Virus record (IMG/VR): IMGVR_UViG_3300045922_000503
Coordinates: 1 to 64,000 of that record
Source: a virus
Direction: 5' to 3' (one strand)
DNA length: 64,000 bases
Of the stretch, positions 1 through 64,000 are shown in pieces (positions within the stretch are counted from its first letter, which is position 1; each line of letters begins with the position of its first letter). The position numbers and the translations under genes are program-made. The notes beneath the pieces were generated by a model. The model was not told the origin of the DNA and searched no databases. It worked only from the letters and a program-made list of their open reading frames with translations.

Positions 1-26
1 GCAGCGTTGTTGTTGTTGTTAGCCAT
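1..26 (-). CDS. 5' end of a gene running off the window (MANNNNNAA...), probable paralog of 204..500
   Basis: ATG at 26 on the minus strand lies at the same position in the duplicated leader as ATG 500, with the same poly-Asn start. Confidence 0.55.
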
Positions 27-201
27 GTTGCGTTCCCGGTGGGGCAAAGCCGGGTCCTCATTCGTTTTCTGCCCCTCGACTGCGAACCATTCGCAGTCGT
101 ATTCCATAACTATTATGGGCACTTACGGCCCTATTTTAGTGGCGGAAGGCTAAGACCACCCGAAGGTGTAGCCCCCTCCCCTTTGCCAGAGGGGAGGGGG
201 A
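6..201 (-). repeat. Copy 1 of a duplicated structured intergenic/5' leader element
   Basis: Near-identical to 483-639; copy 1 has an extra ~40-bp segment containing a promoter-motif variant. Confidence 0.9.
111..120 (-). promoter_or_regulatory. Promoter-motif variant GCCCATAATA
   Basis: 2 mismatches to GGCCATAACA; followed by hairpin GACTGCGA-ATGGT-TCGCAGTC. Confidence 0.55.
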
Positions 202-203
202 GT

Positions 204-500
204 TCAGGCCCTGGCGGCCGCCTCGGCCGCCAGGGCGGAGGCTCGGGCGGTGGAGGCCCAGGCCTCCACCTGGGCGGCGGAGGACGCGGCGGCCTGGGCC
301 TCCGCCTCCCGGGCGTGCGCCCGGGTGGCCCGGGCGGCGGCCTGGGCGCACCAGGCGGCCCATCGGGCCCTATCCCGGGCGGAGGAGGCCGTCCGGGCAT
401 GGGCCGCCGCCGCCCGGGCGGCGGAGGCCACCGACCGGACGGCGGCGGCCGCCTCCCGGGGGGCGGAGGAGAAGGAGGTGGAGTTGTTGTTGTTAGTCAT
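204..500 (-). CDS. Small Ala/Arg-rich helical hypothetical protein (98 aa, MTNNNNST...)
   Basis: In-frame ATG at 500 within ORF 204..800, immediately downstream of the conserved leader. Confidence 0.6.
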   Translation of the reverse strand: MTNNNNSTSFSSAPREAAAAVRSVASAARAAAAHARTASSARDRARWAAWCAQAAARATRAHAREAEAQAAASSAAQVEAWASTARASALAAEAAARA

Positions 501-639
501 GTTACGTTCCCGGTGGGGCAAAGCCGGGTCCTCATTCGTTGTCTGCCCCTCGACTGCGAATGGTTCGCAGTCATATCTTGTAGCTAAGACCGCCCGAAGG
601 CGTAGCCTCCCTCCCCTTCGCCAGAGGGGGAGGGAGGGA
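483..639 (-). repeat. Copy 2 of the duplicated structured leader element
   Basis: Direct repeat of 6-201 with compensatory stem changes. Confidence 0.9.
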
Positions 640-648
640 CCCCCAAGG

Positions 649-1191
649 TCACCCTTCACACACCTGTCTCCAGGTGGATGTGAAGGTCCCCCCCATGACC
701 TTGGGGTCATACACCAGTGCGTTCGCGCACCAGAAGGTGCGCGACGCATTGGTGTCCTCAGGAGCCAGGTGGGGGTCCCACGGCTCCTGAGGGGACACAC
801 CGCCGCAGAAGGCGGTGACCAGGACGTACCGTCCTGGGATCACCTGCCCGCTGCGGCGGTCGCTGGCGGCGAATGCAATCACCGCCAGCAGGGACGATTC
901 GGGGCCCTCCGCCCCGACCGCAACCCGGGAAGCCCGGGCGCGAGCGGTGCGGAGGGCAAACGTGGTGGGCTCGTCCCAGCCCACCACGTCAGTCGCGACA
1001 AGGCCGCTCCGGCCAATGACGCGACCGAAGTCGACGTCAGTGACCATGAACGACCCGTCGCCGGGCAGGAGGAGGCGTTGCATCGCCTCCTCAATCACCT
1101 TGCCCACCTCAGGGTGGGCGATCAAGTGGTCTTTTGTTTTCGGGGGGACCACCATCACCCCGCCGCACCCTGTGCGGTAAAGATCTTGCAT
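649..1191 (-). CDS. Hypothetical protein (180 aa)
   Basis: GGAGG RBS before ATG 1191 (MQDLYR...); globular-looking sequence. Confidence 0.7.
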   Translation of the reverse strand: MQDLYRTGCGGVMVVPPKTKDHLIAHPEVGKVIEEAMQRLLLPGDGSFMVTDVDFGRVIGRSGLVATDVVGWDEPTTFALRTARARASRVAVGAEGPESSLLAVIAFAASDRRSGQVIPGRYVLVTAFCGGVSPQEPWDPHLAPEDTNASRTFWCANALVYDPKVMGGTFTSTWRQVCEG

Positions 1192-1227
1192 TTGCCCTCC
1201 GTGGGCTTTTGCGACCCCATTGTCGCA

Positions 1228-1617
1228 GTACACGCACTGGGAATCGAACCCAGTCACAGCCGCCAAGGCGTGTAGTTGTCGAGTGCGTACATGATTTGAG
1301 CACGCTTTACCTCTTGCAGCAGGGGCTCGACACCTCCCGTAGAGCTGCAAGGGTTTGCCCTATTGCCGGGCCGGGTTCTCCTTTACCCCTCATGGCGGCA
1401 CGCGGCCACGTCTGGGTGTTGACGCGCCGATCCACGATGGAGATGGGGGGTACACTTCGCGTGCACCGAGCGCTTGTAGCCGCAGGGTCCTCGCTACAAG
1501 CCGAGGCCGGTGTTCAGGGTGTCCGGTCACCCGGGTCATCGAAGATGCGCATGGCGTCTCTTCTCCTCCCTCTGTGTACCTCTTTAGAGGCTCTGGGCTT
1601 GGGACCAGTGCGTGTGC
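1228..1617 (-). ncRNA. Candidate ~390-nt structured ncRNA with tRNA-like 3' end
   Basis: Downstream of motif at 1673-1682; 5' ACACGCACTGG pairs with 3' CCAGTGCGTGT; T-arm CTGGG-TTCGATT-CCCAG near the 3' end; several internal hairpins; no long minus-strand ORF with a convincing start. Confidence 0.5.
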
Positions 1618-1672
1618 TGACCGTCAGCAACGCAGCCACATTGAGGAGCGAGCAGATCAAGGACCTCGCAAG

Positions 1673-1682
1673 TGTTATGGCC
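1673..1682 (-). promoter_or_regulatory. GGCCATAACA putative phage early promoter
   Basis: Exact motif, just after the VWA gene stop. Confidence 0.75.
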
Positions 1683-1684
1683 AC

Positions 1685-3079
1685 TCACGTGCGGGCCTTG
1701 CCCCTGAACTGCTCGAACATCACGCCCCCTGTACCGGCCGCCAGCTTGGCCAGCTCCGGGTTCTTGGACTCCATCGCAAATCCGTGAACCCGGGTACCGG
1801 GGATGTCTGAGGGCTTGACGCCCTTGGCGGAGTTGTCGTCGTCGGTCAGGACGACGACTTCGGGGCGGTAGAGCATGGCCCCGCTGGCGACCTGCTCTTC
1901 TATGAACTTATGGGCAAACTTCACCGCCCCGGCGATGTCAGTACCGCCGCCACTGAAGCTGCCCTTGGTGAAGTCCCGAATGAGGGCGTGCGCCTCCTCG
2001 GGCGTGCTGGCGACGCGGACCCTCGACGAGGACGCGTCAAACACGCTGAGGTAGACCACAGCGTCCCCACTCAGGACCGCCTTCAGCCGGTTCATCACGA
2101 CACCTGTTGCCAGCAGGTGTCGTGATCCAAACATTGACCCGGACCCGTCCAGGGCGATGTAGATCGCCTGCCGGCGCTCTACACGCGTGACGCGCTCCCG
2201 TACCGGCAGCTGACCTGACACCGCCTGGTACAGGAAATAACCCGGGTTCTGCTGACGGGCCGCCCATGCTGTCGCCGGGACCTTTTGCAGTTCGTGCAGC
2301 CCCTTGATCGGGCGCTGACGAACCTCCGACCCCTCTGGGTCGGCCTCCACCTTCCGCTGCCTGCGCACTTGCAGCCTGGTGAAGCGGTCCAGGGTGCGGC
2401 TGACCTCTAGGATCAACCTGGCACCCTCTGGGTCGGCCATCTCCTGCGCGATCTGGGCCTCTTTGAGGTCCGGGTTGTTTTGGTTGGCCGCCCCCGTGGC
2501 CTTTTCCAACATCTCCCGTTCCTCTTCGGTCATGGACTCCACAATGTCCATGACCTCATTGATGTCGGAAGCCGGGTCCGCGGCCTCCGACGAGAAGATG
2601 GGGAGCGGCTGGCCCTCGCCGCTCCCCGAGCCCCCCTTCATCTTGGACAGCATGGCCAGAATGGCCACTGCCTTCTGAAGGGGGGTCGAGCCAGGAGCGG
2701 AGTCGTAGTTGAGCGAGTCAACAAACTCCGTCACCCGGCGGTTGTAGTTTTCCACCGCCATCAGGTGGGCCTTGATGGCGGTGGAATACACTGAGGTTAC
2801 CCCGCCCGACCCCCCGGGGAAGGCTCCCGCGACTGACCGCGGGATCTCCCACCGCGAAGCTGCGGGGTCCAGCTTCGCCTCCACCTCTTCGCGCAGATCG
2901 GCGCGATAGGCGGAGAGGGGGACGGTTTGGCCGCCGGCGGCCATCCGGGCTAGGTCCGTGACTAGGTCACGGCTGTAGCCCTTTAGGCCGACGGCGGCGG
3001 CCGCCTCTTTCATCTCCTCGACCGTGGGGTCGAGGAAGTCCAGAGGCGCTTTAGTCCGCCTTGACATGCTGTCCTCCAT
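1685..3079 (-). CDS. VWA (von Willebrand A) domain protein, ViaA/CoxE-like partner of a MoxR ATPase
   Basis: MIDAS DGSGS (IYIALDGSGSM), GGGTDI, VVLTDD; adjacent to AAA+ ATPase. Confidence 0.85.
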   Translation of the reverse strand: MEDSMSRRTKAPLDFLDPTVEEMKEAAAAVGLKGYSRDLVTDLARMAAGGQTVPLSAYRADLREEVEAKLDPAASRWEIPRSVAGAFPGGSGGVTSVYSTAIKAHLMAVENYNRRVTEFVDSLNYDSAPGSTPLQKAVAILAMLSKMKGGSGSGEGQPLPIFSSEAADPASDINEVMDIVESMTEEEREMLEKATGAANQNNPDLKEAQIAQEMADPEGARLILEVSRTLDRFTRLQVRRQRKVEADPEGSEVRQRPIKGLHELQKVPATAWAARQQNPGYFLYQAVSGQLPVRERVTRVERRQAIYIALDGSGSMFGSRHLLATGVVMNRLKAVLSGDAVVYLSVFDASSSRVRVASTPEEAHALIRDFTKGSFSGGGTDIAGAVKFAHKFIEEQVASGAMLYRPEVVVLTDDDNSAKGVKPSDIPGTRVHGFAMESKNPELAKLAAGTGGVMFEQFRGKART

Positions 3080-3151
3080 GGTGACAGCTCTCCCGGGAAC
3101 AGCCGGGCCTGTGCGCCTCTTGGGGGGCGCTGCCCCGTCTCGCGATCAGAA

Positions 3152-4276
3152 TCAGATCTTTGTTTCGCTGATCGCGAGCTCCTGCAGGCGAACCGCCTGC
3201 TTCTGTGCTTCCGCCCGGGCGGCGCCCACCCGGGCCTTCAGGTCGTCTGGAAGCGACTTGAAAGTCGCTTCCGTTGCCTGAATGAGCCGCTTGGAAGCCT
3301 GTAGAAGCTTGATTGGAGACCCAGAGTTCTGGGCCTCCTTGCCGGCGGCCAGGAGGCCGTTCACCTCCTGGATCCACCGGGACACTACGCCCTCCGCAGC
3401 GGCCCGCTCCGCGGCGGCGGCGATTTCTTCTTCCACCCCGGCAGCCAGGCTGCCGAGGCCGTCCACGAATCGGAGGGCCAGGAGGTCCTCCTTCCGGGGG
3501 GAGCCATGGCCGTTCATCGCCGCCTGGGCGCGGACCACCCCGGCGGCGTGGACCGCTGTTCGGGGCGACACAGGCCGTCCCCCCTCAGCCCCCGCCTTCG
3601 CGAGTAGCTGGGCGAGGACGGGGGTCATGTCCCCGATCTTTGCCCCGGGGACTGCCTCCAGGAGGCGGAGGTAGTCCCCGGCTTCATACTTCTCCCACTC
3701 CACGCGAAGCTGGAGCGGGAACCTCTCAATCAGGGCATGGGCTGCGGGGCCCATGTCGCTGATATCTTCCGGGTCTTTGTTGGTCAGCCCGACGACGACC
3801 CGGGTCTTCATCGGGAACCGCTGCGCGCCCTTCCGCAGCTCCTTCGCGGTGAGGGTGTCCTTCAGGGCGAGAAGGACACTCGTGGGAGCGTCGAACAGCT
3901 CCTCAAACACCGCCCACTCGGCGTTGAGGAAGGACCTCTCCGGGTGGTACCGAAGTACCTTCTCCGTCTCCAGGGCAGTAAAGTCCAGACCGCCCCAGAG
4001 CGTGGCCTCGTCCATGCCCTCTCCGAAGGATTGGACGAATACGTCTGCTGAGGCGGCGGCCACCCGCCCCAGCCCCACGCTGGTCATCTCGCTCTTGCCG
4101 TGGCCAGCGGGGCCCCACAGCAAGAGGTTCTTCCCGCTGGCGATGGCCAGCGCCAACGCCGACGCGAATGCGTCGGCATAGACGAAACCGGCCGCCTCAA
4201 GGGCGGCCAGGATCGTCTGCCTAAGGTTGGCAGAGGAAGAAGAAGAAGAAGAAGAAGCAGAGATGCGCGCGTTCAT
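3152..4276 (-). CDS. MoxR/RavA-like AAA+ ATPase
   Basis: Walker A GPAGHGKS, Walker B-like AVFEE, LTN sensor, ALIERF Arg finger. Confidence 0.85.
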   Translation of the reverse strand: MNARISASSSSSSSSANLRQTILAALEAAGFVYADAFASALALAIASGKNLLLWGPAGHGKSEMTSVGLGRVAAASADVFVQSFGEGMDEATLWGGLDFTALETEKVLRYHPERSFLNAEWAVFEELFDAPTSVLLALKDTLTAKELRKGAQRFPMKTRVVVGLTNKDPEDISDMGPAAHALIERFPLQLRVEWEKYEAGDYLRLLEAVPGAKIGDMTPVLAQLLAKAGAEGGRPVSPRTAVHAAGVVRAQAAMNGHGSPRKEDLLALRFVDGLGSLAAGVEEEIAAAAERAAAEGVVSRWIQEVNGLLAAGKEAQNSGSPIKLLQASKRLIQATEATFKSLPDDLKARVGAARAEAQKQAVRLQELAISETKI

Positions 4277-4367
4277 AGCAACCCCTGCCAGCTATTGCCG
4301 CTGGCGAGCGATGGGCAGGCTATTGGTGCCTGCATGAAGACTGGGAGCCATTCCCAGCTGTCAATGT

Positions 4368-4377
4368 TGTTATGGCC
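4368..4377 (-). promoter_or_regulatory. GGCCATAACA promoter motif plus hairpin CTGGGA-ATGGC-TCCCAG
   Basis: Exact motif ~90 nt upstream of the MoxR ATG. Confidence 0.75.
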
Positions 4378-4433
4378 AACTCCTTGAAACCTAACAGAAA
4401 ACTTCAGTTGATTCCGAAGTTTTCCAGCACGGC

Positions 4434-6050
4434 TCACACGCCCGTGCAGTAGTACAGAGCTTCTCGAAGATCGTAGACGTTCATCTCCGTTCTCCCGCTC
4501 ATGGCCATGCAGGACACCGCCACAGAGAGGATCATCTCTTTATTTCGGCCGAACCGCAGGGCGATCTCGGCCTCCTTCGCAAAGACAGGGTCGCGATCTG
4601 CCTCAGGAAGACCGGGCGCCCGGTGCCCGATGATCTTCCGAGCTTGGCGGACTGCTTCGGCGATCGACGCGCTGGTGCGCAGGCCGAAGTCTCTTGCGTC
4701 GGGTGCCGGGGGCCCATCTGCCGGCATGTGAACCAAGATGGGGCTGGTAGCCGTAGCAGGGGCGCTACAGAACGTTGGGTCTACCTCGTCGAGGGTTACA
4801 GTGTACACGACCAGGGGCCTGTCACTGCGCCTGACATCAGGATCTTGGCGCGTATCCGCAATCCAGCTGTCCCATGCGAGAGGCAGGCTGCCCTTTCCTG
4901 TGGGGGAAGCGGTACCTTCCCCGGATACCTCCTTCGAGAACATGTCCGCTTCGTCCAACAGCAGGATCCCGTGCGCGGCAGCTTCGACCTCTCCGAGGTG
5001 AGCTAACCCCCTTTCCCGCCGCCCGTACATCGCCCGCTTGGTTGCTGTGTAGTGAGGGGCGCGCAGAGGCCGGTGTACCGGGTTCCACTTCCCCCTAAGA
5101 AGCATATCTTGATACTCCTCCAACGTAGGGGGGCTGGTGCAGGAGGGACGGTAGCCCGTCTGCCTGCGTGCCTCAAAGGGCAGACATGCCAGATACCACC
5201 CCAGGTCCTCACCAGAAAGACCTGTTAGAGGGTCCGTTTCCCCGGCCAAGGGTGGCGGGAAGATGCTGGCCATCCTGCTTGCCAGCATGACTCTACCGCA
5301 CCCCCAGTGCCCGCTGAGGATGACGTCGTGTCGCCCGGCGACCGCTACTGCAGCGGCTCTGAGCACCCAAGGGAATAGCCCGACTTTCTTCCCGCTGCCC
5401 GGCGGAATGACACAGATGTCCGCCATGTCTTTCTCATGCAGGAAGGACGTCCGCAAGGACCGCTCTGGCGGGGGGCAGACCGCGGCTAACGCCTCTGGAA
5501 GGCTCTTCAGGTTGTCTACCAGCACCAGATCTGCCATTGCAGTCATCTGGCTGTCGAGCAGTACAGAGGACTTGCGGGGAGAAGGCAGCACGAGCCGTAC
5601 CCGCTCCCCTGTCTCCCTGTGGCGCTGGCGCACCCAGCGAGCCAGTAGGCCGTCACAGCCGCGCATGAAAGCTTCTCCCACCTTATCTATGGCCCCGACG
5701 AAGTAGGTCCTGCTCATCTGGTCCAGGTCGTTAGGGATGATTCCTGCTGCCAGCAGGACTGCCGCTGCTACGGGGAAGCTCAGAACGTCCTCTTCCTTAG
5801 CAGGGACGCTTTCTAGATCCGTATCCGGGTAGGATACGCACGCCTTCAGGTGAAAAGGTCCCGAGAAGCGATGGCCAAAACTGGAGCGCAGAGCGAGCGC
5901 GACTACCTCCGCCAGTTGCTTAGCTGCGTCCTCAGTGTACACCCCTTCTACGCGGAAAGGCTGGATGGCCGGGTCTTGACTCACTTGGATGGGTACCACA
6001 ACCCCAAGGTGGTCAAGGTGAGGAATGACGGCGTTGACGACGGTATTCAT
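4434..6050 (-). CDS. ComM/YifB (Mg-chelatase-like) AAA+ protein, degenerate
   Basis: N-terminal Lon-like region; AAVAVAGRHDVILSGHWGCGRVMLA, RAPHYTAT and GEVEAAAHGILLLDE resemble the YifB motifs. Confidence 0.75.
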   Translation of the reverse strand: MNTVVNAVIPHLDHLGVVVPIQVSQDPAIQPFRVEGVYTEDAAKQLAEVVALALRSSFGHRFSGPFHLKACVSYPDTDLESVPAKEEDVLSFPVAAAVLLAAGIIPNDLDQMSRTYFVGAIDKVGEAFMRGCDGLLARWVRQRHRETGERVRLVLPSPRKSSVLLDSQMTAMADLVLVDNLKSLPEALAAVCPPPERSLRTSFLHEKDMADICVIPPGSGKKVGLFPWVLRAAAVAVAGRHDVILSGHWGCGRVMLASRMASIFPPPLAGETDPLTGLSGEDLGWYLACLPFEARRQTGYRPSCTSPPTLEEYQDMLLRGKWNPVHRPLRAPHYTATKRAMYGRRERGLAHLGEVEAAAHGILLLDEADMFSKEVSGEGTASPTGKGSLPLAWDSWIADTRQDPDVRRSDRPLVVYTVTLDEVDPTFCSAPATATSPILVHMPADGPPAPDARDFGLRTSASIAEAVRQARKIIGHRAPGLPEADRDPVFAKEAEIALRFGRNKEMILSVAVSCMAMSGRTEMNVYDLREALYYCTGV

Positions 6051-6096
6051 GCTGATCTCCTTACGCGGCTGCCGGGCGATTCCAGCAGGGCGCTCT

Positions 6097-6106
6097 TGTT
6101 ATGGCC
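6097..6106 (-). promoter_or_regulatory. GGCCATAACA promoter motif plus hairpin
   Basis: Exact motif ~46 nt upstream of the ComM-like ATG; AAGGAG RBS. Confidence 0.75.
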
Positions 6107-6169
6107 TGCTCCGTTGACCACGGCCCCCTTGCGTGGCATGGTTCAGCAAGATTTCTCCACCGAGGTGGC

Positions 6170-7687
6170 ATGCCGGGCACGAACTTCACCTTCCGTTTCG
6201 ATGTAGACGCTCCTCCGGCCCCGGCTCCGGTCGTCGCAGGAGTCTCATCGTTCTGGGGAGAGTTCGAGGGCTTCGTTTCGCTGCCGGAGTCCAATGATGC
6301 CCAAGGTGGCGTCCGCGATGGAGACACCGCGGTCGTAGACGAGGGCAGTGGCGTCATCGTGACCGTCAAGAACGACGCGAGCGCAGACACCTGGGTGGCG
6401 AAGGAGGTTTCCCTGGGCTCCATGTCCGATCTTACGTCACCGGCAATTGGAGGCGTGCCTGTCATTCAGGACGGAGCCGTGGCCAGGCTCTCTGCCGGCA
6501 GCACCATCCTCACCTACCAGTACCAGGATGAAGAGTGGGTGACACTGGACCCTGTCCCTCGAGTGTGGACAGCAGACGAGGGGGACTTCCCGGATGCTGA
6601 GTGGCCGGTACGGCATGGGGACGTAGGATTCGTGTTCCTCGACGACGCGGAAGGCCTGGTGGCACTTCGGCACGCGGACCCCACGTGGGACATCCTTTTC
6701 GGGGTCGTCAGCTCGACTGCCGGCCTGGCGGCGCTGGAGGACTACGAAAAGATCCCCTACGGCAGCTTCGCCTTGGTGAGCGGGGGGAGCGTGTTTTCTT
6801 TCGACGACCCATGGAACCTGTATGGCTGGGACGGGGACGACTGGGCTCTCATCTCTGAGCCCCCTGCAGGTCCGACGACAAATGTCTGGGCGCTGTCCAC
6901 CCCGTACGAGATTCCTGTAGGCGCGGAGGAAGGCGATGTAGGCTTCTATGGCTCTCTGGGGATGGTACTGCGGTCGCTGTCGCTTCCAGGTGGAGGGTCG
7001 GAGATGATCTGGCTCCCTAAAGAGGTAGACAACGGTACTCCGGTAGTGCGCGCGTACTTGCGAGGCACGGAGGCGACGGGATCATACGCTGCTCAGGGGC
7101 TGGCGGCGGTGACGGCGGGAGGAGGGACGATCACCCCAAATGTAGCCGGGTCAGGCATGACACGGTTCGATTCCAGCTCCGGGGCATCGAGATCGGCTTA
7201 CGCTCAGGTCGTCACGTCTGGAGGCTGGGTGAGCGGCTCCACCAGGGTGTACGTGGTGGGGAAAGTGCGCGCAGCCTCTACCGCCGCCGGCACCGTGGCT
7301 GCCGCGCTCTTTCCTTACTGGTTCAGGAGAACTGGAGGGCCAGACGAGCTCATCATCATGCAGCGGGGCAGTACAGGGCCTGTGTACGCACGGGACGCGC
7401 AGACTGCACTGCCCATCATTGGGAGCCCATCCGGGCCAAATTTGCAGGTCAGGAACGGAGGGTCGGTCTGGGCGGCGCTGGCTGGGTCTGCTGAAGTCGT
7501 GCAGGTCGTCGATTCGGCCCAGGCAGGCGCTTGCGCGGTCTGGCGCAACGGATCCCTGTATCTGACGTCCCGACGCTCGCCTAACGGGGCGGTGTCGGAT
7601 CTTATCGCCGCTGGGGTAATTCATGGGTCGGACGCGAGCGGCGCCTCTCAACTCGACATCGGTGACTGGTTCTTCATCACCTGGTGA
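6170..7687 (+). CDS. Probable virion/tail-fibre-like protein
   Basis: GAGGT RBS before ATG 6170; acidic repeats of GD-x-(A/G)-hydrophobic...W type; beta-rich Gly/Ser C-terminal domain. Confidence 0.5.
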   Translation: MPGTNFTFRFDVDAPPAPAPVVAGVSSFWGEFEGFVSLPESNDAQGGVRDGDTAVVDEGSGVIVTVKNDASADTWVAKEVSLGSMSDLTSPAIGGVPVIQDGAVARLSAGSTILTYQYQDEEWVTLDPVPRVWTADEGDFPDAEWPVRHGDVGFVFLDDAEGLVALRHADPTWDILFGVVSSTAGLAALEDYEKIPYGSFALVSGGSVFSFDDPWNLYGWDGDDWALISEPPAGPTTNVWALSTPYEIPVGAEEGDVGFYGSLGMVLRSLSLPGGGSEMIWLPKEVDNGTPVVRAYLRGTEATGSYAAQGLAAVTAGGGTITPNVAGSGMTRFDSSSGASRSAYAQVVTSGGWVSGSTRVYVVGKVRAASTAAGTVAAALFPYWFRRTGGPDELIIMQRGSTGPVYARDAQTALPIIGSPSGPNLQVRNGGSVWAALAGSAEVVQVVDSAQAGACAVWRNGSLYLTSRRSPNGAVSDLIAAGVIHGSDASGASQLDIGDWFFITW

Positions 7688-7802
7688 GTCATGGAGCAGG
7701 GACAGCAGTACAGCCCGCTATGCCTGGTGGTTGCAGTAGCCGCATCGTGGTGTTTCGTCTCCCTGATCCACATCAGGGAGTGGGCACTTCCAGGAGGACG
7801 AA

Positions 7803-8552
7803 ATGAGAGAATCAGAGGTCGCTACTGAGATCAAAGTCCAGGGGCTGACGGAGGCCCACGGGCTTCTGTGGCAGGCGTACACAAGGCCCTCCTCGCTATC
7901 CCCTGCCTTGGTGAACGGCGTGCGGGTGCACTGTGGGATGACCCCCCTCCCTGGGGCATCACTTCCCAGTGCCAACGCGCTGGCAGAGCACATGCAGCGC
8001 CTTTGGGGAGAGATGGCAGAAGCAAGAGGCTGGCGCCACGTGCCCCTGAAGAAGAACTTCAACCCTCGCCGGAGAGCCAGTGGCCATGAGGCAGGCCAGG
8101 TGATCTGGCATTGGACAGGAGGGGCTGGGGACGCAGTCAGGCTGGGCAACTTCTGGAACGGCGGAGATCGACAGGCCAGCTCCCACGCAGGCGTCGACGA
8201 GCACGGTGTGTGTTGGTACATTCACCCCCTGTGGACCACTTGGCATGTGCCTGGGCACAACAGCTGGTCCATTGGCGTGGACATCTGCGCCCCTCCAAAG
8301 GTCACTCAGCGCAAGGCAGCAGAGGCAAGGGGCATCTACGTTGGCGACTTGGACAGCAAGTGGCTGAAGCTGGACCCTCGTATTGCAGAAGAGGCAGGGA
8401 AGTTCCGAAAGATCCTGGATGTGGCCTGCCCACAGTCTCTGTCTCCATCTACGCACAGGTGGCTCACGCCTAAGTCGCGCCCAGAAGAGCTGCTCCCCTG
8501 GGAGCCAGACATGCTGCGGGCAGGGGCCATTGACGCGACAGGAAGCCCTTGA
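7803..8552 (+). CDS. N-acetylmuramoyl-L-alanine amidase (Amidase_2-like; endolysin candidate)
   Basis: VIWHWTGG, ASSHAGVD, TWHVPGHNSWSIGVDIC, THR; GGAGG RBS. Confidence 0.8.
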   Translation: MRESEVATEIKVQGLTEAHGLLWQAYTRPSSLSPALVNGVRVHCGMTPLPGASLPSANALAEHMQRLWGEMAEARGWRHVPLKKNFNPRRRASGHEAGQVIWHWTGGAGDAVRLGNFWNGGDRQASSHAGVDEHGVCWYIHPLWTTWHVPGHNSWSIGVDICAPPKVTQRKAAEARGIYVGDLDSKWLKLDPRIAEEAGKFRKILDVACPQSLSPSTHRWLTPKSRPEELLPWEPDMLRAGAIDATGSP

Positions 8553-8680
8553 CCTGGTGTTCTCAGGGTGGCGCTGCCGGCATTCACCTCGCGCTCTCCG
8601 GCCCGGTCGAGCTCCGGACCTCGTAAGGTTTCACATCCCAGGTGCGATACGAACCATTCGTAAGCGCCTGTAATCAATAC

Positions 8681-8690
8681 TGTTATGGCC
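8681..8690 (-). promoter_or_regulatory. GGCCATAACA promoter motif plus hairpin TACGA-ATGGT-TCGTA
   Basis: Exact motif, divergent from the copy at 8724. Confidence 0.7.
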
Positions 8691-8723
8691 ATCTGTTACC
8701 CGTCAACTCCCCTAGACGTGGCT

Positions 8724-8733
8724 GGCCATAACA
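8724..8733 (+). promoter_or_regulatory. GGCCATAACA promoter motif plus hairpin ACAGGG-AATGGA-CCCTGT
   Basis: Exact motif ~46 nt upstream of ATG 8780. Confidence 0.75.
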
Positions 8734-8779
8734 TGGGTGCACAGGGAATGGACCCTGTTCTCGCTGCAGAGGCGCCATC

Positions 8780-9502
8780 ATGAGTACGCGGAAGCCCCAG
8801 TCCCCTCCCCCCGCACCGTTCCCCGTCCGTCAAGGGTCGGGGAAGTTTCCCCCCCTTGTGGCCAACTCTCTGGTGGTGGCCACCCGGCTTCTTCGCGAAG
8901 CAGGGTGGCTCCCTTTCGAGTGGGACAAGGTTTACCCGGGGGAAAGTCCGGAGGAGGCGCATGCCTCCGGCGCGAGGGCATTCCGTCAGGGGAGCCTGAC
9001 CCTGACCTTCGACCCCCGGAGGCCGATCCACCCGTGGACCCTGCACGTGGCCCCCGTACAGGGCCGGTCGTGGGTTCACTTGGTTCAACAGCACCCCTGG
9101 GGACCCGACTCCCCTTCGGTCGCGGGGCTGCTGAGCCTGCCCGCAGCGGCATGGGACTACGCTGACGACGCCCAGGTGCATGAGCGCCTGAGGCTGGCGG
9201 GGTACGAGGTCGTGCCTTCTGCCGTTGAGGGCATCACCCAGTGGCGGGGGTGTCTGCCCGGGACAGGGCAGATGGTTCAGATCGTTCAGGACCGCCCCGC
9301 GGACGACCCGCAGTGCCCTCTGCAGGGATACTGGGAGCTCCACTGCCTCGTCCTCGACAAGAGGACGCTGGAAGTCCGGGGCTTCCCGCTGGCTGAGTCC
9401 AGGAAGGGGCTCGGCCCCTTCATGAGCATGTCTTACTCAGGCCGGGTCGGAGACCTGGTCGTAACCGACGCCACCGTTGGCGTCATGCTGGGAGTGGTCT
9501 AA
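8780..9502 (+). CDS. Hypothetical protein (240 aa)
   Basis: ORF after promoter motif, TAATG-coupled to the next gene. Confidence 0.7.
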   Translation: MSTRKPQSPPPAPFPVRQGSGKFPPLVANSLVVATRLLREAGWLPFEWDKVYPGESPEEAHASGARAFRQGSLTLTFDPRRPIHPWTLHVAPVQGRSWVHLVQQHPWGPDSPSVAGLLSLPAAAWDYADDAQVHERLRLAGYEVVPSAVEGITQWRGCLPGTGQMVQIVQDRPADDPQCPLQGYWELHCLVLDKRTLEVRGFPLAESRKGLGPFMSMSYSGRVGDLVVTDATVGVMLGVV

Positions 9503-11124
9503 TGACTGCCATCTATAGCAAGATCAAAGAGCAGGCACTCGCGGCCACGAAGCGTCTCGCCCTCTCCAGCGTCCTGGCTGCTGGGGCAGGCAACGAAATG
9601 GCTCTGGAGGTCGCGGCCAGTGCCTTCAATATCCGGACGGGGCCTGAGCAGGCGTCGTCCTGGGGACTTCTGCTACGGCTTGGCACGAGGCTGCGTAAGT
9701 CGTCCTCCACCGTCTCCTATGAAGTCAGGCTGTTCTGTAGGGACGCCAATTTCTGGGGAAAGGGGGCGAAAGAGCCGGTCCCGGCGTACGTTCTGCTGAC
9801 AGCGGTGGACCGGCAGGCAGACCAGCACTACCCGCTGGTTAGGCAGAAGATCCGGGCGTCCTCCATTGACGACGCGGTAGGGCAGGCGCTTCAGAGGGTC
9901 CAGTCCAAGAGGACCCAGGGGCACACGGTCTGGTCCCTGCTGGAGAATCCTTCAGAAGGAATGAATCTCCTGCCCTGGTGGGCGGGAACCATGGATTCTC
10001 CGCCTGCCCCCAGAGACTCAGAGGATCGCCGGCAGGCCGCAGCATCGTGCCAGGTGGAACAGGCGTACGCCTCCCTGCCTCCCATCGATGACTTCCCTGC
10101 GGAGGAATCCAAGCCATCCGCAAACCTTCTTCTCCCCTTTACGGACGAGGTGAAGGCCGAACCTCCTCCTCCTGACTACTGGGGCGGGCCCATCTGGACG
10201 CGCGTCAACTCCATCCTCGATGCGCGGAGGACCCAGCCAGCGAGGCTGCCAATTATTCTGGTCGTCGACACAGAGACCACGGGTCTCGACGCCACGGAGT
10301 CAGTGGTGACTGAACTGGGAGTCGCCGTATACAGCCTCGCACCCGAGCATGACCGCTGTTCTGGGCTGCTGATGCAGATGAGCACGATGATGGGAGGGGC
10401 GCTTACATCCTCTAAGTTCGTGCCAGCCGACGTGGACACGACTGCACCAGTCACAGGCATCTCGTCTGAGGGGTTCATTCCTGCAGCGAGATGGACAGGT
10501 TCGCAGGGATGGATGGAAGAGCGGGTCTTGAGCCTCTTCTCTCATGAAGACGTGGTTGCGGTCCTCGCCCACAACGCCGCCTTCGACCGGGCGTTCGTCG
10601 ACCCTCTGCTCCCTGAAGAGATCAGAGAGGACGGCAAGCGCCCCCTGCTGTGGATTGACACAGCGTTCACGCGCCCTTGGGGCAAGGCACAGTTCATGGG
10701 AGACAGGACCAATCTCCGTGACTTGGTCCTGTCCCACAAGCTGGGCATCTCCAGCGCACACAGGGCGCTGGCGGACGTGGATATGATCACCCGGGTTCTC
10801 GACCTCTACACGGAGGATGAGTATGGGGACCCCACAAGGGTCGACCTTATCGACTGCCTCTGGAAGGAGAGTCAGCACCTGTGGTGGGACCCTAACGACC
10901 CCGCTGTGCAAGTCGTGGTTCACGTGTCGTACGAAAGCAGGGACGTGCCCAAGGGACTGGGGCTTCAGTGGGACCCGGAAAACAAGAACTGGCGCAAGAT
11001 CTGCCGTCAGTCGGACGTCAAGGCCATCCGGGACAGGATTCACCACCCGGATAAGGTCTTCTACGAGATCTTGGGCGTGAAGGAGGCTATCGCTCTCCGC
11101 AACAAGGCGCTCATCCGCCGATGA
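9502..11124 (+). CDS. DEDDh 3'-5' exonuclease (DnaQ/epsilon-like) with long N-terminal extension
   Basis: ExoI VVDTETTGL, ExoII AHNAAFDRAF, ExoIII AHRALADV; C-terminal VSYESRD...LGLQWDPENKNW small domain. Confidence 0.85.
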   Translation: MTAIYSKIKEQALAATKRLALSSVLAAGAGNEMALEVAASAFNIRTGPEQASSWGLLLRLGTRLRKSSSTVSYEVRLFCRDANFWGKGAKEPVPAYVLLTAVDRQADQHYPLVRQKIRASSIDDAVGQALQRVQSKRTQGHTVWSLLENPSEGMNLLPWWAGTMDSPPAPRDSEDRRQAAASCQVEQAYASLPPIDDFPAEESKPSANLLLPFTDEVKAEPPPPDYWGGPIWTRVNSILDARRTQPARLPIILVVDTETTGLDATESVVTELGVAVYSLAPEHDRCSGLLMQMSTMMGGALTSSKFVPADVDTTAPVTGISSEGFIPAARWTGSQGWMEERVLSLFSHEDVVAVLAHNAAFDRAFVDPLLPEEIREDGKRPLLWIDTAFTRPWGKAQFMGDRTNLRDLVLSHKLGISSAHRALADVDMITRVLDLYTEDEYGDPTRVDLIDCLWKESQHLWWDPNDPAVQVVVHVSYESRDVPKGLGLQWDPENKNWRKICRQSDVKAIRDRIHHPDKVFYEILGVKEAIALRNKALIRR

Positions 11125-13455
11125 CTAGATCCCACCCCCTCCTCCTCCAAGGAGGGGGTCTCGGATCCCTGCGCGCTGCTCAGGCATATCTGCCTGACGC
11201 TGCGCCTTGGCGCCATCCAGCATTGACCTCAGCTCCTGCAGGATGGCAGGGTCAATGGCGGCGTCGTTCTTAGCTACCGCGAACGCCTCTTCCCACCTGT
11301 TCACGGGGATCTGCGAGAAGGATGCCACGAGGTCTTCCAGCGTCATCTCCTGCGCGGCCTCGGGGTTCTCCTCCACGGCCTCCTCCTCCTGTCCATCGCC
11401 CTGCAGAGTGAAGTTGGCAACGTTCTCCGCGATTCTGGATTCCAGGTCGAGGGGGCCTCCCTCGGCGGCAGGAGTAGGAGGAGGGACAGGCTGAGGCCCG
11501 GCTCCATGCATGCTTGGGTCCACAGGCGCGTGCATCGTCCTTTCCACCATGCTCTGGGCACGCCGGAGCTCGGGTGCGTTGGGGCCGAGGAACTGCATCA
11601 TCCTGTTGGGGTCTGCACCCAGGAACGTGATCATGTCGTGGTCCCGCCGGACAGCAAGCGCGTTCTGGACTGCCTGTCCCAGCTCTGCCAGGGCTGCAAT
11701 CCCTGCACCCCGGCCCTGTGCCTGCGCCTGAGCCTTCATGATGTTAGCTTGATTCTCTGCCTCGAGGTCGGCTCGCTTCTTCTGGATCTTGTTGTTGAAG
11801 TCGATGTCGTCCTCGATGGCCTTCTTCTCCGCCTCGTGATTGATGCGGAGCTCCGCGTGCAGGCGACTCATAGAGAGCTGCCCTGCGCTGACCATGGAAG
11901 AGAGCGCTCCCACGAATGCCAAGTCGTCTCCGATGCGCAGATCCGCCATGTCCAGCAGGTAGTTGCCCGGCTCCTCGCAGTAGATGCTGATGTGGTCGCT
12001 TACCCACTGAGCAAGTTCCTTGAGTCCGGTCTGCATCTCCTGCAGCAGCGCCAGCACCTGCTTGATGGAGACGTTGGATCCACTGTAGCTCATGCCCCCG
12101 AATAGGAACTCTACAGGGCACCCCAGAGATGCGCAGATCATCTCCATGGTGGCCCGGATCTCCTGGTGAACAGTCAAGGCCTTGCCCTCTCCTCCGACGG
12201 TGTGAGAGCCCACAGGGAAGGGCATGACCCCGCGGTAGTTCGGGTCACTGCTGTGGCGCTTCACCACGTCGGCGATTACTGGCATGTAGTTGCTGACGTT
12301 GATGTTGTCCCACAGCGTCGTACCCCCTGGGGAGGGGGCAGGGAAGAGGATGGTCAACGGGTTGAGCCCCTGAGCCGCAGTGGCTTGAGAGGACTTTTCG
12401 TAGATGCGTAGAAGCCACGTCTCCTTGAAGCTCGCCACCATGTCGGGGATAGGGAGTCCGTGAATGCCATGGGAAGGAAAGGGAGAGGTCCAGATAAAGA
12501 CCTCTTCGTCCCGAAGACGCATGACGCGTCCGCCAGTGCCATCAGTAACTAAGGCATGGCCGGCGGGGCTCAGCACAGCTTCGAGGTACTCCTGTCGGTA
12601 ACCCAGGAACATCTCGTGGTCGTACCTGGCGTAGTACTCGATCATCTCTACTTCGGAGTCAGGGATCCGGTAGTAGAGTCGGACGGCCCCGGTGAACTGG
12701 TTGCGGAGGGACCTGATGCAGTTCATGTCCAGCACGACAGGCTTGATGCGGTACTTGTCGTGACTGATGATCATGTCCCTGATGGGCGCGTCGAATGTCT
12801 TCTGACAGGAGGGGGTATCGCAGGAAAATACCTTCGCCCGGAGGTAGCCATCTACCAGCTGAAAGCTGCCAGGGCGCAGGTCGTTAGGGGTGCCACAGTG
12901 GGGACATGTGCACTGCTTGACGAAGGGCCTCTGAATCAGCGCCACCGCAGCAGAGTACATGCAGGCGGTCGCTGCAAATTGCTTCAAGAAGCTCCTGAGC
13001 TTGATGGTCTTGTCCAGGTAGTTGGCCCATTGCGTCGCGCCGTCGTCTCCCCCGATAGCGATGACCCCTGGCTGACGGGCACCTGCTGCATGATTTCCAC
13101 CGGTGGCCTTCTTGACTGCGTCAGACGTGTCGGCAGCGTTGCGGACGAGGACTTCGGTGACAGGCAGCGTGGAGAAGTTGCGGACGTAGGTCTTGTGAGC
13201 GGGGGATGTGCAGGCCAGGTACCGGCAGAGCTCGTAGACCTCGTGGGGCTTGGAGGGCAGCTTTGTATCGGTGAGGTCCAGCCACTGGTTGGGGATGTAC
13301 GTGCTCAGCGCGCTGCTGCCCGCCGCTCCTGTGATCCCTGTTACTCCCGCCAGCCCCGCTACGTCGTCGGCAGCAGTCATGCCCCGGCCGGTGTTGCCGG
13401 AGACTGGCAGAGGCGGCTTCGTCAGTGGGGGAGGGGGAGGAAGCGGAGTGGGCAT
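11125..13455 (-). CDS. Probable portal protein with Cys (Zn-ribbon-like) insertion
   Basis: 776 aa; helical portal-like organisation (HGLPIP...; IRATMEMICASLGCPVEFLFGG-SYSGSNV resembles the portal IxxxLGVP motif); acidic coiled-coil C-terminus; CTCPHC...CDTPSC. Confidence 0.6.
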   Translation of the reverse strand: MPTPLPPPPPLTKPPLPVSGNTGRGMTAADDVAGLAGVTGITGAAGSSALSTYIPNQWLDLTDTKLPSKPHEVYELCRYLACTSPAHKTYVRNFSTLPVTEVLVRNAADTSDAVKKATGGNHAAGARQPGVIAIGGDDGATQWANYLDKTIKLRSFLKQFAATACMYSAAVALIQRPFVKQCTCPHCGTPNDLRPGSFQLVDGYLRAKVFSCDTPSCQKTFDAPIRDMIISHDKYRIKPVVLDMNCIRSLRNQFTGAVRLYYRIPDSEVEMIEYYARYDHEMFLGYRQEYLEAVLSPAGHALVTDGTGGRVMRLRDEEVFIWTSPFPSHGIHGLPIPDMVASFKETWLLRIYEKSSQATAAQGLNPLTILFPAPSPGGTTLWDNINVSNYMPVIADVVKRHSSDPNYRGVMPFPVGSHTVGGEGKALTVHQEIRATMEMICASLGCPVEFLFGGMSYSGSNVSIKQVLALLQEMQTGLKELAQWVSDHISIYCEEPGNYLLDMADLRIGDDLAFVGALSSMVSAGQLSMSRLHAELRINHEAEKKAIEDDIDFNNKIQKKRADLEAENQANIMKAQAQAQGRGAGIAALAELGQAVQNALAVRRDHDMITFLGADPNRMMQFLGPNAPELRRAQSMVERTMHAPVDPSMHGAGPQPVPPPTPAAEGGPLDLESRIAENVANFTLQGDGQEEEAVEENPEAAQEMTLEDLVASFSQIPVNRWEEAFAVAKNDAAIDPAILQELRSMLDGAKAQRQADMPEQRAGIRDPLLGGGGGGI

Positions 13456-13534
13456 GGTGTCTCCTGGCCACGGGAGTGCAGGTGTCGTGGATACGCGGAC
13501 GACGCTACTTTATGCGTGCCGGCATGTCCACGGT

Positions 13535-13544
13535 GGCCATAACA
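13535..13544 (+). promoter_or_regulatory. GGCCATAACA promoter motif
   Basis: Exact motif; points into a non-coding structured segment. Confidence 0.7.
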
Positions 13545-13715
13545 GCCGTGCCCAGACATAGGTCACCGCCCTGCGCTCTGGAGAGAGGGACAGAGCGCAG
13601 GGCGGCTTCCTTTGGGCCAGGTGCTTAGAGGCTCAGCGGGGGGTGTAAATCCGCGGCCTCGCCCTGGGTGTACGCCCCATACAGAATCTGACCCGGGACG
13701 TCAAGGGCGCAGACG
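13545..13715 (+). ncRNA. Candidate structured small RNA
   Basis: 15-bp perfect stem CCGCCCTGCGCTCTG/CAGAGCGCAGGGCGG, then a stem-loop whose loop GGGGTGTA can pair with downstream TACGCCCC. Confidence 0.4.
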
Positions 13716-14546
13716 TTACAGGAGTCGACGCTCCAGCTCACGCAACGCGTCCTGCACAGAAGGGCGCGGAACGTGCTCCGGTGCCGTCCAGCGGCGGCAC
13801 GCCACGACCGAGGAAGACTCGTCCAGCCGAACCTCATACATCGCGTCGGTCGCGTCCTTCCCCACCGCGAGACCTGCAGGGAGGTCTCGCACAAAGGCTT
13901 CCGGGATGGCGTCCGGTCGCCACTCACCTACCCTGACACGCACCTTACCATCTTCGCCGGGCAGGAGCCGGGCCGGCAGCCAGTCTCCACCGTTGTTCCA
14001 GCGCAGAGCTACCGGTATGTCGGCGAGGTAGATGCGACCGCCGAGCAGATCATGCTCCAACGCATCGCTGGTCCCGCACGCCAGCGTGACGAAGTCGTCG
14101 TTCAGACTCCTGTCGGTCGAGTACACGAACCGCCGGAGCAGACCCGCTACAAGCGCTGCATCGCCTACATCGGTAAGCCACAGGCGAGCCAGCGTCAGCA
14201 GGTGGTCCCATGCCCGGACATGGACGCGGGCATCCGCCTCGGACAACGCAGATGCATGGACATCCAGGAACCTGAGCAAGGCGCGCCGCGCGGTGCCCGT
14301 GCGACCGGCCCGAAGAAAGAGGCGGCTCTCAGCCAGCAAGGATTCGGCTGCAGGCGCTAGCCCTACCTGCGCCCCGCACACCGCACCTGCGCGATCCGTA
14401 GCCATCGCGGGGGAACCCTCAGGACGGGACCGCGGCAACTGATAGGCACCATGTGGAGACCGGCTGACCATCTTCTCACGCCTGACGTCTGTTCCCGGTC
14501 GCTCCTGCAGATCCGCAGGGGCACCATACATCTTCCCTGCGCGCAC
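13716..14546 (-). CDS. Hypothetical protein (true start possibly ATG 14405)
   Basis: Long ORF filling the gap between portal and nrdJ. Confidence 0.6.
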   Translation of the reverse strand: MRAGKMYGAPADLQERPGTDVRREKMVSRSPHGAYQLPRSRPEGSPAMATDRAGAVCGAQVGLAPAAESLLAESRLFLRAGRTGTARRALLRFLDVHASALSEADARVHVRAWDHLLTLARLWLTDVGDAALVAGLLRRFVYSTDRSLNDDFVTLACGTSDALEHDLLGGRIYLADIPVALRWNNGGDWLPARLLPGEDGKVRVRVGEWRPDAIPEAFVRDLPAGLAVGKDATDAMYEVRLDESSSVVACRRWTAPEHVPRPSVQDALRELERRLL

Positions 14547-14787
14547 GTCGACCCCCTACCGTCGACAGCCAAGTTCGCATGGGCCCCTGAGCACTGGAGG
14601 CTGCGCCGTAGTCCTTTGTTCCATATCTTCAACAAAGAGTTGCAGTAGCCGCAACTGCCCTGGTCTCAGGGACTTAGCAGGGAGTCCCCCTCAGGACGCA
14701 GGAAGGACGACTGACGAGTCGCCCTTCGTTCTTCATACTGAACTTCCCGCCCACGATATCCGTGGGCCCTCTCACCCCAAGGACCGC

Positions 14788-17700
14788 ATGTCTCCGATTG
14801 TCTTCACCGGCGAAGCTGCTCCCTCTCCTGCTCACGACACGAACTACAACTTGGAAGGCGGGAAATCCGCTCCCATTCAGATGGACCCGGCCGCGCTGGC
14901 CACTGAGTACGCATTTCAAGAAGTGGGGGTACTGGAGCACTCCACGGGCACGACGGCCTTCGTGTGGGCCCCTGAGCACTGGTCCACCAACGCGGTCAGC
15001 ATCCTCGCGAACAAGTACATGAGGAAGACCGGCGTTCCCGCCAGCGGGGACAGCGTCGTAGATGAGGATGCAGAGCACCCCCTGTCCCGATCCCACCTCA
15101 CCCAGGTCAGCTCGACCAAGGCGGTCCCCGCATGGCTTCTCCCGAGGAAGCCAGCCCCAGGAGCGGCCCTGGGCAGAGAGACGCATGCCCATCAGGTATT
15201 CCACCGTCTGGCTGGCTGCTGGACCTACTGGGGCTGGCTTGAGGGTCGGTTCTCCACGGAGCAGGACGCGTGGGACTTCTACCGCAGCATCTACGCGGAT
15301 CTCTACCACCAGAAGGCTGCACCCAACTCCCCGCAGTGGTTCAATACGGGTCTCCACTGGGCCTACGGCATCACAGGGCCTGCTCAAGGGCACTGGTTCA
15401 TCAACGCCAAGGGGGAGGCAGAGAAGTCCAAGGACGCCTACAGCCGCCCACAGCCCCACGCCTGCTTCATTCAGGCCGTCAGCGATGACCTGACGGGGGA
15501 GGGAGGCATCATGGGCCTCTGGCAGCGGGAGGCCCTGGTGTTCAAGTTTGGCTCAGGCACAGGCTCCAACTTCTCGTCCATCCGCGCCAAGGGGGAGAAG
15601 CTCTCTGGCGGGGGAACGAGCTCTGGCCTGATGAGCTTCCTCAAGATCGGGGACACCGTAGGGGGAGCTATCAAGAGTGGAGGGACGACACGCCGGGCGG
15701 CCAAGATGGTCTGCGTGGACGTGGACCACCCGGAGATTGAGGACTTCATCGTCTGGAAGGCCCGAGAGGAGATGAAGGCGGCATCGCTTCATGTGGGCGC
15801 AGCTGCCCTTGTGGACTTCTCCAAGGCCATCCACTTGGCCAACAGGCTGCTGTCTGAGGGCCCCGCACGACCAGACGCAGACCAGCTGCTTCGAGACATG
15901 CTCAAGCACTGGTCCACCAGGGTGCATCCCAAGGTGTGGGACAGGTTCCTGTCCTTTGTCACGGCCGGCGGCGACCCGGTGACCTTCGCCAACATGATCT
16001 CCGACATGGAGATGAGCGTCGACTGGCAGGGAGAGGCTTACGAGACGGTCTCAGGTCAGAACGCCAACAACTCCGTTCGGGTCTCGGACGAGTTCATGCA
16101 GGCTGCCGCGGAGCTACGACCCTGGCACCTGACTGCCAGGACCACCGGGGAGACCATGAAGACGGTGGACGCCCGGGGGCTGTGGGACAGCATCTGTGAG
16201 TCGGCGTGGGCGTGCGCAGACCCCGGTCTACAGTTCGACGACACCATCAACTCCTGGAACACGCTGCCTTGGGAGGGACGAATCAACGCGTCCAACCCAT
16301 GCTCGGAGTACATGTTCCTGGACGACACCGCATGCAACCTAGCGTCCCTCAACCTCGTCGCGTTCGCAGCGCGCGAGCCTGGGAAGAAGGCGAGGGCCTT
16401 CAACCTCCTGGCGTTTGCAGACGCATGTGAGCGGTGGACTCAGGTCCTTGACACCAGCGTGACCATGGCGCAGTTCCCGTCCCGCCAGATGGCCATCAAC
16501 TCTGCCCGCTACCGGACTCTGGGCCTCGGCTACGCCAACCTAGGCGGTCTGCTCATGCGCATGGGCATCGCCTACGACAGCGATGACGGTCGCCACCTCG
16601 CTGCCCTCATCACAGGAACGCTGCAGATGTCGGCCATCAGGGCCAGTCATCGGACAGCGAACACGGACTCGATTCACCCCGCCGCCAAGGCAGCAGCCTA
16701 TGCACCGGACCAGCCGGAAGACCGGCAGGGGCGCAACATCCGGGATACGGCAGTGATCATGCTCCGGCATCTTGACCTCTTCCAGTCAGTTCTCGATGTC
16801 GAGCAGCACACCACAGGCCAGAGGCGTGTCATCGACGCTCACGTCCGGGAGATCAGCCGCCGGACCAGCGGCGTGGTGTCCGCTGTCCAGAGCGGGGACG
16901 ATCTATTCAACAACGCTCAGCTGTCTGTTCTCGCACCCACGGGCACCATCAGTCTGCTCATGGACTGCGACACCACAGGCATCGAGCCTGACTTCGCACT
17001 GGTGAAGTACAAGTCCCTCGCCGGCGGCGGCGGGATGACCATCGTCAACGCGTCTGTGCCGGAAGGGCTTATCGCCCTGGGGTACAAAGACGTCGGAGAG
17101 AAGGCAGACCAGATCCTGTCAGGCAAGCACCGCCTCGACGAAATTCTGGACCCTGCCCACGTCCCCGTCTTCGCAGTGGCGGCGAGCAACGACCCGAGCC
17201 CTGGGGCAGTCGTGTCGCCCTCTGGCCACGTCCAGATGATGGCTGTCTGTCAGCCCTTCATCAGTGGCGCCATCTCCAAGACCGTCAACCTCCCCACGGG
17301 CGCCACGGTTCAGGACGTCAGCTCCGTTTACCGGGAGGCATGGGCGTCTGGAGTCAAAGCTATCGCGCTCTATGTCGATGGCTCTAAGCTCAGCCAGCCG
17401 CTCAACGGTTCTCTGCACGGGCCTGACGAAATTCCTGAGCTTCCTCGCTTCAACGAGGAAAGCGAGACCCAGCGCATGCGTTCCATCCTCTCAGGCTCCA
17501 CACGGCAGGAGTGGAAGTACGCGCCGGAGGAGCCACCCGAGTACCCTGCAGCAGAGGAGTACGAGTCGGCCGGCGGCTGGTCATCTCTCAGTCGCGGGCA
17601 GCGCCAGCGGCTTCCCAACCTCCGGGAGAGCATTACGCAGCGGGCACAGATCAACGGGGACTCCATCCACGTGACGGCGTCCTTCGACCCGTCCACCGGC

Positions 17701-18135
17701 AACCTGGCGGAGGTCTTCGCCAGCATGTACGGAGCAGGGAGCTCGATCAGCGGGCTCCTCGACGTGGTGGCCAAGCTGGCCTCCGTGGCGATGCAGCATG
17801 GAACGCCGGCGCAGGATGTCATCGACGTGCTGAAGGGGACGAAGTTCTCTCCTGCTGGCTTTGTGGCGCACCACGAAGCCATCAGGTCTGCGACGTCCGT
17901 GACGGACTTCATCGGCCGCCACCTTGAGTACCTGATTGACCGCCGAGAGAGGACAGATAACCTCCCGACTTCGCAAGAGAAAGTAGAGTTCTTTACCGAT
18001 TCTGCTCCCGCGGCGCCTGTGCCTACCTCGGGCCTCACCGGGTCGATCTGCTCTTCATGCGGAGGCTCTCGAATGATCCGCGCCGGCTCGTGTGAGACGT
18101 GTCTGGACTGCGGATCGACGTCGGGCTGCGGGTGA
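14788..18135 (+). CDS. nrdJ: Class II (adenosylcobalamin-dependent) ribonucleotide reductase
   Basis: PNSPQWFN, HACFI, GGTTRRAAKM, catalytic ASNPCSE, ACNLASLN, APTGTIS, SGAISKTVN; C-terminal TSCPD-like domain and Cys ribbon. Confidence 0.95.
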   Translation: MSPIVFTGEAAPSPAHDTNYNLEGGKSAPIQMDPAALATEYAFQEVGVLEHSTGTTAFVWAPEHWSTNAVSILANKYMRKTGVPASGDSVVDEDAEHPLSRSHLTQVSSTKAVPAWLLPRKPAPGAALGRETHAHQVFHRLAGCWTYWGWLEGRFSTEQDAWDFYRSIYADLYHQKAAPNSPQWFNTGLHWAYGITGPAQGHWFINAKGEAEKSKDAYSRPQPHACFIQAVSDDLTGEGGIMGLWQREALVFKFGSGTGSNFSSIRAKGEKLSGGGTSSGLMSFLKIGDTVGGAIKSGGTTRRAAKMVCVDVDHPEIEDFIVWKAREEMKAASLHVGAAALVDFSKAIHLANRLLSEGPARPDADQLLRDMLKHWSTRVHPKVWDRFLSFVTAGGDPVTFANMISDMEMSVDWQGEAYETVSGQNANNSVRVSDEFMQAAAELRPWHLTARTTGETMKTVDARGLWDSICESAWACADPGLQFDDTINSWNTLPWEGRINASNPCSEYMFLDDTACNLASLNLVAFAAREPGKKARAFNLLAFADACERWTQVLDTSVTMAQFPSRQMAINSARYRTLGLGYANLGGLLMRMGIAYDSDDGRHLAALITGTLQMSAIRASHRTANTDSIHPAAKAAAYAPDQPEDRQGRNIRDTAVIMLRHLDLFQSVLDVEQHTTGQRRVIDAHVREISRRTSGVVSAVQSGDDLFNNAQLSVLAPTGTISLLMDCDTTGIEPDFALVKYKSLAGGGGMTIVNASVPEGLIALGYKDVGEKADQILSGKHRLDEILDPAHVPVFAVAASNDPSPGAVVSPSGHVQMMAVCQPFISGAISKTVNLPTGATVQDVSSVYREAWASGVKAIALYVDGSKLSQPLNGSLHGPDEIPELPRFNEESETQRMRSILSGSTRQEWKYAPEEPPEYPAAEEYESAGGWSSLSRGQRQRLPNLRESITQRAQINGDSIHVTASFDPSTGNLAEVFASMYGAGSSISGLLDVVAKLASVAMQHGTPAQDVIDVLKGTKFSPAGFVAHHEAIRSATSVTDFIGRHLEYLIDRRERTDNLPTSQEKVEFFTDSAPAAPVPTSGLTGSICSSCGGSRMIRAGSCETCLDCGSTSGCG

Positions 18136-18228
18136 GCTAAGGCAGATTTCCCTACGCCTACCTGACGGTCGATTCCGACTGAGGGCGCGTAAGCTCCCGA
18201 CTCTACAACACAAAACTCAACTCTTTAC

Positions 18229-18298
18229 CAGCACCGCGTGGCTTCCGAAGCACCCTGACACTTGAAGGGTGCGGCAGGCAGTCACGCGGTGCTGCTTT
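18229..18298 (+). terminator. Long stem-loop after nrdJ (terminator or structured RNA)
   Basis: CAGCACCGCGTGGC/GTCACGCGGTGCTG enclosing GCACCCT/AGGGTGC, followed by CTTT. Confidence 0.45.
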
Positions 18299-18318
18299 AG
18301 CCGTTGGTCGTCGCCTCC

Positions 18319-18328
18319 GGCCATAACA
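18319..18328 (+). promoter_or_regulatory. GGCCATAACA promoter motif
   Basis: Exact motif 25 nt upstream of ATG 18354; GGAGG RBS. Confidence 0.75.
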
Positions 18329-18353
18329 CCCGTGTCCCAACCCCGGAGGTTTC

Positions 18354-19496
18354 ATGGAGGACAGGTTGACGTTCGACCAAGTGGAGCAGGCACTATGCTC
18401 TGAGAAGTGGGCATTCCATGTGCGTGGGATGGAGAAGATCACCAAGGAGTGGAACAAGCGCTCGGGCGGTAAGCTCTCGCCTGAGAAGTTTCTGGACATC
18501 GTCTCGCAGGAGATGAAACTTGTCCGCTGCCGCATGGAGGAAGAAGAGCAATACCAGTCTTGTGGGGCTACTGAGGGCCTGGGGTGGCACAATCTGTTCT
18601 TGGAGCGGATGTTCCGGTTCTGCGGGTACACGCTCATGGAGGCAGCGGAGCCGTGGGTATCTGAGGGCGCAATGGAACTTGGCGGCGCGTGGCCGCACTT
18701 CCAGATCGTAGCCCATTCAGGAGGTCTGGTCCTGTGTCATCCAGGCAGGATGGCGTTCCATGAGCTAGGCCACGCGCTCACCTGCCGACCTGCTGACGGA
18801 AGAGGAGCAGGGTGGAACAGTACTTCGTTGACTCCGCATGCGAACGGCCCACGCGCAGAAAAGCGTGCACTCCAGACAGAGGCGCAGGCCTCGTCCATGG
18901 AGTCCCTGCTTCTCTGCCTGGTCGCACTGGGTGATGCCAAAGCCCTGTTTAGGAGCACGAAGGCGCCAGTAGAGCTGGTCTCCTCGTCCCCGCTCAGGGC
19001 GTTCGTGGTCAAAGAGTCGCGGGATACCCAGGCGCCTTGGGTACACCGCGAGATGGACCAGCACGTAGACAGATGGCAGTCGGTGCTTGCGTTCCTCTAC
19101 CTGTACGCAGCCTACCTCGATGGGTCGCCCCTGCTGGCCAGGTGCTTGTGGGCGCTGGGTCTCAGCGGAGCGTCTAACGAGGACCACAGCACTGGCGAAG
19201 ACGTCGTCGTGCGAGACCCTTCTCTGCAAGGCGGGATGAGGTTGGTCGGGAACTACCGATGGGCATGGCCTCAGGCTCTCGACAGGGGGGTGTCCAGCCC
19301 GCCCATGACGCTCAAGAGGGCGCTGCCCCCGCCGGTGTATCAGGTCTTCCTGTCAGGGGAAGAATGGGATACGTTCATCGACCGCACCTGTGTAGACGCG
19401 TGGTGGAGGGGCAGTGCAAAAGACAGGCAGCCCTTCGCGTTCAGGGCCTGCTACCAGTACACTGGTAGCCCGCTGCTGAACCACCCGTGGGGGTAA
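18354..19496 (+). CDS. Hypothetical protein with HExxH (HELGH) zinc-metalloprotease-like motif
   Basis: MAFHELGHAL...TEAQA. Confidence 0.6.
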   Translation: MEDRLTFDQVEQALCSEKWAFHVRGMEKITKEWNKRSGGKLSPEKFLDIVSQEMKLVRCRMEEEEQYQSCGATEGLGWHNLFLERMFRFCGYTLMEAAEPWVSEGAMELGGAWPHFQIVAHSGGLVLCHPGRMAFHELGHALTCRPADGRGAGWNSTSLTPHANGPRAEKRALQTEAQASSMESLLLCLVALGDAKALFRSTKAPVELVSSSPLRAFVVKESRDTQAPWVHREMDQHVDRWQSVLAFLYLYAAYLDGSPLLARCLWALGLSGASNEDHSTGEDVVVRDPSLQGGMRLVGNYRWAWPQALDRGVSSPPMTLKRALPPPVYQVFLSGEEWDTFIDRTCVDAWWRGSAKDRQPFAFRACYQYTGSPLLNHPWG

Positions 19497-19509
19497 CCGA
19501 TTCAGAGCG

Positions 19510-19519
19510 GGCCATAACA
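19510..19519 (+). promoter_or_regulatory. GGCCATAACA promoter motif plus hairpin GACGCAG-ATGGG-CTGCGTC
   Basis: Exact motif heading the 19.6-23.8 kb operon. Confidence 0.75.
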
Positions 19520-19602
19520 AGTGCGACGCAGATGGGCTGCGTCCGACGTCAAGGGCAGTTTCTGCCCAGCCAATGCGCAAAGCGCACTACCCCCTGGAGA
19601 CC

Positions 19603-20133
19603 ATGACAGAGAACAAGCCTTTCCACCCCAGCGACATCCACGAGTCGCTCGAGGTTCCTTTCCCACCCTTCAATGTGCCCAGGGTGGTCGAGTTCCACGG
19701 GGCAGTCCCCCTGACTCCACCCATCGATGACTGCAAAGAGATCTATATCTACACGGTGGAGGGCCTGCCGGGGCTGCTGATGGTCTACGCTCCTGAGGGC
19801 GAAACGGCAGACCCGTGGATCCTTCTGGGGCCGGGCGCGGAGTCTCTAGCAAAGGCTCCCAGTCCGTGGGACCTGCCTCACATTGCGTTCTCCCATATGA
19901 AGCGTGCCTTGGCAGATACAATGGCGCAGGCGCTCAACTTGTCCTTCAGCCACCTGTCGCTCATGGAGGACGTAGGCAACGATCGAAGGAACTCAAGGGT
20001 TCTTGGTCACGCGGCGGAGGCCCTGTTTGATGTTGCATGGGCTCACTTCGTCCTCCAAGTGTCCGAAAAGCCGAGTGAGAAGCCCACCGCCCCACAAGAG
20101 ACCGGTGACACCGACAAGGGGGGGCCATGTTGA
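19603..20133 (+). CDS. Hypothetical protein, paralog of 21219..21755
   Basis: GGAG RBS; KPFHPSD...IYTVEGLPGLLMVY...DPW. Confidence 0.7.
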   Translation: MTENKPFHPSDIHESLEVPFPPFNVPRVVEFHGAVPLTPPIDDCKEIYIYTVEGLPGLLMVYAPEGETADPWILLGPGAESLAKAPSPWDLPHIAFSHMKRALADTMAQALNLSFSHLSLMEDVGNDRRNSRVLGHAAEALFDVAWAHFVLQVSEKPSEKPTAPQETGDTDKGGPC

Positions 20134-20567
20134 TCTCCATGCATCCCGCGCTCCACGACGAGGAGTGGAGCAAGTTGGAGCTGGACGTAGAGACTATCGT
20201 GGTCAAAAGACTGACCCTTCGCAGGTGCAAGCTCGTCGAGTTGGATAACTGGGAAGGCGTCTACGGTCCATTGGAGCCAGCGCACCGAGGATTCGCCCAC
20301 TCATCCCCCGTCTTTGGGCTCAATGCAGTCTGGATCGTTCTCATCCCTGAAGTCCAGGAGGTGAGAGGTCGCTACCGGGTCACGGCATGGTGTGCAGGCT
20401 GCCTAGTCCAGCCTGCGTTCGCCACGGTTGACGCAGAGGACCCCGTTCTGCCCGCTCCTAAGAACTTCTGCGTGTCCACGACTCCGACATCTGCGCTTGA
20501 CTCTCTTGCCAGAGCGGCGCACCGAGACGTCCTCATCGGGAATGCCGTCGTCGAGGCGACAGCGTAG
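20127..20567 (+). CDS. Hypothetical protein
   Basis: Coupled ORF in operon. Confidence 0.65.
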   Translation: MLISMHPALHDEEWSKLELDVETIVVKRLTLRRCKLVELDNWEGVYGPLEPAHRGFAHSSPVFGLNAVWIVLIPEVQEVRGRYRVTAWCAGCLVQPAFATVDAEDPVLPAPKNFCVSTTPTSALDSLARAAHRDVLIGNAVVEATA

Positions 20568-20690
20568 CCCGGAACGCAGCCTGCATCTCCTGGAGCGCAC
20601 TCTGCTGGCGGCTGCCAGCTGCTTGCGCTCCTTTTGTCTACTTCCGCCGCCATGCCTCGCGGTGTGCGGCCTCTTACCCAGAGAACCTAC

Positions 20691-21125
20691 ATGTCCTACA
20701 TCGACGACAACCTGATGCCTCTTGAGACTGTCCAGGCCCGGGCAACCCTTCACTGGGTACGCTTCCTCCTCCCTGTCTTCCTTCTGGGGATGGCGGTCTT
20801 GCTCCACGCTGCCGAGTATCCTGTCCCGGCGCTTTACCTGGCCAGCTTTCTGGCCTTGGGGTACAGGGTGATGGAAACGTGGACCACTGAAATGGCGGCC
20901 ACGACCAAGAGGATCCTCGGCAAGAAGGGGGTCATTGCCCGCAGGGCGTTGGATATGAACATCTCCAAGCTGGAGAGCGTGGAAGTTCACCAGAGCATCC
21001 TGGGTCGGATCCTAGGCTACGGGACGCTGGAGTTTCGAGGTGCTGGGTCCGGGAAGTCCCGGATGACGTGCATCTCCAATCCGACAGCCTTCAAGAAGGC
21101 TGTCTACGCCCAGATGCAAGACTGA
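20691..21125 (+). CDS. Bacterial PH-domain (bPH_2/DUF304-like) membrane protein
   Basis: Two TM helices then TTKRILGKKGVIARR...KLESVEVHQSILGRILGYGTL. Confidence 0.85.
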   Translation: MSYIDDNLMPLETVQARATLHWVRFLLPVFLLGMAVLLHAAEYPVPALYLASFLALGYRVMETWTTEMAATTKRILGKKGVIARRALDMNISKLESVEVHQSILGRILGYGTLEFRGAGSGKSRMTCISNPTAFKKAVYAQMQD

Positions 21126-21218
21126 CCGTCCCGAAGGGGCAGGCTCGCCCACCAGGAGGGACCCCCTACGTCGATTTTACCAACGGCACCTCGGCAGGTA
21201 CCCGCACCATGGCGCAAC

Positions 21219-21755
21219 ATGGAAGATCGCCCTTACCACCCCCCCGACTCTACGACATCCATCGAGATCAAGACGGACACCCAAGCGTCCCCTGCAGGAG
21301 AAGAGACGCTGCGGCTGATTCCTGTCCACAGCCCTGCACTGCCGGCTGACTCCATCATCTACAACGTGGAGGGCCGCCCAGGCATCGTCTTCGCGTACTT
21401 CAAGCGGCTCACTACGGAGCAGGAACCTTGGCACATCTTTGAGACGGCCCCGGACCACGGCAACGTCGTCGTCGCGTCAGGGGCTACTCCCAAGGCTGCC
21501 TATGATCTTGCGCTGGAGTCGACCACTCGATTCGTCGCCAAGTCCGTCAGGGACGTCATGGTGTCACACCGAGTGCTCTCCGCGCTGACGAGCTCAGAAG
21601 ACGAACTGCACCGACAAGTCGAGTTCGGGTCCAAAGCCGTGACGGCGGTCTCACAAGTTGTGATGTCTGCAGCGATGCAAGCTGTGGCCAGAAGGATGGA
21701 CACCGTTGCTCGAAAAGCATCGAGCCCTGACGACCAAGAGGACGACCGTGACTGA
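21219..21755 (+). CDS. Hypothetical protein, paralog of 19603..20133
   Basis: RPYHPPD...IYNVEGRPGIVFAY...EPW. Confidence 0.7.
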   Translation: MEDRPYHPPDSTTSIEIKTDTQASPAGEETLRLIPVHSPALPADSIIYNVEGRPGIVFAYFKRLTTEQEPWHIFETAPDHGNVVVASGATPKAAYDLALESTTRFVAKSVRDVMVSHRVLSALTSSEDELHRQVEFGSKAVTAVSQVVMSAAMQAVARRMDTVARKASSPDDQEDDRD

Positions 21756-21786
21756 GCAGCACCCTGCACTACGAGAACCAAGAAAC

Positions 21787-22383
21787 ATGGAGGATTCCGT
21801 GAGCACCCATGTCGATCTTTCCCTTTTCTCTACGGAAGCGCGTCTGGAGACGCTCATGTCCGCCAAAGAAGCCGAGGTCTCTGCCGAGTTCGTGCAGCAC
21901 CCCCGTTTCTTCTGGGTACCGGGGATGTGGGTAGAGCTGAAAGACCGGACGCTACAAGACCGTCTTCCGCTGACTGGGACTGTGGGGCTCCTGCGAGACG
22001 ACGGCGTCACCCGTGAGCTGTGGAGTGCACCGCCCCCGCACAAGAAGGCAGAGGTGCTGGTCACAGACGACCACCTCTCGGAGTTCTACATCCCCAACCC
22101 GGTCGTCTCCTACACATCAGCCAAGGCATGCGCCGACGTCGTGGAGAAGGTATGGGGTGTCACAGGGGTCTTCGCTCGACCAGTTGAGGTGCTACCCCCA
22201 GGCATCACCTGGCTCAACCGGACCGCGTCCACCCCCGCGGAGATCAGATACGCTCTCCTCGTCCCGGAGTTCGCGTCGAACAAGACGAAGAAGAGGTGGC
22301 AGAGGGTGTTCCCCTCCCGACCCGAGGACTTGGCTGGGACGGTGTCGGAGTTGTATCTCCGTGCCCTTGAAGAGGCACCATGA
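21787..22383 (+). CDS. Hypothetical protein (start uncertain, possibly GTG 21748)
   Basis: ORF in co-oriented operon. Confidence 0.65.
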   Translation: MEDSVSTHVDLSLFSTEARLETLMSAKEAEVSAEFVQHPRFFWVPGMWVELKDRTLQDRLPLTGTVGLLRDDGVTRELWSAPPPHKKAEVLVTDDHLSEFYIPNPVVSYTSAKACADVVEKVWGVTGVFARPVEVLPPGITWLNRTASTPAEIRYALLVPEFASNKTKKRWQRVFPSRPEDLAGTVSELYLRALEEAP

Positions 22384-22429
22384 CAGCGCAGGCCGACCGG
22401 GCATGTCGCCCGTACTCTCTGGAGGCATC

Positions 22430-23212
22430 ATGATAGAACTACGCAAGGGAGAGGAAGCCCGGCATCCCACTCAGAACGAGTGCCCGGGTTGGCCGCGCGA
22501 GGAGGTGACAACCCACACCGCCATGGGAGGGGACTGGACTGCTGAGGCGTACGTCGAGGTCCATGCCGAGTACTCTCCCTGGCCCATGGATGACGACGAA
22601 CTAACAGGATTTGGGCTGGCGTTGCTTCCTCGTAAGTTTCAGCTGACACCGGATACGCTCTCTGCAGATACCCCATTCGCCACCTTCGACGCGAAGACGG
22701 GCTCGCAGGTGATCTCGCAGTTCCGCGATTGTTCTTTCCCCGGGGATGACGGCCCCAGGGAAGAGGGGGAGAGACCGTGTGATAGGTACGCGCTCTCGGT
22801 AGTCCACTACTACGGGAGCCAGAGTTGGTTCTGGTTCGTCACAGACACCAAGTACGTGGGCGCCAAAGACGAGCGAGTCGCTGCAGCTCAGCGCATCTGC
22901 TCCGGGGAGTCAGGGGACTTCATCGTCACCGTATGGAGGGGCGCCACAGTGAGGCCCCCGAAGGGAAAGAGTCTCCATGTTCTGGTCACTGAGGATTCCA
23001 CTCTCGCCCTGATTGACGGTGCTCACGCGGACCAGGACATCCTCCAAGTGGCGGCAGAGTTGGCGCCCCTGACCCCTCCTACCGTGCCTGAGATCTTGGA
23101 GGCAATCCAACGGGACATCCATCAAGCCGAAGAACATAAGCAGCGGCTCGACCGCGCTGCGTTCGCGTTTTCCCGGGATCCCGGCACCAATGGAGAAGTC
23201 TATGACTCGTGA
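22430..23212 (+). CDS. Hypothetical protein
   Basis: GGAGG RBS before ATG 22430. Confidence 0.7.
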   Translation: MIELRKGEEARHPTQNECPGWPREEVTTHTAMGGDWTAEAYVEVHAEYSPWPMDDDELTGFGLALLPRKFQLTPDTLSADTPFATFDAKTGSQVISQFRDCSFPGDDGPREEGERPCDRYALSVVHYYGSQSWFWFVTDTKYVGAKDERVAAAQRICSGESGDFIVTVWRGATVRPPKGKSLHVLVTEDSTLALIDGAHADQDILQVAAELAPLTPPTVPEILEAIQRDIHQAEEHKQRLDRAAFAFSRDPGTNGEVYDS

Positions 23213-23804
23213 CAAGTCCTTGTGCACGACTAGGCAGGACCTCTGCAGTGAGGTGACCGCCCTGATGGCTTCCTTTCAGACCTACCTCGACATACATGGA
23301 CCCAAGGGCGCGTTCCTGCACGCGCTAGACGGTACCCCACCTCTGTCGTTGTCCAAGTTACTGGGTGTGGTGGACGTAGCTCCCCTTGTGAAGGTCGCCG
23401 GAATGATCGACTTGCACGCCTCTTCTGTGCGGTGGCAAGACGTGACGGCGGTGGTGGGCGACCGAGGGCCGTCGGAGGGGTTCGACCGATGGTTTACCGC
23501 CAAGATGAAGGAAGGGCACAAGTTTGCCCTTCGCGTCTACGAGCTCCAGCCCGACGGAGAACCCGCGGCCAGTGGGGTGGCGGCTGGGTTTCTCCGGTTC
23601 AGCCTGTTCGTCAGCTTCTCCGCCGACCTCAAGAATCAGATCATGGAGTGGGCGGTGTGGGCCGTCGCTGCCGACAGGCTCCTTGGCCGAGTAGAGAGGG
23701 CGTTCGATTACAGCAGCGCCACTGCGACGTCTGAGACGTCCAGCATCGACATCTGCCGCATGCTGGAGGAGGTGGTAGAGATGGCTGGCCGCCAGGAATT
23801 CTGA
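23190..23804 (+). CDS. Hypothetical protein
   Basis: Last ORF before terminator. Confidence 0.7.
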   Translation: MEKSMTRDKSLCTTRQDLCSEVTALMASFQTYLDIHGPKGAFLHALDGTPPLSLSKLLGVVDVAPLVKVAGMIDLHASSVRWQDVTAVVGDRGPSEGFDRWFTAKMKEGHKFALRVYELQPDGEPAASGVAAGFLRFSLFVSFSADLKNQIMEWAVWAVAADRLLGRVERAFDYSSATATSETSSIDICRMLEEVVEMAGRQEF

Positions 23805-23809
23805 CATCA

Positions 23810-23857
23810 GGCCTACCCCGGCCCATACCATCAAGGGGGCCGGGGTAGGCCAGTTTT
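23810..23857 (+). terminator. Intrinsic terminator between convergent operons
   Basis: GGCCTACCCCGGCCC/GGGCCGGGGTAGGCC stem followed by AGTTTT. Confidence 0.75.
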
Positions 23858-24010
23858 CCCGCTGACCTACACTCGTGCGTAGGTAGAGCCACGTGCCCCC
23901 GGTGTGCAGGAGAGGAGCACGCGTCTCTGCTGCAGGCACGCTACTCATTCAGGGCAGGTCTCGCAACTAAGAGAAGGCGCTGCTGCGCCGCCGGCTGGCG
24001 CCGGCCTCTC

Positions 24011-25207
24011 TTAGCCCACCAGGAGGTGCTCTGAAACCTGCCGGGCTAGTGCCCTCAGGTTGAGCATGTCTTGAACGAACGAACTACATCTCTGGAGGCA
24101 GGGGTCCTTGTCGACAAGGGCGACTTCGTTCCGACATAGGACGTGCACCAGCTGCGCCCAAGGGCTCTGGTCATCTTCCCACCCTTCTTCGCGCAGCAGG
24201 GCTCTGAGGATGGTCCTGGCCATCTGCTCAGTCTCCCTGTCGTGGGCTGACATGCGGTCAAGCGACTTGTCCAGACTCCGATAGAAGTTGATTGAGTACA
24301 CCACATCGAAGAGGATACGGAATAAAGCAGCCACCGCCCCACGTGCCACCCCCAAGCTGTCTGGTCGGATGATTCGGTCGCCGGGGAGTGGGCTTTCTCT
24401 AGGCGCGCCAAAGCTCAAGGTCACTGAGCCGCTTCTGACGAGTCCCCCTCGAATCCTTGTCCACGGATACGCCTGAAGGCTGGAGCATAAAGTCTCGTCC
24501 ACGTGTGGAGTCCAGTCGTCGGCGCGAAACTGCATCAACAGCCCCAGCTCGGAGCAAAGGTACCCACTTGCGTACTTTTGCCGCCGGAAGACGAACGGTG
24601 AGTCCCACAGGCGAAGCGTCTTCGGTACGTCCCCTGATTGGTACGGGATCAAGAAGGAGTAGACAGATTTCCACAGATCTCCCCCTCCGACATTTACCCT
24701 GGTGGGGTTCTCCCCGGAAGGCATCGCAGCCAGCGTGGTGGCTGTACACGCGTCTGCTGCGATGAAACAGGAGAAGACGGTGACGTCCTGATGCCGTACC
24801 GCGACGTTGATGACGACCCCGGAGGACACGGCGATTCTGGACCAGTCGCCCTTCTTCTTGTCCGGGTGCAGATCTACGTGGTAGGCAAAGTCACGGGCCC
24901 ATGAAGAGGAGTTTACCATCTCCAGCAGCCGAGAGGACAAGGCCTTTCCAGAGCGAACGGTTACCTTTCCAGGTTCTCCAGCCAGTACCACCCCTTCGTC
25001 TGTCAGGCTTAGGTACTCCAGCTCGACCAGTAGCTTCCTCAGCGCCGCATGGCTCAGGTGCGGCGCTGAAGAGGCTGACCGAGAAGCAGCCTGCTCCTCT
25101 ACAGCCTTCTCTGCGTCAAGGTGAGTGGCGTGCCTGTAGTGGCCCATGGAGAACCCGTAGCCTTCGGCAGGGGCGGGCGGCGTGTATTGCTGGATCATGT
25201 CAATCAT
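24011..25207 (-). CDS. Hypothetical protein (398 aa)
   Basis: ATGA overlap with upstream gene. Confidence 0.75.
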   Translation of the reverse strand: MIDMIQQYTPPAPAEGYGFSMGHYRHATHLDAEKAVEEQAASRSASSAPHLSHAALRKLLVELEYLSLTDEGVVLAGEPGKVTVRSGKALSSRLLEMVNSSSWARDFAYHVDLHPDKKKGDWSRIAVSSGVVINVAVRHQDVTVFSCFIAADACTATTLAAMPSGENPTRVNVGGGDLWKSVYSFLIPYQSGDVPKTLRLWDSPFVFRRQKYASGYLCSELGLLMQFRADDWTPHVDETLCSSLQAYPWTRIRGGLVRSGSVTLSFGAPRESPLPGDRIIRPDSLGVARGAVAALFRILFDVVYSINFYRSLDKSLDRMSAHDRETEQMARTILRALLREEGWEDDQSPWAQLVHVLCRNEVALVDKDPCLQRCSSFVQDMLNLRALARQVSEHLLVG

Positions 25208-26208
25208 TCTTCCACCTCCTGCGCCATGCGGGCCCGCCGCTCCCGGTACTCAAGGTAGCTCCGGTTGTCCTCCACGTAGGTGTAGACCTTCCTAGGGGTG
25301 CGAGCCCAGAATAGTCCCATCTTCGTCGGCCAGGGGAGGCTGAGAGCGCCTAGGAGTCGCTTATCCCGGTAGCTCTGCGCATCCAGGATGTTCAGGTCAA
25401 TCTGGTCGATGCGCCGGAAGCCTGCCTGGTTCCAAGGTTCTGAGAACAGGGTGCTGATGTCCCAATCGTCCTTCAGCAGGTGCCAGCCCCTCTCCTTTGC
25501 ACCGATCATCCTCCGAAGCTGCAGGATGCACATGGCGTGGGCAAAGTCCCTCCTCTGCTGGTCGTTTTCGAGCTGCCAGAACAGCTCCCATCCTCTGGGG
25601 CTTACCTTGTGGGACCAGTGCCAGCGAGTCTGAAGGTCGGCTTCTTCAATGCAGAGGGTGGCAAGGCTGCGGTCTGCCTCTTCCAGCCTGGGGAGCCAGG
25701 TCCCATCCGCCGCACAGTACTCCTCCCAGTACACCTCGCCGTTCGACACGTCCCGCAAGGCCGTGAGAACGGTCTCCAGAGGAAGAAGAGGCACAGGGAC
25801 GCAGAAGAACTCCAGCCCGTCCATCACGGTGTAGTTGCCCGGGTCCTGGTACCGAAGGTTGTTGTCCCCGTAGTTGGTGAACCCTACCACCAGTCTCATA
25901 TTCTGTACGTGGCCGCGGGACCACGGGGCGTGCGGGATAGGAACGTTCACAGCGGCGGCGAACGTTCCTCCGTCCTCGAAGTAGGAGTCCTCACTGCTTG
26001 CGGTCGGGAATCTCCCGAACCCTGGGGCCAAGTGCGCGTTACCTCCCGTGGGGTGGAAGTAGATGTCATGGTCCCACACCCCGCCAACGCGGGCACCGGC
26101 CGGGCGGCCATCAGGGCCTGCCTCCAGGAGCCGCAGCCGGCTGTAGTCCATCCGGTCGGTATCACGGATGCGTGGGAATACGGCCTGAGGCAAATCTTGG
26201 TACTTCAT
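25204..26208 (-). CDS. Hypothetical protein (MKYQDL..., ~334 aa)
   Basis: GAGG RBS before ATG 26208. Confidence 0.7.
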   Translation of the reverse strand: MKYQDLPQAVFPRIRDTDRMDYSRLRLLEAGPDGRPAGARVGGVWDHDIYFHPTGGNAHLAPGFGRFPTASSEDSYFEDGGTFAAAVNVPIPHAPWSRGHVQNMRLVVGFTNYGDNNLRYQDPGNYTVMDGLEFFCVPVPLLPLETVLTALRDVSNGEVYWEEYCAADGTWLPRLEEADRSLATLCIEEADLQTRWHWSHKVSPRGWELFWQLENDQQRRDFAHAMCILQLRRMIGAKERGWHLLKDDWDISTLFSEPWNQAGFRRIDQIDLNILDAQSYRDKRLLGALSLPWPTKMGLFWARTPRKVYTYVEDNRSYLEYRERRARMAQEVEE

Positions 26209-28264
26209 CGCTGCCCTCTGCTTCTGGGTCGAGGTTGCCGAACAGGGTCCCGTCAACGCAGAATGCGTCCCGGACCCAAGGTAGTTCAGGGTGATCTGCT
26301 GCGCCCACGGTCAGCACCAGATTCTTCACCAAGGTGCTTACCGCCCCGTCAAGGGCGCTGTAGTCCACCAGGGCCTTACTGGGGCCCCTGCTCGCTGCGG
26401 GTACCTTGACCCGGGCAGACGCGATTTCAATGTACCCAGGGGACGAAACCTGCGCGTTAGGCCCGACAACATCGGCCCCAACCAACTGCAGCAGTCTGGA
26501 TCTGTACCCCCCGGCCACCGCGGCGACGAGGTCTCCCACGGCTCCTGAGCTCTGCACCATCACATTGCCCTCAACGAAATCGTCAGGGCACCCATCCTCG
26601 TGCCTGAGGGGGGGAGCGCCAGGAGAGCGTGCCTCTTCCGCGGCGGCGATGGCGTCGTAGTAGAGCACCTGGATATCAATGTTCGCGCTCTCCCACGCGG
26701 CATCATCGCAGTCCTGCCACTGCATGGAGAGATAGAGCCAGAGCAGAACGTCCTGGCTCGACAGCCGGGCGAGAGACGAGATGAGAACCAGGTTGGCGCC
26801 TGCCACGCTATCCAGCAATGGCGCGTTGGGTACTTTCATCTCTTCTGTAGGTTGAAGCCGGGGGCCCTGGCGGAAGATAATCCTGCGGTCCTCTCCGTCA
26901 GAGTCCAGCCATCCCGCCAGCTGCAGCATGGCAATGCCCAGGTTCTCGTCGGTCATCCTCCTTTTCAACTTCTCCTCTTCCGTCAGGGTTTCCCTCAGAC
27001 TGGCGAAGAAGTCGTCCCCCACGCATGTGCCAAGAGGCGCTATGACGATGGAGTGCAAGGCCTCGGTCGCCGCGACCAAGTGAGGGTGCGTGGCGTGAGC
27101 ACGCGCCAAGGACGCATGCGTATGGTAGGCCAGAGACGCCAAGGTAATGAGGCGAAAGGCCCAGGGCACGTTCTGATACCTGCCGGACAGAGGGGCGAAG
27201 ACCGGGCAGGTGGCGCGCACTGCAGCGGTGGATCCTCTACCGTAGGTGAATGGAGACAGAGGAAAGTTCAGGTCTCTGACGGGCTTCACTGCCAGGTAGA
27301 CCTCGTCCATGACCTCGTTTACTGCCTCAGGTAGGCGCTCGGCCATCACCCGGGCGCACTCCAAGTAGGGAGCGTCCCTCCAGCGGGCGCTATCCTGGTC
27401 TGGCCCTTGAAATCGGTAAGGATTCCGTGCCCCAGCCGTGCGGATGTGAGAACCACTGGGCCCGACACCGCTTTCGAGCCCACGCACTGGCATGCGCAGG
27501 TACTCGACGTAGTTGGAGATGGCTGCTGCTTGGTACGGGCACAGCAGTGCCTCTTTCAGCAGGGTAGGCAAATCCTTCTGGGGCTTGGCAAACTGGTTAG
27601 CCAGACGAGCCGCCACGGCCACGCACACGTCGAGGAACATAGCCCAGAAGCCAGGAGACAAGTACACCGGGACGTTGTCCCATCTGCCGGCCTTGACCGT
27701 CCCCGACACGGCCCCCGTCTGCGCTGCTGCAGACTGAAGAGCGCTCGACAGCGCCCGCAGCCGGGACTCTGCACCGGCCCGAGACGTGGCTGGGTCGCTC
27801 CACAGCTGCTCGACGAACCGGCTCAAGGCGTTCTTTTCCGCGTCTCGGGAGATGAACTCCTGAACTAGAGCCCGTAGGTCAGCAAGGCTGACGCTGACCT
27901 CCGGGCCTAGCGAAGTGGGGGCTTCGGTCAGTGGGGTAGAGGGGTCGGCTATGTGGAGAGAGATGCAGACCGCGGTCGTGGCCAAATTGGAAATCATGCG
28001 GTCTGCTGCGTCATCGCACTCGCTGCGATCGAGGCTGCTCTTCTTCAGGAAGGCCCTCTGTCGATGACACAGCGCGGCTTCTGGGCCGATCTCAGCCGCA
28101 ACAGCCAGAAAGGTGGACCACCCCGACTCGAGGAACTTGGCGAAGTTGGGGGATGCCGCCCTGTTGGCTGCGCTGAGGAGGTAGAGCAGCGGCGAAAGAA
28201 GCTCTCGATGTTCTGGACCCCTGAGCGGCACCGGGATGTTCTTGGCGTTATGTCGGGTAGTCAT
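26162..28264 (-). CDS. Large helical hypothetical protein (700 aa)
   Basis: GAGGA RBS; first gene after promoter motif 28313. Confidence 0.75.
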   Translation of the reverse strand: MTTRHNAKNIPVPLRGPEHRELLSPLLYLLSAANRAASPNFAKFLESGWSTFLAVAAEIGPEAALCHRQRAFLKKSSLDRSECDDAADRMISNLATTAVCISLHIADPSTPLTEAPTSLGPEVSVSLADLRALVQEFISRDAEKNALSRFVEQLWSDPATSRAGAESRLRALSSALQSAAAQTGAVSGTVKAGRWDNVPVYLSPGFWAMFLDVCVAVAARLANQFAKPQKDLPTLLKEALLCPYQAAAISNYVEYLRMPVRGLESGVGPSGSHIRTAGARNPYRFQGPDQDSARWRDAPYLECARVMAERLPEAVNEVMDEVYLAVKPVRDLNFPLSPFTYGRGSTAAVRATCPVFAPLSGRYQNVPWAFRLITLASLAYHTHASLARAHATHPHLVAATEALHSIVIAPLGTCVGDDFFASLRETLTEEEKLKRRMTDENLGIAMLQLAGWLDSDGEDRRIIFRQGPRLQPTEEMKVPNAPLLDSVAGANLVLISSLARLSSQDVLLWLYLSMQWQDCDDAAWESANIDIQVLYYDAIAAAEEARSPGAPPLRHEDGCPDDFVEGNVMVQSSGAVGDLVAAVAGGYRSRLLQLVGADVVGPNAQVSSPGYIEIASARVKVPAASRGPSKALVDYSALDGAVSTLVKNLVLTVGAADHPELPWVRDAFCVDGTLFGNLDPEAEGSDEVPRFASGRIPTHP

Positions 28265-28312
28265 GTGGTGTCCTCTGAGATTTGCACTAACGCAGGCTGA
28301 TCCCTGCAGCCG

Positions 28313-28322
28313 TGTTATGGCC
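28313..28322 (-). promoter_or_regulatory. GGCCATAACA promoter motif plus hairpin GCAGG-GATCAG-CCTGC
   Basis: Exact motif ~48 nt upstream of ATG 28264. Confidence 0.75.
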
Positions 28323-28369
28323 GGGAGTGGACTAGGGGTGGGCTAGAGGGTGGACTAGGGGGGGCGGGG
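28323..28369 (+). repeat. G-rich short tandem repeat (GTGGRCTAGRGG x3)
   Basis: gtggactaggg-gtgggctagagg-gtggactagggggggcgggg. Confidence 0.7.
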
Positions 28370-28410
28370 TTTGGTAACGTGCAGTGGTACTCGTCTCTGT
28401 GAGGAGATCC

Positions 28411-29208
28411 ATGCAGCCTTCATCTCATCTCTACTGTCTCGCCAAGCTCTCTGCCCAAGGGATGCCACCCAGCTTCCCTAGTCGTATTGAAGCTGCGGAA
28501 AGGGCGGGGGACGCCCACTTGGGGCGACTTCAAGAGCGGCTGGAAAAGGCCAGGGATACCCGGGATAACACGCCAATCGGCCTCATGGATTGGGGAGTAG
28601 GGGCAGTTACCGGGGGAGCGGCAGGGGCCGGGATAGGGGCTTGGGCTCCTATCAACAGATGGGCACCTGTCTCGCTGGCAGGCGCGGCCATTGGATCTGT
28701 AGGGGGAAGTTACCTCCAGTCGAAGGCAATCAAGTCGTTGCGACGTCGTAACGCCGAAAGAGCCGAGATAGACCTCGCCGCGGCAGTACGTGCCAGAGAC
28801 GACATGAGAGCAGGGGTTGTCAGGCCGGACGGGTCCTACGACGAGTCCGCTTTGGATAACTTTCCCATGTCTTCCTACACGTTGGACGAGAGACGCCGGA
28901 AGCTTCAAATAGGCGACGTAAACGCGATAAACTACGGTCATCTTGGGGGATCGGTATTAGGCGCAACAGGCGCGGTAGTCGGGGCAGCTGTGGGCGCGGC
29001 AGCAAAGCCAGCTTCACATTTCCCCCGGGGGAGAGCAGCGCTAGCTTTAGGCAGTGCTGGTGCGCTCTTAGGGGGAGCGGTGGGGGAAGCTGCAATGGTG
29101 GACGCGACCCGTAGAACGAACCTGAGAGAGCGCATCCGCCCTTCGAACCCGTATTATGGGTATGCGGCCGACACGTTTGCTGATGGGACAACCTCTTCCC
29201 CTCAGTAG
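28411..29208 (+). CDS. Leader-bearing glycine-zipper protein (MQPSSHLYCLAKLS)
   Basis: GAGGAG RBS; two Gly-zipper hydrophobic hairpins; paralog of next gene. Confidence 0.8.
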   Translation: MQPSSHLYCLAKLSAQGMPPSFPSRIEAAERAGDAHLGRLQERLEKARDTRDNTPIGLMDWGVGAVTGGAAGAGIGAWAPINRWAPVSLAGAAIGSVGGSYLQSKAIKSLRRRNAERAEIDLAAAVRARDDMRAGVVRPDGSYDESALDNFPMSSYTLDERRRKLQIGDVNAINYGHLGGSVLGATGAVVGAAVGAAAKPASHFPRGRAALALGSAGALLGGAVGEAAMVDATRRTNLRERIRPSNPYYGYAADTFADGTTSSPQ

Positions 29209-29305
29209 ATCGACCTTACCGGCGTCGTAGGCCCACAGGGACGGGTTGGACAAGACACGGCGTCGAGGATAAACAGGAGACGCGCCCGCCATTCACGAGG
29301 ATAGG

Positions 29306-30100
29306 ATGCTCCGGTCAACTCAACTCTACTGCTTCAGCAAGCTCTCCAACTCAGACGAGCCGACTATCCTCCCAAGCCGTATCGCGCTCGCGGAACGGGT
29401 TGGGGGGGCTGGCTTGAGGCACGCTCAAGCGCTGTTGGAGGAAGCCCAGCGTAGCGAAGCCGCGGGGGTACGCGGCTTGGGGCACTGGGCGGCAGGAGCT
29501 CTGGGAGGCGGAGCCATGGGGGCAGGAGTGGGGGCCCTCTTTCGCAGGGCCCCTGCTGCCTCCTTGGCCGGGGCAGCAATCGGAGCCGTAGGGGGCGGGG
29601 TCATGCAATCGCGCGCGTCCAACTCCATGCTCCGACAGAGAGTCGAACGAGCTAATGCCAACGCGGCGGCGGCGGCGCGCGCATTGGATAACATGAGAGC
29701 AGGGGTTGTCAGGCCGGACGGGTCCTACGACGAGTCCGCTTTGGACAGGCTTCCCGTTCTCGCTCTCACTGCCGAAGAAAATGCTCGCTTTGAAGCTTCA
29801 AAACGGGCGCTCATAAGGGACTCCGCAGTCTACGGGGGGGCAGCAGCGAGTCCGGTGCTTGCGACAGTTGGTGCGGCGCTGGGGGCCGGAGGGGCCCCTT
29901 TGCCTGGTTTCACGCGAGGCAGGACAGCTCTGATCGGGGCGGCGCTGGGAGCAGGGGTGGGCGCAGCGATGGGGGCAGAATCAGTGTCTAGGGCAACCAG
30001 AAACATGCTCAACCATTGGGACAGAACTCCCGTCGCATCGTTCGGAGACCTCTCCGATGCCCTCGCCCGCGCCCTCCATGAGCAGGTCATTCCTAAGTAG
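29306..30100 (+). CDS. Leader-bearing glycine-zipper protein (MLRSTQLYCFSKLS)
   Basis: Paralog of 28411..29208 (PSRI.., MRAGVVRPDGSYDESALD). Confidence 0.8.
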   Translation: MLRSTQLYCFSKLSNSDEPTILPSRIALAERVGGAGLRHAQALLEEAQRSEAAGVRGLGHWAAGALGGGAMGAGVGALFRRAPAASLAGAAIGAVGGGVMQSRASNSMLRQRVERANANAAAAARALDNMRAGVVRPDGSYDESALDRLPVLALTAEENARFEASKRALIRDSAVYGGAAASPVLATVGAALGAGGAPLPGFTRGRTALIGAALGAGVGAAMGAESVSRATRNMLNHWDRTPVASFGDLSDALARALHEQVIPK

Positions 30101-30192
30101 TTCGGGCCTGCCCCGGGGCGCGTAGCTTGTCGGAATGGACGGGGCTAGCGCCGTAGGGTAGAACAGAGTCGACCCCCCTGTGAGGAACTACG

Positions 30193-31095
30193 ATGCTCCA
30201 CCGATCTACTCGTGCGTTCGCTCTCCGAAAGCTCTCTGCACATCCAGGCGAGTCGGCACCGGTATCAATGGGGGCCGTCAGATACGCTGCCGCTTTCCCT
30301 GACGAGTTCAACAGCACGAAGCCGGGGTACGAAGCGGTGCAGGAGGCTACAGCAGGAGACCCGCTTCGGTACGCGCTCGCCGCCCAATTGAGGGACGCCA
30401 ACCAGCGCGCCGCCGCGCACCTGCAGAACATGTCTCCCCCCAAGATGCCAAACGGTACGGACCTGGGGCTGGGAGGAGCGAGCGGAGCCATGCTCGGCGC
30501 CGCGCTCGGGTCTCGGTTCCGAGGTACACTGGGCGGGGTAGCTCTAGGCGCTGGCGTGGGGGCTCTTGGCGGAGTCGGGGCGGTGGCTGCAAGCTACGGA
30601 GCGCAGCGTGCTCTGGCTTCGGGATCTACGCGGCGGCTGCAGCAAGGGTTGGATCGAGGAGTACAGAACATCTCTGCCAACCCGACCATCCCTGGGGGGG
30701 TCGACCCCTCCAGGCTGGACAGCACACAGTCCTTGGCAGACGAGGACATTCGGGCCATCAACGCGAGCCACCGCATGGCTACGGGGCTGAGGTCCGCGAC
30801 CGGCGCTGCCACGATGTCCGCGCTGGCATCGGGAGCGATCAACATGGCGCTGGCACCCTCCGGAGAGCGCCTTGCTCGTCTGGGCGCGGCATCCCCCTAC
30901 ATCGCTGGTGCGGCTGCGCTGGGAGGCGCTCTCAGTGGGGTGATGGGGTCACGTGGGCTGTTGGACCGTGATCAGTGGGCAAAGACTTACGGGCAGAGGG
31001 CGGACTTGGCGAAGGGTAGGTTCGACTCGGTAAGGCAGCAGCTTGATGCCGCTCGACAGGCGCAGGCAGTGGACCCCCAGGCTGCATATCTCTGA
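30193..31095 (+). CDS. Leader-bearing glycine-zipper protein (MLHRSTRAFALRKLS)
   Basis: GAGGA RBS; GxxxG repeats. Confidence 0.8.
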   Translation: MLHRSTRAFALRKLSAHPGESAPVSMGAVRYAAAFPDEFNSTKPGYEAVQEATAGDPLRYALAAQLRDANQRAAAHLQNMSPPKMPNGTDLGLGGASGAMLGAALGSRFRGTLGGVALGAGVGALGGVGAVAASYGAQRALASGSTRRLQQGLDRGVQNISANPTIPGGVDPSRLDSTQSLADEDIRAINASHRMATGLRSATGAATMSALASGAINMALAPSGERLARLGAASPYIAGAAALGGALSGVMGSRGLLDRDQWAKTYGQRADLAKGRFDSVRQQLDAARQAQAVDPQAAYL

Positions 31096-31122
31096 CATCA
31101 TAAGGAGCTCTCGCGGTGACGT

Positions 31123-31132
31123 GGCCATAATG
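31123..31132 (+). promoter_or_regulatory. Promoter-motif variant GGCCATAATG plus hairpin GCAGGG-ATAGG-CCCTGC
   Basis: 8/10 match, same hairpin position, precedes two leaderless genes. Confidence 0.65.
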
Positions 31133-31172
31133 CCTGTGCAGGGATAGGCCCTGCCGCAGACAAAGGCCGAAG

Positions 31173-31457
31173 ATGAAAGCCAGAGACATCAAAGCGAAGA
31201 GAACGGGGGAGGTCGTCAAGATCGGGCCGCTCGGGAAAGACGACGGTTCCGTGGTCGCGCACATCAAAACGACCATGTACGTCTACTGTGGGCATGGCAG
31301 TAGCCCATCGGAGGCCCTCACGGACTTGGCGAAAGTCATCGAGGACTCAGGAGGGCGTAGCTGGCAACAGGATGGCGTGCTGGAGATAGCAGCAGACATC
31401 CGGGACCTGGCTCACAATCTGCAGAAGGAGGAAGAGGAGCCATGCCCAGTCCTCTGA
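31173..31457 (+). CDS. Small hypothetical protein
   Basis: ORF after promoter variant. Confidence 0.65.
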   Translation: MKARDIKAKRTGEVVKIGPLGKDDGSVVAHIKTTMYVYCGHGSSPSEALTDLAKVIEDSGGRSWQQDGVLEIAADIRDLAHNLQKEEEEPCPVL

Positions 31458-31550
31458 GGCTGAGGCAGAGGCAGAGGCAGTAGAGTTCATCACGCCGCTC
31501 ACCAGCCTTCTAGGCGAAGGCGGCCCTTACCAAGACGACGAGGATGCACA

Positions 31551-31958
31551 ATGATCAAGGTCAAGGTCTTGTACCCGGACGGATGGAAGAAGACGTACTG
31601 CGAGTACCACGGGGATGACTGGGGCACAAAGAAGAAGGAGATGCAGCGGCGGGCCAACGACATCAAGCTGCTGTTCTCCAAGCTGGACAGGCACAGTGCC
31701 ACCCAGCGCCCACAGGAGATAGATGTGCAGGTCCGTCTCCTAGTCGGCGGGCCTGCAGTAGACGGCGACGTGATTGCTGAGGTTTTCCGCGGCGGCAAGA
31801 CTCGGATCGCCACCCTGACTGTCATGGCTTCCAAGGATAGGAGATCGCCTGACTCGCTTCTGTTCCAGGGACAGGACCAGGTAAATCAGTGGTTCTCCCG
31901 GGACAAGATGACAGACGAGCGTTGGCAGGAGTGGCTCGCCAAGAAGCTATCGTCTTGA
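31551..31958 (+). CDS. Small basic hypothetical protein
   Basis: GAGGA RBS. Confidence 0.7.
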   Translation: MIKVKVLYPDGWKKTYCEYHGDDWGTKKKEMQRRANDIKLLFSKLDRHSATQRPQEIDVQVRLLVGGPAVDGDVIAEVFRGGKTRIATLTVMASKDRRSPDSLLFQGQDQVNQWFSRDKMTDERWQEWLAKKLSS

Positions 31959-32040
31959 CGAGCAGGTCGAGGCAGCATCGCCATTGGCAGGCTGCGGATG
32001 ACCGTGTATCTTAGGCTGCGAACCTCTGCCGGAGACGGTC

Positions 32041-33027
32041 ATGCGCCTAGTCGCCAGATACGCTGTCCAGAAGCTGTCATCCTCGTTCCTCGCAGATATC
32101 GAGGGGGAGAGGTCTGCCATCCTTCGCGAACTCCGCCGGCCTCCAAGCGTAGGGAGATCGGCCTATGACCGCGAGTACGACGACTTCGACTTCCCCAATA
32201 GGGACACAAGGTACGACGTTGAGGACATGATGGTCCGGCGGCATAGCTACAATGACCACATCGACGCGCTGGGCAAAATCATTCGCATGGAGCGGAAGTT
32301 CACCCCAGGGGCGCCCGATGCCTACGCAACCTTGGAGCAGTTGCGCGAGGCGCAAGACTCTCTGCGCGAGGCGGACCAGGATTATCGGGTTGGCTACCAC
32401 CAGACTGGAGACGGAATCCGTCGCGACCTTGACATTGACCCTGAAGAGTTCGGCCGCATTCGCGCGGGCATGGGTCGTCTTGATGACGACGAACAGGCCC
32501 GGCATTGGTCGTCGATCCAGCCAAGCAAGGCGCATAGTCTAGAAATGCGTCACGCGCAGGCGGTGCAAGCAAGAGCCGTGCCCTCTGGGGTAGCGACCGG
32601 AATCCTAGCGGGCATGGTGGCTGCCCCATCTCTTGCCCACCTTGGGTCATTGGTGGGGAATAGCCCTCGCACCCGGGCGATCGGCAAGGGTATCGGCGCA
32701 GGGCTAGGCGCAGGGCTAGGCCTTCTGGCAGGTCACGTAGACTATCGAAGTACTGTGAACAAGGCCGCCCAAATCCGCGAAACGGCAGACAGAGACCGCC
32801 AAGAGCGAGAGACCAGAAACTACCGGCTGGCCTCTATGCTCAGGGACCGCAGTGGCGCAGCGGACCTGGCCGCAGCTCCCGGCAAGATTCTGCGTGTCGA
32901 TCGAGAGCCAGATCACGACATCGACATGATCATGGGGCATCGGATGTTGCCGGGACGTCGGTTCCTCTTCGACAACCAGAACGGCCTACTCTCGACCGTC
33001 GACGCTATTCGCCTACGAGAAGACTGA
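32041..33027 (+). CDS. Leader-bearing glycine-zipper protein (MRLVARYAVQKLS)
   Basis: GGAG RBS; charged domain plus Gly zipper. Confidence 0.8.
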   Translation: MRLVARYAVQKLSSSFLADIEGERSAILRELRRPPSVGRSAYDREYDDFDFPNRDTRYDVEDMMVRRHSYNDHIDALGKIIRMERKFTPGAPDAYATLEQLREAQDSLREADQDYRVGYHQTGDGIRRDLDIDPEEFGRIRAGMGRLDDDEQARHWSSIQPSKAHSLEMRHAQAVQARAVPSGVATGILAGMVAAPSLAHLGSLVGNSPRTRAIGKGIGAGLGAGLGLLAGHVDYRSTVNKAAQIRETADRDRQERETRNYRLASMLRDRSGAADLAAAPGKILRVDREPDHDIDMIMGHRMLPGRRFLFDNQNGLLSTVDAIRLRED

Positions 33028-33042
33028 TCCCAGGGAGATCAC

Positions 33043-34050
33043 ATGGCATTCCATCGAAATGACCAACGTCGGGAGGGGCTCAAGATGTCCCCCTCTGCGT
33101 ATCAAAAGTACATAGGTGCTCAGTCCAACGCAGTCACCGCGGCCTCCCTTACCGGGTCGATCGGAAGTTTCGTGCTGAACCGGCTCGCCGCCGCCGCCAC
33201 CGCGGGCAGGTCTGGGACTCCAGAAATGCCGCGTTACCAGGATATGCACCCTCCCGTGCGTATCCCTATGTCTCGCCCCGGCGACGCGGCCCTCGACTCG
33301 TTCAAGCAGGTGGATGCATTCAACCAAAGACGTCTCAGAGAGTTGACGCTTGATAAATCGATCGCCCTCAGCAACACCCCTGATCCGTTGAGGGTAATGG
33401 CGCAGCGGGCAGGGTTCGGCAGCATGGACCCCGGCGTGCTGCACCTTGAAAAGGTCGACGGGGGCGCATTCGCCAGCAATATTCATAGGCTGAGAGGTCA
33501 GCCGACAGTCGGGGTGATGGGATACCCAAGTGTAGGGACCCTCGCTCACGAGCTTGGGCATGCCACTCAGGTGCACCCAGGGGCTGTCAACGCATTCAGA
33601 AGGAACGTGTTGCTGCCTCTCATGGGCATCAAAAATATCGACCGTTCCGGGTACCTGCAGACTGGGTCATCGATCCTAGCGGCTCTTGCTGGTGCGAGCA
33701 AGAAGGAAGACTCAAAGGATAGAACGACAGCTCTGGCTATCGCAGGGCTTCTTCATGCCCCTGTTCTTGCCACGCAGGCAGAGGAGATCGCCGCAGATGT
33801 ACATGCCACCAGGATAGTGGGAGGTACACTGAAGACACCCTCAGGTCGCGCTGCTTTTGCTCGGTACCTTCGCCACCGGGCCCCAAGCGCGGCTACCTAC
33901 GCTGCTATTACTGCGGCGCCTTTTCTCTCTTACGGGATGGGCCGTCTTCTGTCACCGGACCCTAAGAAGTACCAAGACTTGAAGGACAAGGAAGAGCCTC
34001 TCAACCAGCAAGACGACTCCTGGGACCCGGATCTTCCATGGGTAACCTAG
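33043..34050 (+). CDS. Membrane-associated zincin-like metallopeptidase
   Basis: TLAHELGHA, downstream EEIAAD third-ligand motif, hydrophobic helices; LKMS near N-terminus. Confidence 0.65.
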   Translation: MAFHRNDQRREGLKMSPSAYQKYIGAQSNAVTAASLTGSIGSFVLNRLAAAATAGRSGTPEMPRYQDMHPPVRIPMSRPGDAALDSFKQVDAFNQRRLRELTLDKSIALSNTPDPLRVMAQRAGFGSMDPGVLHLEKVDGGAFASNIHRLRGQPTVGVMGYPSVGTLAHELGHATQVHPGAVNAFRRNVLLPLMGIKNIDRSGYLQTGSSILAALAGASKKEDSKDRTTALAIAGLLHAPVLATQAEEIAADVHATRIVGGTLKTPSGRAAFARYLRHRAPSAATYAAITAAPFLSYGMGRLLSPDPKKYQDLKDKEEPLNQQDDSWDPDLPWVT

Positions 34051-34115
34051 CCAAGACCTCCGCGATGACGCGCGTATGCGCGTCTTCTGACTTCCCATTC
34101 CTACGGAGAGCGAAC

Positions 34116-35015
34116 ATGAACTACGACTACTGCCGCAGTTATCTACTTCAGAAGATCTCAGCTGACGCCGGTACTCGGGCTATCGCCCGTGGAGAGCTGG
34201 GCCCCCTGAGCCAGAGCTACGTGGAGGCGCTACGGGGCAGCCGACTTGACCTTCGGCGTTTGGGTATCCAAGGTAGCCCCCTAGACGTGCAAGCGGCGGG
34301 GGCCGTCGAAAATGCTAGAGCCGTTGACCTCCATCCCAACGTTTGGAAACGCAAGAACCGTCCTGATCCCAGCTCCACTCGGGGGCAGACGGGGTATTCG
34401 CTTTTCGGGACCAAGTATCCGCATGTAGACCCCCTTAGCGTAAGGGGGACGTCAATCGGTCACGGCTCAATACAGGCTCTCCCAGGCGCTATGCCCGTCA
34501 ACGCGGTCTCAACTCCACAGCGAGAGGCTCTTATTGCGGCTAATCGCCAAACGACCAAGGACTTGGTAAACCGAGTGAACGTACTGGAGACGCGGAGATA
34601 TTCCGGATTGGAGAGGGAAAGGGAGGGGTGGATCACCACCCTGGCTGAAGCAAATGCAAAGCGCAGGCTGGATCTTGGGGACAGCTTCAAGCCCCTGGGC
34701 CCTCAGCCCCTGAACGCCAGAGACCTTCCTAACCATAAGCTTCCTCCTTATCTTACAGGGGGTAACATGGCGGATGAGTTCATCCCCCGGAACAGGCCCG
34801 GGGACTGGAGGATATTTGCTCCCTTCCCAGATCTCTCTGCGGGTTCCCCCCCGGCATCGGGGGCCGCAGCAGACGCAGTAGACGCGGTCACTCCTGGTCT
34901 TGACGCCGCTCAGTCGGCAGGACGGCTCAAAAGAATGCAGAGACTCCGTCGCGTTGGCGGAGCTGCGGCCGCAGCCGCCCTCCTAGGGGGAGGACTGTAC
35001 GCGCTGACTAGATGA
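34116..35015 (+). CDS. Leader-bearing protein with C-terminal Gly/Ala hydrophobic tail (MNYDYCRSYLLQKIS)
   Basis: GGAG RBS before ATG 34116; leader motif; tail RRVGGAAAAAALLGGGLYAL. Confidence 0.75.
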   Translation: MNYDYCRSYLLQKISADAGTRAIARGELGPLSQSYVEALRGSRLDLRRLGIQGSPLDVQAAGAVENARAVDLHPNVWKRKNRPDPSSTRGQTGYSLFGTKYPHVDPLSVRGTSIGHGSIQALPGAMPVNAVSTPQREALIAANRQTTKDLVNRVNVLETRRYSGLEREREGWITTLAEANAKRRLDLGDSFKPLGPQPLNARDLPNHKLPPYLTGGNMADEFIPRNRPGDWRIFAPFPDLSAGSPPASGAAADAVDAVTPGLDAAQSAGRLKRMQRLRRVGGAAAAAALLGGGLYALTR

Positions 35016-35081
35016 CCCCTGTAGCGCCTCGTCGCCAGGTGCTGTATGAAGGTTGCCACCCCGTCTCGGACAGGAGAGGAC

Positions 35082-38000
35082 ATGGCACCCCCCTACGACA
35101 TCGACGACTTCGAGAACACCGCTGCTGACCCCAACGCGGGGTGGGAAGGAGGCCCTCCTGTAGGCATGGAGAAGGTCTCCAGGACGGAGCGAGACAACTA
35201 CCCGAGGTCTGCCCCATCCGCGATGCTGTCCGACCGCCCCATGACCCCCCAGGAAGAGGAGCGGCGGCGCATCATGAGGTCCCTTGAGGACCCTCGCGAC
35301 ATGGCGAGAGACGTCGTGAACAAGACCGTCTCCGCGCTGGACCGAACGTTCGCAGACCCCATCTCCGGCGGTCGGTACCGGGTAGAGCGCGTGGGAGATC
35401 TCATCGTAGAGGACATCCCTGACCCTTGGGACCACGCCGCCGTTGCTGACACCATCGCCAGGGACGGGACCTACGGGCCGCTCGTCAAGGGCAGATTCCG
35501 CATCCTCGACACCAAGGAGACGGACGCCGACGGGAACCCCAAGGTGGTCAAGGAGCAGGTCATCAACCTGGCCCGAGTGCCCACGCCAACGGCAGACCGG
35601 GCCTACGTGGTAGGCGGAAAGAAGCGGGCCATGATGAGCCAGTTCCGGCGACTCCCCGGCGTGTTTACCCGGACCAACGCTAAGGGGGAGACGGAGCTCG
35701 AGGCCAACCTGGACCCGTCGACTTCGTCTCAGCTCCCCAGCTTCAAGGTGGTCTTGGACCGAACGACCAATGACACAGCCACCCCGTTCAAGATGCGCAT
35801 CGGGACCATGAAGTCCGGGGACGCGTGGCAGGTGGCCAAGCTCCTGGGAGCTGACGCGAAGGACCTGAAGGAGGCCGTGGGGGAGGAGACGGCGGCCAAG
35901 ATCCTCAAGACGGACTCCAAGGATCGTTACGAGCGCGAGATGCGCAAGCTGTACGGTAAGATCCATGCTGCCGACCGCGGGGGCATGGGCAAGACCAACG
36001 CCAAGCACCTACCTCTGGGGGAGATCGAGGCTGACCTCATGAAACAGTTCACCACGTCCTACATCTCCCCGGAGGTCAGCAAGATGACCTTGGGGAAAGA
36101 GACGGACCGCGTGGACAAAGACGTGCTTCTCACTGGGTTCCGACGTCTCCAGGCTGTGGCGTCCGGTGATGAAGAAGAAGACGACCGTGAGTCGCTCGCG
36201 CTGAAGCAGGTCATGGGGCCAGCCGACCTGATCGCGGAGTCCGTAGGCCGGTCCTCAACGGTGGAGAAGAACCGGCGCGCCATGTCGTCTAAGCTGAGGG
36301 CGCTGACTTTCAACAAGGACGCCAACCCGAACCTGGCGCAAATCGTCGGGCCACGCTTTCGCAAGGCCATCGAGGCAAAGACCTCCACCTCGATGGAGCA
36401 GCGGACTCTGGACTCCACGACCCCTATCGACACCATCGCCCAGGCTACTACGACCACCATCCTGGGAGCAGGCGCCATCGGCAGCGAGCAGGCCATTCCT
36501 GATGAAGCCAAGCTGCTGAACAGTGGCGGCTTCGGTTTCCTGGACCCTCTTCACACGCCGGAGAGCGCGCGGTCGGGCGTGGTGCTTCACAAGCCCATGA
36601 GGACCGGGGTCAAGACAGTCGAGACGGGGAGAGCCTCTCAGCCGACGATCAACGTCTTGACGTCCGAGTTCCTCGACCGGAGCGGGAAGCCACTGGAGCT
36701 CTCCTCTGCGGAGGTGAAGGGCAAGCCCATTGGGCTCTTCGACCAATACGACCGGGGCGAAGACGGGAAAATCAAGCCTAAGAACCTCCCCGGCGGCGTG
36801 GTCAAGGCACTGGTGGACGGTCAGGTCAAGCTGGTTGACCCCAAAGAGATCAGCGTGTGGGCCCAGGACGCTGGGCAGGCGTTTGACATCAACTCCAGCC
36901 TCATCCCTTTCGCCAACTCCATCTCCGGCGGGCGCGTCGGCTACTCCAGCAAGCAGACTCAACAATCACTGCCCCTGAAGTACCGGGAAGCGCCGTTGGT
37001 GCAGGTCCGCGCTCCTGGTTCCGCCAACTCGATGGAGGCCCTGCTGGGAGAAGAGGCAGGCGCGGTCAACTCTCCTGTAGACGGCACCATCGTCGACATA
37101 GTGGACACGCCCAAGAAGAGGACGGTGACCATCAAGCCGAAAGATGGGGGCAAGGACATCACCCTCTCCGTCCCCCACAACATCGCCATGCCTGGTGGCT
37201 CGCTGATGGACAGTGAGATGAAGGTCAAGCAGGGTGACTCCGTCTCAAGGGGGCAGCTCATCGCGGACTCTACCTTTACCAAGGATGGAGTCATGGCTGC
37301 AGGGACGAACCTGCGGGTCGCCTACCTCCCCTACTACACGTCGACCTTCGAGGACGCCATCGTCCTCAGCAAGTCGGCGGCTGACAAACTCACGTCCCTT
37401 CACATGTACGAAGAGAAGGTGAGGGGCAAGGGCGTGGATCTGGGCAAGAGCCTGTACGTAACTCGCACAGGTACTCCGCTGTCCAAGGAGGAGGACGATA
37501 GCATTGGGGACGACGGAATCGTCAAGGTGGGGACGCGCGTCAAGCCAGGGCAGCTGCTGGTCGCCGGCTCTCGCTCTCAAGCCATGACCGGGTCTGACAT
37601 TGAGACCGCGGCTGCACTGCTGGGTCTATACGGGACCAAGAACAAGCGAGGCGTCACCACCCGAGTCGCGGAGTTTGAGCAGCGCTGGGATCACCCCGTC
37701 GAAGGGACAGTGAAGCGGGTGGAGCCCATCGTGAAGGGAGGCAAGACGGTAGGAGCCACGGTCTACGTCGAGGCGGAGGAGCCCTTCGAGGTGGGAGACA
37801 AGATCTTCGGCCGCCACGGGAACAAGGGCATCGTCACAGAGATCATTCCTGACGATAAGATGCCCAGGACGAAGGACGGCAAGGCCATGGACGTGCTGCT
37901 GAACCCGGCCGGTGTCGTGGGGCGAATCAACCCGTCTCAGAACTTCGAGAACTTTCTCGGGAAGGTCGCGGAGAAGAAGGGGTCTCCCGAGGTTGTCGAC

Positions 38001-41000
38001 AACTGGAAGTACCAGGACAACTGGCAGCATGTGAAAGACACCCTCGAGAAGGAAGGCGTGGCCGACGCCGAGGACCTCATCGACCCTGTCACAGGACGGG
38101 TGCTGAAGTCTGTTGGCTTCGGCAACCAGTACATCCTGAAGGCCAAGCAACAGGTGGAGCATAAGTCCTTGGCACGCGGCGTGGGGACGTTCTCTGAGTC
38201 AGGCAGCGTGGTGAAGGGTGACGACGGCGCACAGGCGCTGGGCGAGCTCGGAGTCTACGCGCTCCTGGCGCAGGACGCCCGTGAGTTCCTGCGGGACGCC
38301 CAGCTCAACAAGTCCGAGGACCGCCCCGAAGTGTGGGATGCTCTTCGGCGGGGGTCTCCCATCCCGCCGGCGGTGCAGCCACCTGAGCAGTTCCAACGCT
38401 TCCAGGACTACCTCACCGCCGCCGGCGTTGTCATGGAGCGCAAGGGTGACAAGATGAAGCTCACCCGCCCCGTGACCGATGATGAGGTCAAGGCTACGGC
38501 GCAGACGTTCGGGAAGGACAACGTCCTGACGGAGCCTTGGAAAACGGTTCGGGTCAAAGCCAAGGACAGCGCGGAAGACGGGGTGTCCCGCACCGAAATC
38601 ATGGAGAAAGGAGGGCTATTCGACCCGGACGCTACGGCCGGGTTCCAAGGGACGAAGTGGTCCAGGTTCAGCCTCTCCACGCCCATCCCCAACCCGACTT
38701 ACGAGCAGCCCATCATGGACCTGCTCGGCATGAGCGCCAAAGAATACGAGGATCTCCGTACAGGCGTCCGAGCGGTCGAGGTAGACGGGAAGAAGCTTAC
38801 AGGAGCACGTGCCGTCGACACCCTGCTGAGCAAAGTGAACGTCGACGCCATCGAGGCAGAGACAAAGACTATCTTGGAGCAGAGCAAGGACAAGTCTGAG
38901 AGAAACCGGGCGTACCGGCTCGCCAGAAACATCAAGATGCTCAAGGAGAACAACCTTGACCCGCAGAAGGCGTACATGCGGCAGGAGGTCCTCGTGCTGC
39001 CTGCCCGGATGAGGGGAGTCTCAAAGGACGAATCCACCGGCGATCTGGTCATCGGGGACATCAACTACCTCTACCGGGACATTGCCCTTACTGAGAAGGC
39101 TCTTCGGGATGCCAAGGCTCAGAATCTCCCGGACACGATCATCAGTGAGCTGGAAACGGGGCTCTACGAGGGGGTCCGGGCGCTCAACCAGGTGCAGAAG
39201 TCCGAGCCGCTCAGTCCCGGCTCGACCTACCAGGGCATCTTTGGCATTCTCGCAGGCCGGATCCCGACTGGCGACGGCGGAGAGGTGTCAGACGTCAAGT
39301 CCAGCTTCGCCAAGAAGAACCTACTGGAGCGCCGGCAGGTCATGAGCGCCCGGACCGTCCTGACGCCCAAGGATGACTTGGATATGGACGAGGTAGGTGT
39401 CCCCCGGCGGGTGGCCGCCGCGGTCTTTGAGCCTTTGCTCGAAGCGGAGTTCCACCGGAACCACGACATGCAGTCGACTCGTGGGCGGGAGGAATTCAAG
39501 CAGTTCCGGGATAGACTGCAGGAGTACAAGGCGACCAACACGCCCGACGAGATGATCGACAGGTACCTGGACCGGGTAGTGGCGGACAGGTACGTCGCTG
39601 TGAAGCGGGACCCTGCTCTTCACATGTTCAGCTTTCAAGGGTTCAAGCCCGTGCTCAGCCGGGAGAAGACTGTCAACTTGAACCCCCTCGTGTACGCTGG
39701 CTTCAATGCGGATAACGACGGCGACTCCGTACTTGGTCGGGTGACTTTGTTCATCGGAGACGGCGGCGAAGTCGAGCCTACGACTATGGACATCTCCTGC
39801 TTCCCCCATGTGCCGGGGTCAGAGCGCGTGTCTGAGAAGGGGACGCGGGTCTACGACGTTCCTGCTGGCATCCGGGTGCCTGCTATCCACCCGGATGGAA
39901 CCGAAGTGCTGGCAGAGGTCACAGAGTGGTCTGTCCACGAGGACGTGGACACCTACTTCGTGCGGTTGGCGTCAGGCCGGTCCATGATTGTGTCCGGAGA
40001 CCATAGCCTGTGCACTCTCAGCCTGGACACCATGCAGGTGGAGAAGACTCGGCCCCAGGATGCAGTGGGTCGTGCGGTGCCCGTGCAGGTGCAGTACGAT
40101 TGCGCCAACGGCGCAGAGGAGCACCCGGCGTTCGGTGCGCCGTCGTTCCTTCGCACGGATGAGGACACCGGGTGGCTGATCGGTATCATTCTGTCGCAGG
40201 GATGGATTGGGGCGGACGCCAGAGGGCGGCCTCACCGCATCCAGCTGCCGTGGCACGACGCACAGGCGCCTTCTATCCAGGGTGTCCACGACGACATCAA
40301 GCGTATCGTGAGCACGTACACCCTGAACGCGTTCACCTTCCAGGATGTCAGATGGGCACCACGGGCAGCAGCGGCGAGGCTGGGCGGGTCCAGGGCATTG
40401 ATCCTGGAACCCGACCTGGCGGCTGCGGTGGCTGACGCCGTCCAGTGGCAGCCCGAGGACAGCGCGCGCGGGTATCGCTTGGCCCCGTGGGTGTTTACAG
40501 CTTCACGCTCCTTCCGGCGAGGTCTGCTGTCGGGCATCTTCGACGGCCGGGGGGGCGTCCCCCACGGCGCCCACCGGAAGGATGCAACCAGCCTGCTGAT
40601 CACGATCCCGCCGGACTACCCCGACGCTCCAGGCCTTGCCCGGGACGTCGCGCTCCTCGCGGAGTCACTGGGTGCGGGGGCAACGATGACCAACAATGCC
40701 CGGGGTCAGTACCTGGTCACAATGGCCAACGTCGCCCCAGTCCTCCGCCCACGCCACCCGGAGACGAAGGAACGCGTCGATGTCATTCTGGCGTACAGCC
40801 GAAAGATTCTGGGCGATGCAGACCCCGTTCGCATTCCTGTGCCATCATCCGTCCGTAAGGACCTGATCCACGCTCTGTCCTCCTTGGGGGCTACATCCCC
40901 CCGACGACGAAAGAACGAAGAGGTGTCTGCCGCGGCAGCTATTTGGTACTGGGCGGTCAAGAACCGCACAGCGCAGGGGGGGTGGCCGACCCGGAAGTTT

Positions 41001-43313
41001 CTGGCCGAGCTGTTGGAGTTCTTGCTGGAGCACGCCCAGGAGGACCAGACTGCCCTGCTGAGAGACGCGACCAGGTGGTGTGAGTCGGTGCACCAGTCGT
41101 CTGTCTCATGGGACGAAGTGGTTGAAGTGAAGAGCCTCAACCAGAAGACGACCATGTACGACCTCACTGTTCCCGGGCCGTACACCTTCGCCATGGCGAC
41201 AGGTGCCTACGTATGGGACACGCTGGCCATTTACGCGCCGGTGAGCCCGGAAGCCAACCGGGAGATCCGGGACAAGATGCTGCCCAGCAAGAACCTGTTC
41301 TCTCATGCCAGCCACCAGGTTGAGCACGGTATCAGTCACGAGGCCATCCTGGGCCTCGCGCGCATGACGAAGCCGCCGACGGGAGACATGAGCAAGCCCA
41401 AAGCGAAGTTTGCCAGCGTCGCGGAGGCGGAAAAGGCATTCAACGCCAACGAGATCGATGTTACCGATCCCATCTCTATTGGCGGGCAGAACACGACGCT
41501 TGGGAGGGCGCTTATCAACGCGGCTCTGCCGGCGGGCACCACCTTGGAGAGCCTGCAGGCGGCTGGGGTCATCTCCGCGCAGGGAGACTTCGGCATCGAC
41601 AAGAAGAGCGTGGGGAATATCAACCGCTGGCTCGCTGTTGAGCATCCCAACGCCTATTCCCAGGTGGCCAACACGCTGCGAAAGACTGGGCAGAAGTACG
41701 CCACCCTCACCGGCTCCTCCATCCGGCTCGACGACCTCAAGCCCATCGTGAAGCAGGAGCGGGAAGAGGCTGAACAGGCCATCTTCAAAGCCGTGGCGGA
41801 GATCAACAAGGAGACTGCCCCCAACTCCAAGGAGAGGAAGGACCGAACGGCAGGCGTGTTCTCAGAGTGGATCAACAAGGTCAACGCGTCCGCTAAGCCA
41901 GTCATTCATGCCGCCACGGATAACGTCAACGTCGAGCTGACGGTCACCGGCGCTCGCATCAAGCCTACCCAGCTTCAGCAGGTCATCCAAGCCCCTATGG
42001 CAATGACGGACACCAAGGGGGACGTCATTCCTTCGCCAGTGATGCGCTCATACTCAGAAGGGCTGGATGGCGGTGGGTATATGGCATCCCTGCCTGGAGC
42101 CCGGTCCGGCACGGTCGCGAAGGTCCAGCAGGTGCAGGAGCCCGGCTACCTCACCAAGCAGGTCGTCAACACCGTCATCGACCAGACGGTAGCAGAAGAG
42201 GACTGCGGCACCACCCGAGGGGTGGAAGTTGACCTGAGCAGGCCCAGCCAGGACACAACGAATCGCTACCTCGCTCGCGATGTGCAGGTCGGAGGGACCA
42301 CGTACCCCAGAAACACGCTCCTGACGGAACAGCTCACGTCTGAGATCAGTCGACAGAGCTCTGGCGTTGCCAAGGTGCTCGTCCGGTCCCCGCTCACGTG
42401 CCAGACCAGGGGAGGGGGCGTCTGCCAGAAATGTACAGGTACCTTGCCCGGCGGTAAGGCGATGCCTGTGGGACACAACTTCGGCATCACTTCCGCTCAG
42501 GCCATTGGGGAGCGCTCCACGCAGATGATGCTGAGCCTCTTCCACGAGGGCGGAGTCTTCAACCCTAACGCGGGCACTGGCGCCCGCGATGTCTACAAGC
42601 AGGCGTCTGCTTTTCTTCGGATGCCCAAGGGGATGAACGGGATGGAGGCAGTGGTGAGCGACCGGGACGCTACGGTCACGATGGTCAAGGAGAACAAGTC
42701 CAAGGGAGGCATTGACGTTCACTTCGACTCTGGGCGCCCCATGTTCTTCAAGAACGAAGTGAAGTCTCCATCCGGCGGCGACATTCGAGACTTCCTCTCC
42801 GTGGGCAAGAAGGTGACCAAGGGGGAAATCCTGACTGAAGGCGTCGCCAACCCCAAGGTCTTGTTGGAGGCTACAGGAGACATGGGGAGGGTGCAGAACT
42901 ACATCGTCGACAACCTCGGGGAGCTCTACGCTGGCACGGGGGTCAAGCGACGAAACGTAGAAGCGCTGGTCCGGGGCATCACGGGCACCGTAGAGGTGAC
43001 GAGTGCTGGACGTAGCAACTACATGCCTGGCCAGCGTATCTCTGCGGTCGAAGCGGAGGACATGGCGGCAAAGGACCGTCAATTCAAGTTCAAGCCTGTT
43101 CTCATGGGAGTCGACGTGGCCCCTAAGGAGGCACGAGAGGACTTCCTGGCTCACCTCAACTTCAACGACATCCGCCGGCAGTTGGTCACGGGGGCAGCCA
43201 TCGGCGCGGAGAGCGATCTGCACGGAACTAACCCTATCCCGGGGCTCTTCTATGGTGTAGAGTTCAATCGGCAGTTCCAGTTCGGGCCTGCCTCCACTGA
43301 CGGAACCTACTGA
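35082..43313 (+). CDS. Single-polypeptide fused beta-beta' DNA-directed RNA polymerase, intein-containing
   Basis: beta motifs SQFRRLPG, LDPLHTPES, SLIPF, FEDAIVLS, GDKIFGRHGNKG, LLNPAGVVGRIN, GAQALGE; beta' motifs DINYLYR, KRDPALH, NADNDGD, bridge helix GARSG..GYLTK, trigger loop AQAIGERSTQM, Zn site RSPLTC..CQKC; AGGAGAGG RBS before ATG 35082. Confidence 0.95.
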   Translation: MAPPYDIDDFENTAADPNAGWEGGPPVGMEKVSRTERDNYPRSAPSAMLSDRPMTPQEEERRRIMRSLEDPRDMARDVVNKTVSALDRTFADPISGGRYRVERVGDLIVEDIPDPWDHAAVADTIARDGTYGPLVKGRFRILDTKETDADGNPKVVKEQVINLARVPTPTADRAYVVGGKKRAMMSQFRRLPGVFTRTNAKGETELEANLDPSTSSQLPSFKVVLDRTTNDTATPFKMRIGTMKSGDAWQVAKLLGADAKDLKEAVGEETAAKILKTDSKDRYEREMRKLYGKIHAADRGGMGKTNAKHLPLGEIEADLMKQFTTSYISPEVSKMTLGKETDRVDKDVLLTGFRRLQAVASGDEEEDDRESLALKQVMGPADLIAESVGRSSTVEKNRRAMSSKLRALTFNKDANPNLAQIVGPRFRKAIEAKTSTSMEQRTLDSTTPIDTIAQATTTTILGAGAIGSEQAIPDEAKLLNSGGFGFLDPLHTPESARSGVVLHKPMRTGVKTVETGRASQPTINVLTSEFLDRSGKPLELSSAEVKGKPIGLFDQYDRGEDGKIKPKNLPGGVVKALVDGQVKLVDPKEISVWAQDAGQAFDINSSLIPFANSISGGRVGYSSKQTQQSLPLKYREAPLVQVRAPGSANSMEALLGEEAGAVNSPVDGTIVDIVDTPKKRTVTIKPKDGGKDITLSVPHNIAMPGGSLMDSEMKVKQGDSVSRGQLIADSTFTKDGVMAAGTNLRVAYLPYYTSTFEDAIVLSKSAADKLTSLHMYEEKVRGKGVDLGKSLYVTRTGTPLSKEEDDSIGDDGIVKVGTRVKPGQLLVAGSRSQAMTGSDIETAAALLGLYGTKNKRGVTTRVAEFEQRWDHPVEGTVKRVEPIVKGGKTVGATVYVEAEEPFEVGDKIFGRHGNKGIVTEIIPDDKMPRTKDGKAMDVLLNPAGVVGRINPSQNFENFLGKVAEKKGSPEVVDNWKYQDNWQHVKDTLEKEGVADAEDLIDPVTGRVLKSVGFGNQYILKAKQQVEHKSLARGVGTFSESGSVVKGDDGAQALGELGVYALLAQDAREFLRDAQLNKSEDRPEVWDALRRGSPIPPAVQPPEQFQRFQDYLTAAGVVMERKGDKMKLTRPVTDDEVKATAQTFGKDNVLTEPWKTVRVKAKDSAEDGVSRTEIMEKGGLFDPDATAGFQGTKWSRFSLSTPIPNPTYEQPIMDLLGMSAKEYEDLRTGVRAVEVDGKKLTGARAVDTLLSKVNVDAIEAETKTILEQSKDKSERNRAYRLARNIKMLKENNLDPQKAYMRQEVLVLPARMRGVSKDESTGDLVIGDINYLYRDIALTEKALRDAKAQNLPDTIISELETGLYEGVRALNQVQKSEPLSPGSTYQGIFGILAGRIPTGDGGEVSDVKSSFAKKNLLERRQVMSARTVLTPKDDLDMDEVGVPRRVAAAVFEPLLEAEFHRNHDMQSTRGREEFKQFRDRLQEYKATNTPDEMIDRYLDRVVADRYVAVKRDPALHMFSFQGFKPVLSREKTVNLNPLVYAGFNADNDGDSVLGRVTLFIGDGGEVEPTTMDISCFPHVPGSERVSEKGTRVYDVPAGIRVPAIHPDGTEVLAEVTEWSVHEDVDTYFVRLASGRSMIVSGDHSLCTLSLDTMQVEKTRPQDAVGRAVPVQVQYDCANGAEEHPAFGAPSFLRTDEDTGWLIGIILSQGWIGADARGRPHRIQLPWHDAQAPSIQGVHDDIKRIVSTYTLNAFTFQDVRWAPRAAAARLGGSRALILEPDLAAAVADAVQWQPEDSARGYRLAPWVFTASRSFRRGLLSGIFDGRGGVPHGAHRKDATSLLITIPPDYPDAPGLARDVALLAESLGAGATMTNNARGQYLVTMANVAPVLRPRHPETKERVDVILAYSRKILGDADPVRIPVPSSVRKDLIHALSSLGATSPRRRKNEEVSAAAAIWYWAVKNRTAQGGWPTRKFLAELLEFLLEHAQEDQTALLRDATRWCESVHQSSVSWDEVVEVKSLNQKTTMYDLTVPGPYTFAMATGAYVWDTLAIYAPVSPEANREIRDKMLPSKNLFSHASHQVEHGISHEAILGLARMTKPPTGDMSKPKAKFASVAEAEKAFNANEIDVTDPISIGGQNTTLGRALINAALPAGTTLESLQAAGVISAQGDFGIDKKSVGNINRWLAVEHPNAYSQVANTLRKTGQKYATLTGSSIRLDDLKPIVKQEREEAEQAIFKAVAEINKETAPNSKERKDRTAGVFSEWINKVNASAKPVIHAATDNVNVELTVTGARIKPTQLQQVIQAPMAMTDTKGDVIPSPVMRSYSEGLDGGGYMASLPGARSGTVAKVQQVQEPGYLTKQVVNTVIDQTVAEEDCGTTRGVEVDLSRPSQDTTNRYLARDVQVGGTTYPRNTLLTEQLTSEISRQSSGVAKVLVRSPLTCQTRGGGVCQKCTGTLPGGKAMPVGHNFGITSAQAIGERSTQMMLSLFHEGGVFNPNAGTGARDVYKQASAFLRMPKGMNGMEAVVSDRDATVTMVKENKSKGGIDVHFDSGRPMFFKNEVKSPSGGDIRDFLSVGKKVTKGEILTEGVANPKVLLEATGDMGRVQNYIVDNLGELYAGTGVKRRNVEALVRGITGTVEVTSAGRSNYMPGQRISAVEAEDMAAKDRQFKFKPVLMGVDVAPKEAREDFLAHLNFNDIRRQLVTGAAIGAESDLHGTNPIPGLFYGVEFNRQFQFGPASTDGTY
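39726..41219 (+). mobile_element. Intein (498 aa) with LAGLIDADG-like homing endonuclease region in the RNAP active-site loop
   Basis: Interrupts NADNDGD|TLAIYAP (cf. NADFDGDQMAVHVP); starts SVLG, block B SGDH, LAGLIDADG-like WLIGIILSQG and LLSGIFDGRG, block F/G MYDLTVPGPYTFAMATGAYVWD/T. Confidence 0.9.
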
Positions 43314-43330
43314 CCCGCAAGGAAATCACG

Positions 43331-43966
43331 ATGGGCCCCTGTCTTCGGCGCTATTCCATCCAGAAGGTTTCGTCCTTTCAGGACGCAGCGGGGCTCGGCG
43401 TAGTGGGGGCTGGTGTTGGCGCCCTGTCTGCAGCCAGCTTGCCTTCGGAAACCAACCGTCTTGCAGCGAGCACCCGCGCTGAGTGGCAGCGGGCATCACA
43501 GAGTTTGGATGGCCTGAGGTCAAGCTACTACAGGGATCTGGCAGAGCACGAAAGGGTGAAGCCAGCCGCCCTTCGAGCTTACGAGGACAAGCTCACACAG
43601 GCCACTAGTGATCTCGACGCAGCCAGGCCGCGGGCCATGCAGGAAATCAAGAGGCTGGAGGGGTTCGCATTCTCTCCTAAAGAGAGGGCTCGACGTCTCG
43701 AGGGGATATCAAAAGCTCGGGGCGAAATAGGCGACCTAGTCGCCAGGCAACGCGCTGCAGAAAAGTCCCTGAGGGACGCACGGCTGGCTTTCGATGGTAC
43801 AGAGGCTGTTCTTGCCTCCCGAAAGATGGCGATTCCTACCGCCGAAGCGGCGGTTGAACAGGCTGCGCAAGCGATGCAAAGGTCTCAAATGGCAAGGCGC
43901 GTACGGATCGCCGCTACCGCAGGCAGCACTGGTGCTGCTGTCGGCGCCCTTGGGTTTTCACTATGA
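43331..43966 (+). CDS. Leader-bearing Gly-zipper/coiled-coil protein (MGPCLRRYSIQKVS)
   Basis: Leader motif; hydrophobic ends flanking a coiled coil. Confidence 0.8.
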   Translation: MGPCLRRYSIQKVSSFQDAAGLGVVGAGVGALSAASLPSETNRLAASTRAEWQRASQSLDGLRSSYYRDLAEHERVKPAALRAYEDKLTQATSDLDAARPRAMQEIKRLEGFAFSPKERARRLEGISKARGEIGDLVARQRAAEKSLRDARLAFDGTEAVLASRKMAIPTAEAAVEQAAQAMQRSQMARRVRIAATAGSTGAAVGALGFSL

Positions 43967-43975
43967 CGGTGGCCG

Positions 43976-44230
43976 ATGACCCCCTGTCTACGAGTTTATG
44001 TCATGACCAAGCTCTCCGGCCCGGACGATATCGCTTGGAACGCCATGTCCGGAGCGGTTCTTGGCATGGGCGGCGGACACCGAATCGCACAGGAGGTAGT
44101 GAATCGGATGGGCGCAGACCCGCTCACGCCTTCATTTGCCCGTCGAGCTTCTAGGATTCGCGCAGCAGGGTCGACGCTAGGAGCGCTTGGGCTCGGGGTC
44201 GTGGGGGCAGGAGTGGGGGTGCGCGCATGA
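43976..44230 (+). CDS. Small leader-bearing Gly-zipper protein (MTPCLRVYVMTKLS)
   Basis: Leader motif; two Gly-rich hydrophobic segments. Confidence 0.75.
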   Translation: MTPCLRVYVMTKLSGPDDIAWNAMSGAVLGMGGGHRIAQEVVNRMGADPLTPSFARRASRIRAAGSTLGALGLGVVGAGVGVRA

Positions 44231-44952
44231 GCAATGACACAGACGCCTTCATCGCCTCCGTTCTGCTCCCTACGGGCTTGGCTACATCGACAGGATCGGT
44301 GGGAGGCGCTCTACTCGGAGGAAAGGCTATGGACGCGCTGGCGCGACGCGTCCTTCCCGAAGTCGGAAAAGCAGCTAACGCAGTCACTGCCCAGGTGGAT
44401 GACATCCGGTCGCGCCTGCGGTCCGTAGGCAGCGTGATGGATGATACTGCCAGCGGGCTGGAGTCGTTGTCTCGAGGGGCGGCCAGAGCTCAGCAGGCCG
44501 CGGCGCCGGTGGTGACTGCCATTCACAGACTCCGCGGGAGTGCCCCTCCTGCTCCGGTCCCCTCGTTTGACCCTGCCGTAGACGCTCTTAGGGCTGCCCG
44601 TGCGCAGGTTGGGGGGTACGACGCAGCATTGGGTGCCGCACAGCGCGCCTTGGAGGACACCTTCAGTTCCGAGTCGTTGGGGAGACTCGGTCGCCGGTCT
44701 GTGGTGGGAGGGCGTATTGTCGGGGGAGTCGTTGGGGCGGGCGCGCTGGGGGTGCCGGTAGCCTCCGTCGCTACCGGTCTCTATTTTCTACGGGCCCTAA
44801 GGGATGCCTCTGCCGGATCAGGGAGTCTATCTAATGCAGGCGTGGAGAAAGCCTCTTCCACGGCGCTAACCCGACACATGCTGCGCAAGATGTCCTTCAG
44901 CCCCAAGGAGCGAATCACATGGGGGCGTGGGGAGGGCTACTTTCGGGCCTGA
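44227..44952 (+). CDS. Gly-zipper/coiled-coil protein with leader-like motif at the C-terminus
   Basis: ATGA coupling; EKASSTALTRHMLRKMS near C-terminus. Confidence 0.75.
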   Translation: MSNDTDAFIASVLLPTGLATSTGSVGGALLGGKAMDALARRVLPEVGKAANAVTAQVDDIRSRLRSVGSVMDDTASGLESLSRGAARAQQAAAPVVTAIHRLRGSAPPAPVPSFDPAVDALRAARAQVGGYDAALGAAQRALEDTFSSESLGRLGRRSVVGGRIVGGVVGAGALGVPVASVATGLYFLRALRDASAGSGSLSNAGVEKASSTALTRHMLRKMSFSPKERITWGRGEGYFRA

Positions 44953-45088
44953 CCTTACCTACGTGATGGACTACCTGAGGTAGCGCAGTGAGCGCGGTCA
45001 GCGCAGGTTGTCATCCGCATCTCGAAGTAGTATCCTATCCTAGCGGGTCCCTACTTCTCTTCCATCCGTCACGAGCGAGCTAGGTCAC

Positions 45089-45466
45089 ATGACTCCTTCT
45101 CTCCGTCTCTACACGTTTCAGAAGATGTCGCTCTCCCACGACGTGGTAACTGGAGGATCGATTGGGGGATCGATTGGGCTGGTCGGCGGCGGCCTCGGCG
45201 GGGCACTAATCGGGCAGATCGGGGTGGCCGAGGCTAGAGATAGGTTGCAGCGCAGCGCAGACGAGCTTGCACGGGTAAAAGCTTCTCCTGTCCCTTCTTT
45301 TGCGGCACTAGACTGGGCAAAGAAGGAGCTTATGGACTCTGAAGACTGGCTGAAAACAGCCCGTAGGTATCGACGGGCCGGCATCGGCGCCGCTGGCATT
45401 GGCGCTGGACTCGTGGGCGCCGGCGTGGGCGCCCTAGCGGGCGCCCTTTCTAGGAAAACCCCATGA
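45089..45466 (+). CDS. Leader-bearing Gly-zipper protein (MTPSLRLYTFQKMS)
   Basis: Leader motif; GGSIGGSIGLVGGGLGG and GIGAAGIGAGLVGAGVG. Confidence 0.8.
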   Translation: MTPSLRLYTFQKMSLSHDVVTGGSIGGSIGLVGGGLGGALIGQIGVAEARDRLQRSADELARVKASPVPSFAALDWAKKELMDSEDWLKTARRYRRAGIGAAGIGAGLVGAGVGALAGALSRKTP

Positions 45467-47016
45467 CCTCTGCACTCCAGCGCCACATCCTGGCCAAGCT
45501 CTCCGAGGTGGTCACCGATCTGCAGCCTCATCAGTTGAGAGTTCGGGAGCGCCTTCGTGAGTCCCCAGGGTTGGTCATCGCCCATGGTCTAGGGTCAGGA
45601 AAGACGCTTTCCGCCTTAGCCATCGCGGATGATGTAGGGGGGGACGCCACCTTTATCGTCCCGGCGTCCTTGAAGTCGAACCTGGATAAGGAAAGGCGCA
45701 GGCACCTGCAGGACGAGAACTTCATCGCGGCTATAGACTCACTGCAGCGCACAGGTTTGCAGCGGGGGGACAACCTCCCTGGAGGAGATGTCCTTGTCGT
45801 CGATGAGGCTCACCGCATCCGGGAGCAAGGGGAGGCTCAATCGGCGCTGCGCCGCCGTAGGAGAGACTACCGCAAGGCTGCACTCCTGACCGCCACTCCT
45901 GTGTTCAATCGACCGTCCGACATCGCACCGTTGGTCAACATCGCCGCAGGGTCGCGAATCCTCCCAGAAGGCCAGGAGTTCGACGCGCAGTATGTTAGGG
46001 AGGAGGTCGTCAAGCCTTCTCTTTGGGGTAAAATAAGAGGCGTCGCGCCCGGCACCCGCAAGACCCTGACCAACAGGCAAGATCTCCGGCAGAGGCTTCG
46101 GCAGTGGGTGGACTACCACGCCAACTCGACGGAAGGTTTCCCGGAGCGGGTGGATGAGGAGGTGCTGGTGCCACTGACAGGCAAGCAGCGACAGACCTAC
46201 GACGCCGTCATGGGGCAAGCACCAGCCTGGGTGCAGTACAAGGTCAGAAGTGGGCTTCCGCCATCGAAATCAGAAGCGAAGCAGCTGAACGCATTCCTAT
46301 CTGCAGCGAGACAGACAGCCACATCCGAGTTCGGCTTCAACACGGGTCTGACAGCTGTCGAGGCCGCGCAGCGGTCCGGGAAGATTACGGCAGCAGTCAA
46401 CCGGCTGCAGAAGCAGATCCAAGACGACCCCACTCACAAGTCCGTCATCTACAGCAACTTCCTGGACGCCGGCCTAGAGCCCACCGCCGCCGCGCTAGAC
46501 CAAGCTGGTATTCCTTTTGCCCGGTTCACGGGGAAGGAGAAGCCCAAAGATCGGGATGCTGCAATCAAGGCGTACAACGAAGGAAGGGTCGCAGCCTTGC
46601 TGGTGTCCAGCGCAGGAGGCGAGGGCCTGGACCTCAAGGGAACTCGCTCTATCAAGGTGCTGGAGCCCCACTGGAATGATCCTAAGCTGGACCAGGTGAT
46701 CGGCCGAGGCATCCGGTTCGGTAGCCACGCGCACCTACCGGAGGACCAACGAAACGTGGTGGTAGAGCGGTACCTGTCCCGCAACCCCGATACGCTCGGG
46801 ACTCGAACGGGCAGGTTCTTCCATGGGATCGGGAAGGCGGTCGGCCTCACGTCTGGGGAGTACCGAGGGCCTTTGACTGTTGATCAGTACCTCAGTCAGC
46901 TGAGCGCGGAGAAGAAGGCACTGACAGATGACTTGACTAGCATTCTGGCCGAAGGCACGTCAGACTACGAAAGGTACCGTGCCGCCCGGGCCGCCGTCGA
47001 GAGGGTGTCGCCGTGA
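45463..47016 (+). CDS. SNF2-like superfamily 2 helicase/translocase carrying the leader (MTSALQRHILAKLS)
   Basis: LQPHQ, HGLGSGKT, VVDEAH, LTATP, GGEGLDL, QVIGRGIR. Confidence 0.9.
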   Translation: MTSALQRHILAKLSEVVTDLQPHQLRVRERLRESPGLVIAHGLGSGKTLSALAIADDVGGDATFIVPASLKSNLDKERRRHLQDENFIAAIDSLQRTGLQRGDNLPGGDVLVVDEAHRIREQGEAQSALRRRRRDYRKAALLTATPVFNRPSDIAPLVNIAAGSRILPEGQEFDAQYVREEVVKPSLWGKIRGVAPGTRKTLTNRQDLRQRLRQWVDYHANSTEGFPERVDEEVLVPLTGKQRQTYDAVMGQAPAWVQYKVRSGLPPSKSEAKQLNAFLSAARQTATSEFGFNTGLTAVEAAQRSGKITAAVNRLQKQIQDDPTHKSVIYSNFLDAGLEPTAAALDQAGIPFARFTGKEKPKDRDAAIKAYNEGRVAALLVSSAGGEGLDLKGTRSIKVLEPHWNDPKLDQVIGRGIRFGSHAHLPEDQRNVVVERYLSRNPDTLGTRTGRFFHGIGKAVGLTSGEYRGPLTVDQYLSQLSAEKKALTDDLTSILAEGTSDYERYRAARAAVERVSP

Positions 47017-47408
47017 CCATGAGCAACGTCAGCATGTCCTACGCGCTGGAAAAGCTATCCAGAATCGGTAACTACGGGATCAACTGGGAGAAGGAGGCAA
47101 ACCGTCTGGCAGCGGATGAGGCTGCAGCAAGGAGAGTCAGTCTCTGGCTGAAAGCGAATAATGCACTCCCGTTCGAGGTCAAGATGAAGGGAGCGGCCCC
47201 GACGCCCAGTAGCGTTGCGCCGCAACTCCCACCGGCTGCTGTGCGGTCGAGGTGGGGGCGGTTTGGGGCTATCGGGGCCGGTGTAGGGTTGCTGGGTGCA
47301 GCGGGCGCCGGTGGGTATGCAGTCGGGGGTAAGCACGGGTACGGCAGGGCTGAACAGGACATCTACGACGCCATCACGCAGCAGCAGTCTCGACAGTACT
47401 CAGGGTGA
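47013..47408 (+). CDS. Leader-bearing protein with C-terminal Gly zipper (..SMSYALEKLS)
   Basis: Leader motif; Pro linker; GAIGAGVGLLGAAGAGGY. Confidence 0.8.
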   Translation: MTMSNVSMSYALEKLSRIGNYGINWEKEANRLAADEAAARRVSLWLKANNALPFEVKMKGAAPTPSSVAPQLPPAAVRSRWGRFGAIGAGVGLLGAAGAGGYAVGGKHGYGRAEQDIYDAITQQQSRQYSG

Positions 47409-47414
47409 CCGGCC

Positions 47415-47882
47415 GTGATGAAGGTATCCCATAGATGCGCCCTGCGGAAGCTGTCCGCTCTGTACCGAAACGGGCAGCCTCTGTCGCTAGAGCAGGGTAA
47501 ACAGTGGACAGACCTGGACGTCGATGCGCTAGAGCGGAAGATGGTGGCGGAGGGCAGGCCTCCATTTACAGAGGAACAGCGGCGACGAGCATCGCCCCGT
47601 CGCACCCGCTCCGTGCCTCAGCCTCCTGTGGTATCGACAGCTTCGCCTTTGCAAGATACAGTAGCACCGACACGGGCTGCACCAGCGCCCGTTTCAGTTA
47701 CGGCTCCTCCGGCGGCTGTTCCCACCCCAGGTACGATGGCACCCCCTACTCCCCAGTCAGCGGGAACCGCGACTGCTAGTCGAGTCTCTCCCCACATGCC
47801 AGGTAGGTGGAGACCCTACGCAGCTGCAGGAGCGCTCGGGTTAGGAGCTGGGTATCTAGGCGGACGATTGGTAGGAGGATGA
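47415..47882 (+). CDS. Leader-bearing Pro-rich protein with C-terminal Gly zipper (MKVSHRCALRKLS)
   Basis: Leader motif; AAAGALGLGAGYLGG tail. Confidence 0.8.
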   Translation: MMKVSHRCALRKLSALYRNGQPLSLEQGKQWTDLDVDALERKMVAEGRPPFTEEQRRRASPRRTRSVPQPPVVSTASPLQDTVAPTRAAPAPVSVTAPPAAVPTPGTMAPPTPQSAGTATASRVSPHMPGRWRPYAAAGALGLGAGYLGGRLVGG

Positions 47883-47941
47883 CACAATGAACCCTCGTAG
47901 CCGATGCGCCCTAGCAACAGATCTTTCCCCCAAGAGGCCAC

Positions 47942-48403
47942 ATGGCAATGAACTCGTCTCTTAGACTCTACGCCCTATCGAAGGTTTCTTCTCTCTCGGA
48001 GGCAGCTACCTATGGGGGTGTAGGCCTTCATGCTGGCGTTTTGGGAGGCGCTGCGCTCGGATACGCATCACCGGAGAGCGCCAAGGCACGGGCAGGTCTG
48101 AAGGCTGAACGTGCCGCCAACGCCGCAGCTTTGGCCGCGGGCCCGACGGACGATAGACTGCTCCAGAAGGGCCTAGCTATGACCTTCGACAAGAACGCGC
48201 CCGGTGCCCTAACCGATAAAATGGTAGACGCTCTCTATAACCCTGCGTCTAGTCAGGTTGACCTCCGTCGTGTCGACCGGCTATTGGATACGAACAACGC
48301 GGCTCAAGCGTACCGTAGGGTGTACGGCCAGATGGGCAGATATGGGGCGGCAGGGGCTCTGGGGCTTGGAGCTCTTGGGGCAGGCGTCGGGCTTTTCTCG
48401 TAA
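47942..48403 (+). CDS. Leader-bearing Gly-zipper protein (MNSSLRLYALSKVS)
   Basis: Leader motif; two Gly-rich segments. Confidence 0.8.
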   Translation: MAMNSSLRLYALSKVSSLSEAATYGGVGLHAGVLGGAALGYASPESAKARAGLKAERAANAAALAAGPTDDRLLQKGLAMTFDKNAPGALTDKMVDALYNPASSQVDLRRVDRLLDTNNAAQAYRRVYGQMGRYGAAGALGLGALGAGVGLFS

Positions 48404-48412
48404 AGGTGGGAC

Positions 48413-49306
<894 letters not shown>

Positions 49307-49469
49307 CCCGGTAGCACCCATGGGTACCGCGTCCCAACGCTGAAACCGTCGTACGTGTCAAAGAAGCAACCTGCCCCGAATACGTCGGCCTGCGCAAGAG
49401 GGTACTTGGCAGGCCGGCGGTAACGTGACATCATCACGAGAGTCAGCACCCACCTCTGAGAGCGACACC

Positions 49470-50204
49470 ATGAATGCACGGTCCTGTTTGATCAAGCTGG
49501 CCTCGGAAAGCGAGGAAGAGGAGCGGCGGCGCCGCCTCCGAGCCGCCGCCAATATGACCAAGGACGTAGCTGTTCCCACCGCGGTAGGTGCAGGAGCAGG
49601 TCTACTGGCTGGCGCAGTCGGAGGCAGCGCCATTGGAGCTGGCATGGGGGCCCTAAGCGTGGGAGGCCTGGGGTATGGAGTTCGCCAGGCCCTCCGAAAT
49701 AGCCCGAACCCCCAAGCCGCCAGCATCCTATCCGCTATCCCTCGTCGTACCCTAGCGGTCGGCACAGCACTGGGCGCCTTGGCTGGTGGCGCTGGAGGAG
49801 CACTTATGGGGGCTCAGACACTCCTGCCGCTGGGCGCCTTGGCAGGCGCAGGCGTGGGCGGTCTCAACGTCGCCAACAAAGCCGCGACGGGCCAGTACAA
49901 GGGGTCTTCCCCGGGGTACGTGGAGTACAATGGGTACGAAGAGCCTCCCAGTGTCCTCGGAGGTACGGCACGCGGCGCCTTGGGAGGCGCAGCCATCGGC
50001 GCCGGAGTCGGGGCAGCACTGCTAGGTGCACGAGGTCTTGCGCGTAGGTTCGGGGGTGAATCTGTCCGCGAAATGGCAGAGCTTTCGCGCCTCTCGAACC
50101 CAGCAAGACCCGTCCTAGGGATCTCCACTCTGGGGTTCGCTACCCCGGGCGCGATCTACGGCGGAGTCTCCGCCTCGCGTGATCGACGGCGGAGAGGGTA
50201 CTGA
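49470..50204 (+). CDS. Leader-bearing multi-Gly-zipper protein (MNARSCLIKLA)
   Basis: Shorter leader variant; extensive GxxxG arrays. Confidence 0.75.
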   Translation: MNARSCLIKLASESEEEERRRRLRAAANMTKDVAVPTAVGAGAGLLAGAVGGSAIGAGMGALSVGGLGYGVRQALRNSPNPQAASILSAIPRRTLAVGTALGALAGGAGGALMGAQTLLPLGALAGAGVGGLNVANKAATGQYKGSSPGYVEYNGYEEPPSVLGGTARGALGGAAIGAGVGAALLGARGLARRFGGESVREMAELSRLSNPARPVLGISTLGFATPGAIYGGVSASRDRRRRGY

Positions 50205-50984
50205 ATGAAGCGGTCCTCCGCGCTACCTCCTGACCATCCTGAGTACTCGAGTGCAGGAGCCCGACTCTCCAAGGGCGGTGCGCTCGTAGGTTCGGGACTA
50301 GGGATGGTAGGCGGGTTAGGTATTGGGGCGTTGTCCAACCGAATCGGAGGATTCTCTAAAGTTCCTGCCCGACTCAACCTGGCCGCGTCTACCGCAGTCG
50401 GGACTCTGGCAGCGGGGGGATCCGGCGGGGCACATGGGTACATGGCCGGGCAGTTGGGCTCGGCTGCGTTTCCAGATGCCTCCCTCTTTGACCAGGCCGT
50501 AGTAGGCCGTGCTACCATTGGAGCAGCCAAGTCTACCGGGCTGGGCCCTGTTTTCGCTGCTATTGGAGGGGCTGTAGGTGCGCTACGAGGCGCAGCGGAT
50601 GCCGGGGCTACCCACCTGGTTGAGAAGTTCTCTCAGGAGATGGAGGGGACTCCTGCCCTCGACAGCCCGGACGCCGTGGAAGAAGAAGCCCCTAAATGGA
50701 AGATTCGCATGCCCTCCCCTGCGGCACAGGGGGTGCGATCCGGGTCGACGCTGGGGGCCTTGGCCGGCGCAGGAATCATGGGGGTCGTAGGCGCTCGACG
50801 CCACGGCATGGAGGCTCCTTTGTGGGCTGCCTTTGACACATTCAGGGGTGGGGTCGCTGGGGGAGCTCTTGGAGGCATTGCAGGCGGAGTGGTCGGCGGG
50901 ATACGTGGCAAGCAGTCGTCCGCGGCTCGTACGGCTCTGGAAATCGCAGCTGACTTTACGAGGCGCAGGCAGACGGGGGTGTAA
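50205..50984 (+). CDS. Multi-Gly-zipper protein with internal EKFS motif
   Basis: Starts MKRSS; N-half paralogous to 50984..51508. Confidence 0.75.
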   Translation: MKRSSALPPDHPEYSSAGARLSKGGALVGSGLGMVGGLGIGALSNRIGGFSKVPARLNLAASTAVGTLAAGGSGGAHGYMAGQLGSAAFPDASLFDQAVVGRATIGAAKSTGLGPVFAAIGGAVGALRGAADAGATHLVEKFSQEMEGTPALDSPDAVEEEAPKWKIRMPSPAAQGVRSGSTLGALAGAGIMGVVGARRHGMEAPLWAAFDTFRGGVAGGALGGIAGGVVGGIRGKQSSAARTALEIAADFTRRRQTGV

Positions 50985-51508
50985 TGGCGACCTCTCGCAG
51001 CCGCCCTATCGCCCCTCCGCCCCCCGCACCGGCGACTCCTCATGAGGTTGGGATGCAGCTGGCGTGGAGTGGTGCCACCCAGGGCGCGGGAGGGGGGGCA
51101 ATGGCTCTGCCCACTGCAGCTAGACTGTCATTCTCTACAGGCTGGCTGCCTAAGACTCAAAAGGGCAGGTCGTTGGCTGCTACTGGGCTGATGGGGGTAG
51201 GCGGATTGCTGGGGACCGCCCAAGGGTACCTGGGGGGGCAGATCGGAGCGAGAATCGCCCCAAACGCTAACATTCGGGACCAGTCGACCTTGGGGCACGC
51301 GGCTCTGTACGCGGCTCCCTTTGCCCTATTGCCCCCCGTAGCGATAGCCGCCGGGGTAGCAGGAGCGGTGGCGGGGGTCGGTACAGGGTTGGCGGCCGAG
51401 GCGTATGCGGACCCACAGATCGAAAAGGTATCGCAGGCCCCTCGCACGTCTGATGTGCTGAGAGGCTGGTGCGTCTACTCACTGGCCATTGGGGCGGGTC
51501 AGCAGTAA
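50984..51508 (+). CDS. Gly-zipper protein with EKVS motif near C-terminus
   Basis: TAATG coupling; GYLGGQIG..PNANIRDQSTLG vs GYMAGQLG..PDASLFDQAVVG in the preceding gene. Confidence 0.75.
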   Translation: MATSRSRPIAPPPPAPATPHEVGMQLAWSGATQGAGGGAMALPTAARLSFSTGWLPKTQKGRSLAATGLMGVGGLLGTAQGYLGGQIGARIAPNANIRDQSTLGHAALYAAPFALLPPVAIAAGVAGAVAGVGTGLAAEAYADPQIEKVSQAPRTSDVLRGWCVYSLAIGAGQQ

Positions 51509-51705
51509 TCCGTACCGGGCGCTGCGTCCTCGATCTCTTTGTCCCAGAGGGCAGGCTTCTCCTGCTCGGGGGTCGTCTTGGCGGCGGGAAGACGGATCTG
51601 TCGAGCTGCGGCGGCAGCATCGCCGGAGGGTGGGGGCAATGGAATCACGGACAGGAGGGCCTGAACAGCGGGGTGGCAGGTAGCGTTCTCTGCGTTGGTA
51701 GGCAC
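51499..51705 (-). CDS. Small hypothetical protein
   Basis: GAGG RBS before GTG; fills a gap. Confidence 0.4.
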   Translation of the reverse strand: MPTNAENATCHPAVQALLSVIPLPPPSGDAAAAARQIRLPAAKTTPEQEKPALWDKEIEDAAPGTDYC

Positions 51706-51714
51706 GGTAGCCTC

Positions 51715-51954
51715 TCAGGAAAGACTCAAGATGTAAGCGTGGACGACTGGCCAGGCTCCAACCTTGATGGTGATAGGGGGTTGGGATGATGGGTGGCGCT
51801 CTACCACCCACTGCCCGTCGGGAAGGTCAGGATCTGGGGAGGTCAAGCACCCGACTACGTAGGTACTATCAGGCGATTTCCATCCAGGACGGCTCACCGT
51901 CTTCGACCATGCCCGCGCAGTGAAGAACTCAAGAGGGGTAGGTACTGCAGTCAT
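51715..51954 (-). CDS. Small hypothetical protein (MTAVPTPLEFF...)
   Basis: ATG 51954; possible promoter variant GGACATAAGG at 51991-52000. Confidence 0.45.
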   Translation of the reverse strand: MTAVPTPLEFFTARAWSKTVSRPGWKSPDSTYVVGCLTSPDPDLPDGQWVVERHPSSQPPITIKVGAWPVVHAYILSLS

Positions 51955-52083
51955 TCGATGTCCAGGGGCAGAGGAAAGAGGTATCGCAGCCCTTATGTCC
52001 AACAACGAGGAACTTGTCCACGCCTGTCCCTCGTGCTACCCTCAGGAGAGGCGCCCCCGCCACCTCAGACAAGCAGAGGCCAC

Positions 52084-52887
52084 ATGCGTCCCTACTACAA
52101 GAGATCTTCCCTTCAAGAAGTTGCCGACCTGGCGCAACAAAAGTCCGTGCTCCCTCTAGGCCTCATCGGGGCCGGAGCAGGCGGGCTGGCAGGTCTTGGA
52201 CTAGGAAGCCTCGTTGGCAAAGCAATTGGAAGGCGGGTCAGCCCTGTGACGCATACGCTTATGGCGCTGGGCGCGGCAGGGTCGGGCGCGAGCGTTGGTG
52301 TAGACTGGGCTAACCGGAATGCTATCGCAGATGCTCGCGACCAGGTCATTGGCCGGATGAGTGACGACGATCTGTCGAGGGCAAGGTCACTGATGGCCCT
52401 CGAGCATGCGTACACTACGGGGAGGATGGGAGTAGACGCAACGGACAGGTACGAGCGTATGTACGAGGAACTCCCTGTCGACCCGTACGACGGGCCAATC
52501 AACGCGCGGGGAGCGCGCGCAGCTATGCTCGGGGCCCAGGCATTGGGGGCGGCTGGTCTAGTCGGAGCCATCAACCCGTTCGGGGCACAAGGCGTTAGAA
52601 GGGCGGCGGCACCATTGGCAGCAGCGCTCGGCGTGACCGGTATCGGTCTGATGAGAGACCCTTCCGGTAGACTCCCGAAGGGAGACAGGGACCATATGCG
52701 TAAGATGGGCCCTATGGTTATTGGCGGCGGTCCCGGCAATCGCGTGGCACCGCCGCTCCGGTCTACTCAGACTGCATTTGATGCGGCGGACAACGAGTTC
52801 AACCTGCGGAATGCTCTGCGAGGTCTATCCAAGCAGTCGTCAGCTCCTCTCCTTCGCCGCGGAGCCGACTATCTCTACTGGGGCTAA
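52084..52887 (+). CDS. Gly-zipper protein (MRPYYKRSS...; C-terminal LSKQSS)
   Basis: GAGG RBS before ATG 52084; two Gly-zipper hairpins. Confidence 0.75.
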   Translation: MRPYYKRSSLQEVADLAQQKSVLPLGLIGAGAGGLAGLGLGSLVGKAIGRRVSPVTHTLMALGAAGSGASVGVDWANRNAIADARDQVIGRMSDDDLSRARSLMALEHAYTTGRMGVDATDRYERMYEELPVDPYDGPINARGARAAMLGAQALGAAGLVGAINPFGAQGVRRAAAPLAAALGVTGIGLMRDPSGRLPKGDRDHMRKMGPMVIGGGPGNRVAPPLRSTQTAFDAADNEFNLRNALRGLSKQSSAPLLRRGADYLYWG

Positions 52888-52891
52888 AACA

Positions 52892-52916
52892 AGGCCCCGC
52901 TGCTACAGCGGGGCCT
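52892..52916. terminator. Hairpin between convergent genes
   Basis: AGGCCCCGCTG-CTA-CAGCGGGGCCT preceded by an A-run. Confidence 0.65.
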
Positions 52917-52962
52917 CCCTCACGCGCCTAGACGCGCAATCACCGGCGGCGCGGTCTTCCAA

Positions 52963-53634
52963 TCAGGCACGTACCTCCGAGGAGACAGCCTCCTGACTCA
53001 CGGCCCGGGCGATGTCCTCCCACATTTCGTCGATCAAGCTCAGCCGAGCACGCTCAGCTGCCCTGCGGAAGTAGCCCTCATGCGCCATACGGAGTCTCCG
53101 TACGTGGTCCTTATCCCCTGTTGCCCCGCACACGCGGTGGAACAGGGCGTCGTCTTTGCCCCCACAGGAGCCCCGCAGCAGCCGTAAAGCGTCCTCTTTT
53201 ACTCGACGTTCTACGCCCGCCGCTACGGCAGCCACGACTACCTGGTCCTCCTCTTCCCGACTCAGGGAAAGGCCCATCGCTGCAAGCGTGTTCCGACAGG
53301 CGAGAGCGCCCCATCGGTCCCACGCCTGGGAAGCCATGCTCTTGGGGACAGGCCCGTCATGGCTATGATCTTTCCACGCCTGCTCCGGGTTGTTGGAGCA
53401 GAAGTTGGACCAGTGGGGGTTTCCAAAGGTCATACCCCACGCCCTGTCGCTGGGGACCAAAGGCGTTTCCCCTGCAAGCACCACCGTCCAAGGACGGTAG
53501 TACACCTCCTCCCTTTCGGGGGAGATAACCACCCTTGCTGCCGGAAAGGCAGTCTTCACGACTGCCACTGCGGCGCTGGCGTCAAAGCTCTTCACTTCCT
53601 TCTCCAGAACGACGATGCGCGTAACTGCCACCAT
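52963..53634 (-). CDS. Hypothetical protein (223 aa)
   Basis: AGGAG RBS; downstream of promoter motif 53682. Confidence 0.75.
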   Translation of the reverse strand: MVAVTRIVVLEKEVKSFDASAAVAVVKTAFPAARVVISPEREEVYYRPWTVVLAGETPLVPSDRAWGMTFGNPHWSNFCSNNPEQAWKDHSHDGPVPKSMASQAWDRWGALACRNTLAAMGLSLSREEEDQVVVAAVAAGVERRVKEDALRLLRGSCGGKDDALFHRVCGATGDKDHVRRLRMAHEGYFRRAAERARLSLIDEMWEDIARAVSQEAVSSEVRA

Positions 53635-53681
53635 GACGGATCTCCTGTGCTTTTGGGAACCTCCATGGTTCCTCCTGGTTA

Positions 53682-53691
53682 TGTTATGGCC
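53682..53691 (-). promoter_or_regulatory. GGCCATAACA promoter motif plus hairpin GGAACC-ATGGA-GGTTCC
   Basis: Exact motif ~47 nt upstream of ATG 53634. Confidence 0.75.
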
Positions 53692-53716
53692 GCGTAAGTA
53701 CTTCAGAAGACTAACA

Positions 53717-53762
53717 AAACCTGCCTCTGCGGAGGACGATTATCCTACACAGAGGCAGGTTT
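53717..53762 (-). terminator. Stem-loop with flanking T-runs
   Basis: AAACCTGCCTCTG/CAGAGGCAGGTTT. Confidence 0.6.
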
Positions 53763-53980
53763 GCCGATGTCGTCTTTGCCCCTCAGACGCCATGCCCCCG
53801 TCCGTTAGAAACTTCTCGGCGGTATCCCTTAGACTCGGGTCCGCCTCTTCGACGCACCCTCCCCAGCCGTCTGCGTAGTAGCCCGGACATGCTCGTTGCT
53901 CGTGCGCTCCTCTGGGTGTAGATGGAGGTAGACTACCTGCCCCCCGCCGTGGCTATGGCCATTCTCAGCAGGAGACGCCC

Positions 53981-55675
53981 GTGAGAACCAGAATCAGAGT
54001 GGCTAAGATCCTAGACGTCGACCCGGCGAAGTTCACCGCTACGATTCAGTACTTGGGCTCCGAGGGTGTGGTGGGAGATGTCCCCATCAGTTCCCCCTTC
54101 CTCGACATCGAGGGAGGGGCGCACAGCGGGGGGATGCCGAGGGCTGGATCCTTCTACTTGGTCGTGTTTCCGGAGAACGCTTCTCAGCCGGTGGTGTGGG
54201 GAGGATACCCGCTCCCCACCCCCGATGTCGGGCAGGCAGAGGGGATGGAAGACCGCGAAAGCGCCGCAGGCCCCCGAGACGACTTCTCCAGCTCCAGGGC
54301 TTTCATGGCTCCAGGGGACCAAGGCCTGTTCGGGTATGATGGAGCCAAGGTGGCACTCAGGTCTTCTGGCGTGCTAGAGCTATTCATGGATGAGATGTGC
54401 TGGACCCGGTACTTCATGGACCAGCACGCCATCCGGAGCATGGCCCGAGCGGTGATGCACTCCGGATGGTGGGGAGCTGTCGAGGGCTTCGTCCTCGACG
54501 ACAACCTGGCGGAAGACGCAGAAGGGGCGCCCACGGGGGCGAGAGTCATCATCAAGAACAGGACTCAGGGCGCAGCGCACGTTCTCATGGAGGCAGGGTC
54601 CATCCCGGACGAGGCTGGCGTGCAGCTCGCTGGCGTACCCGTACAGGATCAGGGGACTCTGTCCGAGGTTTGCATGCGTCTTCTGGTGTACGACCAGGAG
54701 ACCGCTGACGCCTACCATGACATGGGGCAGTTCCCGCCGGCTGAGCAGGCTCGGGTCATGATCAAGGTCGACCAGGAGGGCAACTCCCAGGTGCGCCTCA
54801 TGGGCATGCTTGACCTCATGGTGAAGAGGCTCCTGCTCTCTGTAGAGGAACGCGTCGTGGCTGAAGTGCACGGGGCCACGCAGATGATTCTCAACGGGTT
54901 GGACATTGAGTCATCCGCGGATGCCCGTGTCGTTTCCGACACCGGCATCCTTCTCAAGAGCCGGGGGGACGTCCGCATCAGGGCGAGGCGCTTCATCGTC
55001 GAGGCGCTCAACGACATCATCGCAACAGAGGGTGCCTGGGGCGTGGACGCCGGGGGAGCAGTGAGCATCGCCGGCGCCAGCGGGCTCAACCTGCGCTCGG
55101 GCCGGGATCTGACGGTCACTGCAGCAGGAGACCGTGCGGACTCCACGGCAGGGCGCCTCGATGTGCTGGTGTCAGGCCAGGGGCCGCCGTCGTGGAAGAC
55201 TACAGACACCCCTACGCACAGGACTAGGCTCAGAGAGGGCAAGATGGTGCTGGAGACTCACAAGGGCTCCGTGGAAATGAAGCTCAACCCCTCCGGGTCT
55301 CCGGCCGCGCCGCCCCTATCCGCCATCCGCATCGTCGGGGATCCGACCCAGCCACACCTGTTAGGGCGTGTTGAGGTCTTGGCCGGCATCCTGGGCACGG
55401 GGCTCGTCGCAGATGTCTCCGGCCTCGTCAGCGTCGGCAACGTTGCCGGAGGCGTACTCATTGACCCTACAGGTCGGGTGCAGCTGGGACTCAGACAAGG
55501 CGTGGTGGGGAACGTCGTGACCAGCACCAGCCATCTGGACTACATGACTGGGCTTCCGCTGAGAGGTGCCCCCGAGGTCGTAGTGGTCAGTGCTCTTCCG
55601 GGCATCCCTGCACCCGGCGTCCCGGTAGTCCCGCCGCTCCCCTTCATCCCTACTCCTGACCTGATCGGCGCATGA
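53981..55675 (+). CDS. Probable baseplate central spike (gp5/VgrG-like OB fold plus beta-helix)
   Basis: N-terminal RVAKILDVD...GGMPRAGSFYLVVF resembles a gp5 OB fold; C-half of short beta-strand repeats; Pro-rich tip. Confidence 0.55.
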   Translation: MRTRIRVAKILDVDPAKFTATIQYLGSEGVVGDVPISSPFLDIEGGAHSGGMPRAGSFYLVVFPENASQPVVWGGYPLPTPDVGQAEGMEDRESAAGPRDDFSSSRAFMAPGDQGLFGYDGAKVALRSSGVLELFMDEMCWTRYFMDQHAIRSMARAVMHSGWWGAVEGFVLDDNLAEDAEGAPTGARVIIKNRTQGAAHVLMEAGSIPDEAGVQLAGVPVQDQGTLSEVCMRLLVYDQETADAYHDMGQFPPAEQARVMIKVDQEGNSQVRLMGMLDLMVKRLLLSVEERVVAEVHGATQMILNGLDIESSADARVVSDTGILLKSRGDVRIRARRFIVEALNDIIATEGAWGVDAGGAVSIAGASGLNLRSGRDLTVTAAGDRADSTAGRLDVLVSGQGPPSWKTTDTPTHRTRLREGKMVLETHKGSVEMKLNPSGSPAAPPLSAIRIVGDPTQPHLLGRVEVLAGILGTGLVADVSGLVSVGNVAGGVLIDPTGRVQLGLRQGVVGNVVTSTSHLDYMTGLPLRGAPEVVVVSALPGIPAPGVPVVPPLPFIPTPDLIGA

Positions 55676-58600
55676 CAGCACCACTTCGATGGGATCAGGC
55701 CGGCGGTGACATCGGCAACCCAGCTGCCCTGCGGGCCGTCATCGGCGGCCTGCAACAGGCGAGGGACGCGCTTGAAGCGTCCCGCATCCCTGCTCAGATT
55801 GTCGCCACGCTGGCAGAGGTGCAGTACTGGCTCGACCTTGCCATGACGCTGGCCTCGGGGCAGCGGGTCATAGGCATTGCACTGGGTCAGATCCTGATCG
55901 ACCTCGTTCGGCCCTACCTCAGCGACGGTGCGTACATCCTGGCTCACACCAATGTCGCGGATGTCATTCAGCAGCGGGGACTCAGGACTCTGTTGCAGCA
56001 CGGGCAGGATCCCTTTGCAACCGCAGGGGACCCGCCGCCCTACGCAGGCGATGTGTTCACAGACCCGCAGTCCCGCCTTCTTGCTGGCGTGCGTGGCAGT
56101 TTCTCCTTCGCTCGACAGGTGCGTCGCGTCTCATCTCCCTTGGCACGCAACCCTGTTGTCCAGGAGATCCTGACCACCCTAGCCGGAGAGCCACAGCAGA
56201 ACTTTGACACCTGGCTGCAGGACTTTCTGAACGCGTTCTACGACGAAGCTGACCCCCTGCGCCCGGTGCTGTACGAGAGCACTGGTCCTCTGACTCCCGG
56301 GCAGAGATTCGAGGTTGGTCCCCCGGAGTTCGGCGGGTATATCTTCACCGTGGAGACAACGGACCCTACTGTGCTGTTTCGCACACTCGGGCAACTGAGG
56401 GACTTGTTCCGGACGAGCTCCCCGTCTTTTGTCAACCCGATCTCCATCATTCCGCTGGGGGAGGACGAGGAGTACGACTGGAGGCGGGACCTTGCGAACT
56501 TCGCCATGTTCAGAGGGCCAGCAAGAGAGCGAATCCGCATGGTGAGCTCCACGCCGGACTTCCAGCGCCTCTCCACCGCCGACCTGATGCCGCTGGTCGA
56601 CAGATTCGCCAACCTGCTCAACATCGCGGCTGGATTCGTCGGACCTCCGCTGCTGGTCAACGTCAACCTCGACTCCATCATCCAGAGTCTGACAGAAACG
56701 TACCTGCGCATCCTTCGTATGCTCGACCTGATCATCAGCACCCTGACGCAGCTTCAAATGCTGCTGTCTGTGCCAGGGGTCAGCATGCTTCGGATCCCGC
56801 TCTCCCGCGCCAGCCTCGACAACTTCGTCGCCGACATCTACCGAGCGTCAAGCACCAGAGACGATCTAGTCCGAGTCGAGGCAACTCCTCCGCTGTTCCG
56901 TGAAGGGGCCGTAGACGACCCTACCGTTGAGAACCCTACCGAGTTGGCAATCGCCGGTATGCCAGTCGCGTTCGCCAACAGGGCTGTCGACAACTTCCGT
57001 CGCACCTGGGCCCGAGGGACGCTCATCCGGGACCGCCGTGTAGAGCAGGTCCACGGGTCCTATGTGGGCCGGGGCACCATCATGCGACGAAGCGAGGCCC
57101 AACGCATTGCAGCTGCCGTGCCCGAGTTTCGGTTCGGGCCCGTCCACAACCTGCTCGTGGGGGGTTTGGGAGTCTTCTACCAGCGAGGCCCCCTGTCTCA
57201 GTTCCTTGACGGCCTCTTCAACAGAAGCCGGCGCGGGGGAGGTACGGAAGAGGACCCAGCTTCACCTGAAGACATTGTCGACGAGCTTCGGCAAGTGCAG
57301 TCCGCGCTGTCCTCCGCAGTCACTGCTTCTATCCCCCGGCTTAGCGCGGCCCCGACAGCTCCTGCAGGGTCGCGGGCCAGCGTGGCGGCAGCGCGGGGGC
57401 CTGGCAGGGATTCCTTCAGGCTCGATGACCAAGAGACAGACAGGTTCTCCGACTCGGGCCGCGCCGCCGGCGCGGAGGACGGAGCGGCAGCAGCACAGTT
57501 ATCCTCCCCTTTGGGGGTGGTGTCGAGGCCTGCCGTAGACACGGCAGTCTCGGGGGCAGGCACTGGCTTCAGGCGTTGGGGAGCTGTGGCGGTAGACGCT
57601 GCCTCAGGGGCAGACCCCGGCACAGACGCCAACGTGGTCGTTGCGGGGTCTTGGCGACGAGTCGGCAGGATGCTGCCTGAGCGCCCAGATCTTGAGGTTC
57701 CGGCTGTCACTGGAGACGGCCCCCCTCTCGGGGCTCCGGGAGGACCCGACGACGTTCCTGCGTCGGGGCGGGTCGCGTCGCGCCTGTGGAAACACAGCGC
57801 TGTCTCTCAGGTCATCAGCGTGACCGGGGCCAGCTTGGACGGCCCGGTGCTGACCTGCCCTGGGTTTGGCCCTGCGTTCAGTATGCCGGACAACCCTGGC
57901 GCGGGGGATTACCTTTTGGCGGTAGATCTGCGGCTTCGTATTGAGGCGACAGCGGAAGAAGTCCGCGTCCGTACGTCGTTGGTCAAGGTGCTTGGCGCCG
58001 ATCGGTACCTGCTGTCCCACTGCCCGCCCTCTCCCCCTCTCGCCACGCTGCTCGGGATCACAGTCGTCGAGCGGGCCGACAACTTCCACCCCGCAGACGA
58101 GTACCTGGAGGTCGACGCAAGCGGTATGTCTCCAGACGACGTGCTGGCGGTCTCCGCGTGCGGCCGAAAGGTTCCTCGACCTGGCTTTGCCACCGCCGCT
58201 GCCGCAGAAGATGATCGAATCGGCGTGCTCTCCGCTTCCATCATCGTGGGGACGTACGTCGCCGCAACTTCTCCGGCACTTCCTTCTTCAATGACAGGCC
58301 CCTTGGGAGTGCTGGCAGGGCCAGTGAACTCCCCCACGCAGTCTCTGTCGACATCTTGGGCGACGGGGTCCAAGGTCCGAAGCTGGTCACCAGACGGAGA
58401 GCCATCCCCCAGCACAGACCGGCGCATCGCTGCCTCGCAGACGCCTATCACGCAGTGGCGGTTCTCTGGAAACTGGGCAAGCGCCATGGCAGTGCTTCCC
58501 CTGGCGGGAGGAGTGGTCCTTGGAGCTGGATCTCCCGCCGTGAACGCGCTGGTCTATGCCCCCTCGAACCCGGCCACTGGCAACCTCTCCACGCTCGGGG

Positions 58601-59595
58601 CGGTAGTAACTGTTCGGGTGGGCGGGGAGACAACGTGGTCTGGTCCTCTTGGGGAAGCGCTGGACGTAGTCCCCCGGACGTCGCATGGGTTCGCTGCGGA
58701 GGACCCGGTGACAGTCCTTCAGTGGAAGAGCAGTCTGCCCTTCGACCTTGCAGGGGCGACCGCTACGGTATGGCTGCCGTCGCGAGACGCCCTGACAGCC
58801 ACCCCAGGCGCACTCCTCGCCGTCGTGTCGGCCGAGGTAGGGGTGGAGGTCGAGGAGTTTCGCTCGAGCCAGACTAACCAGGCCGCGTGGGAGCGGCTCC
58901 CCTCTACGGTCACGGTAGGGGCGGTGCCTCCGACCCCAGAAGCGGCTGTCGCCGCCGGGGCTGCCCACAGGCACGCAGACCGGCTCTGGGTGCCAGCTGG
59001 CGGCCTTCGAGGTACAGACGTGTTTGCCGGGTCCCCTGCAGGCAATGGCCGGAGATGGTCCGTGTGCGTCCGGTCCCCAGCGCACTCCGCATCATGGCCG
59101 GCAGGCACCCACAGGGTCCTGACCTTGCAGGACAGCTACGTGGACGTGCAGATCCCTCAGCAGGGAGCCCCTGTCTTCCGCCTAGGAGTTGATGAGAGCG
59201 CGGTCTTGTTCCAGGAGATGGAAGTGCCGCTTCGCCCACAGGACTACCTGCACGTAGGCGTTCGCACAGGCCTGGCAGATCAGGGCCAGTACCGCTGGGG
59301 CCTGTTCCTGATGGTGTCAGACCGCACAGACCCGGAGGATGAAGACGCGAACGTTCTCTGGCAGGCGGAGGTGCTGTCGGACGAGACGCAGAGCGAGCCT
59401 ATCCTCTCAAGAGCGTGCGAGGGCGGTTCCGTCCTGATGGGAGCGCTGTACCCTCTGGGGGAGGACCCGGACGTCAGTGGACACCCTGCCACCTCGCTGG
59501 TATCGTCAGACGCGACGCCGGCACTCTCTCATAGCAGCCGGTCTGCCCTTAGCTGGGTCGTCTACGCAACCCGTACTGTGATCCTCGAGGACTGA
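55672..59595 (+). CDS. Large probable tail/baseplate structural protein (1307 aa)
   Basis: ATGA-coupled to spike-like gene; helical N-half, beta-rich C-half. Confidence 0.5.
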   Translation: MTAPLRWDQAGGDIGNPAALRAVIGGLQQARDALEASRIPAQIVATLAEVQYWLDLAMTLASGQRVIGIALGQILIDLVRPYLSDGAYILAHTNVADVIQQRGLRTLLQHGQDPFATAGDPPPYAGDVFTDPQSRLLAGVRGSFSFARQVRRVSSPLARNPVVQEILTTLAGEPQQNFDTWLQDFLNAFYDEADPLRPVLYESTGPLTPGQRFEVGPPEFGGYIFTVETTDPTVLFRTLGQLRDLFRTSSPSFVNPISIIPLGEDEEYDWRRDLANFAMFRGPARERIRMVSSTPDFQRLSTADLMPLVDRFANLLNIAAGFVGPPLLVNVNLDSIIQSLTETYLRILRMLDLIISTLTQLQMLLSVPGVSMLRIPLSRASLDNFVADIYRASSTRDDLVRVEATPPLFREGAVDDPTVENPTELAIAGMPVAFANRAVDNFRRTWARGTLIRDRRVEQVHGSYVGRGTIMRRSEAQRIAAAVPEFRFGPVHNLLVGGLGVFYQRGPLSQFLDGLFNRSRRGGGTEEDPASPEDIVDELRQVQSALSSAVTASIPRLSAAPTAPAGSRASVAAARGPGRDSFRLDDQETDRFSDSGRAAGAEDGAAAAQLSSPLGVVSRPAVDTAVSGAGTGFRRWGAVAVDAASGADPGTDANVVVAGSWRRVGRMLPERPDLEVPAVTGDGPPLGAPGGPDDVPASGRVASRLWKHSAVSQVISVTGASLDGPVLTCPGFGPAFSMPDNPGAGDYLLAVDLRLRIEATAEEVRVRTSLVKVLGADRYLLSHCPPSPPLATLLGITVVERADNFHPADEYLEVDASGMSPDDVLAVSACGRKVPRPGFATAAAAEDDRIGVLSASIIVGTYVAATSPALPSSMTGPLGVLAGPVNSPTQSLSTSWATGSKVRSWSPDGEPSPSTDRRIAASQTPITQWRFSGNWASAMAVLPLAGGVVLGAGSPAVNALVYAPSNPATGNLSTLGAVVTVRVGGETTWSGPLGEALDVVPRTSHGFAAEDPVTVLQWKSSLPFDLAGATATVWLPSRDALTATPGALLAVVSAEVGVEVEEFRSSQTNQAAWERLPSTVTVGAVPPTPEAAVAAGAAHRHADRLWVPAGGLRGTDVFAGSPAGNGRRWSVCVRSPAHSASWPAGTHRVLTLQDSYVDVQIPQQGAPVFRLGVDESAVLFQEMEVPLRPQDYLHVGVRTGLADQGQYRWGLFLMVSDRTDPEDEDANVLWQAEVLSDETQSEPILSRACEGGSVLMGALYPLGEDPDVSGHPATSLVSSDATPALSHSSRSALSWVVYATRTVILED

Positions 59596-59597
59596 CA

Positions 59598-61856
59598 ATG
59601 CTCAGGCTCCGTGACTACGCCGCATCCTTTCTCCCCCGCACGAAGACGTCTCAGTACCACCGCGTCGACATGGGGGAGAGCGTCGAATCCTGGGGGCAAA
59701 GGGCGGGGGAATCGCTCCGACGCCAGCACCCGTGGACGGGCAAGTACGATGTTCGGGTCGAGATTACGACCACGGACGACGTGGCCAACGCCATCGGGTA
59801 CTTCTACCTTCTGCCCCGGCAGATCCCCCCGAATATGATCGGCATGGACACCCTGCCATCCGTGCGGGTGCCCATCATCATCGCAGACCGCAAACTTCTC
59901 CCTCTGGACACCTACATTCACCAAGAGACGTTCCTTCCGCTCAGTGAAGACCGGGTGCGCTCGATTCTGTCCACTGGTGACATCTTCATGCCGGTCACCC
60001 ACCACGAGGTCGAGCAGATCCGCGACGCAGAGCTCGGCCTGCGCGGGGTATCTTCCTCTTCCGTCTTCGGAGGAGCGGGCGGCATGCTGCTGGGGCACTC
60101 CGTCAAGTCGGCGTCCGTGAGCATGGAGACCGCCGAGCGGCTTGGAATGGGGCACTTGCTGGCCTGGGCGCGAGAGCTTCCATCCAGCCACGTGCTCAAC
60201 GACGTCCTGACGCCGGAGGAGGCGGGCAACCCATGGGTCCGCGCGCAGGTGCACGCCAAGACAAGCTCGGCGGCTCAGAACATTCCTTTCTCCGCAGAAG
60301 ACAGCATTCGGGTCTGGGCGCGCAACGCCAACAGCCCCAGCCGGATGCAGCCGCTGCTGGAGAAGATGAGCCAGCTTCGTGGCTATGAGGTCCGGCGCTC
60401 TGGCGTCGACGGAGTGATGTCGTACCGGCCCATCTGGGCAGTGTCCCCAGTCGACGGCAAAGCGGGCTACGGGGACTGGACCAAGACCTCCATGGCCCGA
60501 CTTTCCGAGTTGGTCGGACCCAGCTCGCTGGAGCGCGCCCTACCCGTGCTGGCGGAAATCGGCCAGACCACCATCCCGTGCCCTGAATCGGACACGACTA
60601 CCCCCCTGCGTGACCTCACTGTTCAGCTGCTGCAGCACGAGCGCGACGCGGACCTCTGGCTCAAGACGTCGGCGGTAGCCATTCCCGAATCCTCTATCCG
60701 CCGGGGAGACGTAGTCCTGTTCGAGGAGGGAGAGTCGAAGTTCTTTCCCGGCATCAAGATCAGCCAGGTGTTCGGCAACGGGACGTCAGGCGCGACTTAC
60801 GTCCTAGACGTCTCGACAGAGACCCCTGTCCTACGTGAGGCCCACAGTACACTGCGCCCGCTGCTGGTTGCTGGCACAGCCAAGCTCTCCGCCATTCACG
60901 CCCCAGCCGGCACCCTTCTAGGTTACAGAAAGGACACGGGTGAGTTGGTAGCAGCTTTCCTGGACCCCCGCGTGATGACCAAGACATCGTCAGGAGCCAC
61001 GGCAGCCCTGAAGGACGGCGCTGGGTCTGTGACTCTGACAGGCCCCAGTAGTGGAGTCATTCAGGCAGGAGGTTGGACGCTGCACGTTGATGACGTCTGT
61101 GACGTGGTGTCTGTCCCGTCGACCAAGACGTCGGCCTTCGCGGACAAGTACCAAGGGCTGACGCATGCGCTGGCCCGCGCGAAGTCCTCTGCGGCACTGC
61201 TCGCCGAGGTACAGCCAAAGCTGCGCTTCATGACCTTCAACGCGAAGGACGGCACGTTCAACTTCGACACCGACCTGCCCCTAGAGTACCTCTCTCGCGG
61301 AAGCGTGAAGGGGTCCAGTGCCCCCGAAGCAGCGGCGACGCTGCTCTGTATGGGCATGGGCGCGCACGATGCCCTGGCCTGCGTCAAGCTCGCTGCCGAA
61401 GAAGGCAGGAGCCTTTTCCGGTTCTCAGACGCCCCCCTGCGAGCGCAGGAGGTTCTGCGGAATGGCGACGCGGCCCTTCGAGCGGTCATCGAGACAGCCG
61501 AGAGCGTGGCGGAGAAAATCAGCATGGCTCGGGGCGCTGCTACGTCGGCTACTCTTCAAGCTCTGGCCGTCATGGCGACCTATGACAGCAGCGTGCTCGC
61601 GAAGACGAGCTCCACCGGCTCTGGAACGTCACTGGACGTATTGTTGTCTCTGGACTTCCTGAGCAGGGACAACATTCTGAAGTTCGCCAACTTTCTGCCT
61701 ATCATCGAGCAGTGCCAGGGGTACCTCTGCGCCCTGCGCATCGCCAGTCGACTTGGCCTTGACGAAGTCTCCGAATCAGCGTGTACCAGTGCCATTGACT
61801 CCATGGAGCCCATCATCTTCGGGCTCAGGTCGATTAGGCACGTACTTCGGAGCTGA
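59598..61856 (+). CDS. Probable head core/scaffold-type protein with multiple KTS motifs
   Basis: 752 aa with seven KTS plus EKMS/AKLS/EKIS; function inferred. Confidence 0.5.
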   Translation: MLRLRDYAASFLPRTKTSQYHRVDMGESVESWGQRAGESLRRQHPWTGKYDVRVEITTTDDVANAIGYFYLLPRQIPPNMIGMDTLPSVRVPIIIADRKLLPLDTYIHQETFLPLSEDRVRSILSTGDIFMPVTHHEVEQIRDAELGLRGVSSSSVFGGAGGMLLGHSVKSASVSMETAERLGMGHLLAWARELPSSHVLNDVLTPEEAGNPWVRAQVHAKTSSAAQNIPFSAEDSIRVWARNANSPSRMQPLLEKMSQLRGYEVRRSGVDGVMSYRPIWAVSPVDGKAGYGDWTKTSMARLSELVGPSSLERALPVLAEIGQTTIPCPESDTTTPLRDLTVQLLQHERDADLWLKTSAVAIPESSIRRGDVVLFEEGESKFFPGIKISQVFGNGTSGATYVLDVSTETPVLREAHSTLRPLLVAGTAKLSAIHAPAGTLLGYRKDTGELVAAFLDPRVMTKTSSGATAALKDGAGSVTLTGPSSGVIQAGGWTLHVDDVCDVVSVPSTKTSAFADKYQGLTHALARAKSSAALLAEVQPKLRFMTFNAKDGTFNFDTDLPLEYLSRGSVKGSSAPEAAATLLCMGMGAHDALACVKLAAEEGRSLFRFSDAPLRAQEVLRNGDAALRAVIETAESVAEKISMARGAATSATLQALAVMATYDSSVLAKTSSTGSGTSLDVLLSLDFLSRDNILKFANFLPIIEQCQGYLCALRIASRLGLDEVSESACTSAIDSMEPIIFGLRSIRHVLRS

Positions 61857-61858
61857 GG

Positions 61859-62986
61859 ATGGCGAGATCCGCAGGGACGCCCTTTCACATTCAGGTCAAG
61901 GCGCTGCTCTACCGAGGGGAGAGCGACGAGGCCATCGAAGCGGTCTTTCGGCACACCGTTGGCACCGCCATGACGACCTTCATCATGACTGAAGTAGCTG
62001 ATCTTCGTCGGTGGGGCCGGGTGCCTAACCACATCGAGGCGCAGCAGGGCGCGCCCGCTACATGGCCCAAGGTCAGTGCGCTGGACGCCCGCCAGTTTGT
62101 GGACGTGGCTGACCCAGAGCTCCGCCCTTGGCAGTACGCCTACAGATACAACCTGCCTCATTGGGCTACCGCTGCAGGCAAAGCGCAGTGGGGTAGAGCG
62201 AGCCAGCTGTGGGCCAATTCAGACGTGAGGCAGCTTCTGTGCACGCTGCTGCTGTGCAGGGATGTGGACGACAGCAAGGCACTGGCCACCGCCAAGCTCT
62301 ACTACCCGTACGTGATGTCGCGGTACAATAAGGCCGACGTCTCTGCATTCCGGACGCTGTACTGGGACTTCTCCGGCTGGAGCATGTCTACGCTTCTCTC
62401 GTTCTTGGAAGTCGACGCTGACTTCAAAGGGGCGCGGTACGCGGTCGCCCTGGGGAAGGAAGCAGCGCTTTTCGCCTTGGGGCTCATCTCCTTGGACATG
62501 CGGCATGAGCAGATGTTCCAAGCGGTGCGCAACCACTCCTACCTCCATCTCACCAAGATGGCGGTGCTGGACGACAGGTTCAACCCTCGGGACTACAAGG
62601 AGATGTACGCTGTCTTCCAGTCTGCGGTGCAGTACCTGGACGGCAAGATGGACAATGACGAGTTGCCGTTCGAGGAATACGTGAGCAACATGAAGCTCAT
62701 CGAGGAGGAGGACTTTGCATCCTTGGACGAGATCGTAGCGGGCGCCAGCCGTGGCGCTGACCAAGAGCTTGTCCTGTTGGCGAGGCGCAACGGTCGCTTG
62801 ACGGAGTCCGATGCCGCCTACCACATGATCGCAATTGAAAAGGGCGCGTGGCCGGACCGCCACAGGCAGCACGTCCGTTCTCTTCTGTCTCTTGACGACG
62901 AGCCTGAAGACACAGCAGACGTACCGTTGGCCACTCCGGTTCGGAAGGCTAAGAAAATGGGTACCAAGAGAAGGAGCGCAGGATGA
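61859..62986 (+). CDS. Hypothetical protein (375 aa), basic C-terminus
   Basis: Co-oriented, tightly coupled ORF. Confidence 0.75.
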   Translation: MARSAGTPFHIQVKALLYRGESDEAIEAVFRHTVGTAMTTFIMTEVADLRRWGRVPNHIEAQQGAPATWPKVSALDARQFVDVADPELRPWQYAYRYNLPHWATAAGKAQWGRASQLWANSDVRQLLCTLLLCRDVDDSKALATAKLYYPYVMSRYNKADVSAFRTLYWDFSGWSMSTLLSFLEVDADFKGARYAVALGKEAALFALGLISLDMRHEQMFQAVRNHSYLHLTKMAVLDDRFNPRDYKEMYAVFQSAVQYLDGKMDNDELPFEEYVSNMKLIEEEDFASLDEIVAGASRGADQELVLLARRNGRLTESDAAYHMIAIEKGAWPDRHRQHVRSLLSLDDEPEDTADVPLATPVRKAKKMGTKRRSAG

Positions 62987-63570
62987 GCGGAATCATACTG
63001 GACAGGACAGGCGCTACGTCCACGGGCCTGAGGAGTGCAGAGGAGATGTCAAATCTCTTCAACGCAGGGAGTGACATCCTGGATTACCGCCCGGACCTGG
63101 CAGCCAGCGTCGTGCAGGTGGACGACAGGTTCGTCGCCACGGGGGCGATGGCGAACCTGTCGATGAGCGTGTGGGTGGAGGGCGAGGCTGACGTGTTCAT
63201 CCAGTTCTTCCCCAAGGATCGAGTCAAGCAGTTCTCCTTCCGTTTGGAGACCTTTGCGAGGGACAGCGACCGCATCGCCCAAGAGGTTCTGGTCAACGCC
63301 ATGGGACGGGAAGCCCGGGCGGTCGCGGACTTCTTCCCTGCCTCGGTAGGGCACATGAGGGAAGCTGTTGGGGCGCGGGGGCTCAACGGCGGCAGGGCTG
63401 CGAGGCACCAGGGGATGGACCTCCATCAGGTCACAGTCCTCGGGTTGTTTCGTCGGCTGAACACGAAGTCGCTGGCGACGGGTAACAGCCGGTGGGCCGA
63501 GGTGACGCTGGAGTTCATCCAGCGTCACGACCGCCTAGCCGGAGAGCTCCAACAGCGCGTTGGTCAGTGA
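62983..63570 (+). CDS. Hypothetical protein (195 aa)
   Basis: ATGA coupling. Confidence 0.7.
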   Translation: MSGIILDRTGATSTGLRSAEEMSNLFNAGSDILDYRPDLAASVVQVDDRFVATGAMANLSMSVWVEGEADVFIQFFPKDRVKQFSFRLETFARDSDRIAQEVLVNAMGREARAVADFFPASVGHMREAVGARGLNGGRAARHQGMDLHQVTVLGLFRRLNTKSLATGNSRWAEVTLEFIQRHDRLAGELQQRVGQ

Positions 63571-63975
63571 CCTCCTGCCGTTCGGGCAGGACGCGCAGTT
63601 GGCCTGCGCGTAGCAGGACCACGTCCCCAAGGTGCCCCTGACAGCGGCCTTGACGCCCTCCCTGGCGGGGGAATCGACCCGCATGTCCTGGTTTTCTTTC
63701 ACCAGAGTCATGAGGGTGCTCAGCGCCTGCCCCACGGAGCAGCTCACCGGAAACTGCCTGTTGGGGCCTGTCGCCGCATACTCTGCCAGCAGCGACGACG
63801 CAGCGCCCAGATCCAGGTTGAACCCGAGGGCGCGCTCCGCGTCCTCCAGGAAAAGGTCCCTGCCCCTGCTACACTCCAGGCAGCTGCTCATGGACCGGCA
63901 GGCGTCTTCCTCCCCTGGCAAAAGAGTAAGTCCTGCGTTCAATCTGCTGCCGTCTGGGCAGCCAGGGAAGAACAC
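63535..63975 (-). CDS. Cys-rich hypothetical protein, probably 3' part of a gene starting beyond the window
   Basis: CLEC, CASC motifs; frame appears open towards window end. Confidence 0.5.
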   Translation of the reverse strand: MFFPGCPDGSRLNAGLTLLPGEEDACRSMSSCLECSRGRDLFLEDAERALGFNLDLGAASSLLAEYAATGPNRQFPVSCSVGQALSTLMTLVKENQDMRVDSPAREGVKAAVRGTLGTWSCYAQANCASCPNGRRSLTNALLELSG

Positions 63976-64000
63976 CCGGTTTTGCCCGTGCTGGATGGAA

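Follow-up and report, generated by a model that had tools for sequence, protein, structure and literature searches.

An intergenic 10-base motif as a probable phage-specific promoter of non-virion genes in a large uncultured phage with a single-chain RNA polymerase

The window analyzed here is a 64,000-nt stretch (positions 1 to 64,000) of the 99,249-bp IMG/VR virus record IMGVR_UViG_3300045922_000503. It carries a gene for a bacterial-type RNA polymerase (RNAP) in which beta and beta' Pfam domains lie within a single 2755-aa open reading frame. In a tblastn comparison, 49% of this query aligned with the RNAP beta gene region (gp206) of Salmonella phage Arash (OQ632216.1), at 29.6% identity. 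Large phages with bacterial-type RNAPs (the "mReC" lineage) are widespread (PMC7481178). Ten copies of the 10-mer GGCCATAACA are spread over the window (Table 1), whereas only 0.07 copies were expected from dinucleotide shuffles, none of which contained more than one, and no copies with a single mismatch were found. All ten copies listed by an earlier sequence-only reading were recovered at its coordinates and strands, and its estimate of fewer than one chance occurrence was borne out.

Table 1. Motif sites, adjoining hairpins, and the RNAP gene in the window. Starts are predicted.
Feature	Position	Strand	Context
Variant GCCCATAATA	111..120	-	TG at motif positions 15-16; predicted start 105; then leader hairpin and small gene near contig edge
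Exact copy	1673..1682	-	2 nt past stop of 1685-3079(-); predicted start 1667; next long minus gene (649-1350) >300 nt off
Exact copy	4368..4377	-	91 nt to MoxR-like AAA+ gene 3152-4276(-); predicted start 4362
Terminator-like hairpin	4395..4426	-	13-bp stem, T-rich tail; ends 17 nt before 4368 copy
Exact copy	6097..6106	-	46 nt to Mg-chelatase-like AAA+ gene 4434-6050(-); predicted start 6091
Exact copy	8681..8690	-	Minus arm of divergent pair; leader hairpin core CGAATGGTTCG at 8648-8662; predicted start 8675
Exact copy	8724..8733	+	46 nt to gene 8780-9502(+); predicted start 8739
Exact copy	13535..13544	+	Predicted start 13550; ambiguous coding strand at 13.6-14.8 kb
Terminator-like hairpin	13568..13603	+	13-bp stem; 18 nt past predicted start of 13535 copy
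Exact copy	18319..18328	+	25 nt to gene 18354-19496(+); predicted start 18334; 20-nt leader with GGAGG
Exact copy	19510..19519	+	13 nt past preceding stop; leads plus-strand genes 19573 to 23804; predicted start 19525
Exact copy	28313..28322	-	48 nt to gene 26162-28264(-); leads minus-strand genes 28264 to 24011; predicted start 28307
Variant GGCCATAATG	31123..31132	+	TG at positions 15-16; 40 nt to gene 31173-31457(+); predicted start 31138
Fused beta-beta' bacterial-type RNAP with intein	35046..43313	+	Candidate catalytic reader of motif; alternative start codon 35082
Variant GGACATAAGG, form used by G003	51991..52000	-	TG at positions 15-16; predicted start 51985; downstream gene uncertain
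Exact copy	53682..53691	-	Only site with CA, not YG, at positions 15-16

A motif scan of the whole record raised the number of exact copies to 12, none of them intragenic. The two copies beyond the window, at 66537(-) and 66543(+), overlap and have divergent genes on either side. The core word GGCCATAA occurs 15 times in the 99-kb record and never in long coding regions, while composition-matched control words are present zero times or once. The two variants named by the sequence-only reading, at 111(-) and 31123(+), both exist, each differing from GGCCATAACA at two bases. Further variant sites were found at 64091(-), 87042(+), and 51991(-). The alignments described below are based on a set of 17 sites, consisting of the GGCCATAA sites and two looser variants.

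A genome of 63% GC disfavors AT-rich words in coding regions, and the word contains TAA, which could produce intergenic clustering as a compositional artifact. However, neither the shuffles nor the control words reproduced the observed numbers. The flanks of the motif copies share a pairwise identity of 27%, compared to 26.6% expected for random sequence, and the motif is therefore not a dispersed repeat. Furthermore, a diverged version occupies syntenic sites in another phage (G003, described below). An origin by chance, by dispersal of a repeat, or by a mobile element is thus effectively refuted.

The exact copies are strictly confined to intergenic DNA. A self-trained gene caller assigned 91% of the record to coding sequence, and all 12 copies fall into the remaining 9%, in agreement with their earlier description as lying between genes. 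Ten of the 12 are directed at a co-oriented gene 25 to 181 nt away, with 1673(-) as an outlier (481 nt). The earlier statement that the motif is oriented with the gene that follows it therefore holds for these ten, and does not extend to 8681(-) and 13535(+), neither of which has a convincing co-oriented gene. A short or antisense RNA may be made from 8681(-). Just past the start predicted for the 13535 copy, the hairpin could be the marker of a short RNA or an attenuator; farther along this strand is a gene for a class II ribonucleotide reductase (14788-18135, +). The gene led by the 8724 copy abuts a DNA-polymerase-exonuclease-like gene (9502-11124). The copy at 53682(-) is located 15 nt before a 24-codon upstream open reading frame with an AGGAGG sequence and 47 nt before the gene at 52963-53634(-). 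At 4368, a terminator hairpin directly precedes the motif, forming a terminator-then-promoter unit boundary.

The motif is absent directly upstream of the RNAP gene and of the virion genes. The claim that no copy precedes the RNAP gene is accurate for the immediate upstream region; the variant at 31123(+), however, is on the same strand 3.9 kb upstream. This variant could place the RNAP gene in its own promoter class, in which case an injected or host enzyme would be needed for the first round of transcription. As the genes led by the motif are mostly without a known function, the designation "non-structural" is based mainly on gene position and strand. Canonical sigma70 promoters were not enriched between 1 and 20 kb (1 found versus 2.3 expected), and upstream regions yielded no second abundant motif class that the phage RNAP could use.

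Across the 17 aligned sites, information content is restricted to motif positions 0 to 10 and 15 to 16 and totals ~19 bits. A pyrimidine occupies position 15 in all 17 sites, and 16 of the 17 carry G at position 16 (p about 2e-12). Promoter numbering was set with +1 at position 16, the start predicted from the sequence. On this scale, G-14, A-11, T-10, A-9, and A-8 (motif positions 2 and 5 to 8) are invariant or nearly so, and the geometry matches that of a sigma-type -10 element positioned 6 nt before a Y-1/G+1 start. Upstream of position 0, the only signal in these sites is a weak C at motif coordinate -6; there is no -35 box, which upholds the earlier claim that none is consistently present. 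All 17 sites have C at -12, and -7 is occupied by C in 12 sites, by T in 3, and by G in 2, so that the sigma70-type T is missing from the former and mostly missing from the latter. A T at -7 is close to indispensable in sigma70 promoters. As both positions carry C instead of the T usual for the sigma70 family, the analogy is perhaps geometric only.

The fixed spacing of the Y-G dinucleotide also bears on whether the word could be the operator of a phage DNA-binding regulator, or a signal in RNA 5' leaders, that merely lies near promoters. Operators commonly show exact invariance, CTAG-containing repeats adjoin one motif copy, and the overlapping pair at 66537(-)/66543(+) forms a perfect 16-bp palindrome. 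However, only one of the 17 sites is a palindrome, copies show strict directionality relative to genes, and a Y-G at constant distance is a hallmark of start sites. A signal acting in RNA would require conserved promoters farther upstream, and none is conserved. In addition, relatives carry a two-box form of the motif at -10 distance from a -35-like box. We consider an operator or leader function to be very unlikely.

Versions of the motif were identified in related phages. In G003, whose RNAP is 48% identical (GC content, 53%), GGACATAAGA-N3-TTG is found at intergenic, co-oriented, and syntenic sites, and both genomes carry a divergent motif pair adjoining the terminase gene. The G003 version keeps G at -7. 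Relatives with 41 to 42% RNAP identity have single matching sites. The more distant relatives G006 and G007, both complete, contain GGTATAAG or GG-N-ATAAG with a Y-R at equal spacing, including the two-box form mentioned above. In the cultured phage Arash, also more distant, GG-N-ATAAG has 34 matches, 31 of them on one strand (control, 3), located just 5' of annotated genes and one tRNA. No description of these promoters of Arash, G006, and G007 was found in the literature searched. The signal covaries with the phage lineage, as GGCCATAACA in the present phage, GGACATAAGA in its cousin, and GGTATAAG in Arash.

Judged by its sequence and distribution, the 10-base word is almost certainly a promoter belonging to the phage lineage itself. 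This reading is strongly supported by the intergenic placement, the co-orientation, the Y-G at fixed distance, the terminator-then-motif arrangement, and the syntenic diverged version. Its reader is probably the single-chain phage RNAP acting through a phage sigma-like factor and not the main sigma factor of the host. A sigma-like factor is probably needed, given the -10-type geometry, the sigma70-like proteins encoded by relatives (G006, G007, G012, and the close relative G003), and the beta' clamp-helix motif retained in the phage RNAP. In bacterial RNAP, the beta' clamp helices are the docking site for sigma. The proposal of the sequence-only reading, a promoter read by the fused RNAP, stands as far as the promoter is concerned; reading by the fused RNAP is plausible, but the proposal was incomplete in leaving out the sigma-like factor.

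Alternatively, the motif could be an early promoter for host RNAP with a host sigma factor, leaving the phage RNAP to serve the virion genes. A host-first cascade predicts the observed absence of the motif directly upstream of the RNAP and virion genes, the motif has exactly the layout of a bacterial -10 element carrying G at -14, and no sigma-like gene was detected in the 99 kb of the present record (~55% complete). In contrast, the core is kept across phages with GC contents of 51% to 67%, and the version in the Salmonella phage Arash, with its invariant G at -7, would suit sigma70 poorly. Invariance of the 10-mer over 12 copies is also unlike host promoters, which are typically degenerate, and no -35 box accompanies it. 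Moreover, relatives have sigma70-like genes of their own, and RNAP beta, beta', and sigma are virion associated in the cultured relatives Arash (PMC10585845) and YerA41 (PMC7354516). Reading by the host holoenzyme is therefore unlikely.

T4 gp55 and SPO1 gp28 are phage sigma factors that redirect host core RNAP, a textbook precedent for a sigma-like factor that would steer the host core to the motif while the fused RNAP uses other signals. A phage sigma acting on the host core enzyme has also been described for group 2 jumbo phages (PMC7824862), and the sigma-like genes of the relatives would fit such a scheme. However, all sigma-bearing relatives examined were reached through their bacterial-type RNAP gene, RNAP and sigma occur together in Arash and YerA41 particles, and the phage beta' retains the clamp helices. 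With no second abundant upstream motif class for the phage RNAP to use, this arrangement seems improbable as well.

With moderate confidence, we favor a phage-private, -10-centered promoter of non-virion units that is read by a phage sigma70-like factor together with the phage's own beta-beta' RNAP. We infer the start site, the reading enzyme and its factor, and the timing. The element would be tGGCCATAACA-N4-Y-G, in which G occupies -15 and -14, C occupies -12, A-11, T-10, A-9, and A-8 form the core, and -7 is mostly C; the first transcribed nucleotide would be the G six bases past the 10-mer. At ~19 bits, the element would be sufficient without a -35 box. The sigma70-like factor, bound to the single-chain RNAP, would recognize the motif at the head of non-virion transcription units of this large uncultured phage. 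The RNAP is possibly carried in with the virion, and the motif-led units could then be expressed early. Indirect support for early timing comes from the virion-associated RNAP and sigma of Arash and YerA41 and from the K-x-S leaders of the present RNAP and the G003 sigma-like protein.

A more elaborate version, which we put forward tentatively, is that a self-contained holoenzyme is injected. K-x-S leaders are present on the RNAP of the phage's clade and on the sigma-like protein of G003. Such a leader, N-terminal and cleavable, would route the intein-bearing RNAP and the sigma-like factor into the capsid. On entry, the holoenzyme would initiate from the -35-independent 10-bp element, which C at -12 and -7 would make invisible to host sigma70. 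If true, this would represent fully orthogonal sigma-type viral transcription, with N4-like logic built from bacterial-type parts.

No description of a promoter for mReC phages with bacterial-type RNAP was found in the literature searched. The ~19-bit signal marks where such polymerases probably start and supplies a rule by which transcription units can be annotated across hundreds of uncultured genomes. Bench testing of the promoter system would take only a small set of recombinant proteins and short templates, and its naturally occurring variants of specificity at -12 and -7 offer material on how sigma-like factors read -10 elements. Use as orthogonal expression parts is possible.

Several known promoter classes resemble the motif. 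Sigma-28 (FliA/WhiG) promoters have the form TAAA-N15-GCCGATAA, and their -10 word resembles GGCCATAA (GCC...ATAA). This likeness is a lead only, as the critical CGA is missing here and there is no upstream TAAA column. The T4 late promoter, TATAAATA, is read through gp55 on host core and drives late virion genes. Both signals are short, near-invariant, and restricted to the -10 region, and that of T4 is read through a phage sigma-family protein; however, the motif described here keeps away from the virion cluster, and a core enzyme is encoded by the phage itself. Extended -10 sigma70 promoters (TGnTATAAT) share the -10 centering, G-14, A-11, T-10, A-9, A-8, a 6-nt discriminator, Y-1/R+1 (with the start predicted here), and a dispensable -35 box. 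In contrast, the present motif has G, C, and C where they have T-15, T-12, and T-7, and the 10-mer is invariant instead of degenerate.

The early promoters of phiKZ-like and AR9-like virion RNAPs were found bioinformatically as highly conserved motifs of ~10 nt near -10 upstream of early operons, in phages whose virions carry their own multisubunit RNAP (PMC7598289). The motif described here has a similar architecture, ~10 nt centered near -10 without a -35 box. However, those motifs are AT-rich, whereas the one described here is 50% GC, and those RNAPs are split, highly diverged, and without sigma70-like factors, unlike the single-chain bacterial-type enzyme of a lineage with sigma70-like proteins. 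Compared with GG-N-ATAAG of Arash, G006, and G007, the GG is one base farther from ATAA (GGCC-ATAA versus GGT-ATAA), -12 is C instead of T, and -7 is mostly C instead of an invariant G. The present motif also lacks the GCRAAT/CCGAAT -35-like box ~16 nt upstream and has a longer conserved block (10 nt). Nevertheless, G-14 and the A-T-A-A core are common to both, at equal distance from a pyrimidine-purine start, and both sets are intergenic, co-oriented, missing just upstream of the RNAP gene, and found in phages with related RNAPs.

The repeated 10-mer GGCCATAACA is almost certainly a promoter. The sequence-only reading had counted ten exact copies in the window, and all ten were recovered with the same positions and strands, compared with 0.07 expected; no copy with one mismatch was found. 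The whole record holds 12 exact copies, the two beyond the window overlapping as a palindrome at 66537/66543 between divergent genes. For the shorter core word GGCCATAA the count is 15, against at most one for composition-matched control words. With the variants at 111(-), 31123(+), 51991(-), 64091(-) and 87042(+), the last of which lies upstream of a 395-aa gene (PHROG 1221), the total comes to 17 sites. All 12 exact copies fall within the 9% of the record left non-coding by gene calls that come from a self-trained codon model and are approximate, so the intergenic placement claimed earlier was borne out. The accompanying claim that the motif is oriented with the gene following it held for 10 of the 12 exact copies; 8681(-) and 13535(+) have no convincing co-oriented gene. 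The genes downstream are mostly of no known function. A search of IMG/VR with the palindrome TGTTATGGCCATAACA returned two contig matches, which were attributed to chance because the contigs were unrelated by tblastx.

Alignment of the 17 sites confined the information to motif positions 0-10 and 15-16 (counted from 0), about 19 bits in total, and revealed no conserved column at the -35 distance. Position 15 is a pyrimidine in all 17 sites and position 16 a G in 16 of them (binomial p about 2e-12). The flanks on both sides have a pairwise identity of 27%, which is the random level, and a dispersed repeat is therefore ruled out. With the G at position 16 taken as the predicted start (+1), the motif reads t-16 G-15 G-14 C-13 C-12 A-11 T-10 A-9 A-8 C-7 A-6. 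Under that assumption it has the same geometry as a bacterial extended -10 element, with a 6-nt discriminator and a Y-1/R+1 start. Compared with sigma70 promoters, it retains G-14 and the A-T-A-A core, whereas C replaces their T at -12 and -7. Canonical sigma70 promoters showed no enrichment over the first 20 kb (1 versus 2.3 in shuffles). It is unlikely that the host holoenzyme reads the motif.

Several copies lie 2-13 nt past the preceding stop codon, as expected of unit boundaries, and a terminator-like hairpin ends 17 nt upstream of the 4368 copy. Two copies have no clear gene to serve. The one at 8681(-) points at the 3' end of a plus-strand gene, and in its leader is a hairpin whose core, CGAATGGTTCG, recurs downstream of the variant at 111(-). 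At 13535(+), a terminator-like hairpin with a 13-bp stem lies 18 nt downstream of the copy's predicted start, and the coding strand is ambiguous in the 1.2 kb beyond. Scanning the window for Rfam families and tRNAs yielded nothing to explain either copy. These two copies may yield short or antisense RNAs, or the gene calls there may be wrong. That the motif is instead an operator or a leader signal is very improbable.

In several units (6091, 19525, 28307 and 31138) a stem-loop begins at the predicted +1 or no more than 2 nt from it. As a general feature, 5' stem-loops were rejected and are only anecdotal, because on average the first 45 nt after the predicted starts have the same folding energy as random 45-mers from the genome. 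A 5' region is duplicated between small minus-strand paralogues that start near 26 (MANNNN) and 506 (MTNNNN); each copy has a hairpin with a 9-bp stem and a 3-nt loop that is flipped between the two, CCA versus TGG. The CTAG-containing direct repeats, which sit in a divergent intergenic region, are possible regulator sites. These and other features are located in the table.

Features of the phage record and of its relative G003. L129 is a stretch of the phage record and L099 a stretch of G003.
Feature	Coordinates	Strand	Remark
Variant GGCCATAAGA	record 87042-87051 (L129 3042-3051)	+	its TAA is the stop codon of a small ORF, 86837-87049
5' regions of paralogues	window 20-110 and 490-580	-	two copies
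Hairpin core CGAATGGTTCG	window 8648-8662		leader of 8681(-)
CTAG-containing direct repeats, CTAGTCCAC (twice) and CTAGCCCAC	window 28327-28360		directly upstream of the 28313(-) copy
Fused RNAP gene	window 35046-43313		2755 aa, with intein
N-terminal extension of RNAP	window 35046-35180		GMEKVS
Intein splicing domain (Pfam)	window 39.9-41.2 kb		beta' part, residues 1628-2049
Eight leader-bearing ORFs	window 43331-49306		SNF2 ATPase among them
Relaxed sigma70-like matches (TTGNCA, 17 nt, TATCNT-like)	window 31984, 45008, 49406	+	
Relaxed sigma70-like match	window 53739	-	
uORF, 24 codons	window 53592-53666	-	strong AGGAGG; begins 15 nt downstream of the 53682(-) copy; overlaps, in a different frame, the start of 52963-53634(-)
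Sigma-like ORF of G003	L099 11311-12363 (G003 71311-72363)	-	profile match
39-bp tandem repeat array	L099 about 12990-13229 (G003 72990-73229)		at contig end, past the sigma-like gene

Exact GGCCATAACA was absent from 80 related loci except for two single matches, as many as expected by chance. A looser core is common to the closest clade only, and this exact core is not enriched in more distant loci. The comparison leaves out the closest relative, P0002, a 76-kb contig with an 87% identical RNAP. In the relative G003 (73 kb; RNAP 48% identical; GC 53%), the form GGACATAAGA-N3-TTG occurs at intergenic, co-oriented sites. By protein synteny, its divergent pair at 7877/7946 adjoins the terminase orthologue, matching the position of the 66537/66543 pair in the phage record, and both genomes have one further site at the other end of the terminase gene. 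Relatives with 41-42% RNAP identity have one matching site each in the little sequence examined. In G006 and G007, two complete relatives with an RNAP identity of about 30%, intergenic GGTATAAG or GG-N-ATAAG sites lie about 30 nt upstream of a Shine-Dalgarno sequence and ATG, with the Y-R distance unchanged and an additional -35-like CCGAAT or GCRAAT box. In the cultured Salmonella phage Arash, 34 matches to GGNATAAG-N5-YR were found, 31 of them on one strand (3 for the reversed control), directly upstream of annotated genes and a tRNA. Across a GC range of 51% to 67%, the element thus diverges with the phage and is a property of the lineage.

The phage record, an IMG/VR entry of 99,249 bp (GC 62.7%), has the window as its first 64 kb and a CheckV completeness estimate of 55%. 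Its RNAP is a single-chain beta-beta' enzyme, and the family to which it belongs counts hundreds of fused phage polymerases in metagenomes; the lineage is that of the RNAP-encoding Caudovirales of PMC7481178, where promoters are not mentioned. Inteins or LAGLIDADG/HNH inserts also occur at the RNAP gene of several relatives. The window further encodes a class II ribonucleotide reductase, MoxR-like and Mg-chelatase-like AAA+ proteins and a VWA protein, the large terminase and head protease genes lie in the record outside the window, and the record also encodes a DNA-polymerase-exonuclease-like protein. Most of its proteins had no Pfam or PHROG family match.

The RNAP aligns with Thermus beta' through the clamp helices (NYLYRD versus Thermus NDLYRR), which in bacterial RNAP are the sigma-docking site. 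Searches of the 99-kb record with Pfam Sigma70_r2, r3 and r4, and with a custom HMM built from the sigma-like proteins of relatives, gave no match. A weak tblastn match of those proteins at 20.7 kb was rejected, as it falls in a bacterial PH-domain protein. The relatives G006, G007 and G012 encode proteins of 240-264 aa with Sigma70_r3 above the Pfam cut-off and, less strongly, matches to r2 and r4, and a profile made from them detected a full-length homologue in G003 (E 3e-9). The simplest reading is that the sigma-like gene of this phage sits in the missing 45% of the genome. That such a factor acts on the host core enzyme instead is unlikely. The full model, in which the promoter is read by a phage sigma-like factor together with the fused RNAP, is probably correct.

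Throughout this clade the RNAP carries an N-terminal extension with x-K-[LV]-S. The G003 sigma-like ORF starts with MTFNLQDAFAKLS, a leader of the type found in the eight proteins encoded just past the RNAP gene. These leaders are consistent with packaging of the RNAP and a sigma-like protein into the virion. In Arash particles the RNAP beta subunit is the most abundant protein and beta', a sigma factor and a helicase are also present (PMC10585845), while RNAP subunits and a sigma factor have been reported in YerA41 particles (PMC7354516). Neither paper mentions promoters, nor was a promoter description found in the literature on the mReC, Arash and YerA41 phages. Early expression by a putative injected enzyme is plausible.

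A search of the virion block for a second promoter class found no clear shared word and only a few relaxed sigma70-like matches. The four listed in the table are in intergenic gaps of the plus-strand virion and leader-protein block, and 5 of 14 such matches in the whole record are intergenic compared with 9% non-coding sequence. They may form a second class of promoters, of host type, that serves virion genes.

Among known systems, the early promoters of jumbo-phage RNAPs are described in a review as strongly conserved motifs of about 10 nt with their centre at -10 (PMC7598289), and the architecture of the motif is alike. Unlike it, however, they are AT-rich and read by split, sigma-less enzymes; Iyer et al. 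did not find sigma in that jumbo-phage group (PMC7824862). As a mechanistic model the extended -10 sigma70-type promoter comes nearest, although the motif departs from it at two defining bases. With its GG shifted by one base, C at -12 and -7 and no -35-like box, the motif also differs from the GG-N-ATAAG promoters of Arash, G006 and G007, which are nevertheless its nearest relatives.

Follow-up and report, generated by a model that had tools for sequence, protein, structure and literature searches.

The locus lies near the start of a 64-kb window, by which we mean the whole 64,000-nucleotide stretch that was analyzed and which covers positions 1 to 64,000 of a 99,249-base IMG/VR virus record (55% complete according to CheckV). 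The window has a GC content of ~62% and, among public sequencing runs, was encountered in hot-spring and microbial-mat metagenomes only. Since an 83-kb contig assembled from one such metagenome run extends at least 54.6 kb past the window start, the source is a large (giant) phage of a hot spring, with a genome of at least 154 kb. All features described below are read from the minus strand. A gene for a MoxR ATPase (3152-4276) precedes a VWA-domain gene (1685-3079; Pfam VWA_2), which shows strong GC3 periodicity and encodes a NorD/CoxE-like protein, a partner of this ATPase; a MoxR-type and a Mg-chelatase-like ATPase are both encoded upstream of it. The AlphaFold model of the VWA protein (pLDDT, 86) matched folds of the VWA/NorD type only and none of the Ro/TROVE type. 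On the other side of the locus, a 180-amino-acid protein is encoded at 649-1191, with an ATG at 1191 behind GGAGGG and GC3 periodicity in frame from approximately position 1200 downwards. It belongs to phrog_23674 (PHROG E value, 1.3e-12), a family without an assigned function, and has distant homologues in GAP32-type giant phages, as found with tblastn against phages.

The 493 nt between these two genes (1192-1684) are non-coding, lie on the transcribed strand, and are read here as the leader of a phage transcription unit. That the interval is non-coding follows from the lack of codon periodicity in GC3, most clearly from ~1200 to 1650, with clearly coding frames on both sides, from the failure of every open reading frame (ORF) on either strand to match Pfam or PHROG, and from the lack of any intrinsic terminator in the leader; the first two of these observations also led us to discard a hidden gene or pseudogene. 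Just past the stop codon of the VWA gene (1687-1685), the leader starts with the motif GGCCATAAC (1682-1674), of which the 99-kb record contains 12 copies, compared to 0.8 expected. These copies are intergenic, sit 25 to 100 nt ahead of start codons, nearly always in front of genes, and several others among them are followed by hairpins. Their number and placement suggest that GGCCATAAC is a phage-specific promoter, in keeping with the promoter motif that the first-pass annotation had placed ahead of an RNA. Here, too, a hairpin (GCGAG-12 nt-CTCGC; 1648-1669) can be read from the sequence between the motif and the next element. Apart from the motif, no paralogous copy of the leader was found in the genome, and the spacer described below likewise has no paralogue.

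That next element, at 1647-1564, matches the type-P1 twister ribozyme family (RF03160) with 37.1 bits, at an E value of 2.6e-6 for the region and 1.8e-4 for the whole window. It is the sole Rfam match in the 64 kb, even in a permissive scan, and Rfam returned no other ribozyme or known RNA in the record. Stems P1 (UCCU/AGGA), P2 (UGUG/CACA), and P4 (CUGG-UCCCAAGC-CCAG) are free of mismatches, appear in consensus order in the cmscan alignment, and also hold as enforced pairs in energy folds. The junction reads GC; P3 (UGCGU/ACGCA) is lengthened by GCUGA-CGG-UCAGC, and P5 (CCUC-UAAA-GAGG) is followed by UA and then by GAGGG. All highly conserved twister nucleotides are present, i.e., the AA after the cut, the GC junction, GGUCCCAAGCCC in L4, the A before P2', and GAGGG, and they permit both pseudoknots, T1 and T2, of the twister architecture (reviewed in PMC6154101). 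The base at position -1 of the cut site is a C rather than a U, as it is in phage twisters L018, L026, and L029, and on the basis of the alignment, cleavage is predicted between C1643 and A1642 (cleavage step C-AA).

A standard Rfam scan comes back blank at this locus, since 37.1 bits falls below the gathering threshold of 67.2 for RF03160. We attribute the low score to the long P3 and to the P5 insert. Both are optional twister stems, and P5 occurs in ~1% of annotated twisters (PMC6154101); the layout with both equals that of phage twisters L023, L029, and L051. From a comparison set of 52 viral loci with a twister core, six that carry inserts in the form of P3 and/or P5 were scored with cmscan, and all six reached between 36 and 52 bits, again below 67.2, from which we conclude that the Rfam threshold under-calls the phage build with P3/P5. 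Given the complete core, and given that these six other phage twisters likewise fall below the cutoff, we accepted 1647-1564 as a canonical twister; judging from its sequence, this assignment, with putative self-cleavage, is very probably correct.

The 3' end of the twister, GAGGGAGGAG, contains the Shine-Dalgarno sequence (GGAGGAG) of a 12-codon ORF, MRIFDDPGDRTP (1552-1514), that starts with ATG. This ORF has no protein-family match and no codon periodicity; an ATG within ~5 to 12 nt after the ribozyme is also seen in several other phage twisters. Downstream follows a structured non-coding spacer of ~240 nt (1275-1513), with long hairpins (GCTTGTAGC/GCTACAAGC and CTTGCAGC/GCTGCAAG) and with perfect stems of 9 and 8 bp. 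The 289 nt after the twister (1275-1563) have a folding z score of -3.24, a value that only 1 of 36 control segments reached (mean, -0.44; standard deviation, 1.14), and the spacer had no match in Rfam at an E value of ≤10. The description of this region as an undescribed non-coding RNA is thus borne out in part: the stretch is non-coding, led by a motif, and unusually stable in its fold, but its best-defined part, which that description missed, belongs to a known ribozyme class.

The leader contains a second recognizable element close to its end, a 46-nt minihelix (1274-1229) that resembles the top half of a tRNA and whose 3' end lies 38 nt ahead of the next start codon. It consists of UACACGC, a 13-nt connector, the T-arm CUGGG-UUCGAUU-CCCAG, and (U)GCGUGUA; in DNA letters, CTGGG (1253-1249), TTCGATT (1248-1242), and CCCAG (1241-1237) are followed by TGCGTGT (1236-1230) and A1229. 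In the local minimum-free-energy (MFE) fold of the minihelix alone, a 7-bp stem, UACACGC/GCGUGUA, is stacked on a 6-bp T-arm, so that the element closes locally with UACACGC (1274-1268) and needs no long-range stem. A 5-bp T-stem with a 7-nt UUCRANY loop is thus directly stacked on an acceptor-like stem of 6 to 7 bp, which requires a C-U mismatch at pair 7 or a one-base register shift, in addition to the 13-nt connector. No other T-arm-like hairpin occurs in the 99-kb record, whichever strand is considered. A loose definition of such hairpins leads one to expect ~0.5 by chance per 99 kb, counting both strands, and ~0.001 in this intergenic region; the hairpin fits the strict GGTTCGATTCC loop-stem consensus exactly, for which far fewer are expected. 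In the 700 nt that follow each of 53 other phage twisters, T-arm-like hairpins were confined to real tRNAs. When the longer RNA is folded thermodynamically, the pairing probability of the T-arm is 18%, and this arm is mostly unpaired. Two nucleotides past the discriminator-like A1229 lies a further hairpin (GCGAC-AAUGGG-GUCGC; 1211-1226), which is not a terminator and which would become the 5'-terminal hairpin of the mRNA if the transcript were cut after A1229.

Acceptor/T-arm minihelices are substrates of RNase P, and a tRNA-like element, mascRNA, is located at the 3' end of MALAT1. Plant mitochondrial t-elements, which have a similar position upstream of a gene, have been interpreted as signals for RNase P/Z that mark the ends of mRNAs (PMC1920247). 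By analogy, the minihelix is a probable candidate for a tRNA-like RNase P/Z processing signal. Such a signal was one of two suggestions in the first-pass annotation, and it remains our preferred reading of the minihelix.

That closing stem derives from an 11-nt arm, ACACGCACTGG (RNA, ACACGCACUGG; 1615-1605), that is perfectly complementary over 11 bp to CCAGTGCGTGT (RNA, CCAGUGCGUGU; 1240-1230). The former comprises the 3' strand of twister P3 and the 5' strand of P4, and the latter comprises the 3' strand of the T-stem and the 3' strand of the acceptor-like stem. In the MFE structure, a second block, AGCCCAG (1599-1593), which includes the L4/P4 3' strand of the twister, pairs with CUGGGUU (1253-1247), so that the twister core (1615-1593) and the minihelix (1253-1230) are complementary over 11 plus 7 bp. 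Because the 11-bp helix and the T-arm both need CCAG (1240-1237), they are mutually exclusive, and the long-range pairing can form only if both local folds open. The MFE structure of 1650-1225 is the long-range duplex as extended by the second block (-182.8 kcal/mol), compared to -178.2 kcal/mol for twister plus T-arm and -175.5 kcal/mol for the 7-bp acceptor stem plus T-arm; as none of the three values accounts for the twister pseudoknots, these folds are effectively equal in energy. A strand resembling the twister strand, ACACGCCUUGG (1273-1263), is identical to it at 9 of 11 positions and competes for the same partner.

Whether this complementarity counts as unusual depends on the comparison that is made. 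Perfect inverted repeats of at least 11 bp occur in 5% of 493-nt segments of the window and in 2.9% of shuffled sequences, which makes the 11-bp repeat, taken alone, borderline. None of 36 other phage twisters (37 distinct twisters in total) has a downstream complement of more than 8 nt to its P3/P4 strand, compared to 11 nt here, a comparison for which the query strand was picked after the repeat had been seen. In addition, GG..CC stems in both hairpins are required by their own families.

The individual features from which a tmRNA-like molecule had been proposed, i.e., both 11-nt arms, the T-arm, the two long hairpins, and the 12-codon ORF behind GGAGGAG, were all found as described on the minus strand. 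Likewise, the three departures from tmRNA that had been pointed out were confirmed: the third pair is A-U instead of G3-U70, the 3' tail is ACUG without an encoded CCA, and the ORF ends in ..RTP rather than in Ala-Ala. As for the tRNA-like closure, the T-arm with its acceptor-like stem stands, but the proposed 5' strand turned out to be twister P3/P4, and a local partner at 1274-1268 can close the T-arm instead. The tmRNA-like architecture itself is not supported, with the 5' arm lying inside the twister, the 11-bp helix and the T-arm excluding each other, and ARAGORN and Rfam being negative. The searches with Infernal/Rfam and ARAGORN by which that architecture was to be checked gave no tRNA or tmRNA; what Rfam yielded instead was the twister, RF03160.

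More specifically, ARAGORN with default settings reported neither tRNAs nor tmRNAs, whether run on the window or on the full record, and Rfam contained no tRNA (RF00005) or tmRNA family match at an E value of ≤10. Relaxed ARAGORN settings returned poor, spurious models only, the one at the 70% threshold being a mismatched “Leu with intron.” On these grounds, we ruled out a tRNA cloverleaf with D and anticodon arms (ARAGORN and RF00005 being negative), as well as a tmRNA, for which the pair, tail, and tag features listed above weigh in the same direction as the negative detectors. Against a phage attachment site (attP) or a relic of a host tRNA speaks the lack of an integrase (PF00589 or PF00239) in the 99 kb of this 55%-complete record. 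Neither viral contigs nor any of 185,579 species genomes contained the 21-mer spanning the T-arm and acceptor strand, and a looser pattern gave 10 matches, two of them in unrelated tRNAs, with no likeness beyond the pattern. A Y RNA acting with Ro was discarded too: the record has no TROVE domain (PF05731), there is no match to a Y-RNA family in Rfam, and the neighboring VWA protein is a MoxR partner of the NorD/CoxE type. RtcB, a CCA-adding enzyme, and an Rnl-type ligase were not found in the 99 kb, which, with the record being 55% complete, is weak evidence.

Relatives of the phage or of the RNA were found neither in IMG/VR, JGI metagenomes, and GenBank phages nor among 5.8 billion proteins or in the source runs. 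The protein search returned only VWA homologues with 50% identity, and no syntenic relative emerged from blastn against phages, from protein-anchored scans of viral and metagenome contigs, or from tblastn against phages. Among the sequencing runs listed as containing the stretch, none was an RNA run; the two DNA runs seem to represent one data set and are the probable source. They contained no diverged strain over positions 1000-1800, as judged from contigs at 80% likeness.

Overall, the locus is best described as a genuine twister followed by what is probably a tRNA-like signal for processing, rather than as a tmRNA-like RNA, with putative cleavage, RNase P/Z action, and promoter function and a possible role for the pairing. 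The reading that we favor, and which we hold to be somewhat more credible than not, is that of twister self-cleavage at the head of the leader together with RNase P/Z-type processing at the minihelix at its tail. Transcription would start at, or read through, GGCCATAAC, and the twister, which begins 27 nt later, would fold during transcription and self-cleave between C1643 and A1642. This cut would free the downstream RNA, now with a 5'-hydroxyl, from the promoter-proximal leader or from read-through RNA of the VWA operon. The 3' end of the twister may then double as the ribosome-binding site of the 12-codon ORF, with the ~240 nt of stable hairpins coming next. Finally, to judge by analogy with tRNA-like elements elsewhere, the minihelix (1274-1229) would most likely recruit host RNase P and/or RNase Z. 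The leader would thereby be released as an RNA of ~370 to 410 nt, leaving a downstream mRNA whose 5' end would lie directly ahead of a protective hairpin.

Other readings differ mainly in what they make of the long-range complementarity. It might close a discrete RNA of ~387 nt (A1615-A1229), in which a 7-bp acceptor-like stem, ACACGCA/UGCGUGU, on the T-arm would have its ends made by RNase P/Z, the whole serving as a tRNA mimic or decoy. The T-stem 3' strand does lead straight into a 7-nt complement of 1615-1609 followed by an unpaired A; the fold with this stem, the T-arm, and twister P4/P5 lies only 7 kcal/mol above the MFE (-175.5 versus -182.8); and for a partner strand at the T-arm flank that is fixed beforehand, only ~1e-4 to 2e-4 perfect 11-mer complements would be expected in 400 nt. 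However, the repeat is found in 3 to 5% of such segments once all position pairs are considered, the 3' strand has a local partner in UACACGC, and the 5' strand is integral to a complete twister, which would fold first and whose P3 the acceptor stem would break. Together with the negative ARAGORN and Rfam (E ≤ 10) results for tRNA and tmRNA and with the missing G3-U70 pair, CCA, and Ala-Ala tag, this makes such an RNA very unlikely in our view. Alternatively, the minihelix strand (1253-1230) might act as an “anti-twister” in a conformational switch, with the 11-plus-7-bp pairing shutting out both the active ribozyme and the tRNA-like fold and thereby coupling or regulating cleavage, RNase P/Z processing, and downstream translation. 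The continuation of the complementarity into a second, 7-bp block, the two states within ~5 kcal/mol of each other, and the two near-equivalent partners of the 3' strand would all suit a switch, as would the finding that this twister, alone among 37, has a downstream complement of more than 8 nt to its P3/P4 strand. Yet that statistic was chosen after the repeat was seen, and part of the complementarity comes free with the GG..CC stems imposed by the two families; no ligand-binding element was identified, and the competitor is transcribed ~375 nt after the ribozyme, so that at cleavage rates of up to ~1,000 per minute (PMC6154101), cleavage should precede it. We therefore regard a switch of this kind as a rather improbable explanation.

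In the opposite direction, the twister alone might be functional, the T-arm hairpin being a chance occurrence or a relic (what is left of a phage tRNA gene that has decayed, or of a host tRNA whose 3' end was retained for attachment) and the complementarity a coincidence. Twisters L004 and L031 make a decayed neighboring tRNA plausible, as both are located in phage tRNA arrays (the former ends 5 nt ahead of a tRNA, and the latter is placed similarly); moreover, the 0.5 T-arm-like hairpins expected per 99 kb under the loose definition, the presence of the 11-bp repeat in 3 to 5% of segments, and the weakly populated T-arm in full-length folds are what one would anticipate from coincidence. What speaks against it is that the hairpin fits the strict GGTTCGATTCC consensus, carries a stacked closing stem of 6 to 7 bp, and occurs on the transcribed strand of the one long non-coding region, whereas an attachment site or host relic fits poorly with the lack of an integrase of either family in the 99 kb of the record and with a 21-mer found in 0 of 185,579 species genomes, the looser pattern occurring in two unrelated tRNAs only. 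On balance, we deem the twister-alone reading unlikely. The closing stem, for its part, is either a product of chance or a refolding device, i.e., a fold adopted after cleavage, and we are doubtful that the pairing between twister and minihelix is functional. If it is, the distance of ~375 nt between a fast ribozyme (PMC6154101) and the competitor strand makes a role after cleavage more plausible than control of cleavage. One could then speculate that the parts form a single device, in which a stable structured RNA of ~400 nt would receive its 5'-hydroxyl end from the twister and its 3' end from tRNA enzymes of the host, whereupon the spent twister core would refold on the minihelix strand (11 plus 7 bp) and seal both ends into a nuclease-resistant molecule; we would give this scenario only a slim chance of being right.

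To return to the favored combination of self-cleavage and RNase P/Z-type processing, each half has precedents. The ribozyme shares with other type-P1 twisters (RF03160; clan CL00120) stems P1, P2, and P4 with optional P3 and P5, the GC junction, the UCCCAAGC L4 loop, GAGGG, and an N-A cleavage step, and it is found in a phage, as bacterial self-cleaving ribozymes commonly are (PMC6765202). It differs from them in its score (37 versus 67.2 bits), in having both P3 and P5, and in the complementarity of its P3/P4 strand to a downstream tRNA-like element. The minihelix, like plant mitochondrial t-elements (PMC1920247), has an acceptor-like stem on a canonical T-arm, lacks D and anticodon arms, and sits at an mRNA boundary upstream of a gene; unlike them, it is encoded by a phage and contains a 13-nt connector and an imperfect pair 7. 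HDV-like theta ribozymes next to phage tRNAs (PMC10879173) also combine a small self-cleaving ribozyme with tRNA-type RNA and a presumed function in end formation, but they are of another class and adjoin real tRNAs, whereas here the twister lies ~330 nt upstream of the minihelix. The proximity of twisters to tRNA-type RNA in phage loci L004 and L031 likewise favors the combination. With tmRNA (RF00023 and relatives), the locus shares its size range, the idea of paired 5' and 3' ends beside a T-arm, and an internal short ORF. Unlike in tmRNA, that ORF opens with an ATG preceded by a Shine-Dalgarno sequence and has no resume codon; its proposed 5' strand is part of a ribozyme, and the detectors are negative. 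The bacterial and phage Y RNA YrlA with Ro/Rsr is also a structured RNA with a tRNA-like module, paired ends, and an adjoining VWA-domain gene. The VWA protein found here, though, is NorD/CoxE-like, and the tRNA-like module of YrlA is internal.

The novelty of the locus is in the combination of its parts and in the complementarity between twister and minihelix, not in the parts themselves. As the natural role of bacterial and phage twisters is largely unknown (PMC6765202), a twister whose position is defined, 27 nt downstream of a promoter-like motif private to the phage and at the start of a long structured leader with a tRNA-like element, is a useful case, with predictions that can be mapped: a 5'-hydroxyl at A1642 and cuts at 1274/1273 and 1229/1228. 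Should the pairing be functional, it would represent a new way in which self-cleavage is linked to refolding of the RNA or to its processing by tRNA enzymes, and should the single-device scenario hold, the locus would be a natural self-processing non-coding RNA cassette in which the catalytic core of a ribozyme is re-used as half of a closing helix. If the complementarity is due to chance, the locus adds another phage twister, accompanied by what may be a tRNA-like punctuation mark, and would be of modest interest. In either case, phage twisters of this build are missed at the Rfam threshold and are therefore under-annotated.

Among the viral loci with a twister core used for comparison, the full-core phage type-P1 twisters scored (L004, L023, L029, L040, and L051) all reached 36 to 52 bits against the corresponding Rfam model, RF03160, for which the gathering score is 67.2 bits. 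This build escapes standard Rfam annotation. In L004 (IMGVR_UViG_3300029305_001878; 185 kb; positions 1222-1396), a twister scoring 41.6 bits ends 5 nucleotides upstream of a tRNA gene, which itself belongs to a co-oriented tRNA array. In L031, a tRNA-Arg lies 249 nucleotides downstream of the twister. These two loci represent a natural juxtaposition of twister and tRNA in phages other than the one studied here.

In a 77-kb phage contig (L005; 6251-6786), a type III hammerhead scoring 42.5 bits lies approximately 400 nucleotides from a Twister-P5 match of 37.3 bits on the same strand. L023 contains two identical twisters separated by 1.1 kb.

Across the 99-kb record there are 12 copies, versus 0.8 expected, of the promoter-like motif upstream of the studied twister, GGCCATAAC(A); they lie at window positions 1682, 4377, 6106, 8690, 8724, 13535, 18319, 19510, 28322, and 53691 and at record positions 66543/66546. 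The copies, which include one divergent, palindromic pair, are intergenic, with start codons 25 to 100 nucleotides further on and often with a hairpin following. The motif looks like a private promoter of the phage, perhaps read by the phage's own RNA polymerase.

The neighboring pair of genes encoding a MoxR ATPase and a NorD/CoxE-like VWA protein (window 1685-4276) has homologues of approximately 50% identity; those that carry a label (not all do) are mostly labeled as Patescibacteria MAGs, and none was found in IMG/VR. This distribution is odd for genes that belong to a hot-spring phage with high GC content.

Window positions 600-3200 correspond to positions 55214-57814 of an 83,445-base Logan contig from the probable source sample. 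Because of this placement, the phage sequence extends at least 54.6 kb past the window start, and the phage genome therefore measures at least 154 kb. Near that start, window positions 200-450 show approximately 90% GC at every codon position, in an area where ORFs, each a candidate gene, overlap on opposite strands (204-800, minus; 250-1275, plus).
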